A DNA stretch of 64,000 nt from Eledone cirrhosa (Eukaryota). Of this stretch, positions 1-64,000 are shown one piece after another. The stretch lies in NCBI GenBank assembly GCA_964016885.1, contig OZ024742.1, positions 223,448,001 through 223,512,000 of the forward strand, written 5' to 3'. The position numbers and the translations under genes were made by a program. Under the pieces are notes generated by a model. The model ran no database searches. It worked only from the letters and a program-made list of their open reading frames with translations, and was not told where the DNA came from. Each line of letters opens with the position of its first letter. The stretch's first letter is position 1.

Positions 1-3000
1 TTACGACAAGTACAAGACTCAGAATAAAACTAGGAATATTTTTAGTTTGAACAAATAAGAAAATTTAAAAAAATATATAATGAAATGTAATCTAAATATA
101 TCTGGGCTCAATTGCGTTAGAAATAATATTTAATATGATTAAAAGTAGGATATTTAATGTACAAAAACATATATATATTCTAGTCATTTAAGAAAACATT
201 AACCATTACATAATGTTGTTTTTGTTGTTACAGCTCACACCTATGTAGGTTTAGCTGGCCTCCTAAGAAGTTGTATTTCATAGGAGGTTTTTCATCTGTT
301 TATTGATAGAAGCTCCAGTCCTATCATACATACATATATAAGTTGTTGTTACAGCTAACACCTATGTAAGTTTAGCTGTCCTCCTATGAGGTTACAACTC
401 ATAAGAGGTTTTGCTTGTATTTTAATGATAGAGGCCCTAGTCCTCTCAAAAAAAGACTTCCCCTGGAATGGACACAACTCAGTTGCTGCGGTTAGCCTCC
501 AGCTGCTGCAGTTGGTTGCTGTTACAATTCATGTAGGTTACCTCTATATAGGTTTAGATAGCCTCCTATGAGGTTGATCACTTAGGAGGTTTATTGGGTG
601 TTTTTACTCATAGGGTCTTGTATGACCATGCAAAAGCTTCCTCCTGAGGCCAACATCAGTTCATTGCCAGAGTTAACCTCCAACTACTGTTGGTAATTTT
701 TTTTTCAACTGAGTGGACTGGAACAATATGTTGTCAGGTCCAGGAATCAAACCTACAACCTTATAATCACTGCTCAACACTTTAACCACTAGGCCACACA
801 CCTTCATTACACCTTTCCCGTTTAGATATTCTGTCTTACTTTATAGCAACTTACTTTCTAGCAATTCAAATATTATTTTACTCACATTCAACGCATTGTA
901 AAGTGGTTGGTGATTAGAAATGCATCAAGCCACAGAAAACAAGAGGACTTTTCGGTTATGTCAAGAGCACAACAGCCTCTTTTGTGTTGGTGTCATGATA
1001 AACACACCCAGTATACTCTGTAAAGTGGTTGGTGATAGGAAAGGTCTCCAGCCATAGAAAACTTGTCAAACAAAGGATTGAAAGAACTGTTCAGCTGTAT
1101 CAAAGACATGACAACTTTCCTAGAGCTAGTACCACAATGAAATGCACCTGACACTCTCTCTAGAGCACAATTAATGGCTCCAATTAAGTACTGACTTTGT
1201 CTGTGACAACCCATCCCATTTTGCTAGCAAGGTAAATGGATATTAAATGATGATGATGATGATGATACTGTAAATATCACTCATTGAAAGGAATACTACT
1301 TCACTGAATTTTTATTAATTATCTAATTCAGTTTTGCTTACAGATTTGGTGTAACATTTGGATATTAGTTAGTATACCCCCCCCCCCCCGCTAGAATTGG
1401 AACCACACTAAAATGTACCTAGTACATACTGTAAAGTAGTAGTACAGGTACCTTCAATAAAATGCAGCCACTACACACTGTAAGATGGTAGTACAGCAAA
1501 ATATATTCTGTACACGATGTAAAGAAGGGCACCCAACCAGAGAAATCATGCCAAACAAAGGATTGAGAAACCTCTTCAATTGCTTCAAGGACTTGACAAT
1601 CACACTAGAACTGGTGTCATGATAAAATGCACTCAGTACATTCTGTGAAATTAGCATTAGGAAGGGCATCCAATTCAGCCATAGAAAAATCATGCCAAAC
1701 AAATAGTTGAGAGGATTCTTCAGTTACAACAAGAACATATGGTACCACAATAAAATACATCCAGTTCCACTCTGTAAAGGGGTTGGTGTTAGAAAGGGCA
1801 TCCAGCTACAGAAATCAAATCAATAAAAGTGGATAGGATTCTTCAAGTCACATCAAGTACTAGTGACAGCAATAAAATCCCCCCAATATACTCTGTAAAG
1901 TGGTTGGTGTTAGGAGAAACCATATTAAAACTGAAACAAACATAAGCCAGAAGACATGTTCCTTGGCTGATCTATGAGTTCAGTAGCTCCAATTAAGTAT
2001 GGACTTGGTGTGTAATGACCTGTCCAATCTATGCTAGCTTGGTAAAATAGATATATGATGATGATATTAATCAGATATATAACAGTATTTTATGGGATTG
2101 AAAAAAAAACATTTCTCAAGTAGAGAGGAGTGTGTGAACTACAGCTCCATGTAGCTGCTCCTTGTCCAAGAACAAAGCATAATATCCACAGTAAAACCCA
2201 TTGAGGTCATGGGAATTAAGATAATATACTGTTTTTAATGTTCATGGCAATATAATGTTGAAATATAGATTATCATTATCATCACCACCATTATTACCAC
2301 ACCTACCTCCACCATCACCACCACCACCATTATTACCACACCTACCTCCACCATCACCACCACCACCATCACCATCTGTCCACATTTCCAGCTAGCATGG
2401 ATCAAATGGGCTGTTACAGTCTGAGTCAGATTTTATTCAGTTATTGTCATGCTAGACAGGTTGTAGGACCACATCTCACCCGTTCTTTCTACAGACACGT
2501 GTACCCTTAATATAATTCCCAAGTTGAATCAGTATGACACAATATGTGACAAAGCAGAATCTTTGAATTACAGGTGTAGTCCATCTGGTAGTATAGGCTA
2601 AGTGGCTGTGTATTCCAACCACATGTACCCTAAGTGTAATTCCCAGTGCGGTATAATAAATGACAAAACTGGACTTTTGAATTACAAATTCAGTTCATCT
2701 TATATCAAAGTGTAAGTGGCTAAGTATTTCATAGTCACATGTATCCTAAACATAATTCCCAAGCTGAATCAACATGATAAAATCAGTGCAACAGAATATG
2801 TAACAAGTCTAGACCTTTAAACTACAGGTATAATGCATCCAAAGAGCTTCCATAGTTTCCTTTTCCCCACAGTTTCCATCTCCAAGGCTATGGTAAAAAC
2901 ATTTGCTCAAAATGCCATGCAATAGGATCAAATGTGAGATATCATGATTCATCATCATCATCATCATTTAACTTCCATCTTCCACGCTAGCATGGGTAGG

Positions 3001-4057
3001 AGAGATTATAAACAATTATTTATAATTCAAATACAAAAAAAAATAATAATTATTTAAAATATAAACATTAGTGACCTTTCCAAATCTATTTAGTGCTATT
3101 CAATCAAAGACTAAAAGAGCACACACCAATCAATAAAGACTAAATTTAAGACAGAAGATAATCAATAGAACAATATGAAGAGAATAGTAGAAATAAAAAG
3201 AGACCTTTAAGTTTGTTGAGAGCTTTTGTGTGTGTGCATAAGTGTGAATTTGTGTGTATGAGTATGTATGTGTGAGTGTGCATGAGTGTATGTGTGTGTT
3301 TGAGTGTGTGTGTGTGTATTTATTGAGCATAACTTAATTATTTAAAATAACATTTCCACAATAATTTTTCTTTTATTCTTTTATTGGTTTTAGGCATTAG
3401 ACTGTGGCCATGCTGGGACACCACCTTGATCTGGTCAATCATATCAATCCCAGTACTTATTTTTTGAAGTCCAGTATATATTTTATTGGTCTCTTTTTTT
3501 CTTGATCTGCTAAGTTACAAGACATAAACACAGACACGGACACACACACACATACATACATATACATACAACAGGCTCCTGCAGTTTCCATCTTCCAAAT
3601 TCCACTGACAATGTATTGGTCAACTAGAGGTTGTAGTAGAAAACACTTGTCTAAGATACCACATAGTGGGATTGAACCCAGAATCATGTGGTTGTAAAGC
3701 AAACTCCTTAACCATACAGCCATGCCTACACTGAGACATTTTATAAATAGAACAAATTTGTTTTATACATTTGCCTCTTCTGATTGGCAGGCTTCAAAAA
3801 AGGAAAATGCCTACAACCTTATGATCTAACCACCAAGCAATATGCCTAATTTCTTGAGGAAGAATTCTATAGTCAGATGCCCTCTCAGATGCCAACCCTC
3901 ATTTATCTCCTTATAATATATAACCAGCAATTTCTCTGTCTGTCTGTCTGACAGTGGAAACACGTGCGCGCGTGCGAATGTTTTTTGCGCACGCGTAGAG
4001 AGAGAGACTACAAGAGGGGGATAGCGGGAGGGAGAGAGGGGGAATTGAGAAGTGCTA

Positions 4058-4142
4058 CAGAAACATATATACATTTCTGTGTGTGTGTAATATATATATA
4101 TATATACACACACAGAAATATATATACATTTCTGTGTGTGTA

Positions 4143-4175
<33 letters not shown>

Positions 4176-4292
4176 GAAATATATATATATTTCCGTGTGT
4201 GTATATATATATATATATATTTCTGTGTGTATATATATATATATTACACACACAGAAATGTATATATATATACACACAGAAATATATATACA
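4058..4292. repeat. Palindromic minisatellite (cacacagaaatatatatacatttctgtgtgtgta + (ta)n), array 1
   Basis: About 4-5 self-complementary units separated by variable (TA)n. Confidence 0.85.
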
Positions 4293-4527
4293 TCCCTTAG
4301 CTACTGTACTGTATCTGTTGCTATCTCTCTCCAGCTATCCCTCTCTTTTAGTCTGTCTCTTTCTCTCACTCTCACTCTTTGTAACACACTAACATTCCTC
4401 CCCTCTATCGCTGTGACGAATGGGGAGATGGAGGAGGAGGAGGAGGAGAGAGTCACTTCGTCACTTCGTCACTTCACCTCTGCCTTTCTTTCTCTCCCCT
4501 CTCACTCCCTCATTACGTACAGACATT

Positions 4528-4720
4528 AGGGCGGTGGATTGGCAGAATCTGTAGAGAGTCGGACACCATGCTTCATAGCATGGAGTTACGTCCCTTTACG
4601 GTATGAGTTCAAATACCGCCGAGGTTAACTTTTCCTTTCATCCTCATGGGGTCGATAAAATAAAGTACCAGTAATGTACTGGGTAATTGCTGGCCTTGTG
4701 CCAAAAGTAGAAACAATTAT
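4528..4720 (+). mobile_element. tRNA-derived SINE with Meta/Sauria-like central domain
   Basis: A-box-like ggcggtggattggcag, B-box gagttcaaatacc, central gaggttaacttttcctttcatcc...ggggtcgataaaataaagtaccag, tail ggccttgtgccaaaagtagaaacaatt. The same family recurs more than 12 times in the window. Confidence 0.85.
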
Positions 4721-4839
4721 TAGAAACATTGCTTCATTTCTATATATCTAAGCATTAGTAAAATAACTAATAATTTCAAAAGTAATTTTTCAATTCCAAT
4801 TGTTATGAACAGCAAAACATTAATAATAATTTTGTTCTA

Positions 4840-5066
4840 AGAAATATATATACATTTCTGTGTGTGTAATATATATATATATATATACACACACAGAAAT
4901 ATATATACATTTCTGTGTGTGTAATATATATATATACACACAGAAATATATATACATTTCTGTGTGTGTAATATATATATATATACACACAGAAATATAT
5001 ATACATTTCTGTGTGTGTAATATATATATATACACACACAGAAATATATATACATTTCTGTGTGTG

Positions 5067-5119
<53 letters not shown>

Positions 5120-5140
5120 GAAATATATGGGCATTTCTCT
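4840..5140. repeat. Palindromic minisatellite, array 2
   Basis: About 6 units of the same motif as 4058-4292. Confidence 0.85.
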
Positions 5141-5665
5141 GTTTGTCTGTCTGTCTGTCCTTCCCTAAAACTCAAATGTAGGTGCTACAGAAATATTACC
5201 TTCCCCTTCCTTTCTCCACTTTGGTACTACCAAGAGAAACACTGTTGCTATAGAAACATTACCTTCCCCTCTCCACTGACTTTGGTCACTGAGGCCGAGG
5301 GAATCGCTGGTTGCTGTAGAGACACCTTGCACAAGCCAGAAGTAACCAGTTCGAGGCGGTTCTGACTTGACACCATGCCAAGGACCATTTGAAGATATAT
5401 TTCCATCGTTATATCATAACGTTTATGTATCATAACGTTTATATTTCCGTCACTAATCTCTTTTTCTCCTTTTTCGTTTTAACATATATTTATTTCAAAG
5501 ATTTCACCGTATAGATAACATATATATTTATACATGCATAAAAGACACACCGAGAGACGGTGAACATTTGGTGCCGAAAAGATTTCTCATCCAAATCTCA
5601 ACAATATCAGTATATACACTAGATTTGCTAGCAGAAAACCGCTCACCGGGTGGTTTTCTGCTAGT

Positions 5666-6818
5666 TATATATATAAAACAGAGGATATCTGTCTGTCTGT
5701 GTAAATCTCTAAAACTCGAGAAGTACCTGACCGATTTTTCAAACTTTACACATGCGTTACTTATGTTTCTTGACATGCAATGGGCTAAAAACATTTAAAC
5801 TATTTCTGCATTAGGCGAAAAACCACATTTTTTAGGCATTTTTAGGTATAACTTAAAGATAATCCAGCCGATTTCCTCGAAATTTGCAGCACACATTAGT
5901 TAGTCCCCTCGCATTGCTGTGGACAAAAAAAAATGTCTGATTCCATTAATGGTTTCTGGAAAATTTACGAATTAGCATTGGGCATTACATGCCATTTTCA
6001 TTTTCAATATAAACGCTACTTAAACATCATAAGTAGCGTATAATATTTCGTTAAAAATTTGGTTTATTTAACAGAGGACACAACACTTACTTACTTTTAG
6101 GCAGGACCATTTTCGGGGGTTTGAGGAAATGAGGAGGACCTTAAAATTTTTGTCGGCGCCCTGTTGACACTTCGTGCTTTCATCACGCGCAAATCCGGGC
6201 CCTGTGTATGTTGCCGTGTTATTGACACCGTAAAACTCACGTCTGTGCTACTTCTACTACGACCCCTTTTGTTGCACCTACACCGCAGTATGAACGCCCT
6301 ACGCAAGTACGCCGAACAGTGGTTGTGCTAATTCCGCGGTGACCCCTTTTGTCGCACCTTTGTTGCTGTGTAAACGCAGTGCAACCAGTGCCGCTCAGCG
6401 TTTGTGCTAATTGCACTATGACCCCTTCTGTTACAGTTGTGTTGCCACGCTGATTTCGTCATCTCAATATCCCTACTTAAATGTACATCCCTACTTGGTT
6501 TTCACACAATTGACTATGTCGCTGCTTCAGACTGACGTGTATTCCCTATCTGTGACATAATTCGCGAACAGACTTACGACATACATCGGCCCCACAACAC
6601 TCACTTACTCCTTTCGCAAACAGGATTTTCGCAATCAACCCACTGACATGCTACTACTGGATTCGGCCTGCTGGTGTTCTATGTTTCCAGTAGATGAACA
6701 ATCATTCCCTGAGAATAAGGGAATTCAAAAAGTACACAGCTACATTCCTCAATTTTTGCATATGCGTGTTGCTATTTCATGTTTCCTACTCCGTGCAACG
6801 CCGGGTCCTGCTGCTAGT
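5666..6818 (+). mobile_element. Non-autonomous Helitron-like element 2
   Basis: Starts tatatatataaaacagagg with a (tctg)n tract. Ends ccgtgcaacgccggg hairpin then CTAGT (6814-6818). CpG-rich interior with about 3 sub-repeats at 6240-6440. Confidence 0.7.
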
Positions 6819-8261
6819 TTTATATATAAAATAGATTCAATAGAAAGAAATATGGGCGGAGAGATGTAAAATATTGGATACAAGTAGAGGCAGAGTATAG
6901 TTAGAAAGGACTGCACACCAGAATATCACAATGAAGATGATGATGATAATAATGAGAATTATGACAATGATGATGATAATGGTGATGATGATTATGACAA
7001 ATGTTGATTACGATTGTAACAATGATACCGATAATGATTATTATAGTGATTTGACGCTGATTAAAATGATAACTATGATGGTGATGGTGATGATGATGAC
7101 CTTCAGTTAAAGTAGTGAATATAAATCACACAAAGTATTTTTTTATTGTCCCTAGAACCCCAAGAATGTAATGATGATAATGATGTCTAAAAAGAAATAA
7201 TTGAGTCATCAAGACAAGGGAGGAAAGACATTCCTTTCTCTACACAATACCTCCAATTGTTAACTTGTGACTTGATAGTAATATGATCTAAGTCTGGCCC
7301 CATTTTATTTCTATCAAGTTGACACCTATACCACTAAGTATTGCAACTAATTATATATTTTAACCCTTTCATTACCGTATTCTGAACAAAAGACACTACC
7401 TATGATTTTCAAATATTTTGAAAAATAATCAGGAATTTAGCAAACTTTCTCAATATTAAGTTGGTGTTTGGAACAAAACTTAAAAGCTCTTATATGAAAT
7501 TATAATGGAAGGTTTTTTGATAAATATAAACACTTTAACCCCCCTACCATATTTCTAACTGATATTTCAAGTCATTTTGAAAATAATAAAAAATTCAGAA
7601 GAATTTAGAAATACAACTTTTTCTTTATTAAACTGGTGTTTGGAACAAAGGTTCTTACCTAAAATTATGATGGAAGGGCTTCAGTTAAATATAAATACTT
7701 AAAAAGAACCAGAAGCAATTTAGTATTAAAAGGGTTTCACTACCTATATGAGCAAGACATGGTCACCCGACACAACTTGCCTCAAAATAGGATCCGTCTA
7801 ACCCATGCTAGCATGGAAGATGGGCGTTAATCGATGATGATGATGATGATGATGATGACATTGACTCCAGTACTTATTTTCTTTCCATTCTGATACTTAT
7901 TTTATCCATCTCTTTTTGTCAAACTGCTTGCTTATAGGATGTAAACAAACACAAACAGACTCACACACACATATTTGACTGTATCACATTAAAACTTAAG
8001 TCTTTATTCTAACATTTGTCCACAAGTAAAGATACTATAAATATAACAAACGTGTTTTTAGATATTTTCTGCCAAATCACATGAGGATGATTACAACTGA
8101 CCACAATTTGAGGTGACTTGGAGTACCTCTCTCATTGTAACTGACAACACTGGAGGTGTCTTAAGATAATCTCTTTCTTTATAACTGACTACAACACAAG
8201 AGATGTCTTAACTCTTCTGATACTAAGCTATCTGAAACTATCCTTAGCTCCATGATACAAA

Positions 8262-8660
8262 CACCCCAAGTAACCAGCAATACACCAGGTCCCAACAAGG
8301 CTACAAGTCACCAACAATACATCAGGCCCCAATAAGACAACCAGTAACCAGCAGTACAGCAGGCCCCAACAAAACAAACTAGTAACCAGCAGTACAGCAG
8401 GCCCCAACAAAACAACCTGTAACCAACAGTACAGCAGGCCCCAACAAAACAACCAGTAACCAGCAGTACAGCAGGCCCCAACAAGACAGCTAGTAACCAG
8501 TAATACAGTAGACCCCAACAGAACAGCCAGAAACCAGCAATATACGAGACCCCAAAACTCAGTAACCAGTAATACAGCAGGCCCCAATAGCAAGTAACCA
8601 GTAATACAACAGTTCCCAACAAGACAACAAGTAAGCAGCAATACACAGGCTCTGAACAAC
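8262..8660. repeat. Minisatellite, about 39-bp unit (ccagtaaccagcagtacagcaggccccaacaaaacaa)
   Basis: About 10 degenerate copies. Explains the repetitive ORFs at 8228-8668. Confidence 0.85.
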
Positions 8661-9056
8661 CACTTCATTTGTTGGAAGTTACAAAAGAATCGAAAATTTA
8701 CTGAGATGCTTCCCTATAAAATCAGAAAGGGGATAGCAACAGATTAAAAAAAAAAATAGAATATCTTTTTCATTGATTTCTATCCTACTTCAATATAATC
8801 CAGGTATTTATTTTACTGACACTGTTGACATGAAAGGATGTCAGACCTTCTTATGTCTTAAACTTTAAACTGATGGGAATAAACTTCCTAGTACAAAGGA
8901 TCCTATCAGAAGCCCTACTACAAAATGGCTCTAGCATTTAACACTTTGACACTACCCCTGTCTCTTTTAGAGTGTTTATATTTATCTCAAACACTTCCAT
9001 CATAATTTCATGTAAGAAAATTTGTTTATATATATATATTTATATATATGTATATA

Positions 9057-9340
9057 TACAGTTGTTCCCCGCTATTCGCAGGAATTACGTTCCTAGAGCA
9101 CCTGTGAGTAGTGAAAAACCGAGAATATTGGACGAGGTCTATAAAAATGCCTATAAACGTCAAAATATAACATTAAACATAATTTTAAAAAGAGGGGCGT
9201 CCAATAGGCCAGCAAATATGGTATATTGTTATTAATAATTTAGTGTTCAAAAAATATATATTGCCACAAAAAAAGCCATTAAAAAAATTGTGGAAGATAT
9301 TTACAATTCCGCTAATATGTGGTGGTTTCCACGAACAATT
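9057..9340. mobile_element. pogo/Tigger-like MITE fragment
   Basis: TA followed by cagttgttccccgctattcgc, resembling Tigger termini. The other end is not clearly identifiable. Confidence 0.4.
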
Positions 9341-10462
9341 ATTAGTTAGGTTGTAAGAAAAATTCTGCAAATATCCAGGACTGCACATGTCAGGACCGTG
9401 AATGCTGGGCTAACATGGAAGGTGGACATTAAATGATGATGATGATGATTATAATAGTATTAATGAGAGTAAATATACTCATTTACTAGTTGTTTTTTTA
9501 GCGCAATGCAATGAGGAACCTGCAGAGCTGTTATATATTTATAGTATGTTTACAAACCAAAGAATTTAAGACATTTATGACTGCAAGTGGCTTATTAGTC
9601 CTACTAGGGACTTGCCTATGGCTAGCAATATCATGCATCACAAAAACTGTCACATATCAAGCGATCTTGTGCTTTTTTAAGTGAGGAAAGGCTTCACACG
9701 GGGCTAATCCCACTCTCTGAACATGGAATGCATTTGTCCAAAAAGAACTGGTTTACATCATTAAATGCAAACAAAGTTGCAGGTTTTATATCAGAGGGAC
9801 CTTCTCCGAGAGAGATGTCTTAATGAAGACAAGGAGTCTTTCACTCAACAAAAAAAAAACTTTATTGGGTTACCAATGACTCTCCCGAGTTCCTCCGCCC
9901 ATTGACAGGTTTTGTTTTTCATCCTGCAAGCTTGGTGGTACCCAGTATTCACTGTAAATGTGGTTGGCATTGGGAAGGGCATCCAGCATTAGAAACCAAG
10001 CCCAAATCAGTTCTGTATGAGCAAGACATGGTCACTTGACCTGGCATTTCTCAGAGCAGGACAACTTGTCTAATCCATGCTAGCGTGGAAAAATGGATGT
10101 TAAATGGTGATGATGAATGATATCAATTTGAATAAAAAAGAGTCCGACATAGTTAAAATCATTCAAATGAATAAAAAATATATATGGTTGAAGACAGGAA
10201 AATGAACATACACAGACAGTCTCACCTCATCAGTCAATTGCTAGAGATACATTGTTCAGTGCTTCAACATCAATACAACTAGCTCCAGTGCAGAAGAGAC
10301 AGTAACAAATGGACAAAAGACAAGATGATAGTCTTTCAACTATTTACAAATAAGAGAAATTATGTTACTAACTCATGAGATATCAACGAGGTCAAACATA
10401 TTGATTAGCCAAGAAGCAGTAAAAGAGAAGGTGGAAGATAGAAAGAATATACAAATATTAAT

Positions 10463-10626
10463 TGTTTTTACTTTTGGCACAAGGCCAGCAATTACCCAGT
10501 GCATTACTGGTACTTTATTTTATCGACCCCGTAAGGATGAAAGGCAAAGTTAACCTCGGCGGGATTTGAACTCAGAATGGAAAGGGCCGTAACTCTTTGC
10601 GTCAATACTGCCAATCCACCGCCTTA
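10463..10626 (-). mobile_element. SINE (Meta-like) with TSD
   Basis: Reverse complement of the 4528 family, flanked by atatacaaa(t/c)attaat on both sides. Confidence 0.85.
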
Positions 10627-11840
10627 TATATACAAACATTAATAAAAGTATTTTCCTTCTGTTTGGATGTTAAGAAGACTGACACAATAAGTAGAGAGAG
10701 AGAGTGAATGAAGAAAGAAATGTGGAGGTGTAAGATAAAAACATATCAATTTGAAAAGAGGCCGCCTAGCTAAAATCATACAAATGAATAAAAAATATAT
10801 GGACGAAGATGAAACAGGAAAATGAACAAACATAGACAGTCCCATATAATATTAATAAAGAGGAGCAGGAACGATGTATCAGTATAACATGATTATATAT
10901 ATAATCATCATCATCATTTAATGTCTGTTTTCTCTGCTAACAAGAGTTGCACAGGTAATCACAAACAGTGCTAGTGCTTATTCAGAGCTATTGACCTGAT
11001 GTTCCTGCACTTTACTATGCACATAGTACATTATGTTATGGTACCATCTACTTTCGACACAAGGCCAGAAATTACTCCCAGTGCATTACTGGTGCTTTAT
11101 TTTATCGACCTCATAGGATGAAAGGCAAAGTTAACCGTGGCAGGATTTTTTATGATCTGCGTTCAAATTCTGCCGAGGTTAACTTTGCCTTTCATCCTGC
11201 ATATATCCATAGGACTCCAATCACCTCTCCTGTATTTGACCTCTCTTATACCCAGTTTCTCTCTGAGTTCATTGACACTTTGCCGTTCATGCACAATTAT
11301 CACAGTAAGATGTCAATCATCTGTGAAGATGGAGCAGTCATCATCTATGTATATAAAGGTTTAGGTGTACAAACAGGTAAAGAAACTCCATATATGGGTA
11401 GAATGATACATATTTTTTAATAATTCTAAAGTTATACTAGTGACTTGAAGGCGATGAGTTTCCATATCAAACTGATTGACAAATGCTATTATGCACAAAA
11501 CTCCTGGCCTTAAAGTCACTGGTAGAGCTTTACAGCTATAATAAAATACCACTCAACCCATGTGCTGAGTTCTGTTTCTCCCATTTTTACACCAAAACCT
11601 ATATATATATCCATGTTCCATGCTGGCATAGGTTGATTGGGATTTCATGCTCTGAGACTAGATAGGTCAGATGTCCACATCTTGTTCATATGTTCCAGTT
11701 TGGCATGATTTCTACAGCTGGATGCTCTTCCTAACACCAACCATGATACTGTGTGTACTGGGTGAATTTTATCATGACACTAGTACCACCATTTGCAGAG
11801 TGCACTAGGGGCATTCTGGTATGATATTAACACTAGTGCA

Positions 11841-13810
11841 ATCATCATCATCATCATCATTTTACGTCCACTTTTCCCTGCTTGCAAGGGTGGGACGGGT
11901 CCTATTCAGCACAGCATCTCTTCACTTGTCACGGTCCTTCGTCATCTCCTCTGTGAGTTTCAGCGATCTGAGGTCTGCTCTCACCACCTCCGCCCATGTT
12001 TTTCATGGTCTTCCTCTACTGCTTCTTCCTTCTACTGGGATTTCTTGGCACTTCTTTACCCAGCGGTCATCCTCCATGTGCATCACATGTCCATACCATT
12101 TCAGTCTTCTCTCCTGCACACCACAACTTATGCCTCTTATACCCAGTTTCTTTCTCAACTCATCTATGCTTGGTCATTCATGCACATTGACATTGCACAT
12201 CCAACGGAGCATGCTTGCTTCATTTCTCTCCAGCCATTGCATATCCTCTGCAGTTGCTGCCCATGTCTCACTACTATGCAGCATCGCGCATCTCACACAA
12301 GCATCATATAACCGTCCTTTTGTATGCAGGGAGAAACCCTTCTTTGTCAACAGAGGAAGCAGCTCCCTAAACTTCTTCCAATCCATCCTTATTCTAGATA
12401 CTATGGCCTCGGAACATGCTAATCTGATCACCTAGGTACCGGAAGCTATCAACCACTTCTATAGAACCCACCTGCATTGGAAAAATGTGTATCACTGCTA
12501 TTAATACTGCCAACTTTTCCTGTACATCTACTGCATACGTAGTTTTCCCTATCTGTTAGTTTGCCTGCTATTCCACTACATCTCTCGTGTACTCAAGATC
12601 TGCATTGCGTACATTTTATGGAATTTATGCCAGTTCCTTTTCTACATATTGAACATGGTCATTTCCCAGATGGAATAAGAGTATTGTCTTCTCTTCTACT
12701 TATCAACACTTTTATCTTAGCTATGTTCACTCTTCTACTTATCAACACTTTTGTCTTAGCTATGTTCACTCTCAGTCCTCTTGATTCCAACTGCTGTTTC
12801 CATAGCCAGAATTTATTCTCTAGCACCTCTACTGATTCTGCTATAAGAACCAGATCATCAGCATAGAGAAGTTCCCATGGGCATCCAGTCTTAAACTCCT
12901 CTGTTATGGCTTAGAGGACTATAATGAACAAGAGCGGGCTGAGGAACGAACCCTGATGTACGCCTACTTGTATCTGGAATTCCTCACTAAACTCCATTCC
13001 TACCCTCACTTTACTGACAGCACCCCTGTACATAGCTTGAACTGTCCTCACAAGCCATTCCTCTACACCTAGTTTCCTTAGGGACCACCAGATGACAGAT
13101 CGGGGTACCCTCTCTTGTAGTTGTCTCACTAAGAAGAGGGCATCTGTTGTACTTTTCCGAGGCACAAAACCAACTGCATCTCATCTAATTTTACCCTTTC
13201 TCTAATCAGTTGCGCTAATATTCTCTCTCTGCCACTATCATCACCTGATCCATCAGCCCCTATAATTGCTCCTCTCCAGAGCATCCCCTTTACCTTTGTA
13301 ATAATTTATGAGAATACTGTTGCACCAGTCTTTGGGTATGACACCACCATATATAGCTTGATTGATGATGCGTGCAACCATTTTATTGCTTACTTCTCCT
13401 GATGCTTTCAGCATCTCAGCAACTATCCCCGATGATCCAGCAGCCTTACCATTCTTCATTTCCTTAATTGCCTCTTGTACCCTATATTCGTCAATCTCAA
13501 TAACTGGTCCCTCTGTCGGGTCTTCAGGGGATAATTTCTCTCTCTCCCATTCATTCTCCACATTCATCAGTCTTTCATAATGACATTTCCAGGCCTCCTT
13601 TTTTGATCATTCATGACACTAAGTACACCGGCATCATTCCAGACACACTTATCTCCAACAACATCCTGATTTGCACTGACACACTGCCTTGCAATGCGGA
13701 ACACCGCATGTCTTTGATCTTCCCGTCGCAGAACATTGGCAAACCTCCTACTCTCAGCCTCCCTGCGTGCTAAGTACACTTGACGTCTAGCTTCTCTCTT
13801 AGCGTGTATC
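11841..13810 (-). mobile_element. Degraded, 5'-truncated RTE-clade LINE
   Basis: Frameshifted RT pieces (GKAAGSSGIVAEML, STTDALFLVRQLQE, GVHQGSFLSPLLF, LYDACVRCAMLHSSETW) and a (CAT)n tail at 11841. Confidence 0.92.
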
Positions 13811-13829
13811 CTTCTCTACTCCCTGTTTC

Positions 13830-15094
13830 ATTCTGAACTGTGAATGGATTACAACCTCCAGATTCAGTAATCTGTACGAAAACTACGTGGCGGACATGTA
13901 AATAACATAGATGTCATTGACAGTTTTAGCCATGAGTTTTCTATATATTCTACAGAAATTTTCACTCACTCTAATAAACCCACTTATTATTGTAACCTTA
14001 TCTGCTTTTCCTTCACTCTGCCATAGGTAATTCTGGAAGCGGAGTTCTCTATATACACTTTCTGTCTATGTGACGGGATAGCCATCACGATTTACATTTA
14101 CTGTGTTATAATTGTATCGGCCATACAATGAATTTCACTTGGGACGTTGGGTTGAGTGACCGAACGTGAGGATTTTGGGGGATGGCAGTTATTGCGGACC
14201 TGTCGTATTTTCAATTTACTCACTGGTATGCTGGCTGTACATAAACACTACCTTTCTTCAACTCATCGTACTTTATTTTATTTTAGATTTTAGGTGTTTA
14301 TCGCAGACCACCTATGCGGATAAATCCCCTGGGTATATGTTTTGGAAACATAGTGTTATCTCGCCTAACGCTCAGAACTGGAACCAATGGATGTTGTTCG
14401 TAGGGTGCTGATATGATACGGAGAATCGACCTGTTACAAGGAGATATAACTGGAGTACACCATCCTTCCTATAGACAATCCTACATGTAAAGCTGCACCA
14501 CCGCTAACCAACTATCCTTCTCGCAGACTCATGCTTGCAAGCTCCCTTAATCTGCCTGTACACCCTGTATTTGCACTGCTTGTGCTTTGATGTATCTATG
14601 CTTTGCTTCGTTTTTTTTTTTGTTGTTTTATTGTTTTTCTTATTGTTTTTGATCATGCTGAGTAACACCTTCACTCATTCCTTGCTACCCTCTCCCAACC
14701 CCCTTATCATCTATTGCACCATTTATGTGATCAATTTTTGATGTAATTTTTGATGTAATTTTTAATGACATTTTATGACATTATATGCATCATGTATTGT
14801 GTCTTTTTCTATATAGCGCTGGTCCTTTAACCTTGTTCTGGTGACGCAGCTTGATGGAGCATGCAACTATTGATATACTCTTGTTTATAGGCTCTGATGA
14901 TTCCTGCCATAGGGTATGGATGAAACACTGTTAGCTAATAAAACAATGTATTTCTAAGCACTCTTTGGTTATTCCTAAAATTATAACGGCTCTGTAGTAT
15001 ACTAGTTATCCTACATTGAGCTAAAACCACACTGTCATACCAAGGGCAATATATCTGCGTGTCTGGGCACATTGATATACTTGTCAACAAAACT
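13830..15094 (+). mobile_element. Probable Penelope-like pseudo-LTR / non-autonomous fragment
   Basis: Contains a hammerhead-like motif immediately followed by AATAAA and ends at a (TA)n run. No recognisable ORF. Left boundary uncertain. Confidence 0.4.
14890..14936 (+). ncRNA. Type I hammerhead ribozyme-like motif
   Basis: ggct-CTGATGA-ttcctgccatagggtatggat-GAAAC-act-GTT-agct. Stem I ggct/agct. Stem II has a T-T mismatch at its base. Confidence 0.6.
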
Positions 15095-15108
15095 ATATAT
15101 ATATATAT

Positions 15109-17128
15109 AAGAAGAGACCCTACCCCACGTAGACCCTATAGAGGGACCAGCAGTACAAGTCAGCGGCAGCGTAGTAAGTAAGGCAATCAGAGATATGAAG
15201 ATAGGGAAGGCAACCGGTCCATCGGGTATAGCTGCCGAGATGCTGAAGGCATCTGGGTCTGTAGGTCACACTATAACCACACGTATCGTTAACCAGGTAA
15301 TACTAGAGGGGGCCATACCAAAAGATTGGTGCAGTAGCATCATTGTCAACTGCTACAAAGGTAAAGGCGATGCACTAGATAGAGGAAACTATAGAGGTAT
15401 AAAGTTGATGGACCAGGTCATGAAAGTAACAGAAAGAGTTATAGCACAGCTGATTAGGGACCGGGTGAATATAGACGAGATGCAATTTGGGTTTGTACCA
15501 GGGAAAGGCACCACTGATGCGCTCTTCCTTGTGAGGCAATTACAGGAAAAGTACCTAGCTAAAAGTAAGCCACTCTACTTGGCATTTGTCGACCTTGAGA
15601 AAGCCTTTGACAGAGTTCCACGTGCAGTAATCTGGTGGGCTCTTAGAAAACTAGGAGTAGATGAATGGCTTGTGAAAGCGGTACAAGCCATGTATAGGGG
15701 AGCAGTCAGCAAAGTTAGGATTGGCAATGAGTATAGCGAGGAATTTAGCGTACAGGTTGGGGTCCACCAGGGCTCTGTTCTTAGCCCTCTCCTGTTCATC
15801 ATAGTCCTGCAGGCAATAACGGAGGAGTTTAAGACCGGATGCCCATGGGAACTCCTGTATGCTGATGACCTCGCACTCATAGCTGAATCTATGGTAGAAC
15901 TAGAGAATAAATTCCAAACCTGGAAGCAGGGACTAGAGAGAAAGGGCCTCAAAGTCAACATGACAAAGACTAAGGTCCTTATAAGTAGACGAGAAAACAG
16001 AACCCAGATCCCCTCAGGGAAATGGCCTTGCTCAGTATGTAGGAAAGGTGTAGGTAGGAACTCCATTCTTTGCCCCAAATGCAAACAATGGGTACACAAG
16101 AGATGTAGCGGGATCTCAGGAAGCTTAATTAAGAATGTAGGATTCACATGCAGCAGCTGTGCTGAAACAGCAAGCAAACAGCCACAGGAAACAAGTACCA
16201 CCAATCTCTGGGAGGGCCCTGTAGAAACAGTAGACAGCTTCTGCTACCTAGGTGACCGAATTAGCAACGGAGGTGGGTGCTCAGAAAGTACAATAACTAG
16301 GGTAAGAACGGGATGGAAGAAGTTTAGGGAACTACTACCACTGCTAGCTGCAAAAGGCTTCTCCCTCAGAATGAAAGGCAGACTGTATGATGCGTGTATC
16401 CGAACAGCGATGTTGCATGGTAGTGAGACCTGGGCGCTGAAGGTGGAAGACTTACGTAGATTAGAGAGAAACGAAGCCTGCATGCTCCGATGGATGTGTA
16501 ACAGTAATATACGTGAACGACAAAGCATAAATGAATTGAGAGAGAGACTGAGCATAAGAGGAATCAAATGCTGCGTGCAGGAGAGGCGGTTACGCTGGTA
16601 TGGACATGTGATGCGTATGAAGGATGACAGCTGCATAAAAAGGTGCAGAGCACTAGAAGTTGATGGAAACCGCGGAGTGGGGAGACCCAAGATGACTTGG
16701 GATGAGGTGATAAAAGCCGACCTTACCCAACTACACCTCTCAAAGTCAATGACACACGACCGTGACTTCTGGCGTCACGCAGTAATACAGGGTACCCGAC
16801 CTCCCATGGGTACATGCTGAAGCATATAAACAATATGCCCCCCCCCCCCCCCACCGCAAGGTGGTCGTGGAGGTGCCACGGCAAAAAAGCACCCAGCCCA
16901 CACTGTAAAGTGGACGTGTAGGCGCCACGAAAAAGCACCCAGCACTCACTGTAAATGAGGTTGGTGTTAGGAAGGGCATCCAGCTGTAGAAATCAAGCCA
17001 GATCAGTTCCTGTATGAGCAAGGCATGGTCAGCCGACCAGACACTGCCCACAACAGGACAACCCGTCTAACCCATGCTAGCGTGGAAGAACGGACGTAAA
17101 ACGGTGATGATGATGATGATGATGATGA
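15109..17128 (+). mobile_element. Young, 5'-truncated RTE-clade LINE
   Basis: Open RT ORF, 3' UTR with gcacccagc...ctgtaaa repeats, terminal cccatgctagcgtggaagaacggacgtaaaac followed by (GAT)n. Confidence 0.95.
15195..16820 (+). CDS. RTE reverse transcriptase (541 aa, endonuclease domain absent) with internal PHD-like finger
   Basis: Motifs NYRGIKL, QFGF, FVDLEKAFD, GVHQGSVLSPLLF, LLYADD, FCYLG, RRLRWYGHVMR. C4HC3 cluster at 16029-16160. Confidence 0.9.
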   Translation: MKIGKATGPSGIAAEMLKASGSVGHTITTRIVNQVILEGAIPKDWCSSIIVNCYKGKGDALDRGNYRGIKLMDQVMKVTERVIAQLIRDRVNIDEMQFGFVPGKGTTDALFLVRQLQEKYLAKSKPLYLAFVDLEKAFDRVPRAVIWWALRKLGVDEWLVKAVQAMYRGAVSKVRIGNEYSEEFSVQVGVHQGSVLSPLLFIIVLQAITEEFKTGCPWELLYADDLALIAESMVELENKFQTWKQGLERKGLKVNMTKTKVLISRRENRTQIPSGKWPCSVCRKGVGRNSILCPKCKQWVHKRCSGISGSLIKNVGFTCSSCAETASKQPQETSTTNLWEGPVETVDSFCYLGDRISNGGGCSESTITRVRTGWKKFRELLPLLAAKGFSLRMKGRLYDACIRTAMLHGSETWALKVEDLRRLERNEACMLRWMCNSNIRERQSINELRERLSIRGIKCCVQERRLRWYGHVMRMKDDSCIKRCRALEVDGNRGVGRPKMTWDEVIKADLTQLHLSKSMTHDRDFWRHAVIQGTRPPMGTC

Positions 17129-19289
17129 AGTGCATATGATATATAACAGGATATATCAATTGAGAAACAATCTAGTATTTTGTACATATACACAGAACAA
17201 ATAATATGTAAATTTAAATACATACTCCTAGATGTTAAAAAGGTATATACTCTCAGAGAAAGAACTGTTTCTGGAAATCAAAAAAAAAGAAATGTAAACT
17301 TTTGATCACAGTAATTAGTATCAATCACCAATTATCACTCTGAACTGAAATTTATTGAGTTTTGTACAGAGAAACATTAGGAGTATACATTTTATATGTA
17401 TTGATTAAACCTAAAATTAGCTTATATATATATATATATGGAGAGAGAGAGGGGGGATTTAAATGGCATTAATATGTCATGCCATATAATAGGAAACAAA
17501 ATAAATATTTAACTGTGATGCTAATAACTTTTTCTGTAAATGGGAATTAAATCTTTAAAGATCTCTTATAATAATACCCCCACCTACAACCCAAATCATA
17601 TTCATCTAGAAAATATTTTTTTGCTTTGTAAACAGAGAATTTAAAAAATGTATTTACCCCTTTGTCCAGCATGGAACATAAACTGAATACAAGTGAAATT
17701 CTTTCTAAAAAAAACTTTCTTGTAATAATAATAATAATACACAGAGAGGAAGAAAGCTATTCTGAATAGAAAGAACATTTTATGATTTTACTAAGTAGGT
17801 TAACCAGTTTGTTTGTAGTAGAAAGCAAAGCAAGATAGCTTTTTGAAGCAAGTAGTAGACAAGTAGACTAAATAAAAGAAGCTTGTATCAACAATATTTG
17901 ACAACAGCTGGATTTGGCAGGTCAGTCCTAAATACTTAAAAATCATTTGTGTGTGACAAACCCTGTACTCCAGTGCCCACTGCCTTTTCTGCAGGCTAGC
18001 AAACAAACAGTACATTTTTCTGCCATGAAAATCTCAATCATTAATAACTTTTACATTCAGTAAAAGATCTGTCAATACACTGTTTAATGTCAACAAGTTG
18101 AGTGATAATCCGCTTAACTATTGGCCCATTTTTTTGTTTTTTGTGTGTGCAGGTGGCATGGCTGTGTGGTTAAGGAGTTTGCTTTGAAACCATGTAGTTT
18201 CAGGTTCAATCCCACTGTGTTGAACCCCCTTCTACTATAAACTCCATTTGATCAATGCCTCCATCATCATTATTTTTACGTCAATTTTTCCATACTGGCA
18301 TGGGTTGAATGAAATGTTTTGAGACAATGATTTACAACTGATGCCCTTCCTGATGCCAACCCCTCTTTTCGCCTCTTACAATATACCATTGTGTATATAT
18401 ATTCAACCAGATGAAGCAATTCAGCTGAAACTTTAGAGCCACTGCCTCTTTTCTTTTCAGAAAATAGAATTTATATTCTGGTATTTTACTCCCATTGTGT
18501 ATGTTCCCATGTCTATGTTTATCTTTGTGCCAGCATTTATATCTCATAACTTAACAATTCAATAAAAATAGATGGATAAGATAAGTACCAGACTTAAAAA
18601 ATTAGTACTTGGGTCAATATGATTAACAAAATCAAAGCAATGTCCCAGCAGAGCTGCAGTCTAATTCTCATAGTTTCTTTCTTTGCACATCTAGATTATG
18701 AAATTCTCTTTCAGCTTCTTCCTTTCTTGACCACTACAATTTTCAAAATTTCAAGGGCGACATCAATCATCATCTCTCTCCTTGAATTATGTTCTGTCAG
18801 TAGCCCCTTCCCAGTAACCCCTTGCATTTTAGTGGCTTTATTGTGTTGCTTTGGATGAGTAAAGAGAAAAGAAAAAAAAGTAAAAGAACAGGGAAGAATA
18901 GGGAAATAGTATTGGTGTTTCAGTTTTGAGGATGTGCATTGAACATCGGTCATTTCTGAGAACCACTTGAGATAATCAACTAAACAGCCTGTTTGTGAAA
19001 TTAACATGCAAGTGGTCAAGCATTCCACAGACATTTGTATCTTTTATATAATTCTCAAGGAGATTTGGCATGACAGTGTGTAACAAGGCTGGCCCTTAGC
19101 TGGCTCATTTTTTCCAGCTAGGTGAACTGGAGCAATATGTGCACTTAATATAGTTCTCAGGGAGATTTAGCATGTCACAGTATGTGATGAAGCTGGTCCT
19201 TTGAAATATAAGTACAACTCATTTTTTTGCCAGCTAAGTGGACTAGTGCAACATAAAATAAAGTGTCTTGTTCAAGGGCCCAACACACC

Positions 19290-19446
19290 CTCGGACGCCA
19301 TGCTTTCCAGCATAGTTACGTCCCTTTATGGTCTGAGTTCAAATCCTGCCGAGGTTCACTTTGCCTTTCATCCTTACGGGGTCGATAAAAAAGTACCAGT
19401 AATGCACTGGGTAATTGCTGGCCTTGTGCCAAACGTAGAAACAATT
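19290..19446 (+). mobile_element. SINE (Meta-like), with a second copy on the minus strand at about 19625-19800
   Basis: Same central domain and tail as the 4528 copy. Confidence 0.8.
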
Positions 19447-20985
19447 AATGACTTTTTATATTCATAAAAGATCTGTCAATACATTATTTAATGTCAACAA
19501 GTTGAGTGATAAGAAGCTTTGTTATTGGTAGAGAGAGAGAGAGGGAGAGAGAGGGGGAGTGTGTGTATGTGTGCATGTGTGCTCATGTGTTTTGTAAGGG
19601 GGGAAAGCATACATAATTACATAACTGTTTCTACTTTTGGCACAAGGCCAGCAATTATACTAGTGCATTACTGGTACTTTATTTTATCGACCCCGTAGGG
19701 ATGGAAGGCAAAGTTAACCTCGGCAGGATTTGTACTCAGAATGGCAAGGGCTATAACTCTATGTGTCAAAGCATGGTGTCCGATCCTCTACCAATATTGC
19801 CAATAATTAATTGCTGATGTTTCAGTTTCCAGGTATTCTTTTGTTGGTTTCAGTCAGACTGTGACCATGCTGGGGCATTGCCTTGAATGATTTAGTTGAT
19901 TATACATATGCTTACATTGCTATATGCAGAAGATGTACAACATACACAAACAGGTTTATCCCTGGATATGGAACCAGTAGAAAATATTAAAAATCAAATT
20001 TATAAACAATACAATCTTGAATCACTTATAATACTAATTAAAGTATGTCCCAAGACCATAGGCTCATCAGATATGAGCTTATCCTGGTTTCATTAGTGTT
20101 AAACCAATCTGCAGCAAGGTTAACTCTGCTGGTACTCATTTTTTTCAGCTGAATGAACTGCAGCAACATGATATGAAGTGTCTAACTCTAGGACATAGTA
20201 CATCACTTTTTCATGCTGACATGAGCTGGATGAGACATTTTTGAAGCAGGTTTTATGGGTATATACCACTGATCTTTGTCAAACGGCTTAGCTACTGCTT
20301 ATGTAGGATGAGCTCTGTCAGTTTAAAATGTCCAAGACTAACAATTGTGTCATGACTGCAGCCCTATGACTCCATCAGGAGTTCAGGCTCTATGGTATAT
20401 AGATATTTATGCAAGCATAGAAAATAAATGTTAAATGGTGGTGTTGATTCACACACATGCACAAACACAGGGCTGCAGAGTCTCACTCTACCAAATTCCA
20501 CCTATAAGGCGTTGGTCAACCAAAGCATATATACATTTCCCAAAAGTGTTATGTAGTAGTATTGATGTCAGAACCACATGGTTGGTTGCAAAATGAACTC
20601 TTTAACCCTACAGCCATGGTTATGAGCTTATGAATACAAACAAATACTAGTGATTTCCTCTATAAACATAAGGTCTCCCATTGATAACAGAAAAAAATGA
20701 GATTAGGTGGCTTACATAGTGTATTATTAGTTGGGGATTTTGGCCAGCTTTGAGTCAATAACATCAATCAGAACAATATTTCTAAAGTAACCAAATATAT
20801 TATTGAAACTTCTATTATAGCTTTTTCTAATATATTTTAGTGGCAAACATACACACATATATAGATGCTAGTGATCATACATATTATGCTACATCCACAT
20901 ACATATACAAAAATATACTAAACTATAGGGAACAGGTTTGGGGGAGATTAAGTGAAAGTCAAACAAAAAATCAATACATAGACAT

Positions 20986-21046
<61 letters not shown>

Positions 21047-22094
21047 GAGAGAGAGTAAGAATGTGATACAGAGAGAAATCATGCCAACATGGAAAAAATG
21101 GATGCTATATGATAATAATGATATAAATATAATATATAAATATAGAGAGAGATTTGAATATATATATATATATATGCATAATATTGCAATTTTATACATA
21201 TAGAGAGGGAGAATATTAGACATATTGCCAAAGGGACAATATAACGCACTACAATAGAGATAAAAATACATACAAATGCGTATATATATATATACACAGG
21301 TGCTTGTACAAATAAATTTTAAAAAACAATCAATACAATGTGAAAGTTGAGAATATTTCTATTTTCATATGTGTTAACAAGGCCAACTCTTTAAATGCAT
21401 TCTGAATAAGAAAACCTTTTGCTAAAATGAAATGAAATTTACAGCCCACACCTAGTTGCCCCACATAGGAGGTTTCTTTAGTGTTTTAATGATAGGCACC
21501 CCAGCTCTATGACGAAAAACAAAATGAAATGGAGTGTCTCGCTCAAGAACACAGCAAACCGCCCAGTCCAGGAATCAAACTCACAACCTTATGATTGTGA
21601 GACAAATATCCTAACCACTACATCATATGCCATCATAAAAAAACTTCTTAGCTGTACAGCAACGTCTGTGCCTTCTGTGAAATAATTGATTTTAAATTTA
21701 GACATTTCAGCTTTTCTTAACAAGGTAAAATGATGATGGCCTAGTATTCAATAGGATTCAAACATTTATGATATCTTTACAGTGAACAGATTTTTGTGAA
21801 CATTTTCAGTAAGATAAAGACTATGATGCAGATGTAGTACTATTTTGTACATTTCAAGAATGTCTTGTTAATGTGTTTACATTTGGTTTGTTAATTCAAA
21901 TATTTATAGTATCTTTACTACTGGACAGACTGCTTTGAAAATTTGCAATATTGAAGGCTTCAATTTTTCATTTGATGTAATCATAGTGTTGTTTTATACT
22001 TTTCAAGAATGTTTTGTTAATGAGATTTCATGTAGTTACTTAATTCAAATGTTTATTGATCTTTACTAGTGAACAATGTAAAGACTTTCATTTT

Positions 22095-23395
22095 CAAAGA
22101 GACCATACCCCAAGTGGACCCAACAGAGCACCCAGCTGTACAAATCAGCAGTGTAGTAAGTAAGGCAATTAAGGATATGAAGATGGGAAAGCAGCCGGTC
22201 CATTGGAGATAGTTACTGAGATGCTGAAAGTGTCTGGGTCCTCCCTTAACCACCTGTATTGTAAACCAAGTAATACTAAATGGTGTCATACTGAATGATT
22301 GGCACAGCAGCATCATTGTCAATTACTACAAAGGTAAAGGAGATGCACTAGATAGAGGAAAATATACAGGTAAGTTGATGGACCAGGTCATGAAAGTAAC
22401 AGAAAGAGTTATAGCACAGCTGGTTAGGGACCAGGTTAACCTAGATGAGATGCAGTTCGGTTTTGTGCCAGATAAAAGTACCACAGATGCTCTCTTCTTT
22501 GTGAAGCAGCAACAGGAGAAGTACCTAGCTAACAGTAAGTTGCTCTACTGGGCATTTATTGATTTGGAGAAGCTTTTGACAGAGTCCTCCATGCCATAAT
22601 CTGGTAGGCTCTTAGAAAATAGATGAGTATCTTGTGAAAGCTGTACAAGCCATGTATAGTGAAGCAGTCAGCAAAGTTAGGATTAACGACAACTATAGTG
22701 AGGAATTTAGCATGCACGTTGGCATCCACCAGGGCTGTTCATAGCCCTCTCCTGTTTATTATTGTTCTGCGAGCTATAACAGAGGGGGTTAAAGACTGAC
22801 TGACCATGGGAACTCCTGTATGTGGATGATCTTACACTTATAGATGAATCTATGGCAGAATTAGAGGAGAAATTCCAAACTTGGAAGCATGGCCTAGAAA
22901 CAAAGGGTCTTAAAGTCAACCCAACAAAGACTAATGTTCTAGTAAGTAGAAGGGAAAACAGAGTCCTGATCCCCTCAGGGAAATGGCCTTGCTCACTATG
23001 TAAGCAAGGTGTTGTATATAGAAATTCCATCCTCTGTCCCAAATCAAAACTATGGGAGTTAAGAATGTAGGTTTTTACATGTGGCCATTACACAGGAGCA
23101 GTAAGCAGCAAACAACCACAGAAAATAAGTGCTATCAAATTCTGGGAAGGTTCCATAGAAGCAGTAAACAGTTTCTGTTACTTGGGTGACCAGATTAATG
23201 GCTTTTCCATGAAAATGAAGCGCAGAATGTATGTATACAAACAGCAACGTTTCATGTTAGTGAGGCCTGGGTACTGTGTACAGAGGACCTGCGAAGATTG
23301 GAAAGAAATTAAGCTTGCATGCTTCGATGGACGTGTAATAGCAATATACATGAATGACAAAGTGTGAATGAACTGAGAGAGATTGAGTTTAACAA
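22095..23395 (+). pseudogene. Degraded RTE RT fragment
   Basis: MDQVMKVTERVIAQL, QFGFVP, KWPCSLCK pieces with stops and frameshifts. Confidence 0.9.
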
Positions 23396-23608
23396 AAACA
23401 CACATCAAGAACATTGACATTATTGATTCACGTCTCCTGTAACTTTACCAAAATCGACAGTTGGTGATTGATGATCGATTGCTTAGATCGATTTTAGTTA
23501 TGGTTTCTAGAATCACGAAATGGTACCATAAGAAAAGAACGTTTTCCACTTTGAAGTAAATATTATGTGCTTTATGAGTGTACAAAATACTATGTGTTTC
23601 TCTCAAAT

Positions 23609-23693
<85 letters not shown>

Positions 23694-23709
23694 TAAAATA
23701 ACAGATTAA

Positions 23710-23760
23710 AGTTTAAGCAAAGAATCGCTGCTTTCACCCTTAACGGGATCTTCTGAAACT
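23710..23760 (-). ncRNA. Degenerate hammerhead-like motif
   Basis: Minus strand: agttt-CAGAAGA-tcccgttaagggt-GAAA-gcagcgattctttg-CTT-aaact. Stems I and III pair. Core U4 is changed to A. Lies next to a (TC)n(TA)n run. Confidence 0.5.
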
Positions 23761-24026
23761 AACAAAGTCGATCTGTAAACGCAGAACTGGATATTTCAAA
23801 AAACGTTGCAACCGGAGGAAGACAGGAAGACGATACTTTGGTTCATGGAAACGTTCGTTGGCAAAGAACGGGAAAAATCGAATAATACGTCATTAATAGG
23901 AGCGGTGAAAAACAATTACGCGCAAAGACAGAACCACGTTTATGGTATAAAAGAGGTCGTAGACTAATGTTCTCTTAGGTGGTGCATAGAGACGTTCTCT
24001 GGCAATGAACGAAAAAACGAAGATAA

Positions 24027-24797
24027 TACGTTTTACACCCGTTCTTCCACTAGCATGGGTTAGACGGGTTGTCCTGTTGTAGGCAGTGTCCGGTCGGCTG
24101 ACCTTGTCTTGCTCATACGGGAACTGATTCTGGCTTGATTTCTACAGCTGGATGCCCTTCCTAACACCAACCTCATTTACAGTGAGTGCTGGGTGCTTTT
24201 TTCCGTGGTGCCTACACATCCACTTTCCAGTGTGGGCTGGGTGCTTTTTTGCCATGGCACCTCCACGATCACTTTGCAGTGGGAGGAGGTCGGGGCATAT
24301 TGTCTATATGTTTCAGCTTCGGTGTGTACCCGTGGGGGGTCTTCTATATTACTGCGTGACGCCAGAGGTCACGGTCATGTGTCATTGTCTTTGAGAGGTG
24401 TAATTGGGTAATGTTGGCTTTTATCACCTCATCCCAGGTCATCTTGTGTCTCCCCACTCCGCGGCTCCCATCGACTTCTAGTGTTCTGCGCCTTTTTATG
24501 CAGCTGTCATCCTTCATACGCATCACATGTCCATACCAAAGCAACCGCCTCTCCTGCACACAGCAATTGATTCCTCTTATGCTCAGTCTCTCTCTCAATT
24601 CATTTATGTTTTGCCATTCGCATATATTACTATTACACATCCATCGGAGCATGCAGGCTTCGTTTCTTTCTAATCTACGTAAGTCTTCCACCTTCAGCGC
24701 CCAGGTCTCACTACCATGTAACAGTGCTGTTCGTATACACGCATCATACAGTCTGCCTTTCATTCTGAGGGAAAAGCCTTTTGCAGTTACTCCCTGA
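24027..24797 (-). mobile_element. RTE 3' fragment, same subfamily as the 15109 copy
   Basis: ORF 24344-24763 is nearly identical to the C-terminus of the 15195 ORF. 3' UTR present. Confidence 0.93.
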
Positions 24798-24866
24798 ACT
24801 TATATATATATACATATATATAGTGAAAAGGTAACAAGGACGATTGGTTATTCCTTCATAACATTT

Positions 24867-24952
24867 GGTGATGCGCGTTTCGCTACTGATCAGCTCAAGG
24901 TTCGATCTGTATCGATCTTACCCGACTCTGTAATCTGCGGCTCGTCGGACCC
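24867..24952 (-). ncRNA. Degenerate hammerhead-like motif in a short (TA)n-flanked segment
   Basis: Minus strand: ggt-CCGACGA-gccgc...gtagc-GAAACGCGC-ATC-acc. Segment lies between TA runs at about 24801-24822 and 24959-24993. Confidence 0.5.
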
Positions 24953-24963
24953 CTTGATTATAT

Positions 24964-24994
<31 letters not shown>

Positions 24995-25137
24995 TTAAAG
25001 GTTAAACAAGGTTCAATGAATAAATCAAAGAATGAGTTTTACAATAGATTGGAAGCACTCAACAAGAATGGTTTTCCGGAGTTATTAATATTAATTCAAA
25101 AAATTAACAAAAATAGACATTCGTGTGATCAAGTATA

Positions 25138-25200
25138 TTTTATTATACATATTTCAGAGGTACTGAGCTAACTTCAACAGTACGTCCTCATCAGATAAAA
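25138..25200 (-). ncRNA. Type I hammerhead ribozyme with intact core, in the inverted pseudo-LTR
   Basis: Minus strand: TTTTAT-CTGATGA-ggacgtactg(loop)cagtacctct-GAAA-tatgt-ATA-ATAAAA. Stem I 6 bp; stem II 9 of 10 pairs; short near-palindromic stem III. Confidence 0.8.
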
Positions 25201-25735
25201 TAAGATGATGCATGACATACCCTGACATAGTAGATGGTTAAGATTCAGTCATGGTAGTGAATAAGATATGACAAAACTCAATATTTATATACCTTAAGAT
25301 TGAGACATGAAAAAATTTACATATAATACAGAGAGTGCATGTGGGAAATCTTAAAAATACATAATAGAAATTTACATAACTGTTAGAGATTCAAATAATT
25401 TAAATTATTGAAAAAAGAAGAAAGAAGAAAGACAGAGAGAAACAGATGAGGAGAAAATATAGTTACTAGAAGTATAGAAAGCAAAAGAGAATTGATCAAG
25501 GATAGAGAGACAAGGAGTAATAATTTTTATAGTATAAAGCATAGTGAGGGAGGATTGTATTGTCGTGGATGAATAGGGTGTGATTAGATAATGCAAAAAT
25601 AATATATATCTATACAAACACATGAATATACATTTAGGCATATCTTTGTGAAGGAGTAAACTCGAATCTTTGAATTATTGAATTATCTAGAAGTATCCAT
25701 CAATCTAAATGTTAAATATATCTGGGTGTAATTAT

Positions 25736-27716
25736 ATGAAACTATCGAAACTATCTTTAAATCTAGAAAAAAATCCTCCATACAACAAACTCCTGGAGGA
25801 TTTTGAAACAGAAATGCTTAATATACTAAAGAAGATTAAATTCAGGAAAACCCCATATAAAGGTCACCAATACCTTAGAATTCTAAAGGAAAAAATCTCG
25901 GATATAAAAAAAGTTAATGAAATATTGGTGAAGTCTGACAAAACCAACAATTTATATGGGATAAATAAAGCTGAATATAATTATTTAATTTTAAAAGAAC
26001 TGCGAAAAAATTAAAGAAAAGCCCCGGCCGAAGATCTTATAGACATCAATAATGATGCATTTAAATTAATAGCCAAACTTGGAATTGAAGAAAGAACTGA
26101 GCCTTTTATACCTAGACAGCCGAGAATAAATTTTAAGGATCACAAGAGAAACTTTGAGGAAGACCTGCCAGTTAGACTGATAGCTCCATCTAAATCGGAT
26201 ATTGGAGTAATCAGTAAGAATATTATTGATAGAATTCTACCTACTCTAAAATTGAAGTCTAAATTGAGCTTATGGAAGGACACCAATGAAGTGATTGACT
26301 GGTTTAAAAATGTAGATAATAAGAAAAATCACAAATTCATCCAAATGGACATAGCAAGCTATTATTCTTCTATTACACCTAACCTATTAAATAAGGCTTT
26401 GTCTTATGCTTACAAACATACAGATCTAACTACGGATGAAATCAATATTATATTATCTGCTAGAAGAACTCTAATTAATTTCAACAATGAATATTGGACC
26501 CGTTCAGATAGAAATAGAAACTTTGACATTACCATGGGATCATCGGACTCAGCGCAGGTCACCGATCTTCTGGGGATTTTTATCTTAAATATGGTAATTA
26601 GAAAACTGCCGGAGATTACCGGTGGTTTATATAGGGACGATATTTTATTTACGGTTGTCAAACATAGCAATACAGAACTAAATAGGGTTAAGAAAACTAT
26701 AATTGAATTCTTTAAAAATTACGACCTTAAATTAGAAGTTGAAAGTAGTACCAAAATAGTTAATTTCCTTGACGTTACCCTTAACTTAAACTCAGATTTT
26801 TATTACCCTTTCCATAACCCCAATGAAAACTTAAATTACGTTAGCTATTACTCTAATCACCCTAAATCCATGAAAAACGCAATAGTCAATAGTGTACAGA
26901 AACGCATAACTAGAATATCCACTAATAAATCCATATTTGCTGAAAAAGCAGGATATTATAATGACGTGCTACGAAAGGCAGATTATAAAATAATTGTTTC
27001 TACTTTAGGCACAAGGCCAGCAATTACCAGTGCATTACTGGTACTTTATTTTATCGACCCCGTAAGGATGAAAGGCAAAGTCAACCTCGGCGGGATTTGA
27101 ACTCAGATGGTAAAGGGACGTAACTATGCTGGAAAGCATGGCGTCCGACCCTCTACCGATACTGCCAATCCACCGCCCTATAAAATAATATTGAATATAT
27201 AGATAATAATAATTTGATTTATGATCCTGATAAAAATAAGACTAACATATATAAACGAGATTCTAAAAATTATAATACAAACACCAGTACCGTGAATAAA
27301 TCGGGGGAAAAATCAGAACTAAATCAGTTATATGGTCTATAAATGCACCGTAAAAGCAAATAACATCACATACAACTATATTGGTGCAACTTCATCGACA
27401 TTTAAATCAAGATTTTCGAATCACAAATGCTCTTTTTCGAATCCTAATAGGAAATCTTCGACTTCTTTATCACAACTTATATGGTCGTTAAAAGACAAAA
27501 ATTAAAAATACTCGATTTCTTGGTCGAAGCTGTGTAATAGTCGAATCTACTTGAATTCTTCAATATCACCTAACTGCAATCTCTGTACCATGGAGACCCT
27601 ATTAATAATTACTAATTATGAAAATTTTATTAACAAAAAAGGGAATTATTCTCAAATTGCCTTCTTAAAGCTTCCTCTACATTCCAAGCCTCGCAAAAAG
27701 TCAGGAAAAAACACTA
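25736..27716 (+). pseudogene. Penelope-like RT plus GIY-YIG endonuclease, disrupted
   Basis: VKSDKTNN, FKDHK..RLIAPSKSDIG, FIQMDIASYY, FDITMGSSDSAQ, GLYRDD, VNFLDVTL, YVSYYSNHP. From 27332: MVYKCTV..YIGATSSTFKSRFSNHK..STSLSQLIWSLK..CNLCTME. Frameshifts near 26012 and around the SINE; stop near 27503. Confidence 0.88.
26995..27178 (-). mobile_element. Full-length SINE inserted in the Penelope ORF
   Basis: Perfect 11-bp TSD tataaaataat at 26984-26994 and 27179-27189. Confidence 0.92.
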
Positions 27717-28779
27717 AATAAATAGGTTCTAATTTTTTGACGTCTCTTATCAACTGAGTGCGTAAAACGTTATAACAGATTATAAAACCTTATAATAATT
27801 TTTATTCTTTTAAGATAAGATTAATGGGTTCTATATAGGTATATAAACATATAGATTGTTAACATGATCTCTTGATGAATATGCATATCATTTGATTGTG
27901 TAGATACAGTTAATTTGATTGAGATTCTTGTATTTTGTTTTTAAATATAGCTTATATCGTTAACAGTTCTAATGAACCGTAAATCATTTATGTATTTGTG
28001 TATCTATTCTTTTGGAGTATGTTAGTTTTACGATTCAGGATGTTTGATTTATATATTTATATTTATTTATATATATTTATGGTATATGCGTCGCACACGA
28101 TCCTAGTCGACAAACTTTTTCCACTTAACTTGATGTAAAACTTCAATTATAACTTTACTAACAATGATTGTATTTATTATTTATTACATGTATATGGATC
28201 ATTAATATCGTCTCGAGTTCCGAACAGAATACTCTATGTATATTTGGACAAATATATATATATAGTATAATAACATGCTTCTAGCTACACTTATAAGTAC
28301 TTTAGATACTTAAGGACATTCTAGTGTTATAATTGTTAAATATTTTCTAAATTATATAACGATTATTATTTTTTAATTTAATTAAATTCGGGTTATCTTC
28401 GGGTCAATGAAAATCTTAAGTTTTCTCTTTCCATGTTTGCAGACACTTTAAATATGATATTATACTACAATATAGATCCTTAAAAAATGTTCTTGTATTT
28501 TAAAATTATATAGCTTAGATATTTGGCACTTTTATGATCGCAAACAATTTACTTTGAATCTGGTTCTTATCCTTATGATTCATGAAGTTTGATTTTTTAA
28601 TTATAGTATATATGTATTACATGATCCTAATATAATATCCAAATTTTTTAACAATATTAACAGTAACTTATTTATTATATTATATTATGTTATGTATAAC
28701 TGACTAATATCGTCTTGAACTTTAGACAATATGCTTTTTGTATATATATTTAGACAAATGCAAATATTTAATATAATAA

Positions 28780-28955
28780 TTGTTTCTACTTTTGGCACAA
28801 GGCCAGCAATTTCCCAGTGTATTACTGGTACTTTATTTTATCGACCCCGTAAGGATGAAAGGCAAAGTTAACCTCGGCGGGATTTGAACTCAGAATGGCA
28901 AGGGCCGTAACTCTATGCGTCAAAGCATGGCGTCCGACCCTCTACCGATACTGCC
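28780..28955 (-). mobile_element. SINE (Meta-like)
   Basis: Same family, with aataat on both flanks. Confidence 0.85.
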
Positions 28956-29340
28956 AATAATACCCTTTTTTAAGTTTAATTATAAGGCCTTTAGATACTT
29001 TAAGGCATTCTAATTGTTAATTTTAAATTTTTTAAGTTATAACTGTAATTATTTTCTAAATTATATAATGTAAATTATTTCAATATAAAAAATTTTTTTT
29101 AATATAATATAAGATAATATAATTTAATATGGATTACCTTCGTGAGGATGAAAATATTAAGTATTCCTTCTCATGTTTGCAAATACTTTAAATATGATTT
29201 TATAAATTAAATATGATAGTATACTTTAATATTAATATAGATATTTATAAACTTTTATAGCCTGAAATATTATACATTTTGATTAATTCATTATTCTAAA
29301 CTAACATAAATGATTTGAAATTTAACGGTCAGCCGGATAC

Positions 29341-30393
29341 ATCATCATCATCACCGTTTTACGTCGGTTCTCCCATGCTAGCATGGGTTAGACGGGTTGT
29401 CCTGTTGTGGGCAGTCTCTGGTCGGCTGACCACGCCTTGCCCATAGAGGAACTGATTTTGGCTTGATTTCTACAGCTGGATGCCCTTCCTAACACCAACC
29501 TCATTTACAGTGAGTGCTGGGTGCTTTTACCGTGGCGCCTACACGTCCACTTTACAGTGTGAGCTGGGTGCTTTTTTGCCGTGGCACCTCCACGACCACC
29601 TTGCAGTGGGAGGGTGTGGGGGAATATTGTCTATATGCTTCATGGGAAGTTGGGTACTCTATATTACTGCGTGACGCCAGAGGTCACGGTCGTGTGTCAT
29701 CGCCTTTGAGAGGTGTAATTGGGTAACGTTGGCTTTTATCACCTCATCCCAGGTCTTCTTGGATCTCCCCACTCCACAGTTTCCATTGACTTCTAGCGCT
29801 CTGCACCTTTTTATGCAGCTGTCATCCTTCATACACATCACATGTCCATACCAACGCAACCGCCTCTCCTGCACACAGCATTTGATTCCTCTTATGTTCA
29901 GTCTCTCTCTCATTTATGCTTTGTCGTTCGCGTATATTACTATTACACATCCATCGGAGCATGCAGGCTTCGTTTCTTTCTAATCTACGTAAGTCTTCCA
30001 CCTTCAGCGCCCAGGTCTCACTACCATGTAACATTGCTGTTCGGATACACGCATCATACAGTCTGCTTTTCATTTTGAGGGAGAAGCCTTTTGCAGCTAG
30101 CAGTGGCAGTAGTTCCCTAAACTTCTTCCATCCCGTTCTTACTCTAGTTATTGTACTTTCTGAACACCCACCTCCGCTGCTAATTCGGTCACCTAGGTAG
30201 CAGAAGCTGTCTACTGTTTCTACAGAGCCCTCTCAGAGATTGGTGGTACTTGTTTCCTGTGGCTGTTTGCTGCTTGCTGTCCCAGCACAGCTGCTGCATG
30301 TGAAGCCTACATTCTTAATTAAGCTTCCTGAGATCCCGCTACATCTCTTGTGTACCCATTGTTTGCATTTGGGGCAGAGAATAGAGTTCCTAC
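29341..30393 (-). mobile_element. RTE 3' fragment nested in the Penelope 3' region
   Basis: Near-identical reverse complement of 16055-17110, with a (CAT)n tail at 29341. Confidence 0.93.
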
Positions 30394-30822
30394 GTTTGGA
30401 TATATATAGTGTAAATAATTAATTGTTAGTATATTTCTAATTAACTAAGGACTCGAAATTAAACCCTCATATAATTACACCCAGATATATTTAATATTTA
30501 GATTGATGGATACTTCTAGATAATTCAATAATTCAAAGATTCGAGTTTACTGTTTCACAAAGATATGCCTAAATGTATATTCATGTGTTTGTATAGATAT
30601 ATATAATTTTTGCATTATCTAATCACACCCTATTCATCCACGACAATACAATCCTCCCTCCCTATGCTTTATACTATAAAAATTATTACTCCTTGTCTCT
30701 CTATCCTTGATCAATTCTCTTTTGCTTTCTATACTTCTAGTAACTATATTTTCTCCTCATCTGTTTCTCTGTCTTTCTTCTTTCTTCAATAATTTAAATT
30801 ATTTGAATCTCTAACAGTCATG

Positions 30823-30886
<64 letters not shown>

Positions 30887-32369
30887 AACATGGACGTTAA
30901 ACGATGATGATGATATATACAATCAAGAATTTTCAGGGCTTTAATAATATAATTAACTTTCTCATTATTAAGCTGGTGTTTGGAATACAACATAAAGCTT
31001 CATACATAAAATTATATTATGATGGAAGGTTTTTAGATAGATATCATCATATAAACATTAAAATGATTAGCTTTATATTGTAGACTCAAGGCTGGTTTCA
31101 GGTGGTTTGGTATGAAAAGGATTAAGTATGTAGATGAGGTTTTAATGAATGGACATAACAAATACATTTTAAAGGGTATCCTTTCTAATCAAAAACATAT
31201 CAAAGATTTATTTTTATTTCTTATGCAGTTTTTCTAGCACACACACATACATTACTATTCTTTTCATATTCTCTTTCAGTGACTTATTTTTTATGTCTTT
31301 TGTACTCAGCATCCATTATGTTGAAACACTAATGGGTTCTTAAATCATTTGGATCGAATCTTATAATATACAATATAGTAATCCTATTAAGTGTAGACAT
31401 GACTGTATGGTTAAGGAGTTTGTTTTGAAACCATGTGGTTTCATGATCAATCTCAATGCATTGCACCTTGGATAAATGCCTTCTACTATAACCTCAGGTT
31501 GAGAGAAATTTAGGAGACAGAAACTACAGAAGCCCATTGTGCATGTGAGTCCATTTTTGTCTTTGTGTGTATGCCCCATACTATAGTGGTTCAACAAAAA
31601 GAGATCAATAAAATAAGGACCAGATTTGTAAAACATATTTATTGGGGTTTGCATGATCAACTAAATCCCTTCAAGGCAGTGCCCCAGCATAGCTGCTGTC
31701 TAATGACTGAAAACAATAACCCTTTAGCATTTCAACTGGCCATATCCGGCCAAAATTCTCTCACCCCTTTGTGTTTAAACTGGTTGTAATCAGCCACTCA
31801 TACTGATGTTAAGGTATTGTTCTCAAAATAAATAATATCAAAATCTTATAGATTTGATATTATGTGAGATAATTATGTGAGGTAAAGCCTTTACCATGAA
31901 AATATATTAGTAAATAAAGAGTAATGTAAATGCTAAAGGATTAAAAAAAAAAAACGAATAATCGTTATGGTAGTAAGAATAAAAAGGTAGTTTTATATTA
32001 TTGCTGTCAGGACTTTTATTGCTGTCAGGGCAGAAATAAGACATCCAGTATGTTAACTTATGCTTTATTAATCTATTATATATAGGTTACAGTAGAAAGA
32101 AAAGCTCCCGCATTACATTTCAAAAGGCCAGTATATACACACATAATTCCCAGCAAAGGAGCTGGGAATTCTGTAGGCTTGCAAGTGTATATAGAGATAA
32201 TGTACTGGTCTGATAGCCTTTCACATAGCCCCAATTAAATTAATATTAGTTTACAAAAGTTAATGTGCATGTATTTAAGTGGGTTGGGGGGGAAGGAAAG
32301 AAAATACGTGGACAGTTGTGGGCTAGCTCGTCAAATAGTTATTACTCAAATTAAAAATTGCAGTATATA

Positions 32370-32535
32370 GGTGTAGGCATGGCTGTGTGGTTAAGAAGTT
32401 CACTTTGCAACCATGTGGTTTCAAGTTCAGTCCTACTGTGTGGAGCTTTGGGCACATGTCTTCTACTATAGCCTCAGGCTGACTAATTCTTTATGAGTGA
32501 ATTTGCTAGATAAAAACTGTACAGAAGTCTATCAT
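32370..32535 (+). mobile_element. CORE-type tRNA SINE (related copies near 3560-3730 minus, 18152-18260, 31395-31530)
   Basis: ggcatggctgtgtggttaagaag A-box, gttcagtcct B-box, ctttgggcacatgtcttctactatagcc CORE-like block. Confidence 0.7.
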
Positions 32536-32870
32536 ATGGCTTTTCATTCCCCGTTATTTGACACTTTTAATGCAAGTGGTGATGTTTGTATTAGTTCAGC
32601 AGTTTATGTGCTAAGAGCAGTACTTTATTTTTTTTTAAAGTTAGCATCAGGAAAGCCATTTAGCTACAGAAAAATACTGCCTCAAAAATATCCTATCCAG
32701 CATGAAAAAGCCCATGTAAAAACAATGATGATAATGATTTGCTACAGAAATTCTAAGCATGTCTCGTGTTGAACAAATAGTTTAGCTTTTGAATTTTAAA
32801 AAAAAAATCGTTTTTCAGATTTAAAGCAGCAGTTTTAAATAGAGTGGTTAAATTTATGCAGTAAGATATA

Positions 32871-32900
32871 GCTTACCTGATAGATAAAAAACAAAATGAA
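32871..32900 (-). other. Candidate recursive splice site (AG|GT)
   Basis: Minus strand: ttcattttgttttttatctatCAG|GTAAGC. Confidence 0.35.
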
Positions 32901-35900
32901 ATATACACTCAAGAATTTTTGAGAGCCAAACACCCACTAACCACTAATCCAAGCCCCTCCACTATATACAGAATAAAATAATAGTTATAGCAAATAAACC
33001 AAAACAAATTTTCTTCCTAATTATATTAATTAATTTTAGACTAATTAAACAGAGTTAAATTAATTATACACTATTTCAATCTAGCGTTTGGGTTACAATA
33101 AAAACAATCCAGTTAAACCAATTAATTAATTAATTAACTATTTAATTAAAACTTTGTATCAAGATGAAAAATTCAATTTAATTCCTAGTAGTAATTCTTG
33201 TAATTTAGAGGCCTGAATAGGTGGCAAATTAGGAGGAACACTTTGTAGTATTTGTTTCAACTCTCTTCATTCTGACTTCAAATCTCACTATAGTCAACTT
33301 TGCCTTTCATCCTTTCAAGGTTAATTAATTAAGTGCCAATCAAAGGACAGTGGTAGCCATGTGTATCCAGTTTAGAATAGCTATTTGTAAGTAGTAACTA
33401 AAAGAGTTGGCACCAAGACAGGTGTCTCGCTGTAAAACACTGCTTTAAAAAAGAACTCCATGATGAGCATGCAGCCTTTAATATAGCTCACAAAGTTAAC
33501 CCCTGCTTTAGCTGTCAAAAATGGTCTTAACATTTTGTCACCATATTTCTTATAAAACATACTGTCAATGATTTTTAAATAGTTTTCAAAATAAACAAGA
33601 ATTTGTAAAGATTAAATAATATAACTTTCTCATTATTAAGATGGTGTTTAGCACATAACTTAAAGGTTCTTGCATAAAATTATGATGGGAGATTTTTTTT
33701 TAGAAAAATATAAGCACTTTAAAATAAACAGTTTTGTATCATAGAACCTAGAGAGGTTTCAGGTGGTATCAAAAGAATTAAAATGCTTGCTGCTGCATTC
33801 CAAGGGCATGGGATTAGTGAAATTTAGTTAAAGCATTGGATTGCAATTTTTGCATTATCTGATCCAGTTCTGTGTGTTCTGAGTTTAAACCCTGTTACCA
33901 GAAAAGTGGTGGCACTTCTACCAACAGGTAGTGTCAGCATTTGAAACACTAATGGAAGCATATTTACTTGGTTCAATCTTAGTATTGGTTTCTTTTCCAC
34001 GCTTTCATTTTGCACTCTGTAAAGTGGTTGGCAATTGAATGGTTACAATATGGAGTAGAGAGAACTCTTCACTCTTGCTGAGTTTATGGTAACACTTCTA
34101 ATGCTGGTGCCATGATAAAATGCACCCAGTACACTCTGTAAGTGGTTGTGTTGGTACCTCAATAAAATAAACCCAATACACTCTGTAAAGTGGTTGGTGT
34201 TAGGAAGTCATCCAGCCATAGAAACAAAGTCAAATATGGAACATGAGCAAAACATGGTTCTCCAGCTAGTCTAGTCTTGAACTGTGATGACCTGCATAAT
34301 CCATACCAGTATGGAAGGCAGACATATGATGATGATGAAGACAACCAGAAGTGAACCAGGTCTTAAAACCAGTTCAGGCATCCAGATGGCACTAAGGGCC
34401 TGAAGCATGATCTTACTTCTCAGCTAATGCAACACTAACAAAGGCTACAGGCTGCTGGGGACCTGAAGTGTGTTTTTATTGCTCAGCTAAAGCAACACTT
34501 CTGTTGACTGTTGAGGGCCTGAGGTGTGTTTCCACTGCATAGCTAAGGCAATACTGACTAACAGACTACTGACTGCTGAGGGCAAGAGACATGTTCTCAA
34601 TGTACAGCTAAGGCACATTCCATTTCCCTCTTTGAGAAACAGTCTTCATTTTTTAGCTGTTTTTTCCCCCTAGTCCAATGGCCTACCAGACATTGCCTAA
34701 ATGCCTGTATGGTTAGTTTGTTTATGAAGAGTAGTGATTCTCAAAATAAAAAAATATGTTTATCTCATTTTAGCATTCAGATGAATCTAAAAACCTAAAG
34801 TGACAATGAGATACAGATAGAGAAAGACAAGACCACTGAAATCAAGAAAACTAAAGTAACAATGAGACACAGACAGAGACAAGACTATTGAAATCTAGCA
34901 AACCAAAATGACAATGAGACACAAACAGAGAGACAATGAGACAACTGAAATCTAGAAAGCCAAAGTGACAATACGACAGACAGAGTGAAACAAGAACTAA
35001 AATATAATGAAAATAAAAGAAAAAAAGGTAACAGAAGTAGTTGACACAGACACATTTGAATTTTCAATGTTTATACAAGCACAAATGTGCAAGTGGGTAA
35101 CATGTAGAGAGACGCTTGTAAAGCTTAGTCCGTTTGACAGGCGAGATAATTAGCTACTGAATCCTGGAAGGAAACACATTGTAATAGGAACAGAGGTAGG
35201 GGGGAAAATAACAAGCAGCATTTAATCTATGTCATATTGTTGTTATTCCAGCACTAAAAATACTTTTAGGGGACAAACAAAAGCCAATTACTTCAATTAG
35301 ATTTTTTTAAGACTCAACAGTGGCCACATTTACTGAAATCTTACATACAAACAGCAACCTCATTTTCACATAAAACCTATCTTGTTTTCTTCTTTAACCT
35401 TTTTGTTACCATATTTCTAATGACATAAGGGTGGTGGATTTGCAGAATCAGTAGAGCATCTGACAAAATGCTTTGCAACATTTGGTTATGGCCTTTTATG
35501 TTCTGAGTTTTTCTGAGTCCTTCCAAGGTCAATTCTACCTTTCAGGGTCAATAAAATAAAGTACAAGTGATGTACTGGATTGATTTAATCGGTTCCCCCT
35601 CTCCCCAAATTGCTGGCCTTGTACTTATACAAAGAACAATATTTTTTATTAAATACACTGTAGTTTAGTTAATTAATAAAGAATTTGGAGAATATATTAT
35701 TTCATTATTAAGATAGTATTTACAAACTAACAAAACCAAAGGTGGTAGTGGTTCTTTTTCTTCTCCCACATATTCCTGAGAGGGTCATGAGGGCAGAATC
35801 CATAAACACTCCTTCCAGAAGCAACTGTCTCCAGCTGCTCTGGCTGGATCCCCAAGCTCATGGATGTTATCCAACCATCTTGCTCAGGGTCTACTCCTGG

Positions 35901-36400
35901 GTCTCATGCCAGATGGTTTTTGCCCGTAAAAATCTGTCCAGTGATTCTTGATTCTTTCCCGAGACATTCTAACCACATGCCCATAATATCAGAGCTGTGA
36001 TCGTTGTAAATGGTCATTTAAATAGGAATCTTTTAAAATGTGTGGGATTGTTTCATAGAATTTGAAGCAGTTTAGGCCAGGTTGATATAAAAGCAGTTAC
36101 CCTTTTTATACCAAACTGCATCTATTTCTATGATAAAAAGCTGTTTATTTTAAAGTGCTTATCATCGTCATTTTATGTCCTTTTTCATGTTGGCATAGAT
36201 TGGATAGATCGTCATCGTATGAGGATAGATAGGTCACGTAACGACATCATGCTCATAAGTTCCATTTATGACATAGTTTTCACGACTGGATGACTTTCTT
36301 AATTCCAGTGTGTATTGAGTGCATTTTATCATGGTACCAGCACTACTACTTTACAGAGTGTACTATAAAAGGGAATGTTGTGTGTGTGTGTGTGTATGTG

Positions 36401-36470
<70 letters not shown>

Positions 36471-36584
36471 TCAAGCATTAAACTAATATATTTCTTCATT
36501 TTACTTTGTTATTTCTATTTACTTTTTATACACACACACACACGTGTGTGGGTGTGTGTGTGTGAGCTATAAATAAAAAAATTT

Positions 36585-36615
<31 letters not shown>

Positions 36616-37523
36616 TTCTTCATTTTACTTTGTTATTTCTATTTACTTTTTATACACACACACACACCCACACACGTGTGTGTGTGTATGTGTAAAAAAA
36701 TGTAATTTATAGCTCACAGTTTTGCAGGTTTAGCCTGTCTCCTTTGAGGTTGCTTCTTATTGGAGGTTTCTTCAGTGTTTTAATGATAGGAGACCCAGGA
36801 CCTACCATGGAAAGCAATGTGAAATGAAGCATCTTGCTCAAGAACACAACTTGTCACCTAGTACAGGAATCAAACACATGACTTTATGATTCTGAGTCCA
36901 GCACCCTAACCTCTAGATTAACAAAAGTTTAGCAAATAAAAATAAAATACAAAAAAAAAAAAACCAGAAACCTGTCACATATGTGTGTGCTTACGTTTGT
37001 GTCTGTGTTTATCAGTTTGAAAAGAAAATAATTGAGAGATTGATGGAATAAGTACCAGGCTTGAAATAAATACATACTGGGGTTGATATGATCAACTAAA
37101 TCAAGGCAGTGCCCCAGCATGGTCACAATTCAATGACAGAAACCAGTATAGGTATAAAAAAAAAAAAAGAATAACTAAATGTGTTTTGATTTATTCTGAT
37201 ATTCCATGTCAAATATCCACAATAGTATATAGTGGCATGCAACCAGCCATAAAATGTCCCATTATCCTCCTGACCAGATACAAAGTAAGACAGTGAGCAA
37301 GCCATTCACTATAATATATAATCACAGCAAGACTTTACTGAAAAACTACTACTGTGCCAATTGGAAGTGATGAATGCTTCTGAGACAACCTTATTACTGG
37401 GTGAGAGATTTATCACCAACATTAGCTTAAAAACCTTATCTGAGTTTATATATATATATGTATATATATATATATGTGTGTGTGCGCACGCATATATATA
37501 TATATAAATATATATATATATAA

Positions 37524-37594
37524 CCTGTTTATCACAGTGTCTTCAGACTGATGACCCTGTTATAAACAGGCGAAACTCCAAAGTAACAAGAGTC
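37524..37594 (+). ncRNA. Hammerhead core with a fold-back 5' duplication
   Basis: CTGATGA (37548-37554)-ccctgttataaacaggc-GAAAC-tc...ga-GTC. 37524-37546 is an inverted copy of 37548-37570 with 3 mismatches. Segment lies between TA runs. Confidence 0.65.
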
Positions 37595-37734
37595 ACTATT
37601 TAGCCTTAATAGAATAAATATTAAAATTCTACTTCAGTATTGAGTACTCTTTTCTCTCAGACGTCAACCTCATACAGATATATATATATATATATATGAT
37701 ATATGCATATATTGATAGATATTTACGTATATAG

Positions 37735-40110
37735 ATTAATTGACAGAATCATGAAGCTTAGAATAGCTGTAGAAAATAGAATGGTGGCAATTACATCTAC
37801 TTATGCTCCACAGGCAGGACTAAGTAAAACCCAAAACGCAAGTCCCATGAGGAACTTTTACAGACAACTTCAGGTACTGATGAAAGAGACCTCATCATCC
37901 TGGCAAGCGACTTCAATGGACATGTGGGGCAGTAGCAGGATGGGTTCTGTAGAGTTCATGGCAGCTAAGGTTATGTCTCAAGAAATAAAGACAGATTGAG
38001 GCTCCTGGAATTCTGTGATACAAATGAACTAAGCATTTGCAACACAAATTTCAGAAAACCAGCCAGCTACCTGATTTCATATGAATCAAGTGAACACACA
38101 AGCCAAATTGATTACTTACTCGTAAAATGAGATAAATGGACTGTAATAAATACTAAGGCCTTCCCTGAGAAAGAATGCACCGCCCAACACAAGTTAGTTA
38201 TTAGCAACATTAAAATAAACAAGACAGTACACTATATGCAGGAAAATATGGAGACAGAGTGTTTGGAAGCTAAAGGACCTTTCAGTTAAATATAGCTTTA
38301 AAAGGCCCTACAGGATGCAGTAGATGAGAAGGGTAATGAGCTAGGTACATATAACGTAGAGGACAACTGGAAATTCCTATATGACAACCTTTTTCAAACT
38401 ACTGATAAGACTTGTGGCTGGAGTAAAGCACCAGCCAGACAGAGGATGACGTGGTGGTGGAAGAGCACAGTAGGTAGAGCCAATAAAGCCAAGAGACTGG
38501 AAAGACTGAAAAAAAATGAGGGGCAGCAGAGACCAGTACCAGGTTGATAAGAGAGAAGCTAGATGACAGGTATACATAGCTCAGAGAGAGGCTGAAAACA
38601 GAAAGTTTGCCAATGTCTTGAGACAGAAAGTGTTTCTTATTGCAAGGCAGTGTGTTAGTATAAATTGAGATGTCGTTGGGGAAAAATGTGTTAGAAATGA
38701 TGCTGATGCACTTAAGTGCATCAGCATCATTTCTAACACATTTTTCCCACTGATGCCCAAAAGAAAGAGGCCCCAAAATGTTACTATGAGAGATTGATGA
38801 AAATAGAGAATGAATGGGAGGAAGAGAAACTACCCCCAACTTACCCAACATAAGGACCAATGATTGAAGGTGACAGATATAAGGTCATAGAAGCAATCAA
38901 AGAGATGAAGAATGGTAAAGCTGCAGGGCCATCAGAGATAGCTGCTAAAATACTAAAAGCATCGGGAGAAGTAGGAGTCAAACTAGTAACTAGCATAGTC
39001 AATCAGGTAATACAGGATGGAGTCATACTCCATGACTGGCACAGCAGTACAATCATAAATTGCTACAAGGGCAAAAGTGATGTTCTAGAAAGGAGCATCT
39101 ACAGTGGAATAAAACTAATGGACCAAGTTATGAAAATGGTGGAAAAAGTTATAGCACAACTAATTAGGGAAAGAGTCAAATTAGACGAGATGCAGTTTGG
39201 TTTCATGCCTGGAAAAGGTACTGCAGATGCCCACTTCTTAGTGAGGCAACTACAACAGAAGTTCCTAGCCACTAATAAGCCACTATATTTAGCTTTCTAG
39301 AAAAGGCCTTTGACAGAGTACCTCAATCTATTATCTGGTGGTTCTTAAGGAAATTAGATGTAGTTTGTGAGAGCAGTGTACAGAGGAACTGTCAGTAAAG
39401 TGAGAGTAGGAGGTGAATTTAGTGAGGAATTCAAGGTACAAGTAGGAATTCATCAAGGTTTGGTTCTTAGCCCACTACTATTCATTATAGTTCTTCAGGC
39501 TATAATAGACGAGTTTAAAACTGGCTATCCATGGGAATGTCTCTATGCAGATGATTTGGTCTTTGTAGCCATAAAAGAACTAGAAAATAAGTTCTGACAA
39601 TGGAAATAAAATTTGGAATCAAAAGGTATGAAAGTAAACTTGGGCAAAACTAAAGTGCTAGTAAGTAGGAAAGAAGATAAGACCCTGATCTCTTTAGGGA
39701 AATGGCCCTGCTCCATATGTAGAAAATGAGTAGGCATAAACTCCATATGGTGTGCACAATGTAAATCTTGGGTACACAAGAGATGTAGTGGGATAACAGG
39801 TAGATTTACAGGAAAGGAAGACTGTGTATGTAGAAGATGCACAGGAGTAATCAAAGGGAAGAGCGGCAGTGATATAAACCTCTTCAAGTCACAGGAAGGG
39901 TCCATAGAAGTGGTTGATAGCTTCTGCTATCTCGGTGACTTAATCAGCAGCAGAGGGGTAAGGGGTGCTCTGAGAGCATAATAGCTAGAATAGGGATGGG
40001 ATGGAAATAGTTTAGAGAGCTACTCCCACTGTTGACAATAAAAGGTTTCTCGCTACGTATAAAAAGGATGACTGTATGATGCCTGTGTGTGAAGTGCGAT
40101 GCTGTATGTA
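37735..40110 (+). mobile_element. Long degraded RTE (part of the APE endonuclease plus RT)
   Basis: STYAPQAG, DFNGHVG, SQIDYLL (APE-type) followed by RT motifs QFGFMPG, GIHQG, LYADD. Many stops. Confidence 0.92.
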
Positions 40111-40689
40111 ATGATGAACAGGTACTAGTACTAAATAGTTGGTTAATGTCAACAGATACTGGTATTAGGACCTAATACAGTCAGTCAGTCAATGTGAACA
40201 AGTAATGATGAACAGATATTAATACTAGTACTAAATAGTTGGCCAATATGAACAAATACTGGTACTAGGACCAAATACAGTCAGTCAATGTGAACAATTT
40301 GTCATGTACAGATACTGCTACTGGAACCATAATAACCAGGAAGTATGAAATACAAATAAATTACTGAAAACCCGTTATTTTTTTGCTAAATTACATTTTT
40401 CAGCCTGTAACAATCAAGAACTGGGCTGTTAACGGTAAAGCTTTTGTCCTCGTTGCGGGATCATTTTGCTGAAGTATCAGGTGATGCTCCTCATAAGTAT
40501 GCTTGGCTATTCAAGCACGTGAGTCTTGTTATCACCAATAGTAATGTTGTGAGAGTCTTGTCCAAAGCTGTATTATCCATACGATTGACTTAGCTGAAGC
40601 ATAGGGGTCCTTACAGGGACTAGGGACCCTGCAATTTATTTTTGATACAAGAGGAGCTGAAATACATGAAAGTAAAGGAGCCTAATCCA

Positions 40690-40957
40690 GGTTTTGGCTT
40701 GCATCAAAACGTTTAGAGGGCAACACTACTATTCCCTGTTGTAGTGTATAATTGAGTGTGAAGGTCTTCTCCCTTTGTTTTTTTACTTCTGATTCATTTT
40801 TATTGATTTCTTTCTTTTGTAAATCATAAGCATTGTATAAAGTGTGTCAATATTTTTTCAACATATAAACTCAATTTATATAATGTTTATGATTTATGAT
40901 GATGATAAGAAACAAATCAATAAAAAAGAGCCAGAAAGGAATAAAAAAAAACAAATA
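40690..40957. mobile_element. Foldback/MITE-like element, copy 1
   Basis: Internal inverted repeat (taaatcataagcattgtataaa / tttatataatgtttatgattta; ttattgatttc / caaatcaataa). Arm similar to 47880-48215 and 49490-49850. Confidence 0.55.
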
Positions 40958-40974
40958 AAAGCTAATGTTAATAA

Positions 40975-42380
40975 GCTAAGTACCAGTCATATACTGAGGT
41001 TGATATAATCACCCCCCCCCCCCTCTTCCCCATCCAAATTGTTGGCCTTGTGCCTAAATTAAACTATTATTATTATTATTATTGTTGGGTTGACAGAATT
41101 GTTAGTGCATTGGGCAGAATGCTTTGTAGCATTCAGTTCTGACCTTTTATGTTTCAAGTTCAAATCCGTTTGAGATTAGTTTTGCCTTTCATCCTTACAG
41201 GGTCAATAAAATAGAGTACCAGTAAAGTACTGGGGTTGATTTAATCAACTTTCCTCTTCCTTTCAAATTGCTGGCCTCATGCCAAATGTTGAAACAATTA
41301 TTATTATTAGTAGTCATATTTTTATTGTGCTGTCATTGCACTACCAAGCACAGCTGTGTGTGCTTTTGGTATGTGCAGTGTTGTTTTTGGTGTTATTTCT
41401 ATACTCTTCGTGATATACGTGCATTACCAAGTAATGTTATTTTCTGTATGATGTATATACTTGTGTGTCTTTTTTTTTTCCTTTAAACATTTCCAGAGTA
41501 GTTTATTATTATAAGAATTGTTTCTGCTTTCATCAACCACATTCACATTATTTCTTTTTCTTGATTTTCAAATTTGGATAATTTTCTCCATTTCTTTATT
41601 TGGCAGTATCGGTAGATCGTCGGACACCATGCATCGTGGCACAGAGTTACGACCCTTTGTGTTCTGAGTTTGAATACGGCCGAGGTTAGCTTTGCTTTTC
41701 ATCCATACAGAGTCAATAAAATAAAGTACCAGTAATGCACAGGGGTCAATTCAATCGACTTTCCATTCCCTAAAATTTCTGGCCTTGTGCCTAAATCAGA
41801 AACCATTATCATTATCAATCTCCAGCATATAGTTACAGCTCTTTACATTCTGAGTTCAAATCCCACTGAGGTAAGCTTTGCTATTCATCCTTATAAGGTC
41901 GATTAAAATAAAGTACCAGTAATGCACTAGGGTCAGTTTAATTGACTTTCCCTTTCATTTCAAATTACTGGCCTTGAGCCAAATGTAGAAATAATTGTTA
42001 TTAATCCCACCAAAGTCAACTTTAACTTTCTTTCTTCCAAGGTTGTCTTAGTCTTAGTTTCAGTTGGTCTGATCAACGGAACAGCCTGCTCATGAAATTA
42101 ACATGCAAGTGGCTGAGCATTCCACAAACATGCATACCCTTAACATAGTTCTCAGGGAGATTCAGCATGATACAGAATGTGACAAGGCTGGCCCTTTGAA
42201 TTACAGGTACTACTCATTTTTGCCAGCTGAATGAACTGGAGCAACATGAAATAAAGTGTCTTGCTCAAGGACACAGCACACCACTGAAAAAATAAAGTAC
42301 CACTTGAATACTGGGGTTGATTTAATCAACTTTACCTTCCCTGCAAAAGTGCTGACCTTGTGCCTAAATCAGGAACCATA
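40975..42380 (+). mobile_element. Cluster of about 5 SINE copies and fragments
   Basis: Repeated tttgcctttcatcc...gtcaataaaataaagtaccag...ggccttgtgcc blocks near 41085, 41600, 41820, 42005 and 42290, plus a different SINE on the minus strand at about 42050-42285. Confidence 0.8.
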
Positions 42381-42779
42381 ATGACATTATATAAGTAATG
42401 TTATTCTATATGAAGTAAATGAAAGCATTAATGATCGGAACTAAACAATAGTGAAAATGTTATTATCATCAACTGGTGCACTAGTTATCAATATAACTAG
42501 TGCACCAGTGGTGTCAATAATGATGACAATAACATGGAACAAATTTTTCAATTCCAATGTTGGTCTTCCATGTATACCATAATTACTGGATATATGAACA
42601 ATCACATAATTGGAGAAATTTATGTTTCAATAAATTTGATTTACATAAGAGAAACTCTATATTTTATGTTGAATTATGACACTCAGAAGTAATTTTAAGG
42701 ATAAAAATGTTATTTCAATAATTTATTTCTAGGATATAATTATATAATTTTTTAACATATATGTACAAATGACATATAG

Positions 42780-43265
42780 GATTAAAGGTGCAGAGCACTA
42801 GAAGTCGATGGAAGCCGCGGAGTGGGGAGACCCAAGAAGACCTGGGATGAGGTGATAAATGCAGACCTTACCCAATTGCACCTCCCAACAGCGATGACAC
42901 ATGACCGTGACCTCTGGAATCACGCAGTAGTACAGAAGACCCGACTTCCCACGGGAGCAGGCCAAGGCCAAAGTATATAGACAATATGCCCCCATCCCCT
43001 CCCAAAGTGGTCGTGAAGGTGTCACGACAAAAAAACACCCAGACCACACTATAAAGTGGACATGTAGGCGCTATGGAAAAAAAAGTACCCAGCACTCACT
43101 GTAAATGAGGTTGGTGTTAGGAAGGCATCCAGCTGTAGAAATCAAGCCAGAATCAGTTCCTGTATGAGCAAGACAAAGTCAGCTGACTGGACACTGCCCA
43201 CAACAGGACAACCCGTCTAACCCATGCTAGCGTGGAAGAACGGACATAAAACGGTGATGATGATG
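42780..43265 (+). mobile_element. RTE 3' end
   Basis: Matches 16637-17110 and has a (GAT)n tail. Confidence 0.92.
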
Positions 43266-43313
43266 TAACTTTGGAGAAATAAGTATTTGCAGGAACAACT
43301 GTAGGGTCAGAAC

Positions 43314-43437
43314 CAGTGCTGGATTTAGGACAAATGGGGTCCTGTGCTTACTTGGTTGGGTAGGAAGATGTCCCCACCCCCTTCCAATGAGGCCTTGTGC
43401 TTAAGCACACCTAAGCACAATGGTAAATCCAGCACTG
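43314..43437. mobile_element. hAT-type MITE, 124 bp
   Basis: 14-bp TIR cagtgctggattta/taaatccagcactg; 8-bp TSD gtcagaac/gttagaac. Confidence 0.85.
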
Positions 43438-43855
43438 GTTAGAACCCAGGAACTTGTGATTGGAAAGTAAACTTCTTACTGTGAAAATATAACAGATAGG
43501 AAATACATTGTGTGTAAGTTTTAAAGGGTTATAGATCTATATAAATATACAAACACAACGCATGGCATATAATTATGGTTGATTCTCACCTGCTTACTTG
43601 ACCATCCTACTTTATAATTTATTAATTAGCTTTACAAAGAACGGATGTAGAGGGAGAGGAAAAAGTGGATCTCATGGTGCATATATAGTTTGTTTTTCTC
43701 AAAAGCAAGGATATATAAACTATATAAATTGTTTTTACATAAATGGCATCTTTGACAAATGAGTTCTATTATAGCCTTAGATCAAAATTTGTTGATAGAA
43801 CATATGCAGAATCACCCCACCCCCCATTATATGTGCTTGTGTGTGTGCGCGCGCG

Positions 43856-44136
43856 CAGGGCCAGATTTAATGGGTTGTAAAGTGAGGGAGAGGCACTAGC
43901 AATGGCCATAGCAATTTATTTGTGTCCTTTGCTAGGCTTTTTAGTTTTAGGATGGTTAGATCTTTTTGAATTTAATACTTGTATGTATAACTTTTCAATT
44001 CCAATTACTAACGCCAAGCCGACTTTGACATATAAAATTGGAGGGGGGGGTTGCTGTGTATTCTGATTTTTTGTGTATGAGGGGGCCCCCCAAAGATGAA
44101 GTGTTCCAGTCCCTCCAAGGTCTAAATCCGACCGTG
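43856..44136. mobile_element. hAT-type MITE, degenerate
   Basis: Imperfect TIR cagggccagattta/taaatccgaccgtg, sitting in a (TG/CG)n tract. Confidence 0.55.
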
Positions 44137-44349
44137 TGTGTGTATTTGTTGGCATTAGGAAGGTCATTTAGCCCTAGAAACTATGCCAAATATGGAATGA
44201 GGTCTCTCAAACTTGTCTAGTTTCAGAATGTGACAACCCTTCCAACCCATGCCAGCATAGAAAACAGACGTAAAATGGTGATGATGATGATCATGTATGA
44301 CTGACTAAATCGCTTCAAGGCAGTACTCCAGCATGGCCTCAGTCAAATG

Positions 44350-44522
44350 ACAAACTACAGCTTTACACCATCACCACCAAATATATTAATATCGCATCGA
44401 TCATGCTCTTTCCCCAAAAGTATTAATGATATTTGTACATTATTCTATGTACTATACATGCACCTTTGATGAGTTGTAGTGCACCTGAGCACTGTACACA
44501 ATAATTTTTATTATTATTATAA
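44350..44522 (+). mobile_element. CR1-type LINE 3' UTR
   Basis: Reverse-complement similarity to 48225-48335 (gagttgtagtgcacctgagcact) and a (TTA)n tail. Confidence 0.7.
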
Positions 44523-44689
44523 TGCTTCAAGCAAACTATCACACCCTATATATATATATATATATATATATTTATGTAATAATATTTATTACATAACTAT
44601 TAAGCTCTGTTACCTACATAGAGCACTCTTTTTTCCTGGACTTTTCCGACGGAATTACTTCATTCATACATATATATATATATGTATAT

Positions 44690-44809
44690 ATAGGAACAAG
44701 TATGACCCCGACGGCAGAGCTCAAGCCGTTTCGACGGCTAATTCTGGACGTCCAGAATTAGCCGTCGAAACGGCTTGTGCTCTGCCGTTGGGGTCATACT
44801 TGTTCCTAT
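44690..44809. repeat. 120-bp near-perfect palindrome containing half a hammerhead
   Basis: Centre ggac|gtcc at 44749/44750, 2 mismatches. Contains GAAACGGC...GCCGTT. Segment is flanked by TA runs. Confidence 0.9.
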
Positions 44810-44918
44810 TACCCACTCTACTACCCTAAGTATTGAGTACTTTGGTGCGTTATGGTCCATCTGGTTCCTTACCACATTTCCTTCGTTATATATATATATA
44901 TAAATGAAAAGTATAGAA

Positions 44919-44955
<37 letters not shown>

Positions 44956-45104
44956 TCAAATACACACATATATCCATACACATAGACATATATATAAACT
45001 TCTGGGTAACAGAAGTCAAAAATAACAGTAGAGTGAGATTTGAGGGAAATTTGGCTGCTATTTCTAGCAGTTCAGGCGAACTTAGTCGTCTGTCGAGTTA
45101 TCTC

Positions 45105-45176
<72 letters not shown>

Positions 45177-45601
45177 GTGTGTGTGTGTGTGTATAAATAT
45201 ATATATAGTGAGAGAGACGTGTGGGCTTCTATACATTTCCATATAAATCAAATCAAGCTTAAACACGAACATACATAAATACACACATACATTAATAAAT
45301 ACACACACATATACATGCACCAGAAACATGTTTTTATCCATGTCAAACTTTATTATTACTATTTTACTAGTAATCTTTCGGTTTAAGATCATAGAAAACT
45401 TTCCGCAATTTTCGAAGTATTTTATGACAATTGAAAAAAGAATTATCAACTAAATCGTAATCTACCTCATATACATTAATATTAGGAAATAAAATCGGGT
45501 GGTGGTGGTGGACACTAAACTGAAGCTATGTCGTTATATATATATATATATATATACTAAGATAATAATAAATGGAAATTATATTTATAAAACCATATTT
45601 A

Positions 45602-45662
45602 TTTTATTATATATATTTCAAGGGCGACCAAGCCAATCTTGGTGCGCTTTCATCAGATAAAA
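45602..45662 (-). ncRNA. Type I hammerhead ribozyme with intact core
   Basis: Minus strand: TTTTAT-CTGATGA-aagcgcaccaag(attgg)cttggtcgccctt-GAAA-tatat-ATA-ATAAAA. Same stems I and III as the 25138 copy. Segment lies between TA runs. Confidence 0.8.
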
Positions 45663-45993
45663 TACAAAATTTGTTTTATAAATAATGACATACCCATGGA
45701 AATCGCACCTTAACGGTCCGAAATTCGCTGGATAGTCCAGTAATCTGTTGAATGCTCTATATCAGTTATAAACATTTATGTTTGTCGGAATTCCAACAAA
45801 TTAAATACAACTCCTACATATATATATATATATATATGCGTTCGATTTCCGAAAGCCACTCTGACACTTTTACCCGTATGTAATGGTTTATATGCCTTAA
45901 TTTATCGACCATTTTATAGTTAAACGTACGTTGTAGCAGCTTACAATAAGCTAACATACTTCTAAATTCAAATTTTCTCAACGCTTCGTAAAT

Positions 45994-46052
<59 letters not shown>

Positions 46053-46278
46053 CATACATACAAGACGACATAACTAGTTTAGTGTCTCCCTCATAACTTT
46101 CTTAATACCTTAATACACATTACGATTATGTTTATAAAATTAGGGGGAACAAATTATCATTTTTACCTACGGAAATTACCGGAGGTTGTCAGTGATCTTA
46201 AAACGAAGGATTACTGCATTTTCTTTTTTGGGTTTTGTATTTCATTTTTAAATATTCTTAAAAGTTAAACCGTCTCAC

Positions 46279-46489
46279 CTGTTCCACTTTGATCCGACAG
46301 GTGCTCGAGGCCTGTCCGATGTCCATACCCTCCACAATTTACCATTCGTTGTCGGACACTACAATTGCTGTCTCTGTTTTCTTCATTATTCTCACTCCAG
46401 TTTTTCTCACATGTAAATCCATCCATGCCATCATTGTAAAAATCCCTTGCGTTCGTTTTCCATAGAAATCCAGCGATTAGCGCCGTCAT
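46279..46489 (-). CDS. Candidate first coding exon of an unidentified host gene
   Basis: Unique CpG-containing sequence. ATG-initiated frame of about 70 codons ends at the strong donor ACAG|GTGAGA. Protein not recognised. Confidence 0.4.
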
Positions 46490-46717
46490 CTAAATTAGCT
46501 TCTATCGCCGTTTACCTTCTCGCTCACTACCTGTTGCTGCATTCATCGACTTATCAGGTGTGGTGTCTGTTTATATATATATAAGAGGCACGTTCGCTGA
46601 AACTTTGAAGTCACTGTCGCTGTTTTCTTCGGAAAATAAATTTTACTACACTCAACTCAGTGTATTGAGTGCTAATTAAGTTAGTGTTTGACTGTTTTAT
46701 GTGCACTGGCTTTTGAA

Positions 46718-46767
<50 letters not shown>

Positions 46768-47110
46768 CGCAAAACTTCGAAGTCACTATCAACGTCTTCC
46801 TTGTAAACTATTATATATATATTTACTGTGATAATAACGAGGTGAAAATTTCAAAATAGTAGCAATTAAGCGGGTACTGTTAGAAAAAAAGAAAAGGAAA
46901 GAAAATTCACTTGAAAATAGTTCATTCTGTCTGGTCACTGTGGCATGTTTCTTTCTTCCAAAAAAAAACACCTTTTTTCCGAAGGTAATTCGCGGGGTAA
47001 AAATAAAGGTGTTAATGTTGATGTGACATTAGCCTTGTCGCCATGTTGAACGGGTCAGAGTGATTGTGGGAGTGGTGGGTTTACAACAGAGCAGACGACA
47101 ACATGGACAA
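46490..47110 (-). promoter_or_regulatory. Candidate promoter region
   Basis: Repeat-poor and relatively CpG-rich. Minus-strand TATATAAA near 46570-46580. YY1-like AACATGGCG at 47039-47047. Confidence 0.35.
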
Positions 47111-47879
47111 CAACGTCTAGAAACTATTCAAAGGTGACGAGAGAAAACTACTTAAAAACAAACAATAACTAATAAAAATTGATAAAATTTTAATTCAAAA
47201 GTTTCTCTTTCATAAAATCTATAAATCGTTATCAAATTATATTCCATTTCTACGGACTTAGAATCTTTTTTTCCCTAGCATTATATGTTGTATAGTTGCT
47301 GTTTTATTTGTTTATTTATTTGTCCATGTTAAGATGTGCCTGGGCTGTAATAACAATGCATAGTAGGGGGAAGACATGAAATAAATCGTTAGTCTGGTCT
47401 TCGTCTCGCCGACTTTTAACAAAAGAAATGAAACGAAATACCTGAAAAAAAAAGAAGAAAATTATTATTTACCGATAATTTTCGCCGCACTTTTGAAATG
47501 TTAATTTTTTAAATATATTTATTTAGTTATTTATTTATTTGTTTCTTTAATCAACCTTTTCTAAAAATTAATAATCGCTTGTTTTTACACAAGTATCTTT
47601 AATTGATCAACTTTAAGTTAAAGAAATGTCTTTTGCTATCGAACTTCTAAAATCTCTTTTATAAAAAAATTAATGCTTTAAAAAATTGTAATATCATTTA
47701 ATGTCATTCATTCACAGGTGATTAATTAAATGATGACAAATTAATGAAAATTATTAAGATATAGATTTATTTGCATACTAAATAGAGAGAATTATTTAAA
47801 TTCGTATAATTTCATCAAACTTTATATAATAGTCCTTTTATGACTACTATATAAAAAACTTATTGCCATTTAATTCTGA

Positions 47880-49850
47880 GAGTGGTTGGCTGTTCCAATG
47901 CCTTAGCTACGCTATAATCTTTGGTAATGATGTGTTTTGGAATATATCAAAACATTCTATAGTTAAACAGCAGCATTCCTTGTTATAGTGTAAAATAATG
48001 TGTGTCTTTTCTTTTTTTTCTTTCTGACTCATTTGTGAGGGTGCTTGACTCTTCCAGTACCTCAGCCTCGCTACCACCTGCATATATGCCATGTTTTGGG
48101 TAGCCTCAAACGTTTTCTAAAGAAACAGCAACATTCCCTATTATAATGTGTATTGGAGGGAGTGTGTATGTCTTCTTTTATTTTTCTTTCTGACTCATTT
48201 TTATTGTTATTGCCTATTTGTTTTAATATAATGAAATGATTGTGTAAAGTGCTCAGGTGCACTACAACTCGTCAATATAGTACATAGAATAATACACAAA
48301 TGTCAGGGAAGTACGTGTGTATGTGTTAGCTGTAGTGTTGGCGGATTTTGGGAAGCATGGAGGCCTTAAAGGATGCAGTGTCTCGACAGCTAACAACTGA
48401 TGCAGCTAGTTTGTTCCATGCTTCAGCAACTCTGAGCGTGAAAAAATGTTTCCGAAAGTCATGGGAACTGTGCTGTTTTCTTACTTTGTGGGCATGTCCA
48501 CGTGTGTTAGACACATGGAAATCAAAAAGGTACTCAGGGTTGTTGTTGGCAACATGGTTAACAATTTTGTGGGTGTTTACCAAGTCAGTTGCCAGGCGTC
48601 GGAGCTTCAATGAATCCATGCCCAGGGAAGCAAGGCGCTCAGAGTATGGTAGATGCCTGATAGAGGGTATTCGCTTGGTTGCACGTCTCTGAACAGTTTC
48701 CAGGCGGTCAATGTCCTGAGCAAGATAGGGGTTCCAGACTGGTGATGCAAATTCTAAGTGTGGTCACACCATAGCTGTATACAGCCTTAAATAGATATCT
48801 GGAGAGCGGCTGACAAAGGTCTTGCTGAGTGATGCTAAGACACCCTCGACCCTCTTGACAATTTTAGAGACGTGCCTCGTCCAACGCAAATCGCTGCTGA
48901 CCGTAATGCCCAGGTCACGTTCACAGGAAGACTTCTTGATATTAGTGCTGTGGAGGGAGTATGTGGACGCTGGGTTTTTACTCCCAAAATGCATGGTGGT
49001 GCACTTGTCCACAGCTAGCTTGAGTTGCCAGTCTGAGATCCATTGTTGCATTGTGTCCAGGTCAGACTGCAAGCAAGATCTATAGTGTTCAGGATCTGTC
49101 CTTTTTATCTCAAGGTACAGCTTGATGTCGTCTGCATACTTTAGTACTGTGGCATTCCTTAAGTTGGCATCTATGTCATTAATATATGCCACAAACAAAA
49201 GGGGGCCAAGAACAGATCCCTGTGGTACACCAGATGACATCTCATATGGTGAGGAATGTTGTCCCAGAACCGTGACTACCTCTTTTTGACTGAGAATGAA
49301 GGACTTCAACCAGTTAAAAAGATCATCCTTCACACCCATTGCAGAGAGTTTTGCCATAAGCCTTTTGTGTGGCACAGAATTGAAGGCCTTCGCAAAGTCA
49401 AGGTAAACAACATCCATCCATGAGCCGCCATGATCAAAACCTCTTAAAAATATAAACACAATACATACGATGAATATGTCTTAGAAAAGAAACAAATCAA
49501 TAGAAAATAATCAGAGAAAAAGAAAAGAAAAAGGGAGAGAAGACAAGTGTACTGAATTACACACTACAACAGAGAATGTTGGTGTTTCCCTAAAAAAATG
49601 TTCGAAGCCAGCCAAGACCTCACAGCATCGCCACCAGTGAAAAGGGTGCCTCAATTACACACTACAACAGGGAGTGTTGGTCTTTCCCTATAAAAATGTT
49701 TGAAGCAAGCCAAAACCTCATGGCATTACTGCACGTAATAGTAAGGTCCTGGAATAGCCAAGCACCCTCACCAACATCACCTGATGCTACAGTATAGTGT
49801 ATAGTTGGGTAATAGCAAAGCTAAGACACAGGAATAGCCAAGTGTCCTCA
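47880..49850. mobile_element. Foldback element with long diverged inverted arms, split by a CR1 insertion
   Basis: 47880-48215 is a diverged reverse complement of 49490-49850 (for example gtgagggtgcttg / caagcaccctcac). Confidence 0.6.
48225..49430 (-). mobile_element. CR1-clade LINE, 5'-truncated RT fragment
   Basis: DVVYLDFAKAFNSVPH, SGVPQGSVLGPLLF, KYADDIKLY, ERDLGITV, NTRGH..FFTLRVAEAWNKL. Confidence 0.92.
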
Positions 49851-51149
49851 TTAGCATCACGAACAATAACAAAAACCTTCTTTATCAGTCTCTCTGATTT
49901 TCTTGAATGCCACATGTTGAAAAATGTAGTTTGCCAATAATTTACTGTATTTTGGTAGTATATCCTATTTGGCTAGGCGGAGAAGGTTGGATAGGATGCT
50001 TTACAGTATTCGTTTTGGCTCTCTGATCTCTAAGGTCAAATCCAAAGGCTAGCTTTGCCTTTCATCCATTCAAGGTTGATAAAAAAAGTACCTGTCAAAT
50101 ATTGGGGTTGATTCTTCCTGTATATCTCTTTCTCATTTCCATTCTCTCACTCACTATCCTTCTCTGGAAGAAATCTGCTGTATTCAGACCTGGAGAGGAG
50201 ATGAGCTCCGCTAAGTTTTTTAAACCATGCATACATTCTATTTGGCTATGGATGCAGTGATCCTTTCCTTTGCCACAGCATCCTGGATGCCATGGACTGT
50301 ATGTGCTTTTAATAAATATGGTTTAAACCCTTAGAGCTGAAGCTGGTCAGTTTGATAGAGAAATCTTCTGTCAGTCAGAAAGGGAATAATTTCATGTCCT
50401 CCCACTGAAAAAGACATCTAACTTTTTTTATACCAATCTTGAAACCACCTCTGGTTTTAGGGTACAACGCTATATATTTCAAAGTGTTTATATTCATCTT
50501 AAAACCTTCCATCACACTTTTACGTAAAAACATTTGTTAAGTTCTGTTATAAATACCAGCTTAATAATTCTTTCTAATATTGGCATAAGACCAGCAATTT
50601 AGGAGAAGAGAAAAAGTTGATTATATTGACCCTAGTACTTAACTGATACTTTATTTTATCAACCCGAGAAGGATGAAAGGCAAAATTGACCTCAAAGGGA
50701 TTTAAACACAGAACCTCAAAAGATGTAACTAAATACTGCAAAGCATTTTGTCAGATGCTCTACCAATATTTCCAATCCACTGCCAATCATATTGACCGAT
50801 CAAACCAAGGGTAAGGTATTGTTCTCAAAATAAATAATATTAATCTCATAGATTTTATATTATGTGAGGTAAGGCCTTTACTACGAAAATACAAAAGTAA
50901 ATATAGAGTAATGTAAATGCTATAAGGTTAATGAAGTTAGTTACATTAACTAAATCATTCCAAATTCTTGATAATTTTCAATACAATTTGAAAATTATAC
51001 AGTTTTTATATATATATATCATCTTCATCTTGATCTTTGCTCTTTAAATTCTGCTGCTGGTGATCAAACTTTGTGGAGAAAAATATCTCATGTTGATGCG
51101 TAGTCTGCAACTGGCAGAGTTTAGCAAAGAAGAGAGATTATCTTCATCA

Positions 51150-51800
51150 CCATCATTGTCCTTTATATGTCTGCTTTTCCATGCTTGCATCGATTTGACA
51201 GGTCCTTTTCAGCACAACATGCTGCTTCATCATCTCCTGAGAGTTTCAGCTATTTGAGATTAGCTTTCACCACCACCACCCAGGTCTCCCTTGGTCTTCT
51301 ACTGTGACTGCCTTCTACTGGGATTTCCTGGCACTTCTTAACTCAGCGATCCTTATCCATGCAGATTACATATCCATACCATCGCAGTCTCCTCTCGTGC
51401 ACACTACATCTGATTCCTCTTGTACTCTGTTTTTCTCTCAAGCTCTGCCATTTTCTCACATTAACATTGCACATCTATCAAAACATGCTTGCTTCATATC
51501 TCTCAAGCCTATGCATATCCTCTGCAATTACTGCCATGTTTCACTACCATGCAGCATTGCGCTTTGCACACAGGCATCATGCAGCCATCCTTTCATTCAA
51601 CAGAGTGAGTAGCTCTCTAAACTTCTTCCATTCAATTCTTATTCTAGCTACTGTACTCTCGAAGCACCCACCTCTACTGCTAATTAGATCACCTAAATAG
51701 CAGAAGCTATCAACCACTTCTGTAAATCCTTCATGTAATTGGAAAAGGTTTATATTACTAATGCTCTCACTGTTGATTACTCCAGTGCATCTATTGTATA
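51150..51800 (-). mobile_element. Degraded RTE 3' fragment
   Basis: Similar to 11860-12540. Confidence 0.85.
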
Positions 51801-51976
51801 TAATTCAAAAGTAAAAGATATATGTATATATTGAGAGAGATAAAAAGGACCATATATCATAGAAAATACACAATTTATTGTCATCATCATCACTTAACGT
51901 CTATTTTCCATGCTAACATGGATCAGATGGTCAGGTGACCATATCTTGCTCATATAGGACTGTTTCTGGCTAGATG

Positions 51977-52028
51977 AACCCTAACCCTAACCCTAACCCT
52001 AACCCTAACCCTAACCCTAACCCTAACC
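51977..52028. repeat. Interstitial telomeric repeat (AACCCT)8AACC
   Basis: Perfect TTAGGG-type array. Confidence 0.95.
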
Positions 52029-52462
52029 ACATTTATAGTGTGTGCTGGGTGCTTTTTGCCATATCTCCTACATGACAACTTTATAGTGTGTGCTAGGTGC
52101 TTTTTGTCGTGACACCTACACAACCACTTTACAGTGTAGGCTGGGTGCATTTTGTCGTGACACCTATATGACCACTTTACAGTGTAGGCTGGGTGCATTT
52201 TGTTGTGACACCTATATCACCACTTTACAGTGTAGGCTGGGTGCATTTTGTTGTGACACCTATATGACCACTTTACAGTGTAGGCTGGGTGCATTTTGTT
52301 GTGACACCTATATCACCACTTTACAGTGTAGGCTGGGTGCATTTTGTTGTGACACCTATATCACCACTTTACAGTGTAGGCTGGGTGCATTTTATTGTGA
52401 CACCTATATGACCACTTTACAATGTGGGCTGGATGTTTTTGTGATACCAACATAACTTTACA
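52025..52462. repeat. 48-bp tandem repeat derived from the RTE 3' UTR unit
   Basis: accacttt starts at 52123, 52171, 52219, 52267, 52315, 52363 and 52411, plus degenerate flanking units. Confidence 0.92.
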
Positions 52463-53384
52463 GAGTAAGGGTGGTGTGGGCATAAGTGGGAGAGTGGTGT
52501 AAGGGGTGTAGGTGTATGTGGAATGGGGGCTACAGTGGATTAAGAGGTGCCTACTGGGTATATGTTTGAGTCTGTGTGCAAGGAAAGGCGAGTCTTCTGT
52601 ATTACTGCATAACACCAAAGATCTCGATCCTGTGTCATTGTCTTTGAGAGGTACAAGTTCACCATGTCAGCTTTTATCACTTCATATCAGGTCTTACTGG
52701 GTCTTTCTACTCCGTAGCTTCCATCAATTTTGATCGCCCTGCACCTTTTTATACAGCTGTCATCCTTCATATGCATCACATGACCATACCAACGCAATCC
52801 CCTCTCTAGTATACTGCATCTGATCCTTCTTATGCCTAATTTCTCATTTAGTTCACTTATGCTTTGCTGTTCGTGTATATTACTATTACACATCCATTTC
52901 TTTCCAATCTGCCCAGTTCCTCTGCACACAATGCCCAAATATTACTATCATGTAACATTGTTGTTTGTATACAAGCATCATATAATCTGCTTTTCACTTT
53001 TAGGGAGAAACCTTTTGCAACTAACAGCAGTATAAGCTCTCTGAACTTTTTCCATCCTGTTCTTACTCTGGCTATTGTACTTTCAGAACACCCTCCTTTA
53101 CTGCTGCTTTTATCACCCAGGTAACGGAAAGCGTCAACTATTTCTATAGAACCCTCTGGGTAATTGAAGGAGCTAGTATCCTGCGGGCACTTACTGAGCA
53201 TTGGCCACTGCACCTGAGTATCAGCCACATATAAAACCTATGTTCTTTGATAGCTTGCCTGTGATCCCACTACATCTTTTATGTACCCATAGCTTGTATT
53301 TGGGACATAGAATGGAATTTCTACCTTCTCCTTTCCTACACACTGAGCAAGGCCATTTCCCAGAGGGAATCTGTGCTCTATATA

Positions 53385-53841
53385 TGTAACGAAGGGTATT
53401 AGTATTTATCGTTGGATGATGAAATAACAAGAATAGCTGGTTTACTTTATATATAAAAAGGTTTACTTCACTTCATAAATTAACAAAGAACAGGTTATTA
53501 AGAGTTATAAACGGTTGAAGGTGTTTTTGGTGTTGCTTCATAATGCTGGCGTAGTCTGTAGTCTGAGACCAGGAGAGAGAGTAATGGTCTGTGGTTGTTT
53601 GTAGACCCCAGTGACCTGTAGGTAGCAGTGAATGTTTTACATAGCTATTCTCTAGCGTACTGATCCGATCTCTATGTGTGTTAGACGTGGGATGATACAG
53701 GCTCTTTATACCTGTCGTTATCTGTTTCCCACCTCGAGGGATCGCCCATGCATGGACTTGTTTACGCTGAAAAGGATGGTGACCTAGAATTTGATCATTA
53801 GGTGTCACCCAGGGATCAAGGCGTGGACAGATTTCGCTACA
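53385..53841 (-). mobile_element. Probable solo LTR, 457 bp
   Basis: TG...CA ends with imperfect inverted termini tgtaacgaa/ttcgctaca, tata on both flanks, minus-strand TATAAA near 53705. Confidence 0.6.
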
Positions 53842-53922
53842 TATATACAAAGCACATATTTCACAGATGAATATGTACTCTAGATGGAATCAGTATATAT
53901 ATATACACACACTCACATACAT

Positions 53923-53957
<35 letters not shown>

Positions 53958-53960
<3 letters not shown>

Positions 53961-54360
53961 TAGTATTGGTGCTCTGAAATAGCAGTGTATATATGAATGT
54001 ATGTATAGTATATTTAATAATACACTGTATGTTTAATTAAAAACATTTTAAAGACCATTCGCTATGAATTTTAAAGTAGTGACTATATCACTTATTTATT
54101 CCCAGCAAAAACAAAGGGGAGTAATCGACAGTCCTGTTTCTCACTCATTAGCAGTTATCAAGACTAATCACCCCTTCGCTTCTGCCGAATGTTATAGAGG
54201 GTGGATTCTTATAGAATTCCAGTAATGTTTAAGAGCTGATTAAACAGAGCGGTTGCGGTCCAGCAAAAATTAGGTATTAGTATTGGTGCCCTGAAATAGC
54301 GATGTATATATGAATGTATGTATAGTATATTTGATAATATACTGTATGTTTAATTAAAAT
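53958..54360 (-). mobile_element. 317-bp partial tandem unit with a decayed hammerhead-like motif (retrozyme-like)
   Basis: Direct repeat of about 85 bp at 53958 and 54275. Minus strand at 54123-54165: agtc-TTGATAA-...-GAAACAG-ga-CTGTC-gatt. TA-rich flanks. Confidence 0.45.
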
Positions 54361-54525
54361 ATATACATATAGACACCTTCGATCACCGTCTTTTAAAACA
54401 GGACCAACTGAACTTCTTATATACAAATGCACAACAGTTTTCCAAGAGATGGTGACTTGAAAGAATTTTTTTTTGTTACTGCCCACTCTCCTCTATCTTT
54501 CTATTTCTTCTTTAATTTCTCATTC

Positions 54526-54565
54526 TATTTTCTGATGAAGGGCTAGCATCTGAAATATTAAGACT
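54526..54565 (+). ncRNA. Decayed minimal hammerhead-like motif
   Basis: tttt-CTGATGA-agggctagcatct-GAAA-tatta-aga. Stems are weak. Confidence 0.35.
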
Positions 54566-55284
54566 CTTTTCCTACTATATCAAGCATAAAACTAATATAC
54601 CTTCTTCATTGTACTGTGTCGTTTGCTTTGTTACCTGTCTGTATTTTTCGTTGTTGCAGTATTAAGGTGGCAACAAGCCTGTGGTCGTATTTTTCGTTGT
54701 GTCACTATTACCTAACTTATTGTGTTTACTCTGAGGAGTAATTTATTGATTACTCTTTCATTGAGTGCTTTGTAACAGCCTTCGAAAATTGGATACAAAT
54801 TTGCTACTCGCAACTGCAACATCGGTTATACTCATTATTATCATATATATATAGTCCACAAAAAAAATAGTATATCCTCTAAAGTGGTTGGCATTAGGAA
54901 GGACATCCAACTGTAGAAACTATGCCAAATATAGAACACAGTGAGCAAGATGAGGTTGCTCCAACCTGTCTGGCATCAACTGCAACAACCCATCCAACCC
55001 ATGCCAGTATGGAAAGTGGACATAAAATGATAATGATGATGATGATGACATAGAAACTGTAACTACTGAATCCCTACTTTCAATTACTGTACAGGAACAG
55101 GGGCAAATAACTCCACCATTTAGGCTAATAGAACTAATAATTTATTTATGATATCAATACTTAGGAAGTATTGAACTAACCACTGTCTTTATCACACTTA
55201 TACAAGAAGAAAAGGATATTAATGATGACTCACAATATTGACTAACAATGGGTGTTGTTTAGAGAGTCTTATTATATATATATA

Positions 55285-56406
55285 CAGGGTGTGGACGATA
55301 TTTGTTCGCAATTTTCAACTGCTAATTTTATGCAAATTTTTTTACTTCCGTTGTCACTCTTGTCTTCATAAAAACAGTAACTATATTTCCATTATTTATT
55401 TTCAGAATAATTGATTATGAATAATTTTGAACCTCCAAATTTGTGGAAGAGACACAGAAGACTTTCTCAGCATCAGCAGGAGAATGGTGGAAAAGGTCAG
55501 AAAGGAATTGGAAGATTCAGGATTCGACTACAAAGCAGCATGAGAGAGGAAAACACATGATCGACAATCTGACGCCTTCAGAACGCCCAAGTTCGTCACT
55601 GAAGATCAGGATATCATCAACAATGAACCTAGCAAGTCGATGCGTGCCATTGCAAGGGAGAAAGGTGTGGATGAAAAGCTCATTAGGCTGGTGGTACATG
55701 AAGACATTCGCTATGTTTCATAAAAGATGAGGAAAGGACAATTTCTGTCAAAGGCAATGCAAGAAAAGTGACTGAAGCACGCAAAGAAGCTGGTCAACAA
55801 GTTGAAACAGCCACTCGAGCCAGACATACTGTGGTTTTTCACCGACGAGAAAAACTTCTGCCAAGACCAGAAGATCAACTCCCAGAACAACAGGTGGCTC
55901 ACTGTCTCATCCAAAGACGTGCCCAGAGTCATGCAGACAAAGTTTCCAGCGACAACATTGGTCTTAGGTGTCGTCAGCAGTCAAGCTGAACACCGATGGC
56001 TACATCCGCGTTCTGAGCGAGGTAGTAAAGCCCTGGATCGACCAGGTAGCAGCAGGTAGGCCGTACGTGTGGCAGCAACACTCAACGCCCTGCCATACCA
56101 GCCGAAAGACCTAAGCCTGGCTGTCAGAGAACTTCATCGACCACACTTCACCTGACATCTGGCCTCCCAGCTCGCCTGACTGCAACCCCCTCAACTTCTT
56201 AGAGTGCAGTGGAACGAGACACAAACAGATCTAGCTGCAATACGAAAGACGATCTGAAGGCCATGGCGGGTTTATTGTGTGAGATCGAAAGAACAAGTCA
56301 TGAAGACAAACTGACCCAAGTTTGGTAAATATATCTTAAAAAATAAAACTATTGTGTTATTTTTTCCTAGACAGTAATCTTGCGAACAAATATCGTCCGC
56401 ACCCTG
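55285..56406 (+). mobile_element. Tc1/mariner-superfamily transposon, DD37D (maT-like), non-functional
   Basis: 27-bp TIR CAGGGTGTGGACGATATTTGTTCGCAA with 1 mismatch, TA flanks. WFFTDEKNF, then WQQH-x37-N with WPPSSPDCNPL; 2nd and 3rd catalytic Asp mutated, stops present. Confidence 0.9.
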
Positions 56407-56430
56407 TATATATATATATATATATATATA

Positions 56431-56780
56431 ATGGAGGCACATGGGTTAGTGGTTAGAGCGTTGGCCTTGCAATCGAAGGGTTGTGAGTTCAATTCTCAGA
56501 CCAGGTGATGTGTTGTTTCCTTGAGCAAGACACTTTATTTCACATTGCTCCAGTTTACTCAGCTGTAGAAATGAGATGATAGGGACTGGGGTCCCTATCA
56601 TTCCACTGCAAAGTGGTCGTGGAGGTGCCACGGCAAAAAAGCACCCAGCACTCACTGTAAATGAGGTTGGTGTTAGGAAGGGCATCCAGCTGTAGGAATC
56701 AAGCCAGAATCAGTTCCCGTCCCACCCTTGCAAGCAGGGAAAAGCGGACATAAAATGATGATGATCATGATGATGATGAT
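56431..56780 (+). mobile_element. tRNA-headed SINE joined to an RTE-derived 3' tail
   Basis: A/B boxes (tagtggttagagc, gagttcaattc), ccttgagcaagacacttt domain, then RTE 3' UTR and (GAT)n. Confidence 0.7.
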
Positions 56781-57111
56781 ATATATATATATGTGTGTGT
56801 GTGTGTGGTGATAGGGTCACATCCATGTAACTGATAAGATGTATTCTTCATAGGATGAATGTCTGTGTTTACATTTGTGTTGATGTCTGCATCTATATCT
56901 ACGTCTTGTATCTCAGTGATTGTCCAGTGAATGATTGATAAAATAATTCCCAAACCTGAAAAAAATAAGTACTAGGGTTGATATGATTGACTAAATCAAG
57001 GCTGAGCACTGCTGCAGTCTAATGACTGAAACCAGTAAAAGAATGTGTTTTCTATGCTCAAGTTTGGATGTGCATACATAGATAGAGAGGGAGAGAGAGA
57101 GAAAGAGAATA

Positions 57112-57302
57112 ATTGTTTCTAATTTAGGCACAAGGCCAGAAATTTGAAGGGGGGGGGTGATTAAATCGACCCAGTGCATTACTGGTGCTTTATTTATTGA
57201 CCCTATAAGGATGAAAGGTAAAGCTAACTTCAGTGGGATTTGAACTCAGAACATAAAGCACTGTAACTCTATGCTCTACTGATACTGCCAATCCCCCACC
57301 CT
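57112..57302 (-). mobile_element. SINE (Meta-like) with TSD
   Basis: Family motifs; gagaataat on both flanks. Confidence 0.8.
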
Positions 57303-58883
57303 GAGAGAGAATAATGTGGAACTATACAGTGTGGTTAAGTTAATCAAAGTGGAGTAGTCCAGAATAAAAAAGTTGAAATATTAGTATGAAAGGGAGATAA
57401 TTCTTTCAACCAAGTTGAACTTAACACTAAAATGTTTCTTTTGATTTATGAACTATTTGATTTGTTTTTTTTATTAAATATTTTGGATATTTTCTAACTG
57501 TAATGGGCTGAAATGTAGTGATTAAGAGTTCTAACTGTTGTAACTAAATAAATTAAGATTATGAGAATGTTGGGGAGAAATGAAGCACGCATGGATAAGC
57601 TGAGAGAAAAACTGGAAAAACTGGGTGTAAGCGGAATCAGATTTAGTGTGCTGGTATGGATATGGCATGCATATAGATGATGATCGTTGAGTGAAAATGT
57701 CCCAGTAAATGAAGACCAGGGAAGATCTAAGCAGAGGTGGTGAGAGCTGATCTCATGTAAGGAGATGATGAAGGAATGCAACAAGGACCTGTCTAGCCAA
57801 TGCAAGTATGATTATGATGATAATGATGATGATGATGATGATGATTCTATTCAAAATTATTGGCACCTAACACCCTGTACCACATAAAACCTCATTAGTA
57901 AGATATTCTTGAAAGTACAGAATTGCACAATGAAATACATCACATTAATTTTTAAAAACTTTAGTCTAATACTAATTACATTAGTTTATTGCAAATTTTC
58001 ATAAAGATCTGTCCACTACTAAAGATACTATAAATATTTGAATTAATAGGCCTATTTTCTGTTAAATCAATACAGGTTGTTAAGAGTTAATATATATGAA
58101 AATAAATTCATTATAGAAATCTGAAACTGGATTTGAATTTAAAGAAATTTTATTGAAATGACCTTCTATTTATATATCAAGAATACATTAGTAAAGATCA
58201 TATATTATTGAACATGGAAATATTTTCATGCAGCCGCCTCTTCTCTCCCCATCAACCAATCCTCACACAAGCTACTGACATTGAAGCTGAAAATCAACTC
58301 TTGCCTGTCTGAGAGAGCTTACAAAGGGATTATGGATTATTTTTTTTTTTTTTTTATATTTTGATCTAGAACAGCAGGGTTTCTAAACCTTATTGTTCCA
58401 CGCCTCACCTAGATTTTACACAAAAAGAAAAAAACCCTTGCTCCATTATGATCAAACAAAGTTAGTATACAGCACAGTACTAGAATTTTTTTCAACATGC
58501 TGAAACATATGTGTATCTGTGTGTGCATGTGTGTATGTGCATATGTATACATTTATATGTATGGGTATATAAATATAAACGCACAAATACAGACATACTT
58601 ACAAAAATAAACACTCACAGACATACATTCGTACAAATACATATACATTCACATAAATACACACATACATTCACACAAACACACACACACATACATTAAC
58701 ACACACACACACTCACACACACATACAATCACACACAGCGTAGCAAATGGAAAGCCAGCTGCTGTTTTCTGTAGTTTGTCATCACCCCTCCCTTCTTCAG
58801 TCATCTTTAGTGCATGACATCATCACCCCTTCCTTCCTCAGTCATCTCTAGTGCATGACGTCATCACCTCTTCCTTATATACT

Positions 58884-61020
58884 ATAGTATATAGCATACT
58901 ATATACCATAGTATATAATATAGTATATAGTAACATAGTATATAGTAATATAGTATATAGTAACATAGTATATAGTAATATAGTATATAGTAATATAGTA
59001 TATAGTAACATAGTATATAGTAATATAGTATATAGTAACATAGTATATAGTAACATAGTATATAGTAACATAGTATATAGTAACATAGTATATAGTAACA
59101 TAGTATAATTTAACATAGTATATAGTAACATAGTCTATAGTAACATAGCATATAGTAACATAGTATATAGTAACATAGTATATAGTAATATAGTATATAG
59201 TAACATAGTATATAGTAATATAGTATATAGTAATATAGTATATAGTAATATAGTATATAGTAACATAGTATATAGTAACATAGTATATAGTAACATAGTA
59301 TATAGTAACATAGTATAATTTAACATAGTATATAGTAACATAGTCTATAGTAACATAGCATATAGTAACATAGTATATAGTAACATAGTATATAGTAATA
59401 TAGTATATAGTAACATAGTATATAGTAATATAGTATATAGTAATATAGTATATAGTAACATAGTATATAGTAACATAGTATATAGTAACATAGTATATAG
59501 TAACATAGTATATAGTAACATAGTATATAGTAACATAGTATATAGTAACATAGTATATAGTAACATAGTATATAGTAACATAGTATATAGTAACATAGTA
59601 TATTGTAACATAGTATATAGTAACATAGTATATAGTAACATAGTATATAGTAACATAGTCTATTGTAACATAGTATATCGTAACATAGTATATAGTAACA
59701 TAGTATATAGTAACATAGTATATAGTAACATAGTCTATTGTAACATAGTATATTGTAACATAGTATATAGTAATATAGTATATAGTAACATAGTATATAG
59801 TAACATAGTATATAGTAACATAGTCTATAGTAACATAGTATATAGTAACATAGTATATTGTAACATAGTATATTGTAACATAGTATATAGTAACATAGTA
59901 TATAGTAACATAGTCTATTGTAACATAGTATATAGTAACATAGTATATTGTAACATAGTATATTGTAACATAGTATATAGTAACATAGTATATAGTAACA
60001 TAGTATATAGTAACATAGTATATAGTAACATAGTCTATTGTAACATAGTATATTGTAACATAGTATATAGTAACATAGTCTATAGTAACATAGTATATAG
60101 TAATATAGTATATAGTAACATAGTATATAGTAACATAGTATATAGTAACATAGTCTATAGTAACATAGTATATAGTAACATAGTATATAGTAACATAGTA
60201 TATTGTAACATAGTATATAGTAACATAGTCTATAGTAACATAGTATAGAGTAATATAGTATATAGTAACATAGTATATAGTAATATAGTCTATAGTAACA
60301 TAGTATATAGTAACATAGTGTATAGTAACATAGTATATTGTAACATAGTATATAGTAACATAGTATATAGTAATATAGTATATAGTAACATAGTATATAG
60401 TAACATAGTCTATAGTAACATAGTATATTGTAACATAGTATATAGTAACATAGTATATTGTAACATAGTATATAGTAACATAGTATATAGTAACATAGTA
60501 TATAGTAACATAGTATATAGTAATATAGTATATAGTAACATAGTATATAGTAACATAGTCTATAGTAACATAGTATATTGTAACATAGTATATAGTAACA
60601 TAGTATATTGTAACATAGTATATAGTAACATAGTATATAGTAACATAGTATATAGTAATATAGTATATAGTAACATAGTATATAGTAATATAGTCTATTG
60701 TAACATAGTATATAGTAACATAGTATATAGTAACATAGTATATAGTAATATAGTATATAGTAACATAGTATATAGTAACATAGTCTATTGTAACATAGTA
60801 TATTGTAACATAGTATATAGTAACATAGTATATAGTAACATAGTATATTGTAACATAGTATATTGTAACATAGTATATTGTAACATAGTATATAGTAACA
60901 TAGTCTATAGTAACATAGTATATAGTAACATAGTATATAGTAACATAGTATATAGTATAGTAATATAGTATATAGTAACATAGTATATAGTAATATAGTA
61001 TATAGTAACATAGTATAGTA
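58884..61020. repeat. 15-bp satellite (TAGTATATAGTAACA)n, about 140 copies
   Basis: Directly visible. Few variant positions, and no indels across the regular core of the array. Confidence 0.98.
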
Positions 61021-61189
61021 TATATTCTCTATTCTGAAGTCCCACACCCCACCTTGGTCAAAAGGAAGAAGCAGCACCCAGGGGCTTTGCAGCCCCACGG
61101 AGAGGTGATGCCAATGCTGTTGGTGTTCTACATTAAATAGATTGATAAAGAAGTGGGGAGGGAGTCTCAGATGACTGGTATTCTGATCA

Positions 61190-62400
61190 GGAAAGACTGA
61201 GTATAGTGATTATTGTAGGGTCCAGGATGGGGTAGACAGAAGACTAGTGCTGAGAGGATGATGGACTGGTCTTAGTGGCTATTTTGGACTGGGGGGGGGG
61301 GTAGACACAGCATTGGTGATGTGGGGAGACAACCCATGCTTAGTGGTTATTGTAGGGCCTGGGGGTGGAAGATAGACTAAACATTGGTGCTGAGGGGAGG
61401 ATGGACTAAGCTTAGGGGTTGTTGTAGAGTCAGGGTGGTGGTGGTAGACCCAACATTGGTGTTGAGGGGAAGAAGCCCATTCTTAGTGGTTATTGTAGGG
61501 CCTGGGGGTGGAAGATAGACTAAACATTGGTGCTGAGGGGAGGATGGACTAAGCTTAGGGGTTGTTGTAGAGTCAGGGTGGTGGTGGTAGACCCAACATT
61601 GGTGTTGAGGAGAAGAAGCCCATGCTTAGTGGTTATTGTAGGGCCTGGGGGTGGAAGATAGACTAAACATTGGTGCTGAGGGGAGGATGGACTGAGCTTA
61701 GGGGTTGCTGTAGGGCCAGGGTGGTGGTGGTAGACCCAACATTGGTGTTGAGGAGAAGAAGCCCATGCTTAGTGGTTATTGTAGGGCCTGGGGGTGGAAG
61801 ATAGACTAAACATTGGTGCTGAGGGGAGGATGGACTAAGCTTAGGGGTTGTTGTAGGGTCAGGGTGGCGGTGGTAGACCCAACATTGGTGTTGAGGAGAA
61901 GAAGCCCATGCTTAGTGGTTATTGTAGGGCCTGGGGGTGGAAGATAGACTAAACATTGGTGCTGAGGGGAGGATGGACTAAGCTTAGGGGTTGTTGTAGG
62001 GTCAGGGTGGCGGTGGTAGACCCAACATTGGTGTTGAGGAGAAGAAGCCCATGCTTAGTGGTTATTGTAGGGCCTGGGGGTGGAAGATAGACTAAACATT
62101 GGTGCTGAGGGGAGGATGGACTAAGCTTAGGGGTTGTTGTAGGGCCAGGGTGGCGGTGGTAGACCCAACATTGGTGTTGAGGAGAAGAAGCCCATGCTTA
62201 GTGGTTATTGTAGGGCCTGGGGGTGGAAGATAGACTAAACATTGGTGCTGAGGGGAGGATGGACTAAGCTTAGGGGTTGTTGTAGGGCCAGGGTGGCGGT
62301 GGTAGACCCAACATTGGTGTTGAGGAGAAGAAGCCCATGCTTAGTGGTTATTGTAGGGCCTGGAAGGTGGTAGACACAATATTGGTGCTGAAGGGTGGAG
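61190..62400. repeat. 143-bp G-rich dimeric satellite
   Basis: cccat starts at 61333, 61476, 61619, 61762, 61905, 62048, 62191 and 62334. Each unit is two diverged subunits of about 71 bp. Confidence 0.95.
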
Positions 62401-63247
62401 GGATGTGCCACACAGCCACACAAAGACTTATACAAAAACATTTCCAGAACATTACTGTCCATGTCATGAGAAGTTAACTCCTGATGGAGTTGTAGGAGGG
62501 TATCATCATGACATACTTGGGCATTTAAATGTGGTGAAGCCTATCCCTCTCAAGATCAGAACATAACTGATTTCTTTCAGAGAAAGAGAAAGGTGAAGAG
62601 CGAGAGAGAGAGAGGTGGGGGTGATGTGAAAGAGATATAGTGGAAGAATCAGCTCCAGTATTTGACTGGTACCTTATTTATGGACCTAAAAGGGATGAAA
62701 TAACACTACAAATCATATGTTCGAACAACTCTGTCACTTCGCTGTCTAACTAAAAAATTAATTGAATTCAAAACTGGTTAAGGGAGATCCTATCATGACT
62801 GTGAAGATAGGGATATTATCAGATAGCTCAGTTTTACCTTAACGAAAACAAGGAATTACACCTATGTCACAAGTGAGTTGTTACACAGGTAAGTTGTCAC
62901 ACTTTTCATGGGTATCCAACTGTGAAATGACTCCTTCAATAAATCATATTTAGCTGGTTTGTAAGGAAAACAAAGCAACAAAAAAATGACAGCATGGACA
63001 AATGGATTATGTGAGTGTATATGTGTATGTGTGTGTACGTATGTAGGCATGTACATGTGCATATATGTGTATCTGAATGTATAACACACACATACATACA
63101 TACATATATACATACATACATCATCATTGTTTAACGTCTATCTTTCATGCTAGCATGGAGAATGGCTGCCCCCTCGTTATCGAGTATGGCCATTGCACGG
63201 AAAAAAAACCATAATAATGACAATAATTATAACAACAATAATAATAA

Positions 63248-63413
63248 TTGTTTCTACTTTAGGCACAAGGCCAGCAATTACCCAGTGCATTACTGGTACT
63301 TTATTTTATCGACCCCGTAAGGATGAAAGGCAAAGTCAACCTCGGCGGGATTTGAACTCAGATCGTAAAGGGACGTAACTATGCTGGAAAGCATGGCGTC
63401 CGACCCTCTACTG
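63248..63413 (-). mobile_element. SINE (Meta-like)
   Basis: Near-identical to 26995-27160. Confidence 0.88.
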
Positions 63414-63479
63414 ATATATATATATATATACACACACACACATACACACGCACACACATACACACACACACGATAACAA

Positions 63480-64000
63480 TTAACAGTGTTGCGATCGAAT
63501 GTAGCTTTTTAGCCTAGCCAATGATCTAAAATGTCTTGCACAGAGTCGGCACCCAAAACATTCACTGGGAATAGCCGGCTGTGGTTGGAGTTCATGTACT
63601 TTTGCATGTCGTTTGAGCCCTCCTGCTGATTTACATTCTCTTCCACATGCTTGGCAGGCATGATGAGTAGCATCTCCAACAGCAGCCTGGTAGTCAACCA
63701 CTGATATCACTTTATGACTACGAAGATGACTTTTGAGGCAGAGTCTCGCAAGATGCTGCATGTCAGTGCCATAGGAAGACCTTCGCTGTCTGGAAATGCA
63801 ACAGTAATGCTCTTCCTCACATCCCTCTTTACTTTCTCGTATGCGATTTGAGATGCCTCAAAGGCAACTTTCCCCTCATATACAGTCTTTCTCCATTTAT
63901 TACGATCAGCAGCAACATTTTCCCATGTATCAGCAGAGATGTTAGTGTCTTTCAAAGAGGCTTTCAACGAATCCTTATACCTCTTTTTTGGTTTATGTGG
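63480..64000 (-). pseudogene. 3' end of a second RTE-type (BovB-like) LINE ORF with C2H2 zinc fingers
   Basis: KRYKDPLKASLK..TWENVAADRNKWRKTV, then CQACGRECKSAGGLKRHAKVH and CRLCARHFRSLARLKSYIRSQH; frameshift near 63740. Continues beyond the window. Confidence 0.8.

What the first reader, a model, noticed from the sequence alone, without database searches (positions are those of the whole stretch)
14890..54565. Nine hammerhead-like motifs in 40 kb, mostly in short (TA)n-anchored segments
Seen: cores at 14890(+), 23710(-), 24867(-), 25138(-), 37548(+), 44767 (half core), 45602(-), 54123(-) and 54532(+), with mostly unrelated stem sequences and usually next to (TA)n runs. Known: Penelope pseudo-LTRs and non-autonomous retrozymes carry minimal type I hammerheads that can cleave as dimers. 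Inference: several distinct small ribozyme-bearing families target TA microsatellites and are mobilised by a Penelope-like RT like the one at 25-30 kb. Such families are invisible to ORF-based annotation and could give circular RNAs.
Basis: partly seen in the sequence, partly recalled or inferred. Interest (0 to 1): 0.8.

Follow-up and report, generated by a model that had tools for sequence, protein, structure and literature searches.

The report
Penelope retroelement ends carrying hammerhead ribozymes
The nine motifs are real hammerhead-shaped sequences from nine different high-copy repeat families; six are end pieces of ordinary Penelope-like jumping genes and one is a small non-coding retrozyme repeat that lands with the same two-armed footprint in TA repeats, which suggests it is likely moved by those genes' enzyme.

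Summary
All nine sites belong to repeat families with a type I hammerhead fold: eight searched genome-wide gave 1,335-3,408 first-look candidates each, the ninth is frequent in fetched loci. Five window copies are intact, three decayed, one is a half. They are mostly not small non-autonomous families. Five (25138, 45602, 24867, 23710, 44767) are pseudo-LTR ends of separate coding Hydra-clade Penelope-like elements, 54532 belongs to a Neptune-type element, and 14890 and 37548 are ends of longer elements whose ORF I did not reach. Only 54123 is a retrozyme: 310-318-nt tandem units, no coding parent seen. The density is ordinary for this 3-Gb genome (20 hits in 400 kb, 1.2 after shuffling; of order 100,000 motifs). 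Hydra elements, their hammerheads, TA targeting and inverted copies with a one-sided tail are published, and this scan noted such fold-backs before in shark-like genomes. Not found in print: 52 of 56 head-to-head insertions pair one arm from each of two fixed 3' ends, and the retrozyme does the same (11 of 11), a likely footprint of its mobilisation by a Penelope-type enzyme; a family-wide U4A core; 5' ends piling up inside one ribozyme's loop II. Cleavage, expression and circles are untested.

The parts
13837..15093 (+). Family H: 3' end of a long element (at least 1.7 kb shared non-coding upstream in other copies; ORF not reached); ends at (TA)8
14891..14935 (+). Hammerhead H, intact: core CTGATGA, U.U at the base of stem II, short palindromic stem III, GUU triplet (cut predicted after 14932)
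23689..24031 (-). Family F: 5'-truncated 3' end of a young (98% identical) Hydra-clade PLE family; abuts (TA)16; cut by an RTE fragment
23710..23760 (-). Hammerhead-like fold F with family-wide U4A core (CAGAAGA), 5-bp stem I, 5-bp stem III, CUU triplet
24823..24958 (-). Family D: 136-nt TA-bounded piece of the pLTR of a second Hydra family; hammerhead 24867-24951 with U4C core (CCGACGA at 24948-24942) and a 60-nt stem II; triplet mutated in this copy
24995..25739 (-). Family A: inverted pLTR arm of the coding element, ending at the distal 3' end next to (TA)n; intact hammerhead 25136-25202 (cut predicted between 25144 and 25143)
25742..27718 (+). Broken, 5'-truncated Hydra ORF (DKT motif, RT, C-terminal GIY-YIG); in-frame stops, a SINE at about 26985-27181, linker region deleted
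27719..30825 (+). 3' UTR of the same element with a second SINE (28770-28958) and an RTE fragment (about 29341-30390); stops about 180 nt short of the hammerhead at (TA)29, at neither usual 3' end
37523..37678 (+). Family C: old 156-nt TA-bounded fold-back piece; hammerhead 37548-37591 has lost the 5' strand of stem I at the junction
44693..44886 (+). Family E: two-arm insertion (inverted arm 44693-44748 ending at the proximal site, direct arm 44749-44886 ending at the distal site); only the right half of the hammerhead (from 44767)
45559..45818 (-). Family B: two non-overlapping arms, 45559-45736 (-) with an intact hammerhead at 45600-45664, and the tail alone, inverted, at 45744-45818; TA on both sides
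53958..54359 (-). Family I: retrozyme copy of about 1.3 units (312-nt unit plus terminal repeat) ending at (TA)8; hammerhead 54119-54169 with U3-A8 core
54462..54627 (+). Family G: decayed pLTR piece of a Neptune-type PLE; minimal hammerhead 54528-54563 with CpG decay

Best explanation
The motifs sit in the terminal repeats (pLTRs) of at least six separate protein-coding Penelope-like retroelement families, five Hydra-clade and one Neptune-type, plus one non-coding tandem retrozyme family, and the short TA-bounded pieces are likely by-products of an integration step that primes reverse transcription twice. Shown: families A, D, E, F and a sister of B have an RT plus C-terminal GIY-YIG ORF 0.9-3 kb upstream of the hammerhead; each of six families ends at two fixed 3' positions some 60-95 nt apart, both next to (TA)n; head-to-head insertions carry one arm from each end; the arms share subfamily letters; in about a third of E pairs the proximal arm reaches further 5' than the distal arm. 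Inferred: the endonuclease nicks both strands of a (TA)n run, each nick primes the RT at one of the two start sites on the same RNA (or two RNAs of one locus), and the two cDNAs are joined head to head. When the RNA starts at the pLTR promoter just upstream, the product is only 100-300 nt long; for family E that start is inferred to lie inside loop II, so most copies get half a ribozyme. The retrozyme (family I) integrates with the same footprint and is therefore inferred to be copied by a Penelope-type enzyme from a circular or multimeric RNA. Self-cleavage is predicted from structure only.
For: Coding parents: 750-aa frame with DKT, linker, GIY-YIG; pLTR-ORF-pLTR in L164; intact 774-aa frame with DKT, CxCX5C, GIY-YIG, CxxC, CxH in L300, E half at both ends in 6 of 12 extended loci in full and 5 more in part; ORFs upstream of F and D; ORF, 1.2-kb UTR, then B-type hammerhead 86% like the window's over 137 nt in L222; G between two tandem Neptune-type ORFs in L313. 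Two ends: E +20/+103, A +57/+150, F +26/+112, B about +60/+145, D about +53/+138-148, C +36/+94 from the predicted cut. Pairs in loci not fetched for the family: 52 of 56 mixed (E 32 of 32), about half expected, p about 5e-12 if pairs are independent. Same subfamily letters on both arms 36 of 36, 33% expected. 12 of 32 E pairs have the proximal arm reaching further 5' than the distal arm (list). 5' ends: 40 of 86 E arms at -45 to -36 and 3 within 5 nt of the cut site; 18 of 20 short C copies stop exactly at the A of TTAGTT (the search pattern required that A). Family I: 318-nt tandem in L266, 17 of 29 loci run through the unit junction, arrays of 7 units in L178 and L224; 28 of 62 arms exceed 330 nt; 45 of 47 typed ends lie next to TA; 11 of 11 fully typed pairs mixed, 6 more pairs untyped; units fold as circles at z -3.5 to -5.1. 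A purified PLE protein nicks and extends both strands and starts at two internal sites on uncleaved RNA (PMC11167929).
Against: No ORF was reached for H or C. The window's own A element ends on the right at neither usual site. Most E pairs overlap, which a fold-back of one cDNA also explains. Some pairs may be duplicates by segmental duplication (identical flanks were collapsed only when 50 flanking letters matched). The 5' pile-up motif in E and D also fits a 3' splice site, and D's 5' ends are spread. In family I the end typing is by pattern and 12 of 62 arms fit neither end; Naiad elements, also TA-targeting in octopus, could be the helper. No RNA evidence. Monomer folds mostly do not give the hammerhead as the lowest-energy structure.
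Confidence: 0.85

Rival explanations
1. One reading: all nine are small non-autonomous ribozyme families (retrozyme- or SINE-like) moved in trans by one Penelope RT such as the 25-30 kb element.
For: Short TA-bounded copies far outnumber long ones (E: 83 of 86 arms start within 55 nt upstream of the cut site or later); family I fits fully; some short copies may themselves be transcribed and re-copied (a tandem 257-nt E unit).
Against: Six families have their own coding parent or a close sister; junctions differ from copy to copy; C and H continue into long shared upstream sequence.
Confidence: 0.1
2. The inverted arms arise by fold-back self-priming of a single cDNA (or antisense self-priming, as proposed for rotifer Penelopes), the second end being set by TA microhomology, not by a second priming on RNA.
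For: Most E and C arms overlap and meet at near-palindromic junctions; both arms share subfamily letters; both ends are followed in the template by TA-like letters; self-priming is proposed in PMC3846280.
Against: In the window's B copy the arms do not overlap; in 12 of 32 E pairs the proximal arm holds sequence absent from the distal arm, which neither arm could have copied from the other.
Confidence: 0.25
3. Family I is tandem satellite amplified at DNA level from a captured pLTR; its fold-backs are DNA rearrangements and no circular RNA is involved.
For: Near-identical arrays exist (L178, L224); local amplification of retrozyme arrays is discussed in bioRxiv 10.64898/2026.07.22.740005.
Against: Dispersed copies on many contigs end at two fixed positions next to TA with one arm at each, including one in the random sample (L352).
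Confidence: 0.15
4. The motifs are chance matches in AT-rich repeats.
For: Core-only count within the shuffle range; no Rfam hit; one unlisted descriptor hit at 50828(-) is probably chance.
Against: 20 against 1.2 hits in 400 kb; cores fixed in families; stem II keeps a hairpin in 6 of 9 divergent sequence clusters of the A/B group at z below -2; position matches published Hydra hammerheads.
Confidence: 0.02

Closest known systems
Hydra clade of Penelope-like elements, including Hydra-1_Obim of Octopus bimaculoides (Craig et al. 2021, PMC8557442; section 11 whole, passages, supplement rows and part 2 read)
   Same: DKT motif, CxCX5C linker, C-terminal GIY-YIG with CxxC and CxH, (TA)n target, canonical-type hammerhead near the 3' end, often with U.U at the base of stem II; RT resembles Hydra-1_Obim by eye.
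   Different: At least five families here, 3.5-4.6 kb with 1-3 kb 3' UTRs (published: under 3 kb); tails of some 60-95 nt (published 30-40 nt for other clades); U4A, U4C and U3-A8 cores, none among the Hydra motifs listed in its File S2.
PLE insertion units with an adjacent inverted 5'-truncated copy and a tail at one end only (PMC8557442, PMC3846280; passages read); two RT start sites of Anolis PAc (PMC11167929; parts 1-2 of 4 read)
   Same: Head-to-head arms, one longer by a tail; two fixed 3' ends; uncleaved RNA as template.
   Different: Counted here as a near-strict rule (52 of 56), with non-overlapping arms; the ends show short TA microhomology, whereas PAc starts at non-homologous sites.
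Non-LTR retrozymes of animals (Cervera and de la Pena 2020, PMC7229834, passages; bioRxiv 10.64898/2026.07.22.740005, part 1 of 5 and passages)
   Same: Family I: 310-318-nt tandem non-coding units, type I hammerhead, low GC, self-paired circle fold; PLE helper proposed in both papers.
   Different: The passages seen argue from co-occurrence and pLTR phylogeny; here the arrays show the PLE two-arm, two-end insertion footprint. One subfamily has a U3-A8 core. Expression untested.
Minimal hammerheads of metazoan PLEs (Cervera and De la Pena 2014, PMC4209133; parts 1-2 of 4 read)
   Same: Mostly single, genome-wide motifs from truncated PLEs, extra base between positions 9 and 10.1, palindromic stem III, U3-A8 variant, pairs on opposite strands; family G matches the consensus.
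   Different: Numbers of order 100,000 (estimate) against 2,000-9,000 there; the axolotl has 126,247 canonical motifs (PMC7229834).

Membership tests
Hydra-clade PLE (parents of A, B, D, E, F) | Single ORF with RT and C-terminal GIY-YIG | tested here: met
   750-aa frame in L163, 774-aa frame in L300, partial frames for F, D and the B sister; Pfam support weak (RVT_1 E 7e-4 below cutoff for the window, none for L300)
Hydra-clade PLE (parents of A, B, D, E, F) | DKG changed to DKT | tested here: met
   A and E; D by eye; not reached for F and B
Hydra-clade PLE (parents of A, B, D, E, F) | CxCX5C linker; CxxC and CxH around the E and N residues | tested here: met
   A, E, F, D; one A copy has F at the last C
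Hydra-clade PLE (parents of A, B, D, E, F) | N-terminal RWK motif | tested here: inconclusive
   RWR in E and in an A relative, RWK in a further family (L216); N-terminus missing in other frames
Hydra-clade PLE (parents of A, B, D, E, F) | (TA)n target and hammerhead in the pLTR | tested here: met
Hydra-clade PLE (parents of A, B, D, E, F) | Placement in the Hydra clade on an RT tree | not tested
   Reference proteins were seen only in a supplement; compared by eye
Neptune-clade PLE (parent of G) | DKG motif, Cys linker, C-terminal GIY-YIG, minimal hammerhead in pLTR | tested here: met
   One locus, L313: DKGG, CxxxxCxxC, GIY-YIG (Pfam E 0.004), G between tandem copies; clade name rests on recalled motifs, no tree
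Non-LTR retrozyme (family I) | Tandem non-coding units of 150-450 nt, each with a type I hammerhead | tested here: met
Non-LTR retrozyme (family I) | No coding parent | tested here: inconclusive
   Among 29 copies with 700 nt upstream none shares more than 360 nt; a rare parent is not excluded
Non-LTR retrozyme (family I) | Expressed, self-cleaving, circular RNA | not testable with these tools
Non-LTR retrozyme (the other eight families) | Tandem units without a long parent | tested here: not met
   Coding or long parents found
Type I hammerhead ribozyme | Core CUGANGA ... GAAA, NUH, three stems | tested here: met
   A, B, C, G, H at family level; I and E with the known U3-A8 covariation
Type I hammerhead ribozyme | U at position 4 (families D and F) | tested here: not met
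   U4C in 19 of 25, U4A in 20 of 20; U4C is tolerated in a viroid (PMC3088659); U4A not seen in the passages read
Type I hammerhead ribozyme | Self-cleavage | not testable with these tools
   needs in vitro transcription

The most novel reading that the evidence does not exclude
Penelope-type integration always fires twice, once from each of two RNA start sites flanking a conserved TTGAGYRCT-like signal, and the retrozyme arrays of this genome carry exactly that footprint: direct genomic evidence that animal retrozyme circles are integrated by a Hydra-type RT/endonuclease, in a genome with of order 100,000 hammerheads, some with a U4A core and one split by its own promoter so that only read-through RNA can cleave.
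Probability: 0.5. Interest if true: 0.65.

Novelty: new variant of a known kind. Interest (0 to 1): 0.42.

Why it matters
The parts are known, so this is not a new class of element. It matters modestly because the helper of animal retrozymes is still a proposal, and here a retrozyme and young coding Hydra elements (one with an intact 774-aa frame) share a countable insertion footprint, which gives a ready enzyme-template pair for the in vitro assay already set up for a Penelope element. The many families also offer natural hammerhead variants (U4A, U4C, U3-A8, mismatched base of stem II) and a case where the promoter may split the ribozyme, which bears on the open question of what PLE hammerheads do.

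Tried and rejected
Rfam at both thresholds: no hammerhead. Core-only counting: not above shuffles. Monomer folding: uninformative for dimer-type motifs. The repeat finder over the whole window was swamped by the 15-nt array. First end-mapping was unusable for F and D because the references held TA runs; redone. An intron-split ribozyme for family E was considered: the parent has the whole motif unsplit and most short copies keep the A or G of the AG, so a start site is preferred to a splice site, not proven. The 257-nt E tandem is pLTR plus ORF leader, not a retrozyme. The Neptune ORF upstream of an H copy in L313 belongs to G, not H; a B arm behind an E element in L309 is a separate insertion. 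tblastn found no Hydra ORF within 1.5 kb of 30 C copies. Sequencing runs for family E: no RNA holder listed. Protein search gave 1,001 relatives at about 40% without useful names. The random sample was kept at 400 kb from the five largest contigs. Lunse et al. 2017 (PMC5785218) is not held; it may describe U4 variants. bioRxiv supplements were closed. Host species not determined; resemblance to octopus genomes is recalled, not tested.
Full report
Setting. The window lies in a 3.0-Gb animal assembly (G000:C3), 36% GC, with 52 runs of (TA)5 or more. I name the nine sites A 25138, B 45602, C 37548, D 24867, E 44767, F 23710, G 54532, H 14890, I 54123.

Check against chance. The bare core pattern is not enriched (6 against a mean of 3.7). 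A strict three-stem descriptor passes A and B only, and nothing in 40 shuffles. Rfam has no hammerhead match. A relaxed descriptor that admits U3-A8, U4C and U4A cores finds 20 motifs in 40 evenly spaced 10-kb stretches of the five largest contigs, in 12 of the 40, against 0-2 (mean 1.2) in 6 shuffles, and 5 in the window (A, B, F, I and an unlisted hit at 50828). So the window is ordinary for its genome. Scaling gives about 140,000 intact motifs (80,000-220,000 by Poisson limits; wider in truth, since hits cluster and only C1-C5 were sampled; the descriptor misses H-type motifs).

Families. DNA searches gave 2,380 (A), 1,450 (C), 2,623 (D), 3,408 (B), 2,230 (E), 1,335 (F), 1,925 (H) and 1,596 (I) first-look candidates, 40 scored each; these are lower bounds, not copy numbers. 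One exact 29-mer of E occurs 2,676 times. G was not searched genome-wide; it gave 19 hits in the first 150 loci. Core states per family are in the observation check. In the A/B group the stem II sequence falls into 9 clusters, 6 of which fold at z below -2 against base shuffles.

Parents. A: the window's RT has 124 scored relatives among 43,757 candidates; L163 holds a 750-aa frame with DKT and C-terminal GIY-YIG, and L164 reads pLTR-ORF-pLTR with the A hammerhead in the repeats. F and D: long copies lead into other ORFs with CxCX5C linker and GIY-YIG, 0.9-1.3 kb upstream of the motif. E: the sequence after its distal end leads into a fourth ORF; L300 has an unbroken 774-aa frame; upstream of the half motif the parents carry the missing half, with a U3-A8 core in 13 of 19 matches and C3 opposite A8 in 5, and a stem II of about 50 nt. 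B: a B-type motif, 86% identical over 137 nt, follows a Hydra ORF after 1.2 kb without break in L222. G lies between two tandem ORFs of Neptune type in one locus. H shares at least 1.7 kb of non-coding upstream sequence among 8 extended copies and C shares GC/CT-rich upstream sequence in 10 of 30 copies; no ORF was reached for either. Craig et al. define Hydra by these motifs and by (TA)n insertion and list one family from Octopus bimaculoides (PMC8557442).

The retrozyme. Family I has no long upstream among 29 copies; it is a 310-318-nt unit, 17 of 29 motif-bearing loci run through the unit junction, and relatives at about 70% form arrays of 7 units with a canonical core. The window copy is about 1.3 units long. 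Three units fold as circles at z -3.5 to -5.1. This matches non-LTR retrozymes (PMC7229834).

Insertion footprint. In loci not fetched for the family, arms end at two positions per family, next to (TA)n in 177 of 200 arms, and 52 of 56 head-to-head pairs hold one arm from each position (3 to 4 exceptions in F, D and B). Both arms of E pairs share subfamily letters in 36 of 36. In 12 of 32 E pairs and in the window's B copy the proximal arm holds sequence the distal arm lacks, and the distal arm holds the tail, so neither can be a copy of the other. A TTGAGYRCT-like motif lies between the two ends in A, B, C, D, E, and in weaker form in F and I; I saw a similar string near the end of a coral Hydra sequence in the supplement (by eye). 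Family I obeys the same rule: 11 of 11 typed pairs mixed, 6 further pairs cut or untyped, 45 of 47 typed ends next to TA. The one-sided tail and inverted copy are published, as are two start sites and extension of both strands in vitro. The likeness to L1 twin priming is recalled, not read.

5' ends. E arms pile up 36-45 nt before the predicted cut (40 of 86) and hardly at it (3 of 86); of 28 arms reaching that point, 18 match the parent for 2-4 letters further and 3 for 7 or more, some with T runs that look untemplated. Short C copies stop at the A of TTAGTT (18 of 20, pattern-conditioned). These strings resemble an initiator element (consensus recalled; Inr-like strings in pLTRs are noted in PMC3846280). 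The inference is that short copies run from the RT start sites to the capped 5' end of uncleaved pLTR transcripts, and that E's promoter lies inside its ribozyme. A splice site is the alternative; D's ends are spread.

Against. No expression or cleavage data; monomer folds are unremarkable; pair counts may include duplicated loci; the helper of family I could be Hydra or Naiad; no tree was built; the window's A element has an atypical right end.

Novelty. Searches for octopus or cephalopod with hammerhead or retrozyme, for Penelope with twin priming, inversion and tail, for retrozyme with Penelope and head-to-head, for U4 variants and for octopus repeat annotation (no mention of ribozymes in PMC13282606) found no report of the retrozyme footprint, the U4A family or the loop II start; subscription papers, Repbase and Lunse et al. 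2017 were not visible. Earlier notes of this scan describe fold-back Penelope ends with one-sided tails in shark-like genomes; none for this genome. Verdict: observation largely real, interpretation partly right, a new variant of known kinds, interest 0.42.

Noticed in passing
window 44571-44670 and 46584-46730: Two more TA-bounded segments with the tail motif but no hammerhead; the first matches sequence seen beside other family copies (L038), so probably tail-only arms of further families.
   Followed up: partly
L319-L358 (random sample): At least eight further hammerhead families not present in the window, some in tandem or on both strands.
   Followed up: no
L224:6861-9988 and L178:7639-9722: Young, near-identical 310-nt retrozyme arrays with canonical cores; L224 has two arrays joined head to head, each ending in (TA)n: best candidates for circular RNA.
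   Followed up: partly
window 15111-16820 (+), fragments at 24033-24799 and 29341-30390 (-): RTE-type LINE with RT and a PHD finger, 569-aa open frame, inserted right after a TA run.
   Followed up: no
window 4538-4722, 10456-10600, 26985-27181, 28770-28958, 63242-63380 and others: An abundant SINE of about 190 nt, two copies inside the Hydra element.
   Followed up: no
window 51977-52028: Interstitial telomere-type repeat (AACCCT)8.7 next to a 48-nt array from an RTE 3' end.
   Followed up: no
window 58912-61017 and 61300-62363: A 15-nt satellite of 140 copies and a 143-nt repeat of 7.4 copies at 97% identity.
   Followed up: no
window 45101-45177: (TC)20 directly followed by (GA)18, a perfect simple-repeat hairpin that draws spurious microRNA matches.
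   Followed up: no
many loci, e.g. window 24801-24994, L104, L199, L210: Arms of different families stack in the same TA run, so TA runs act as shared landing sites.
   Followed up: partly
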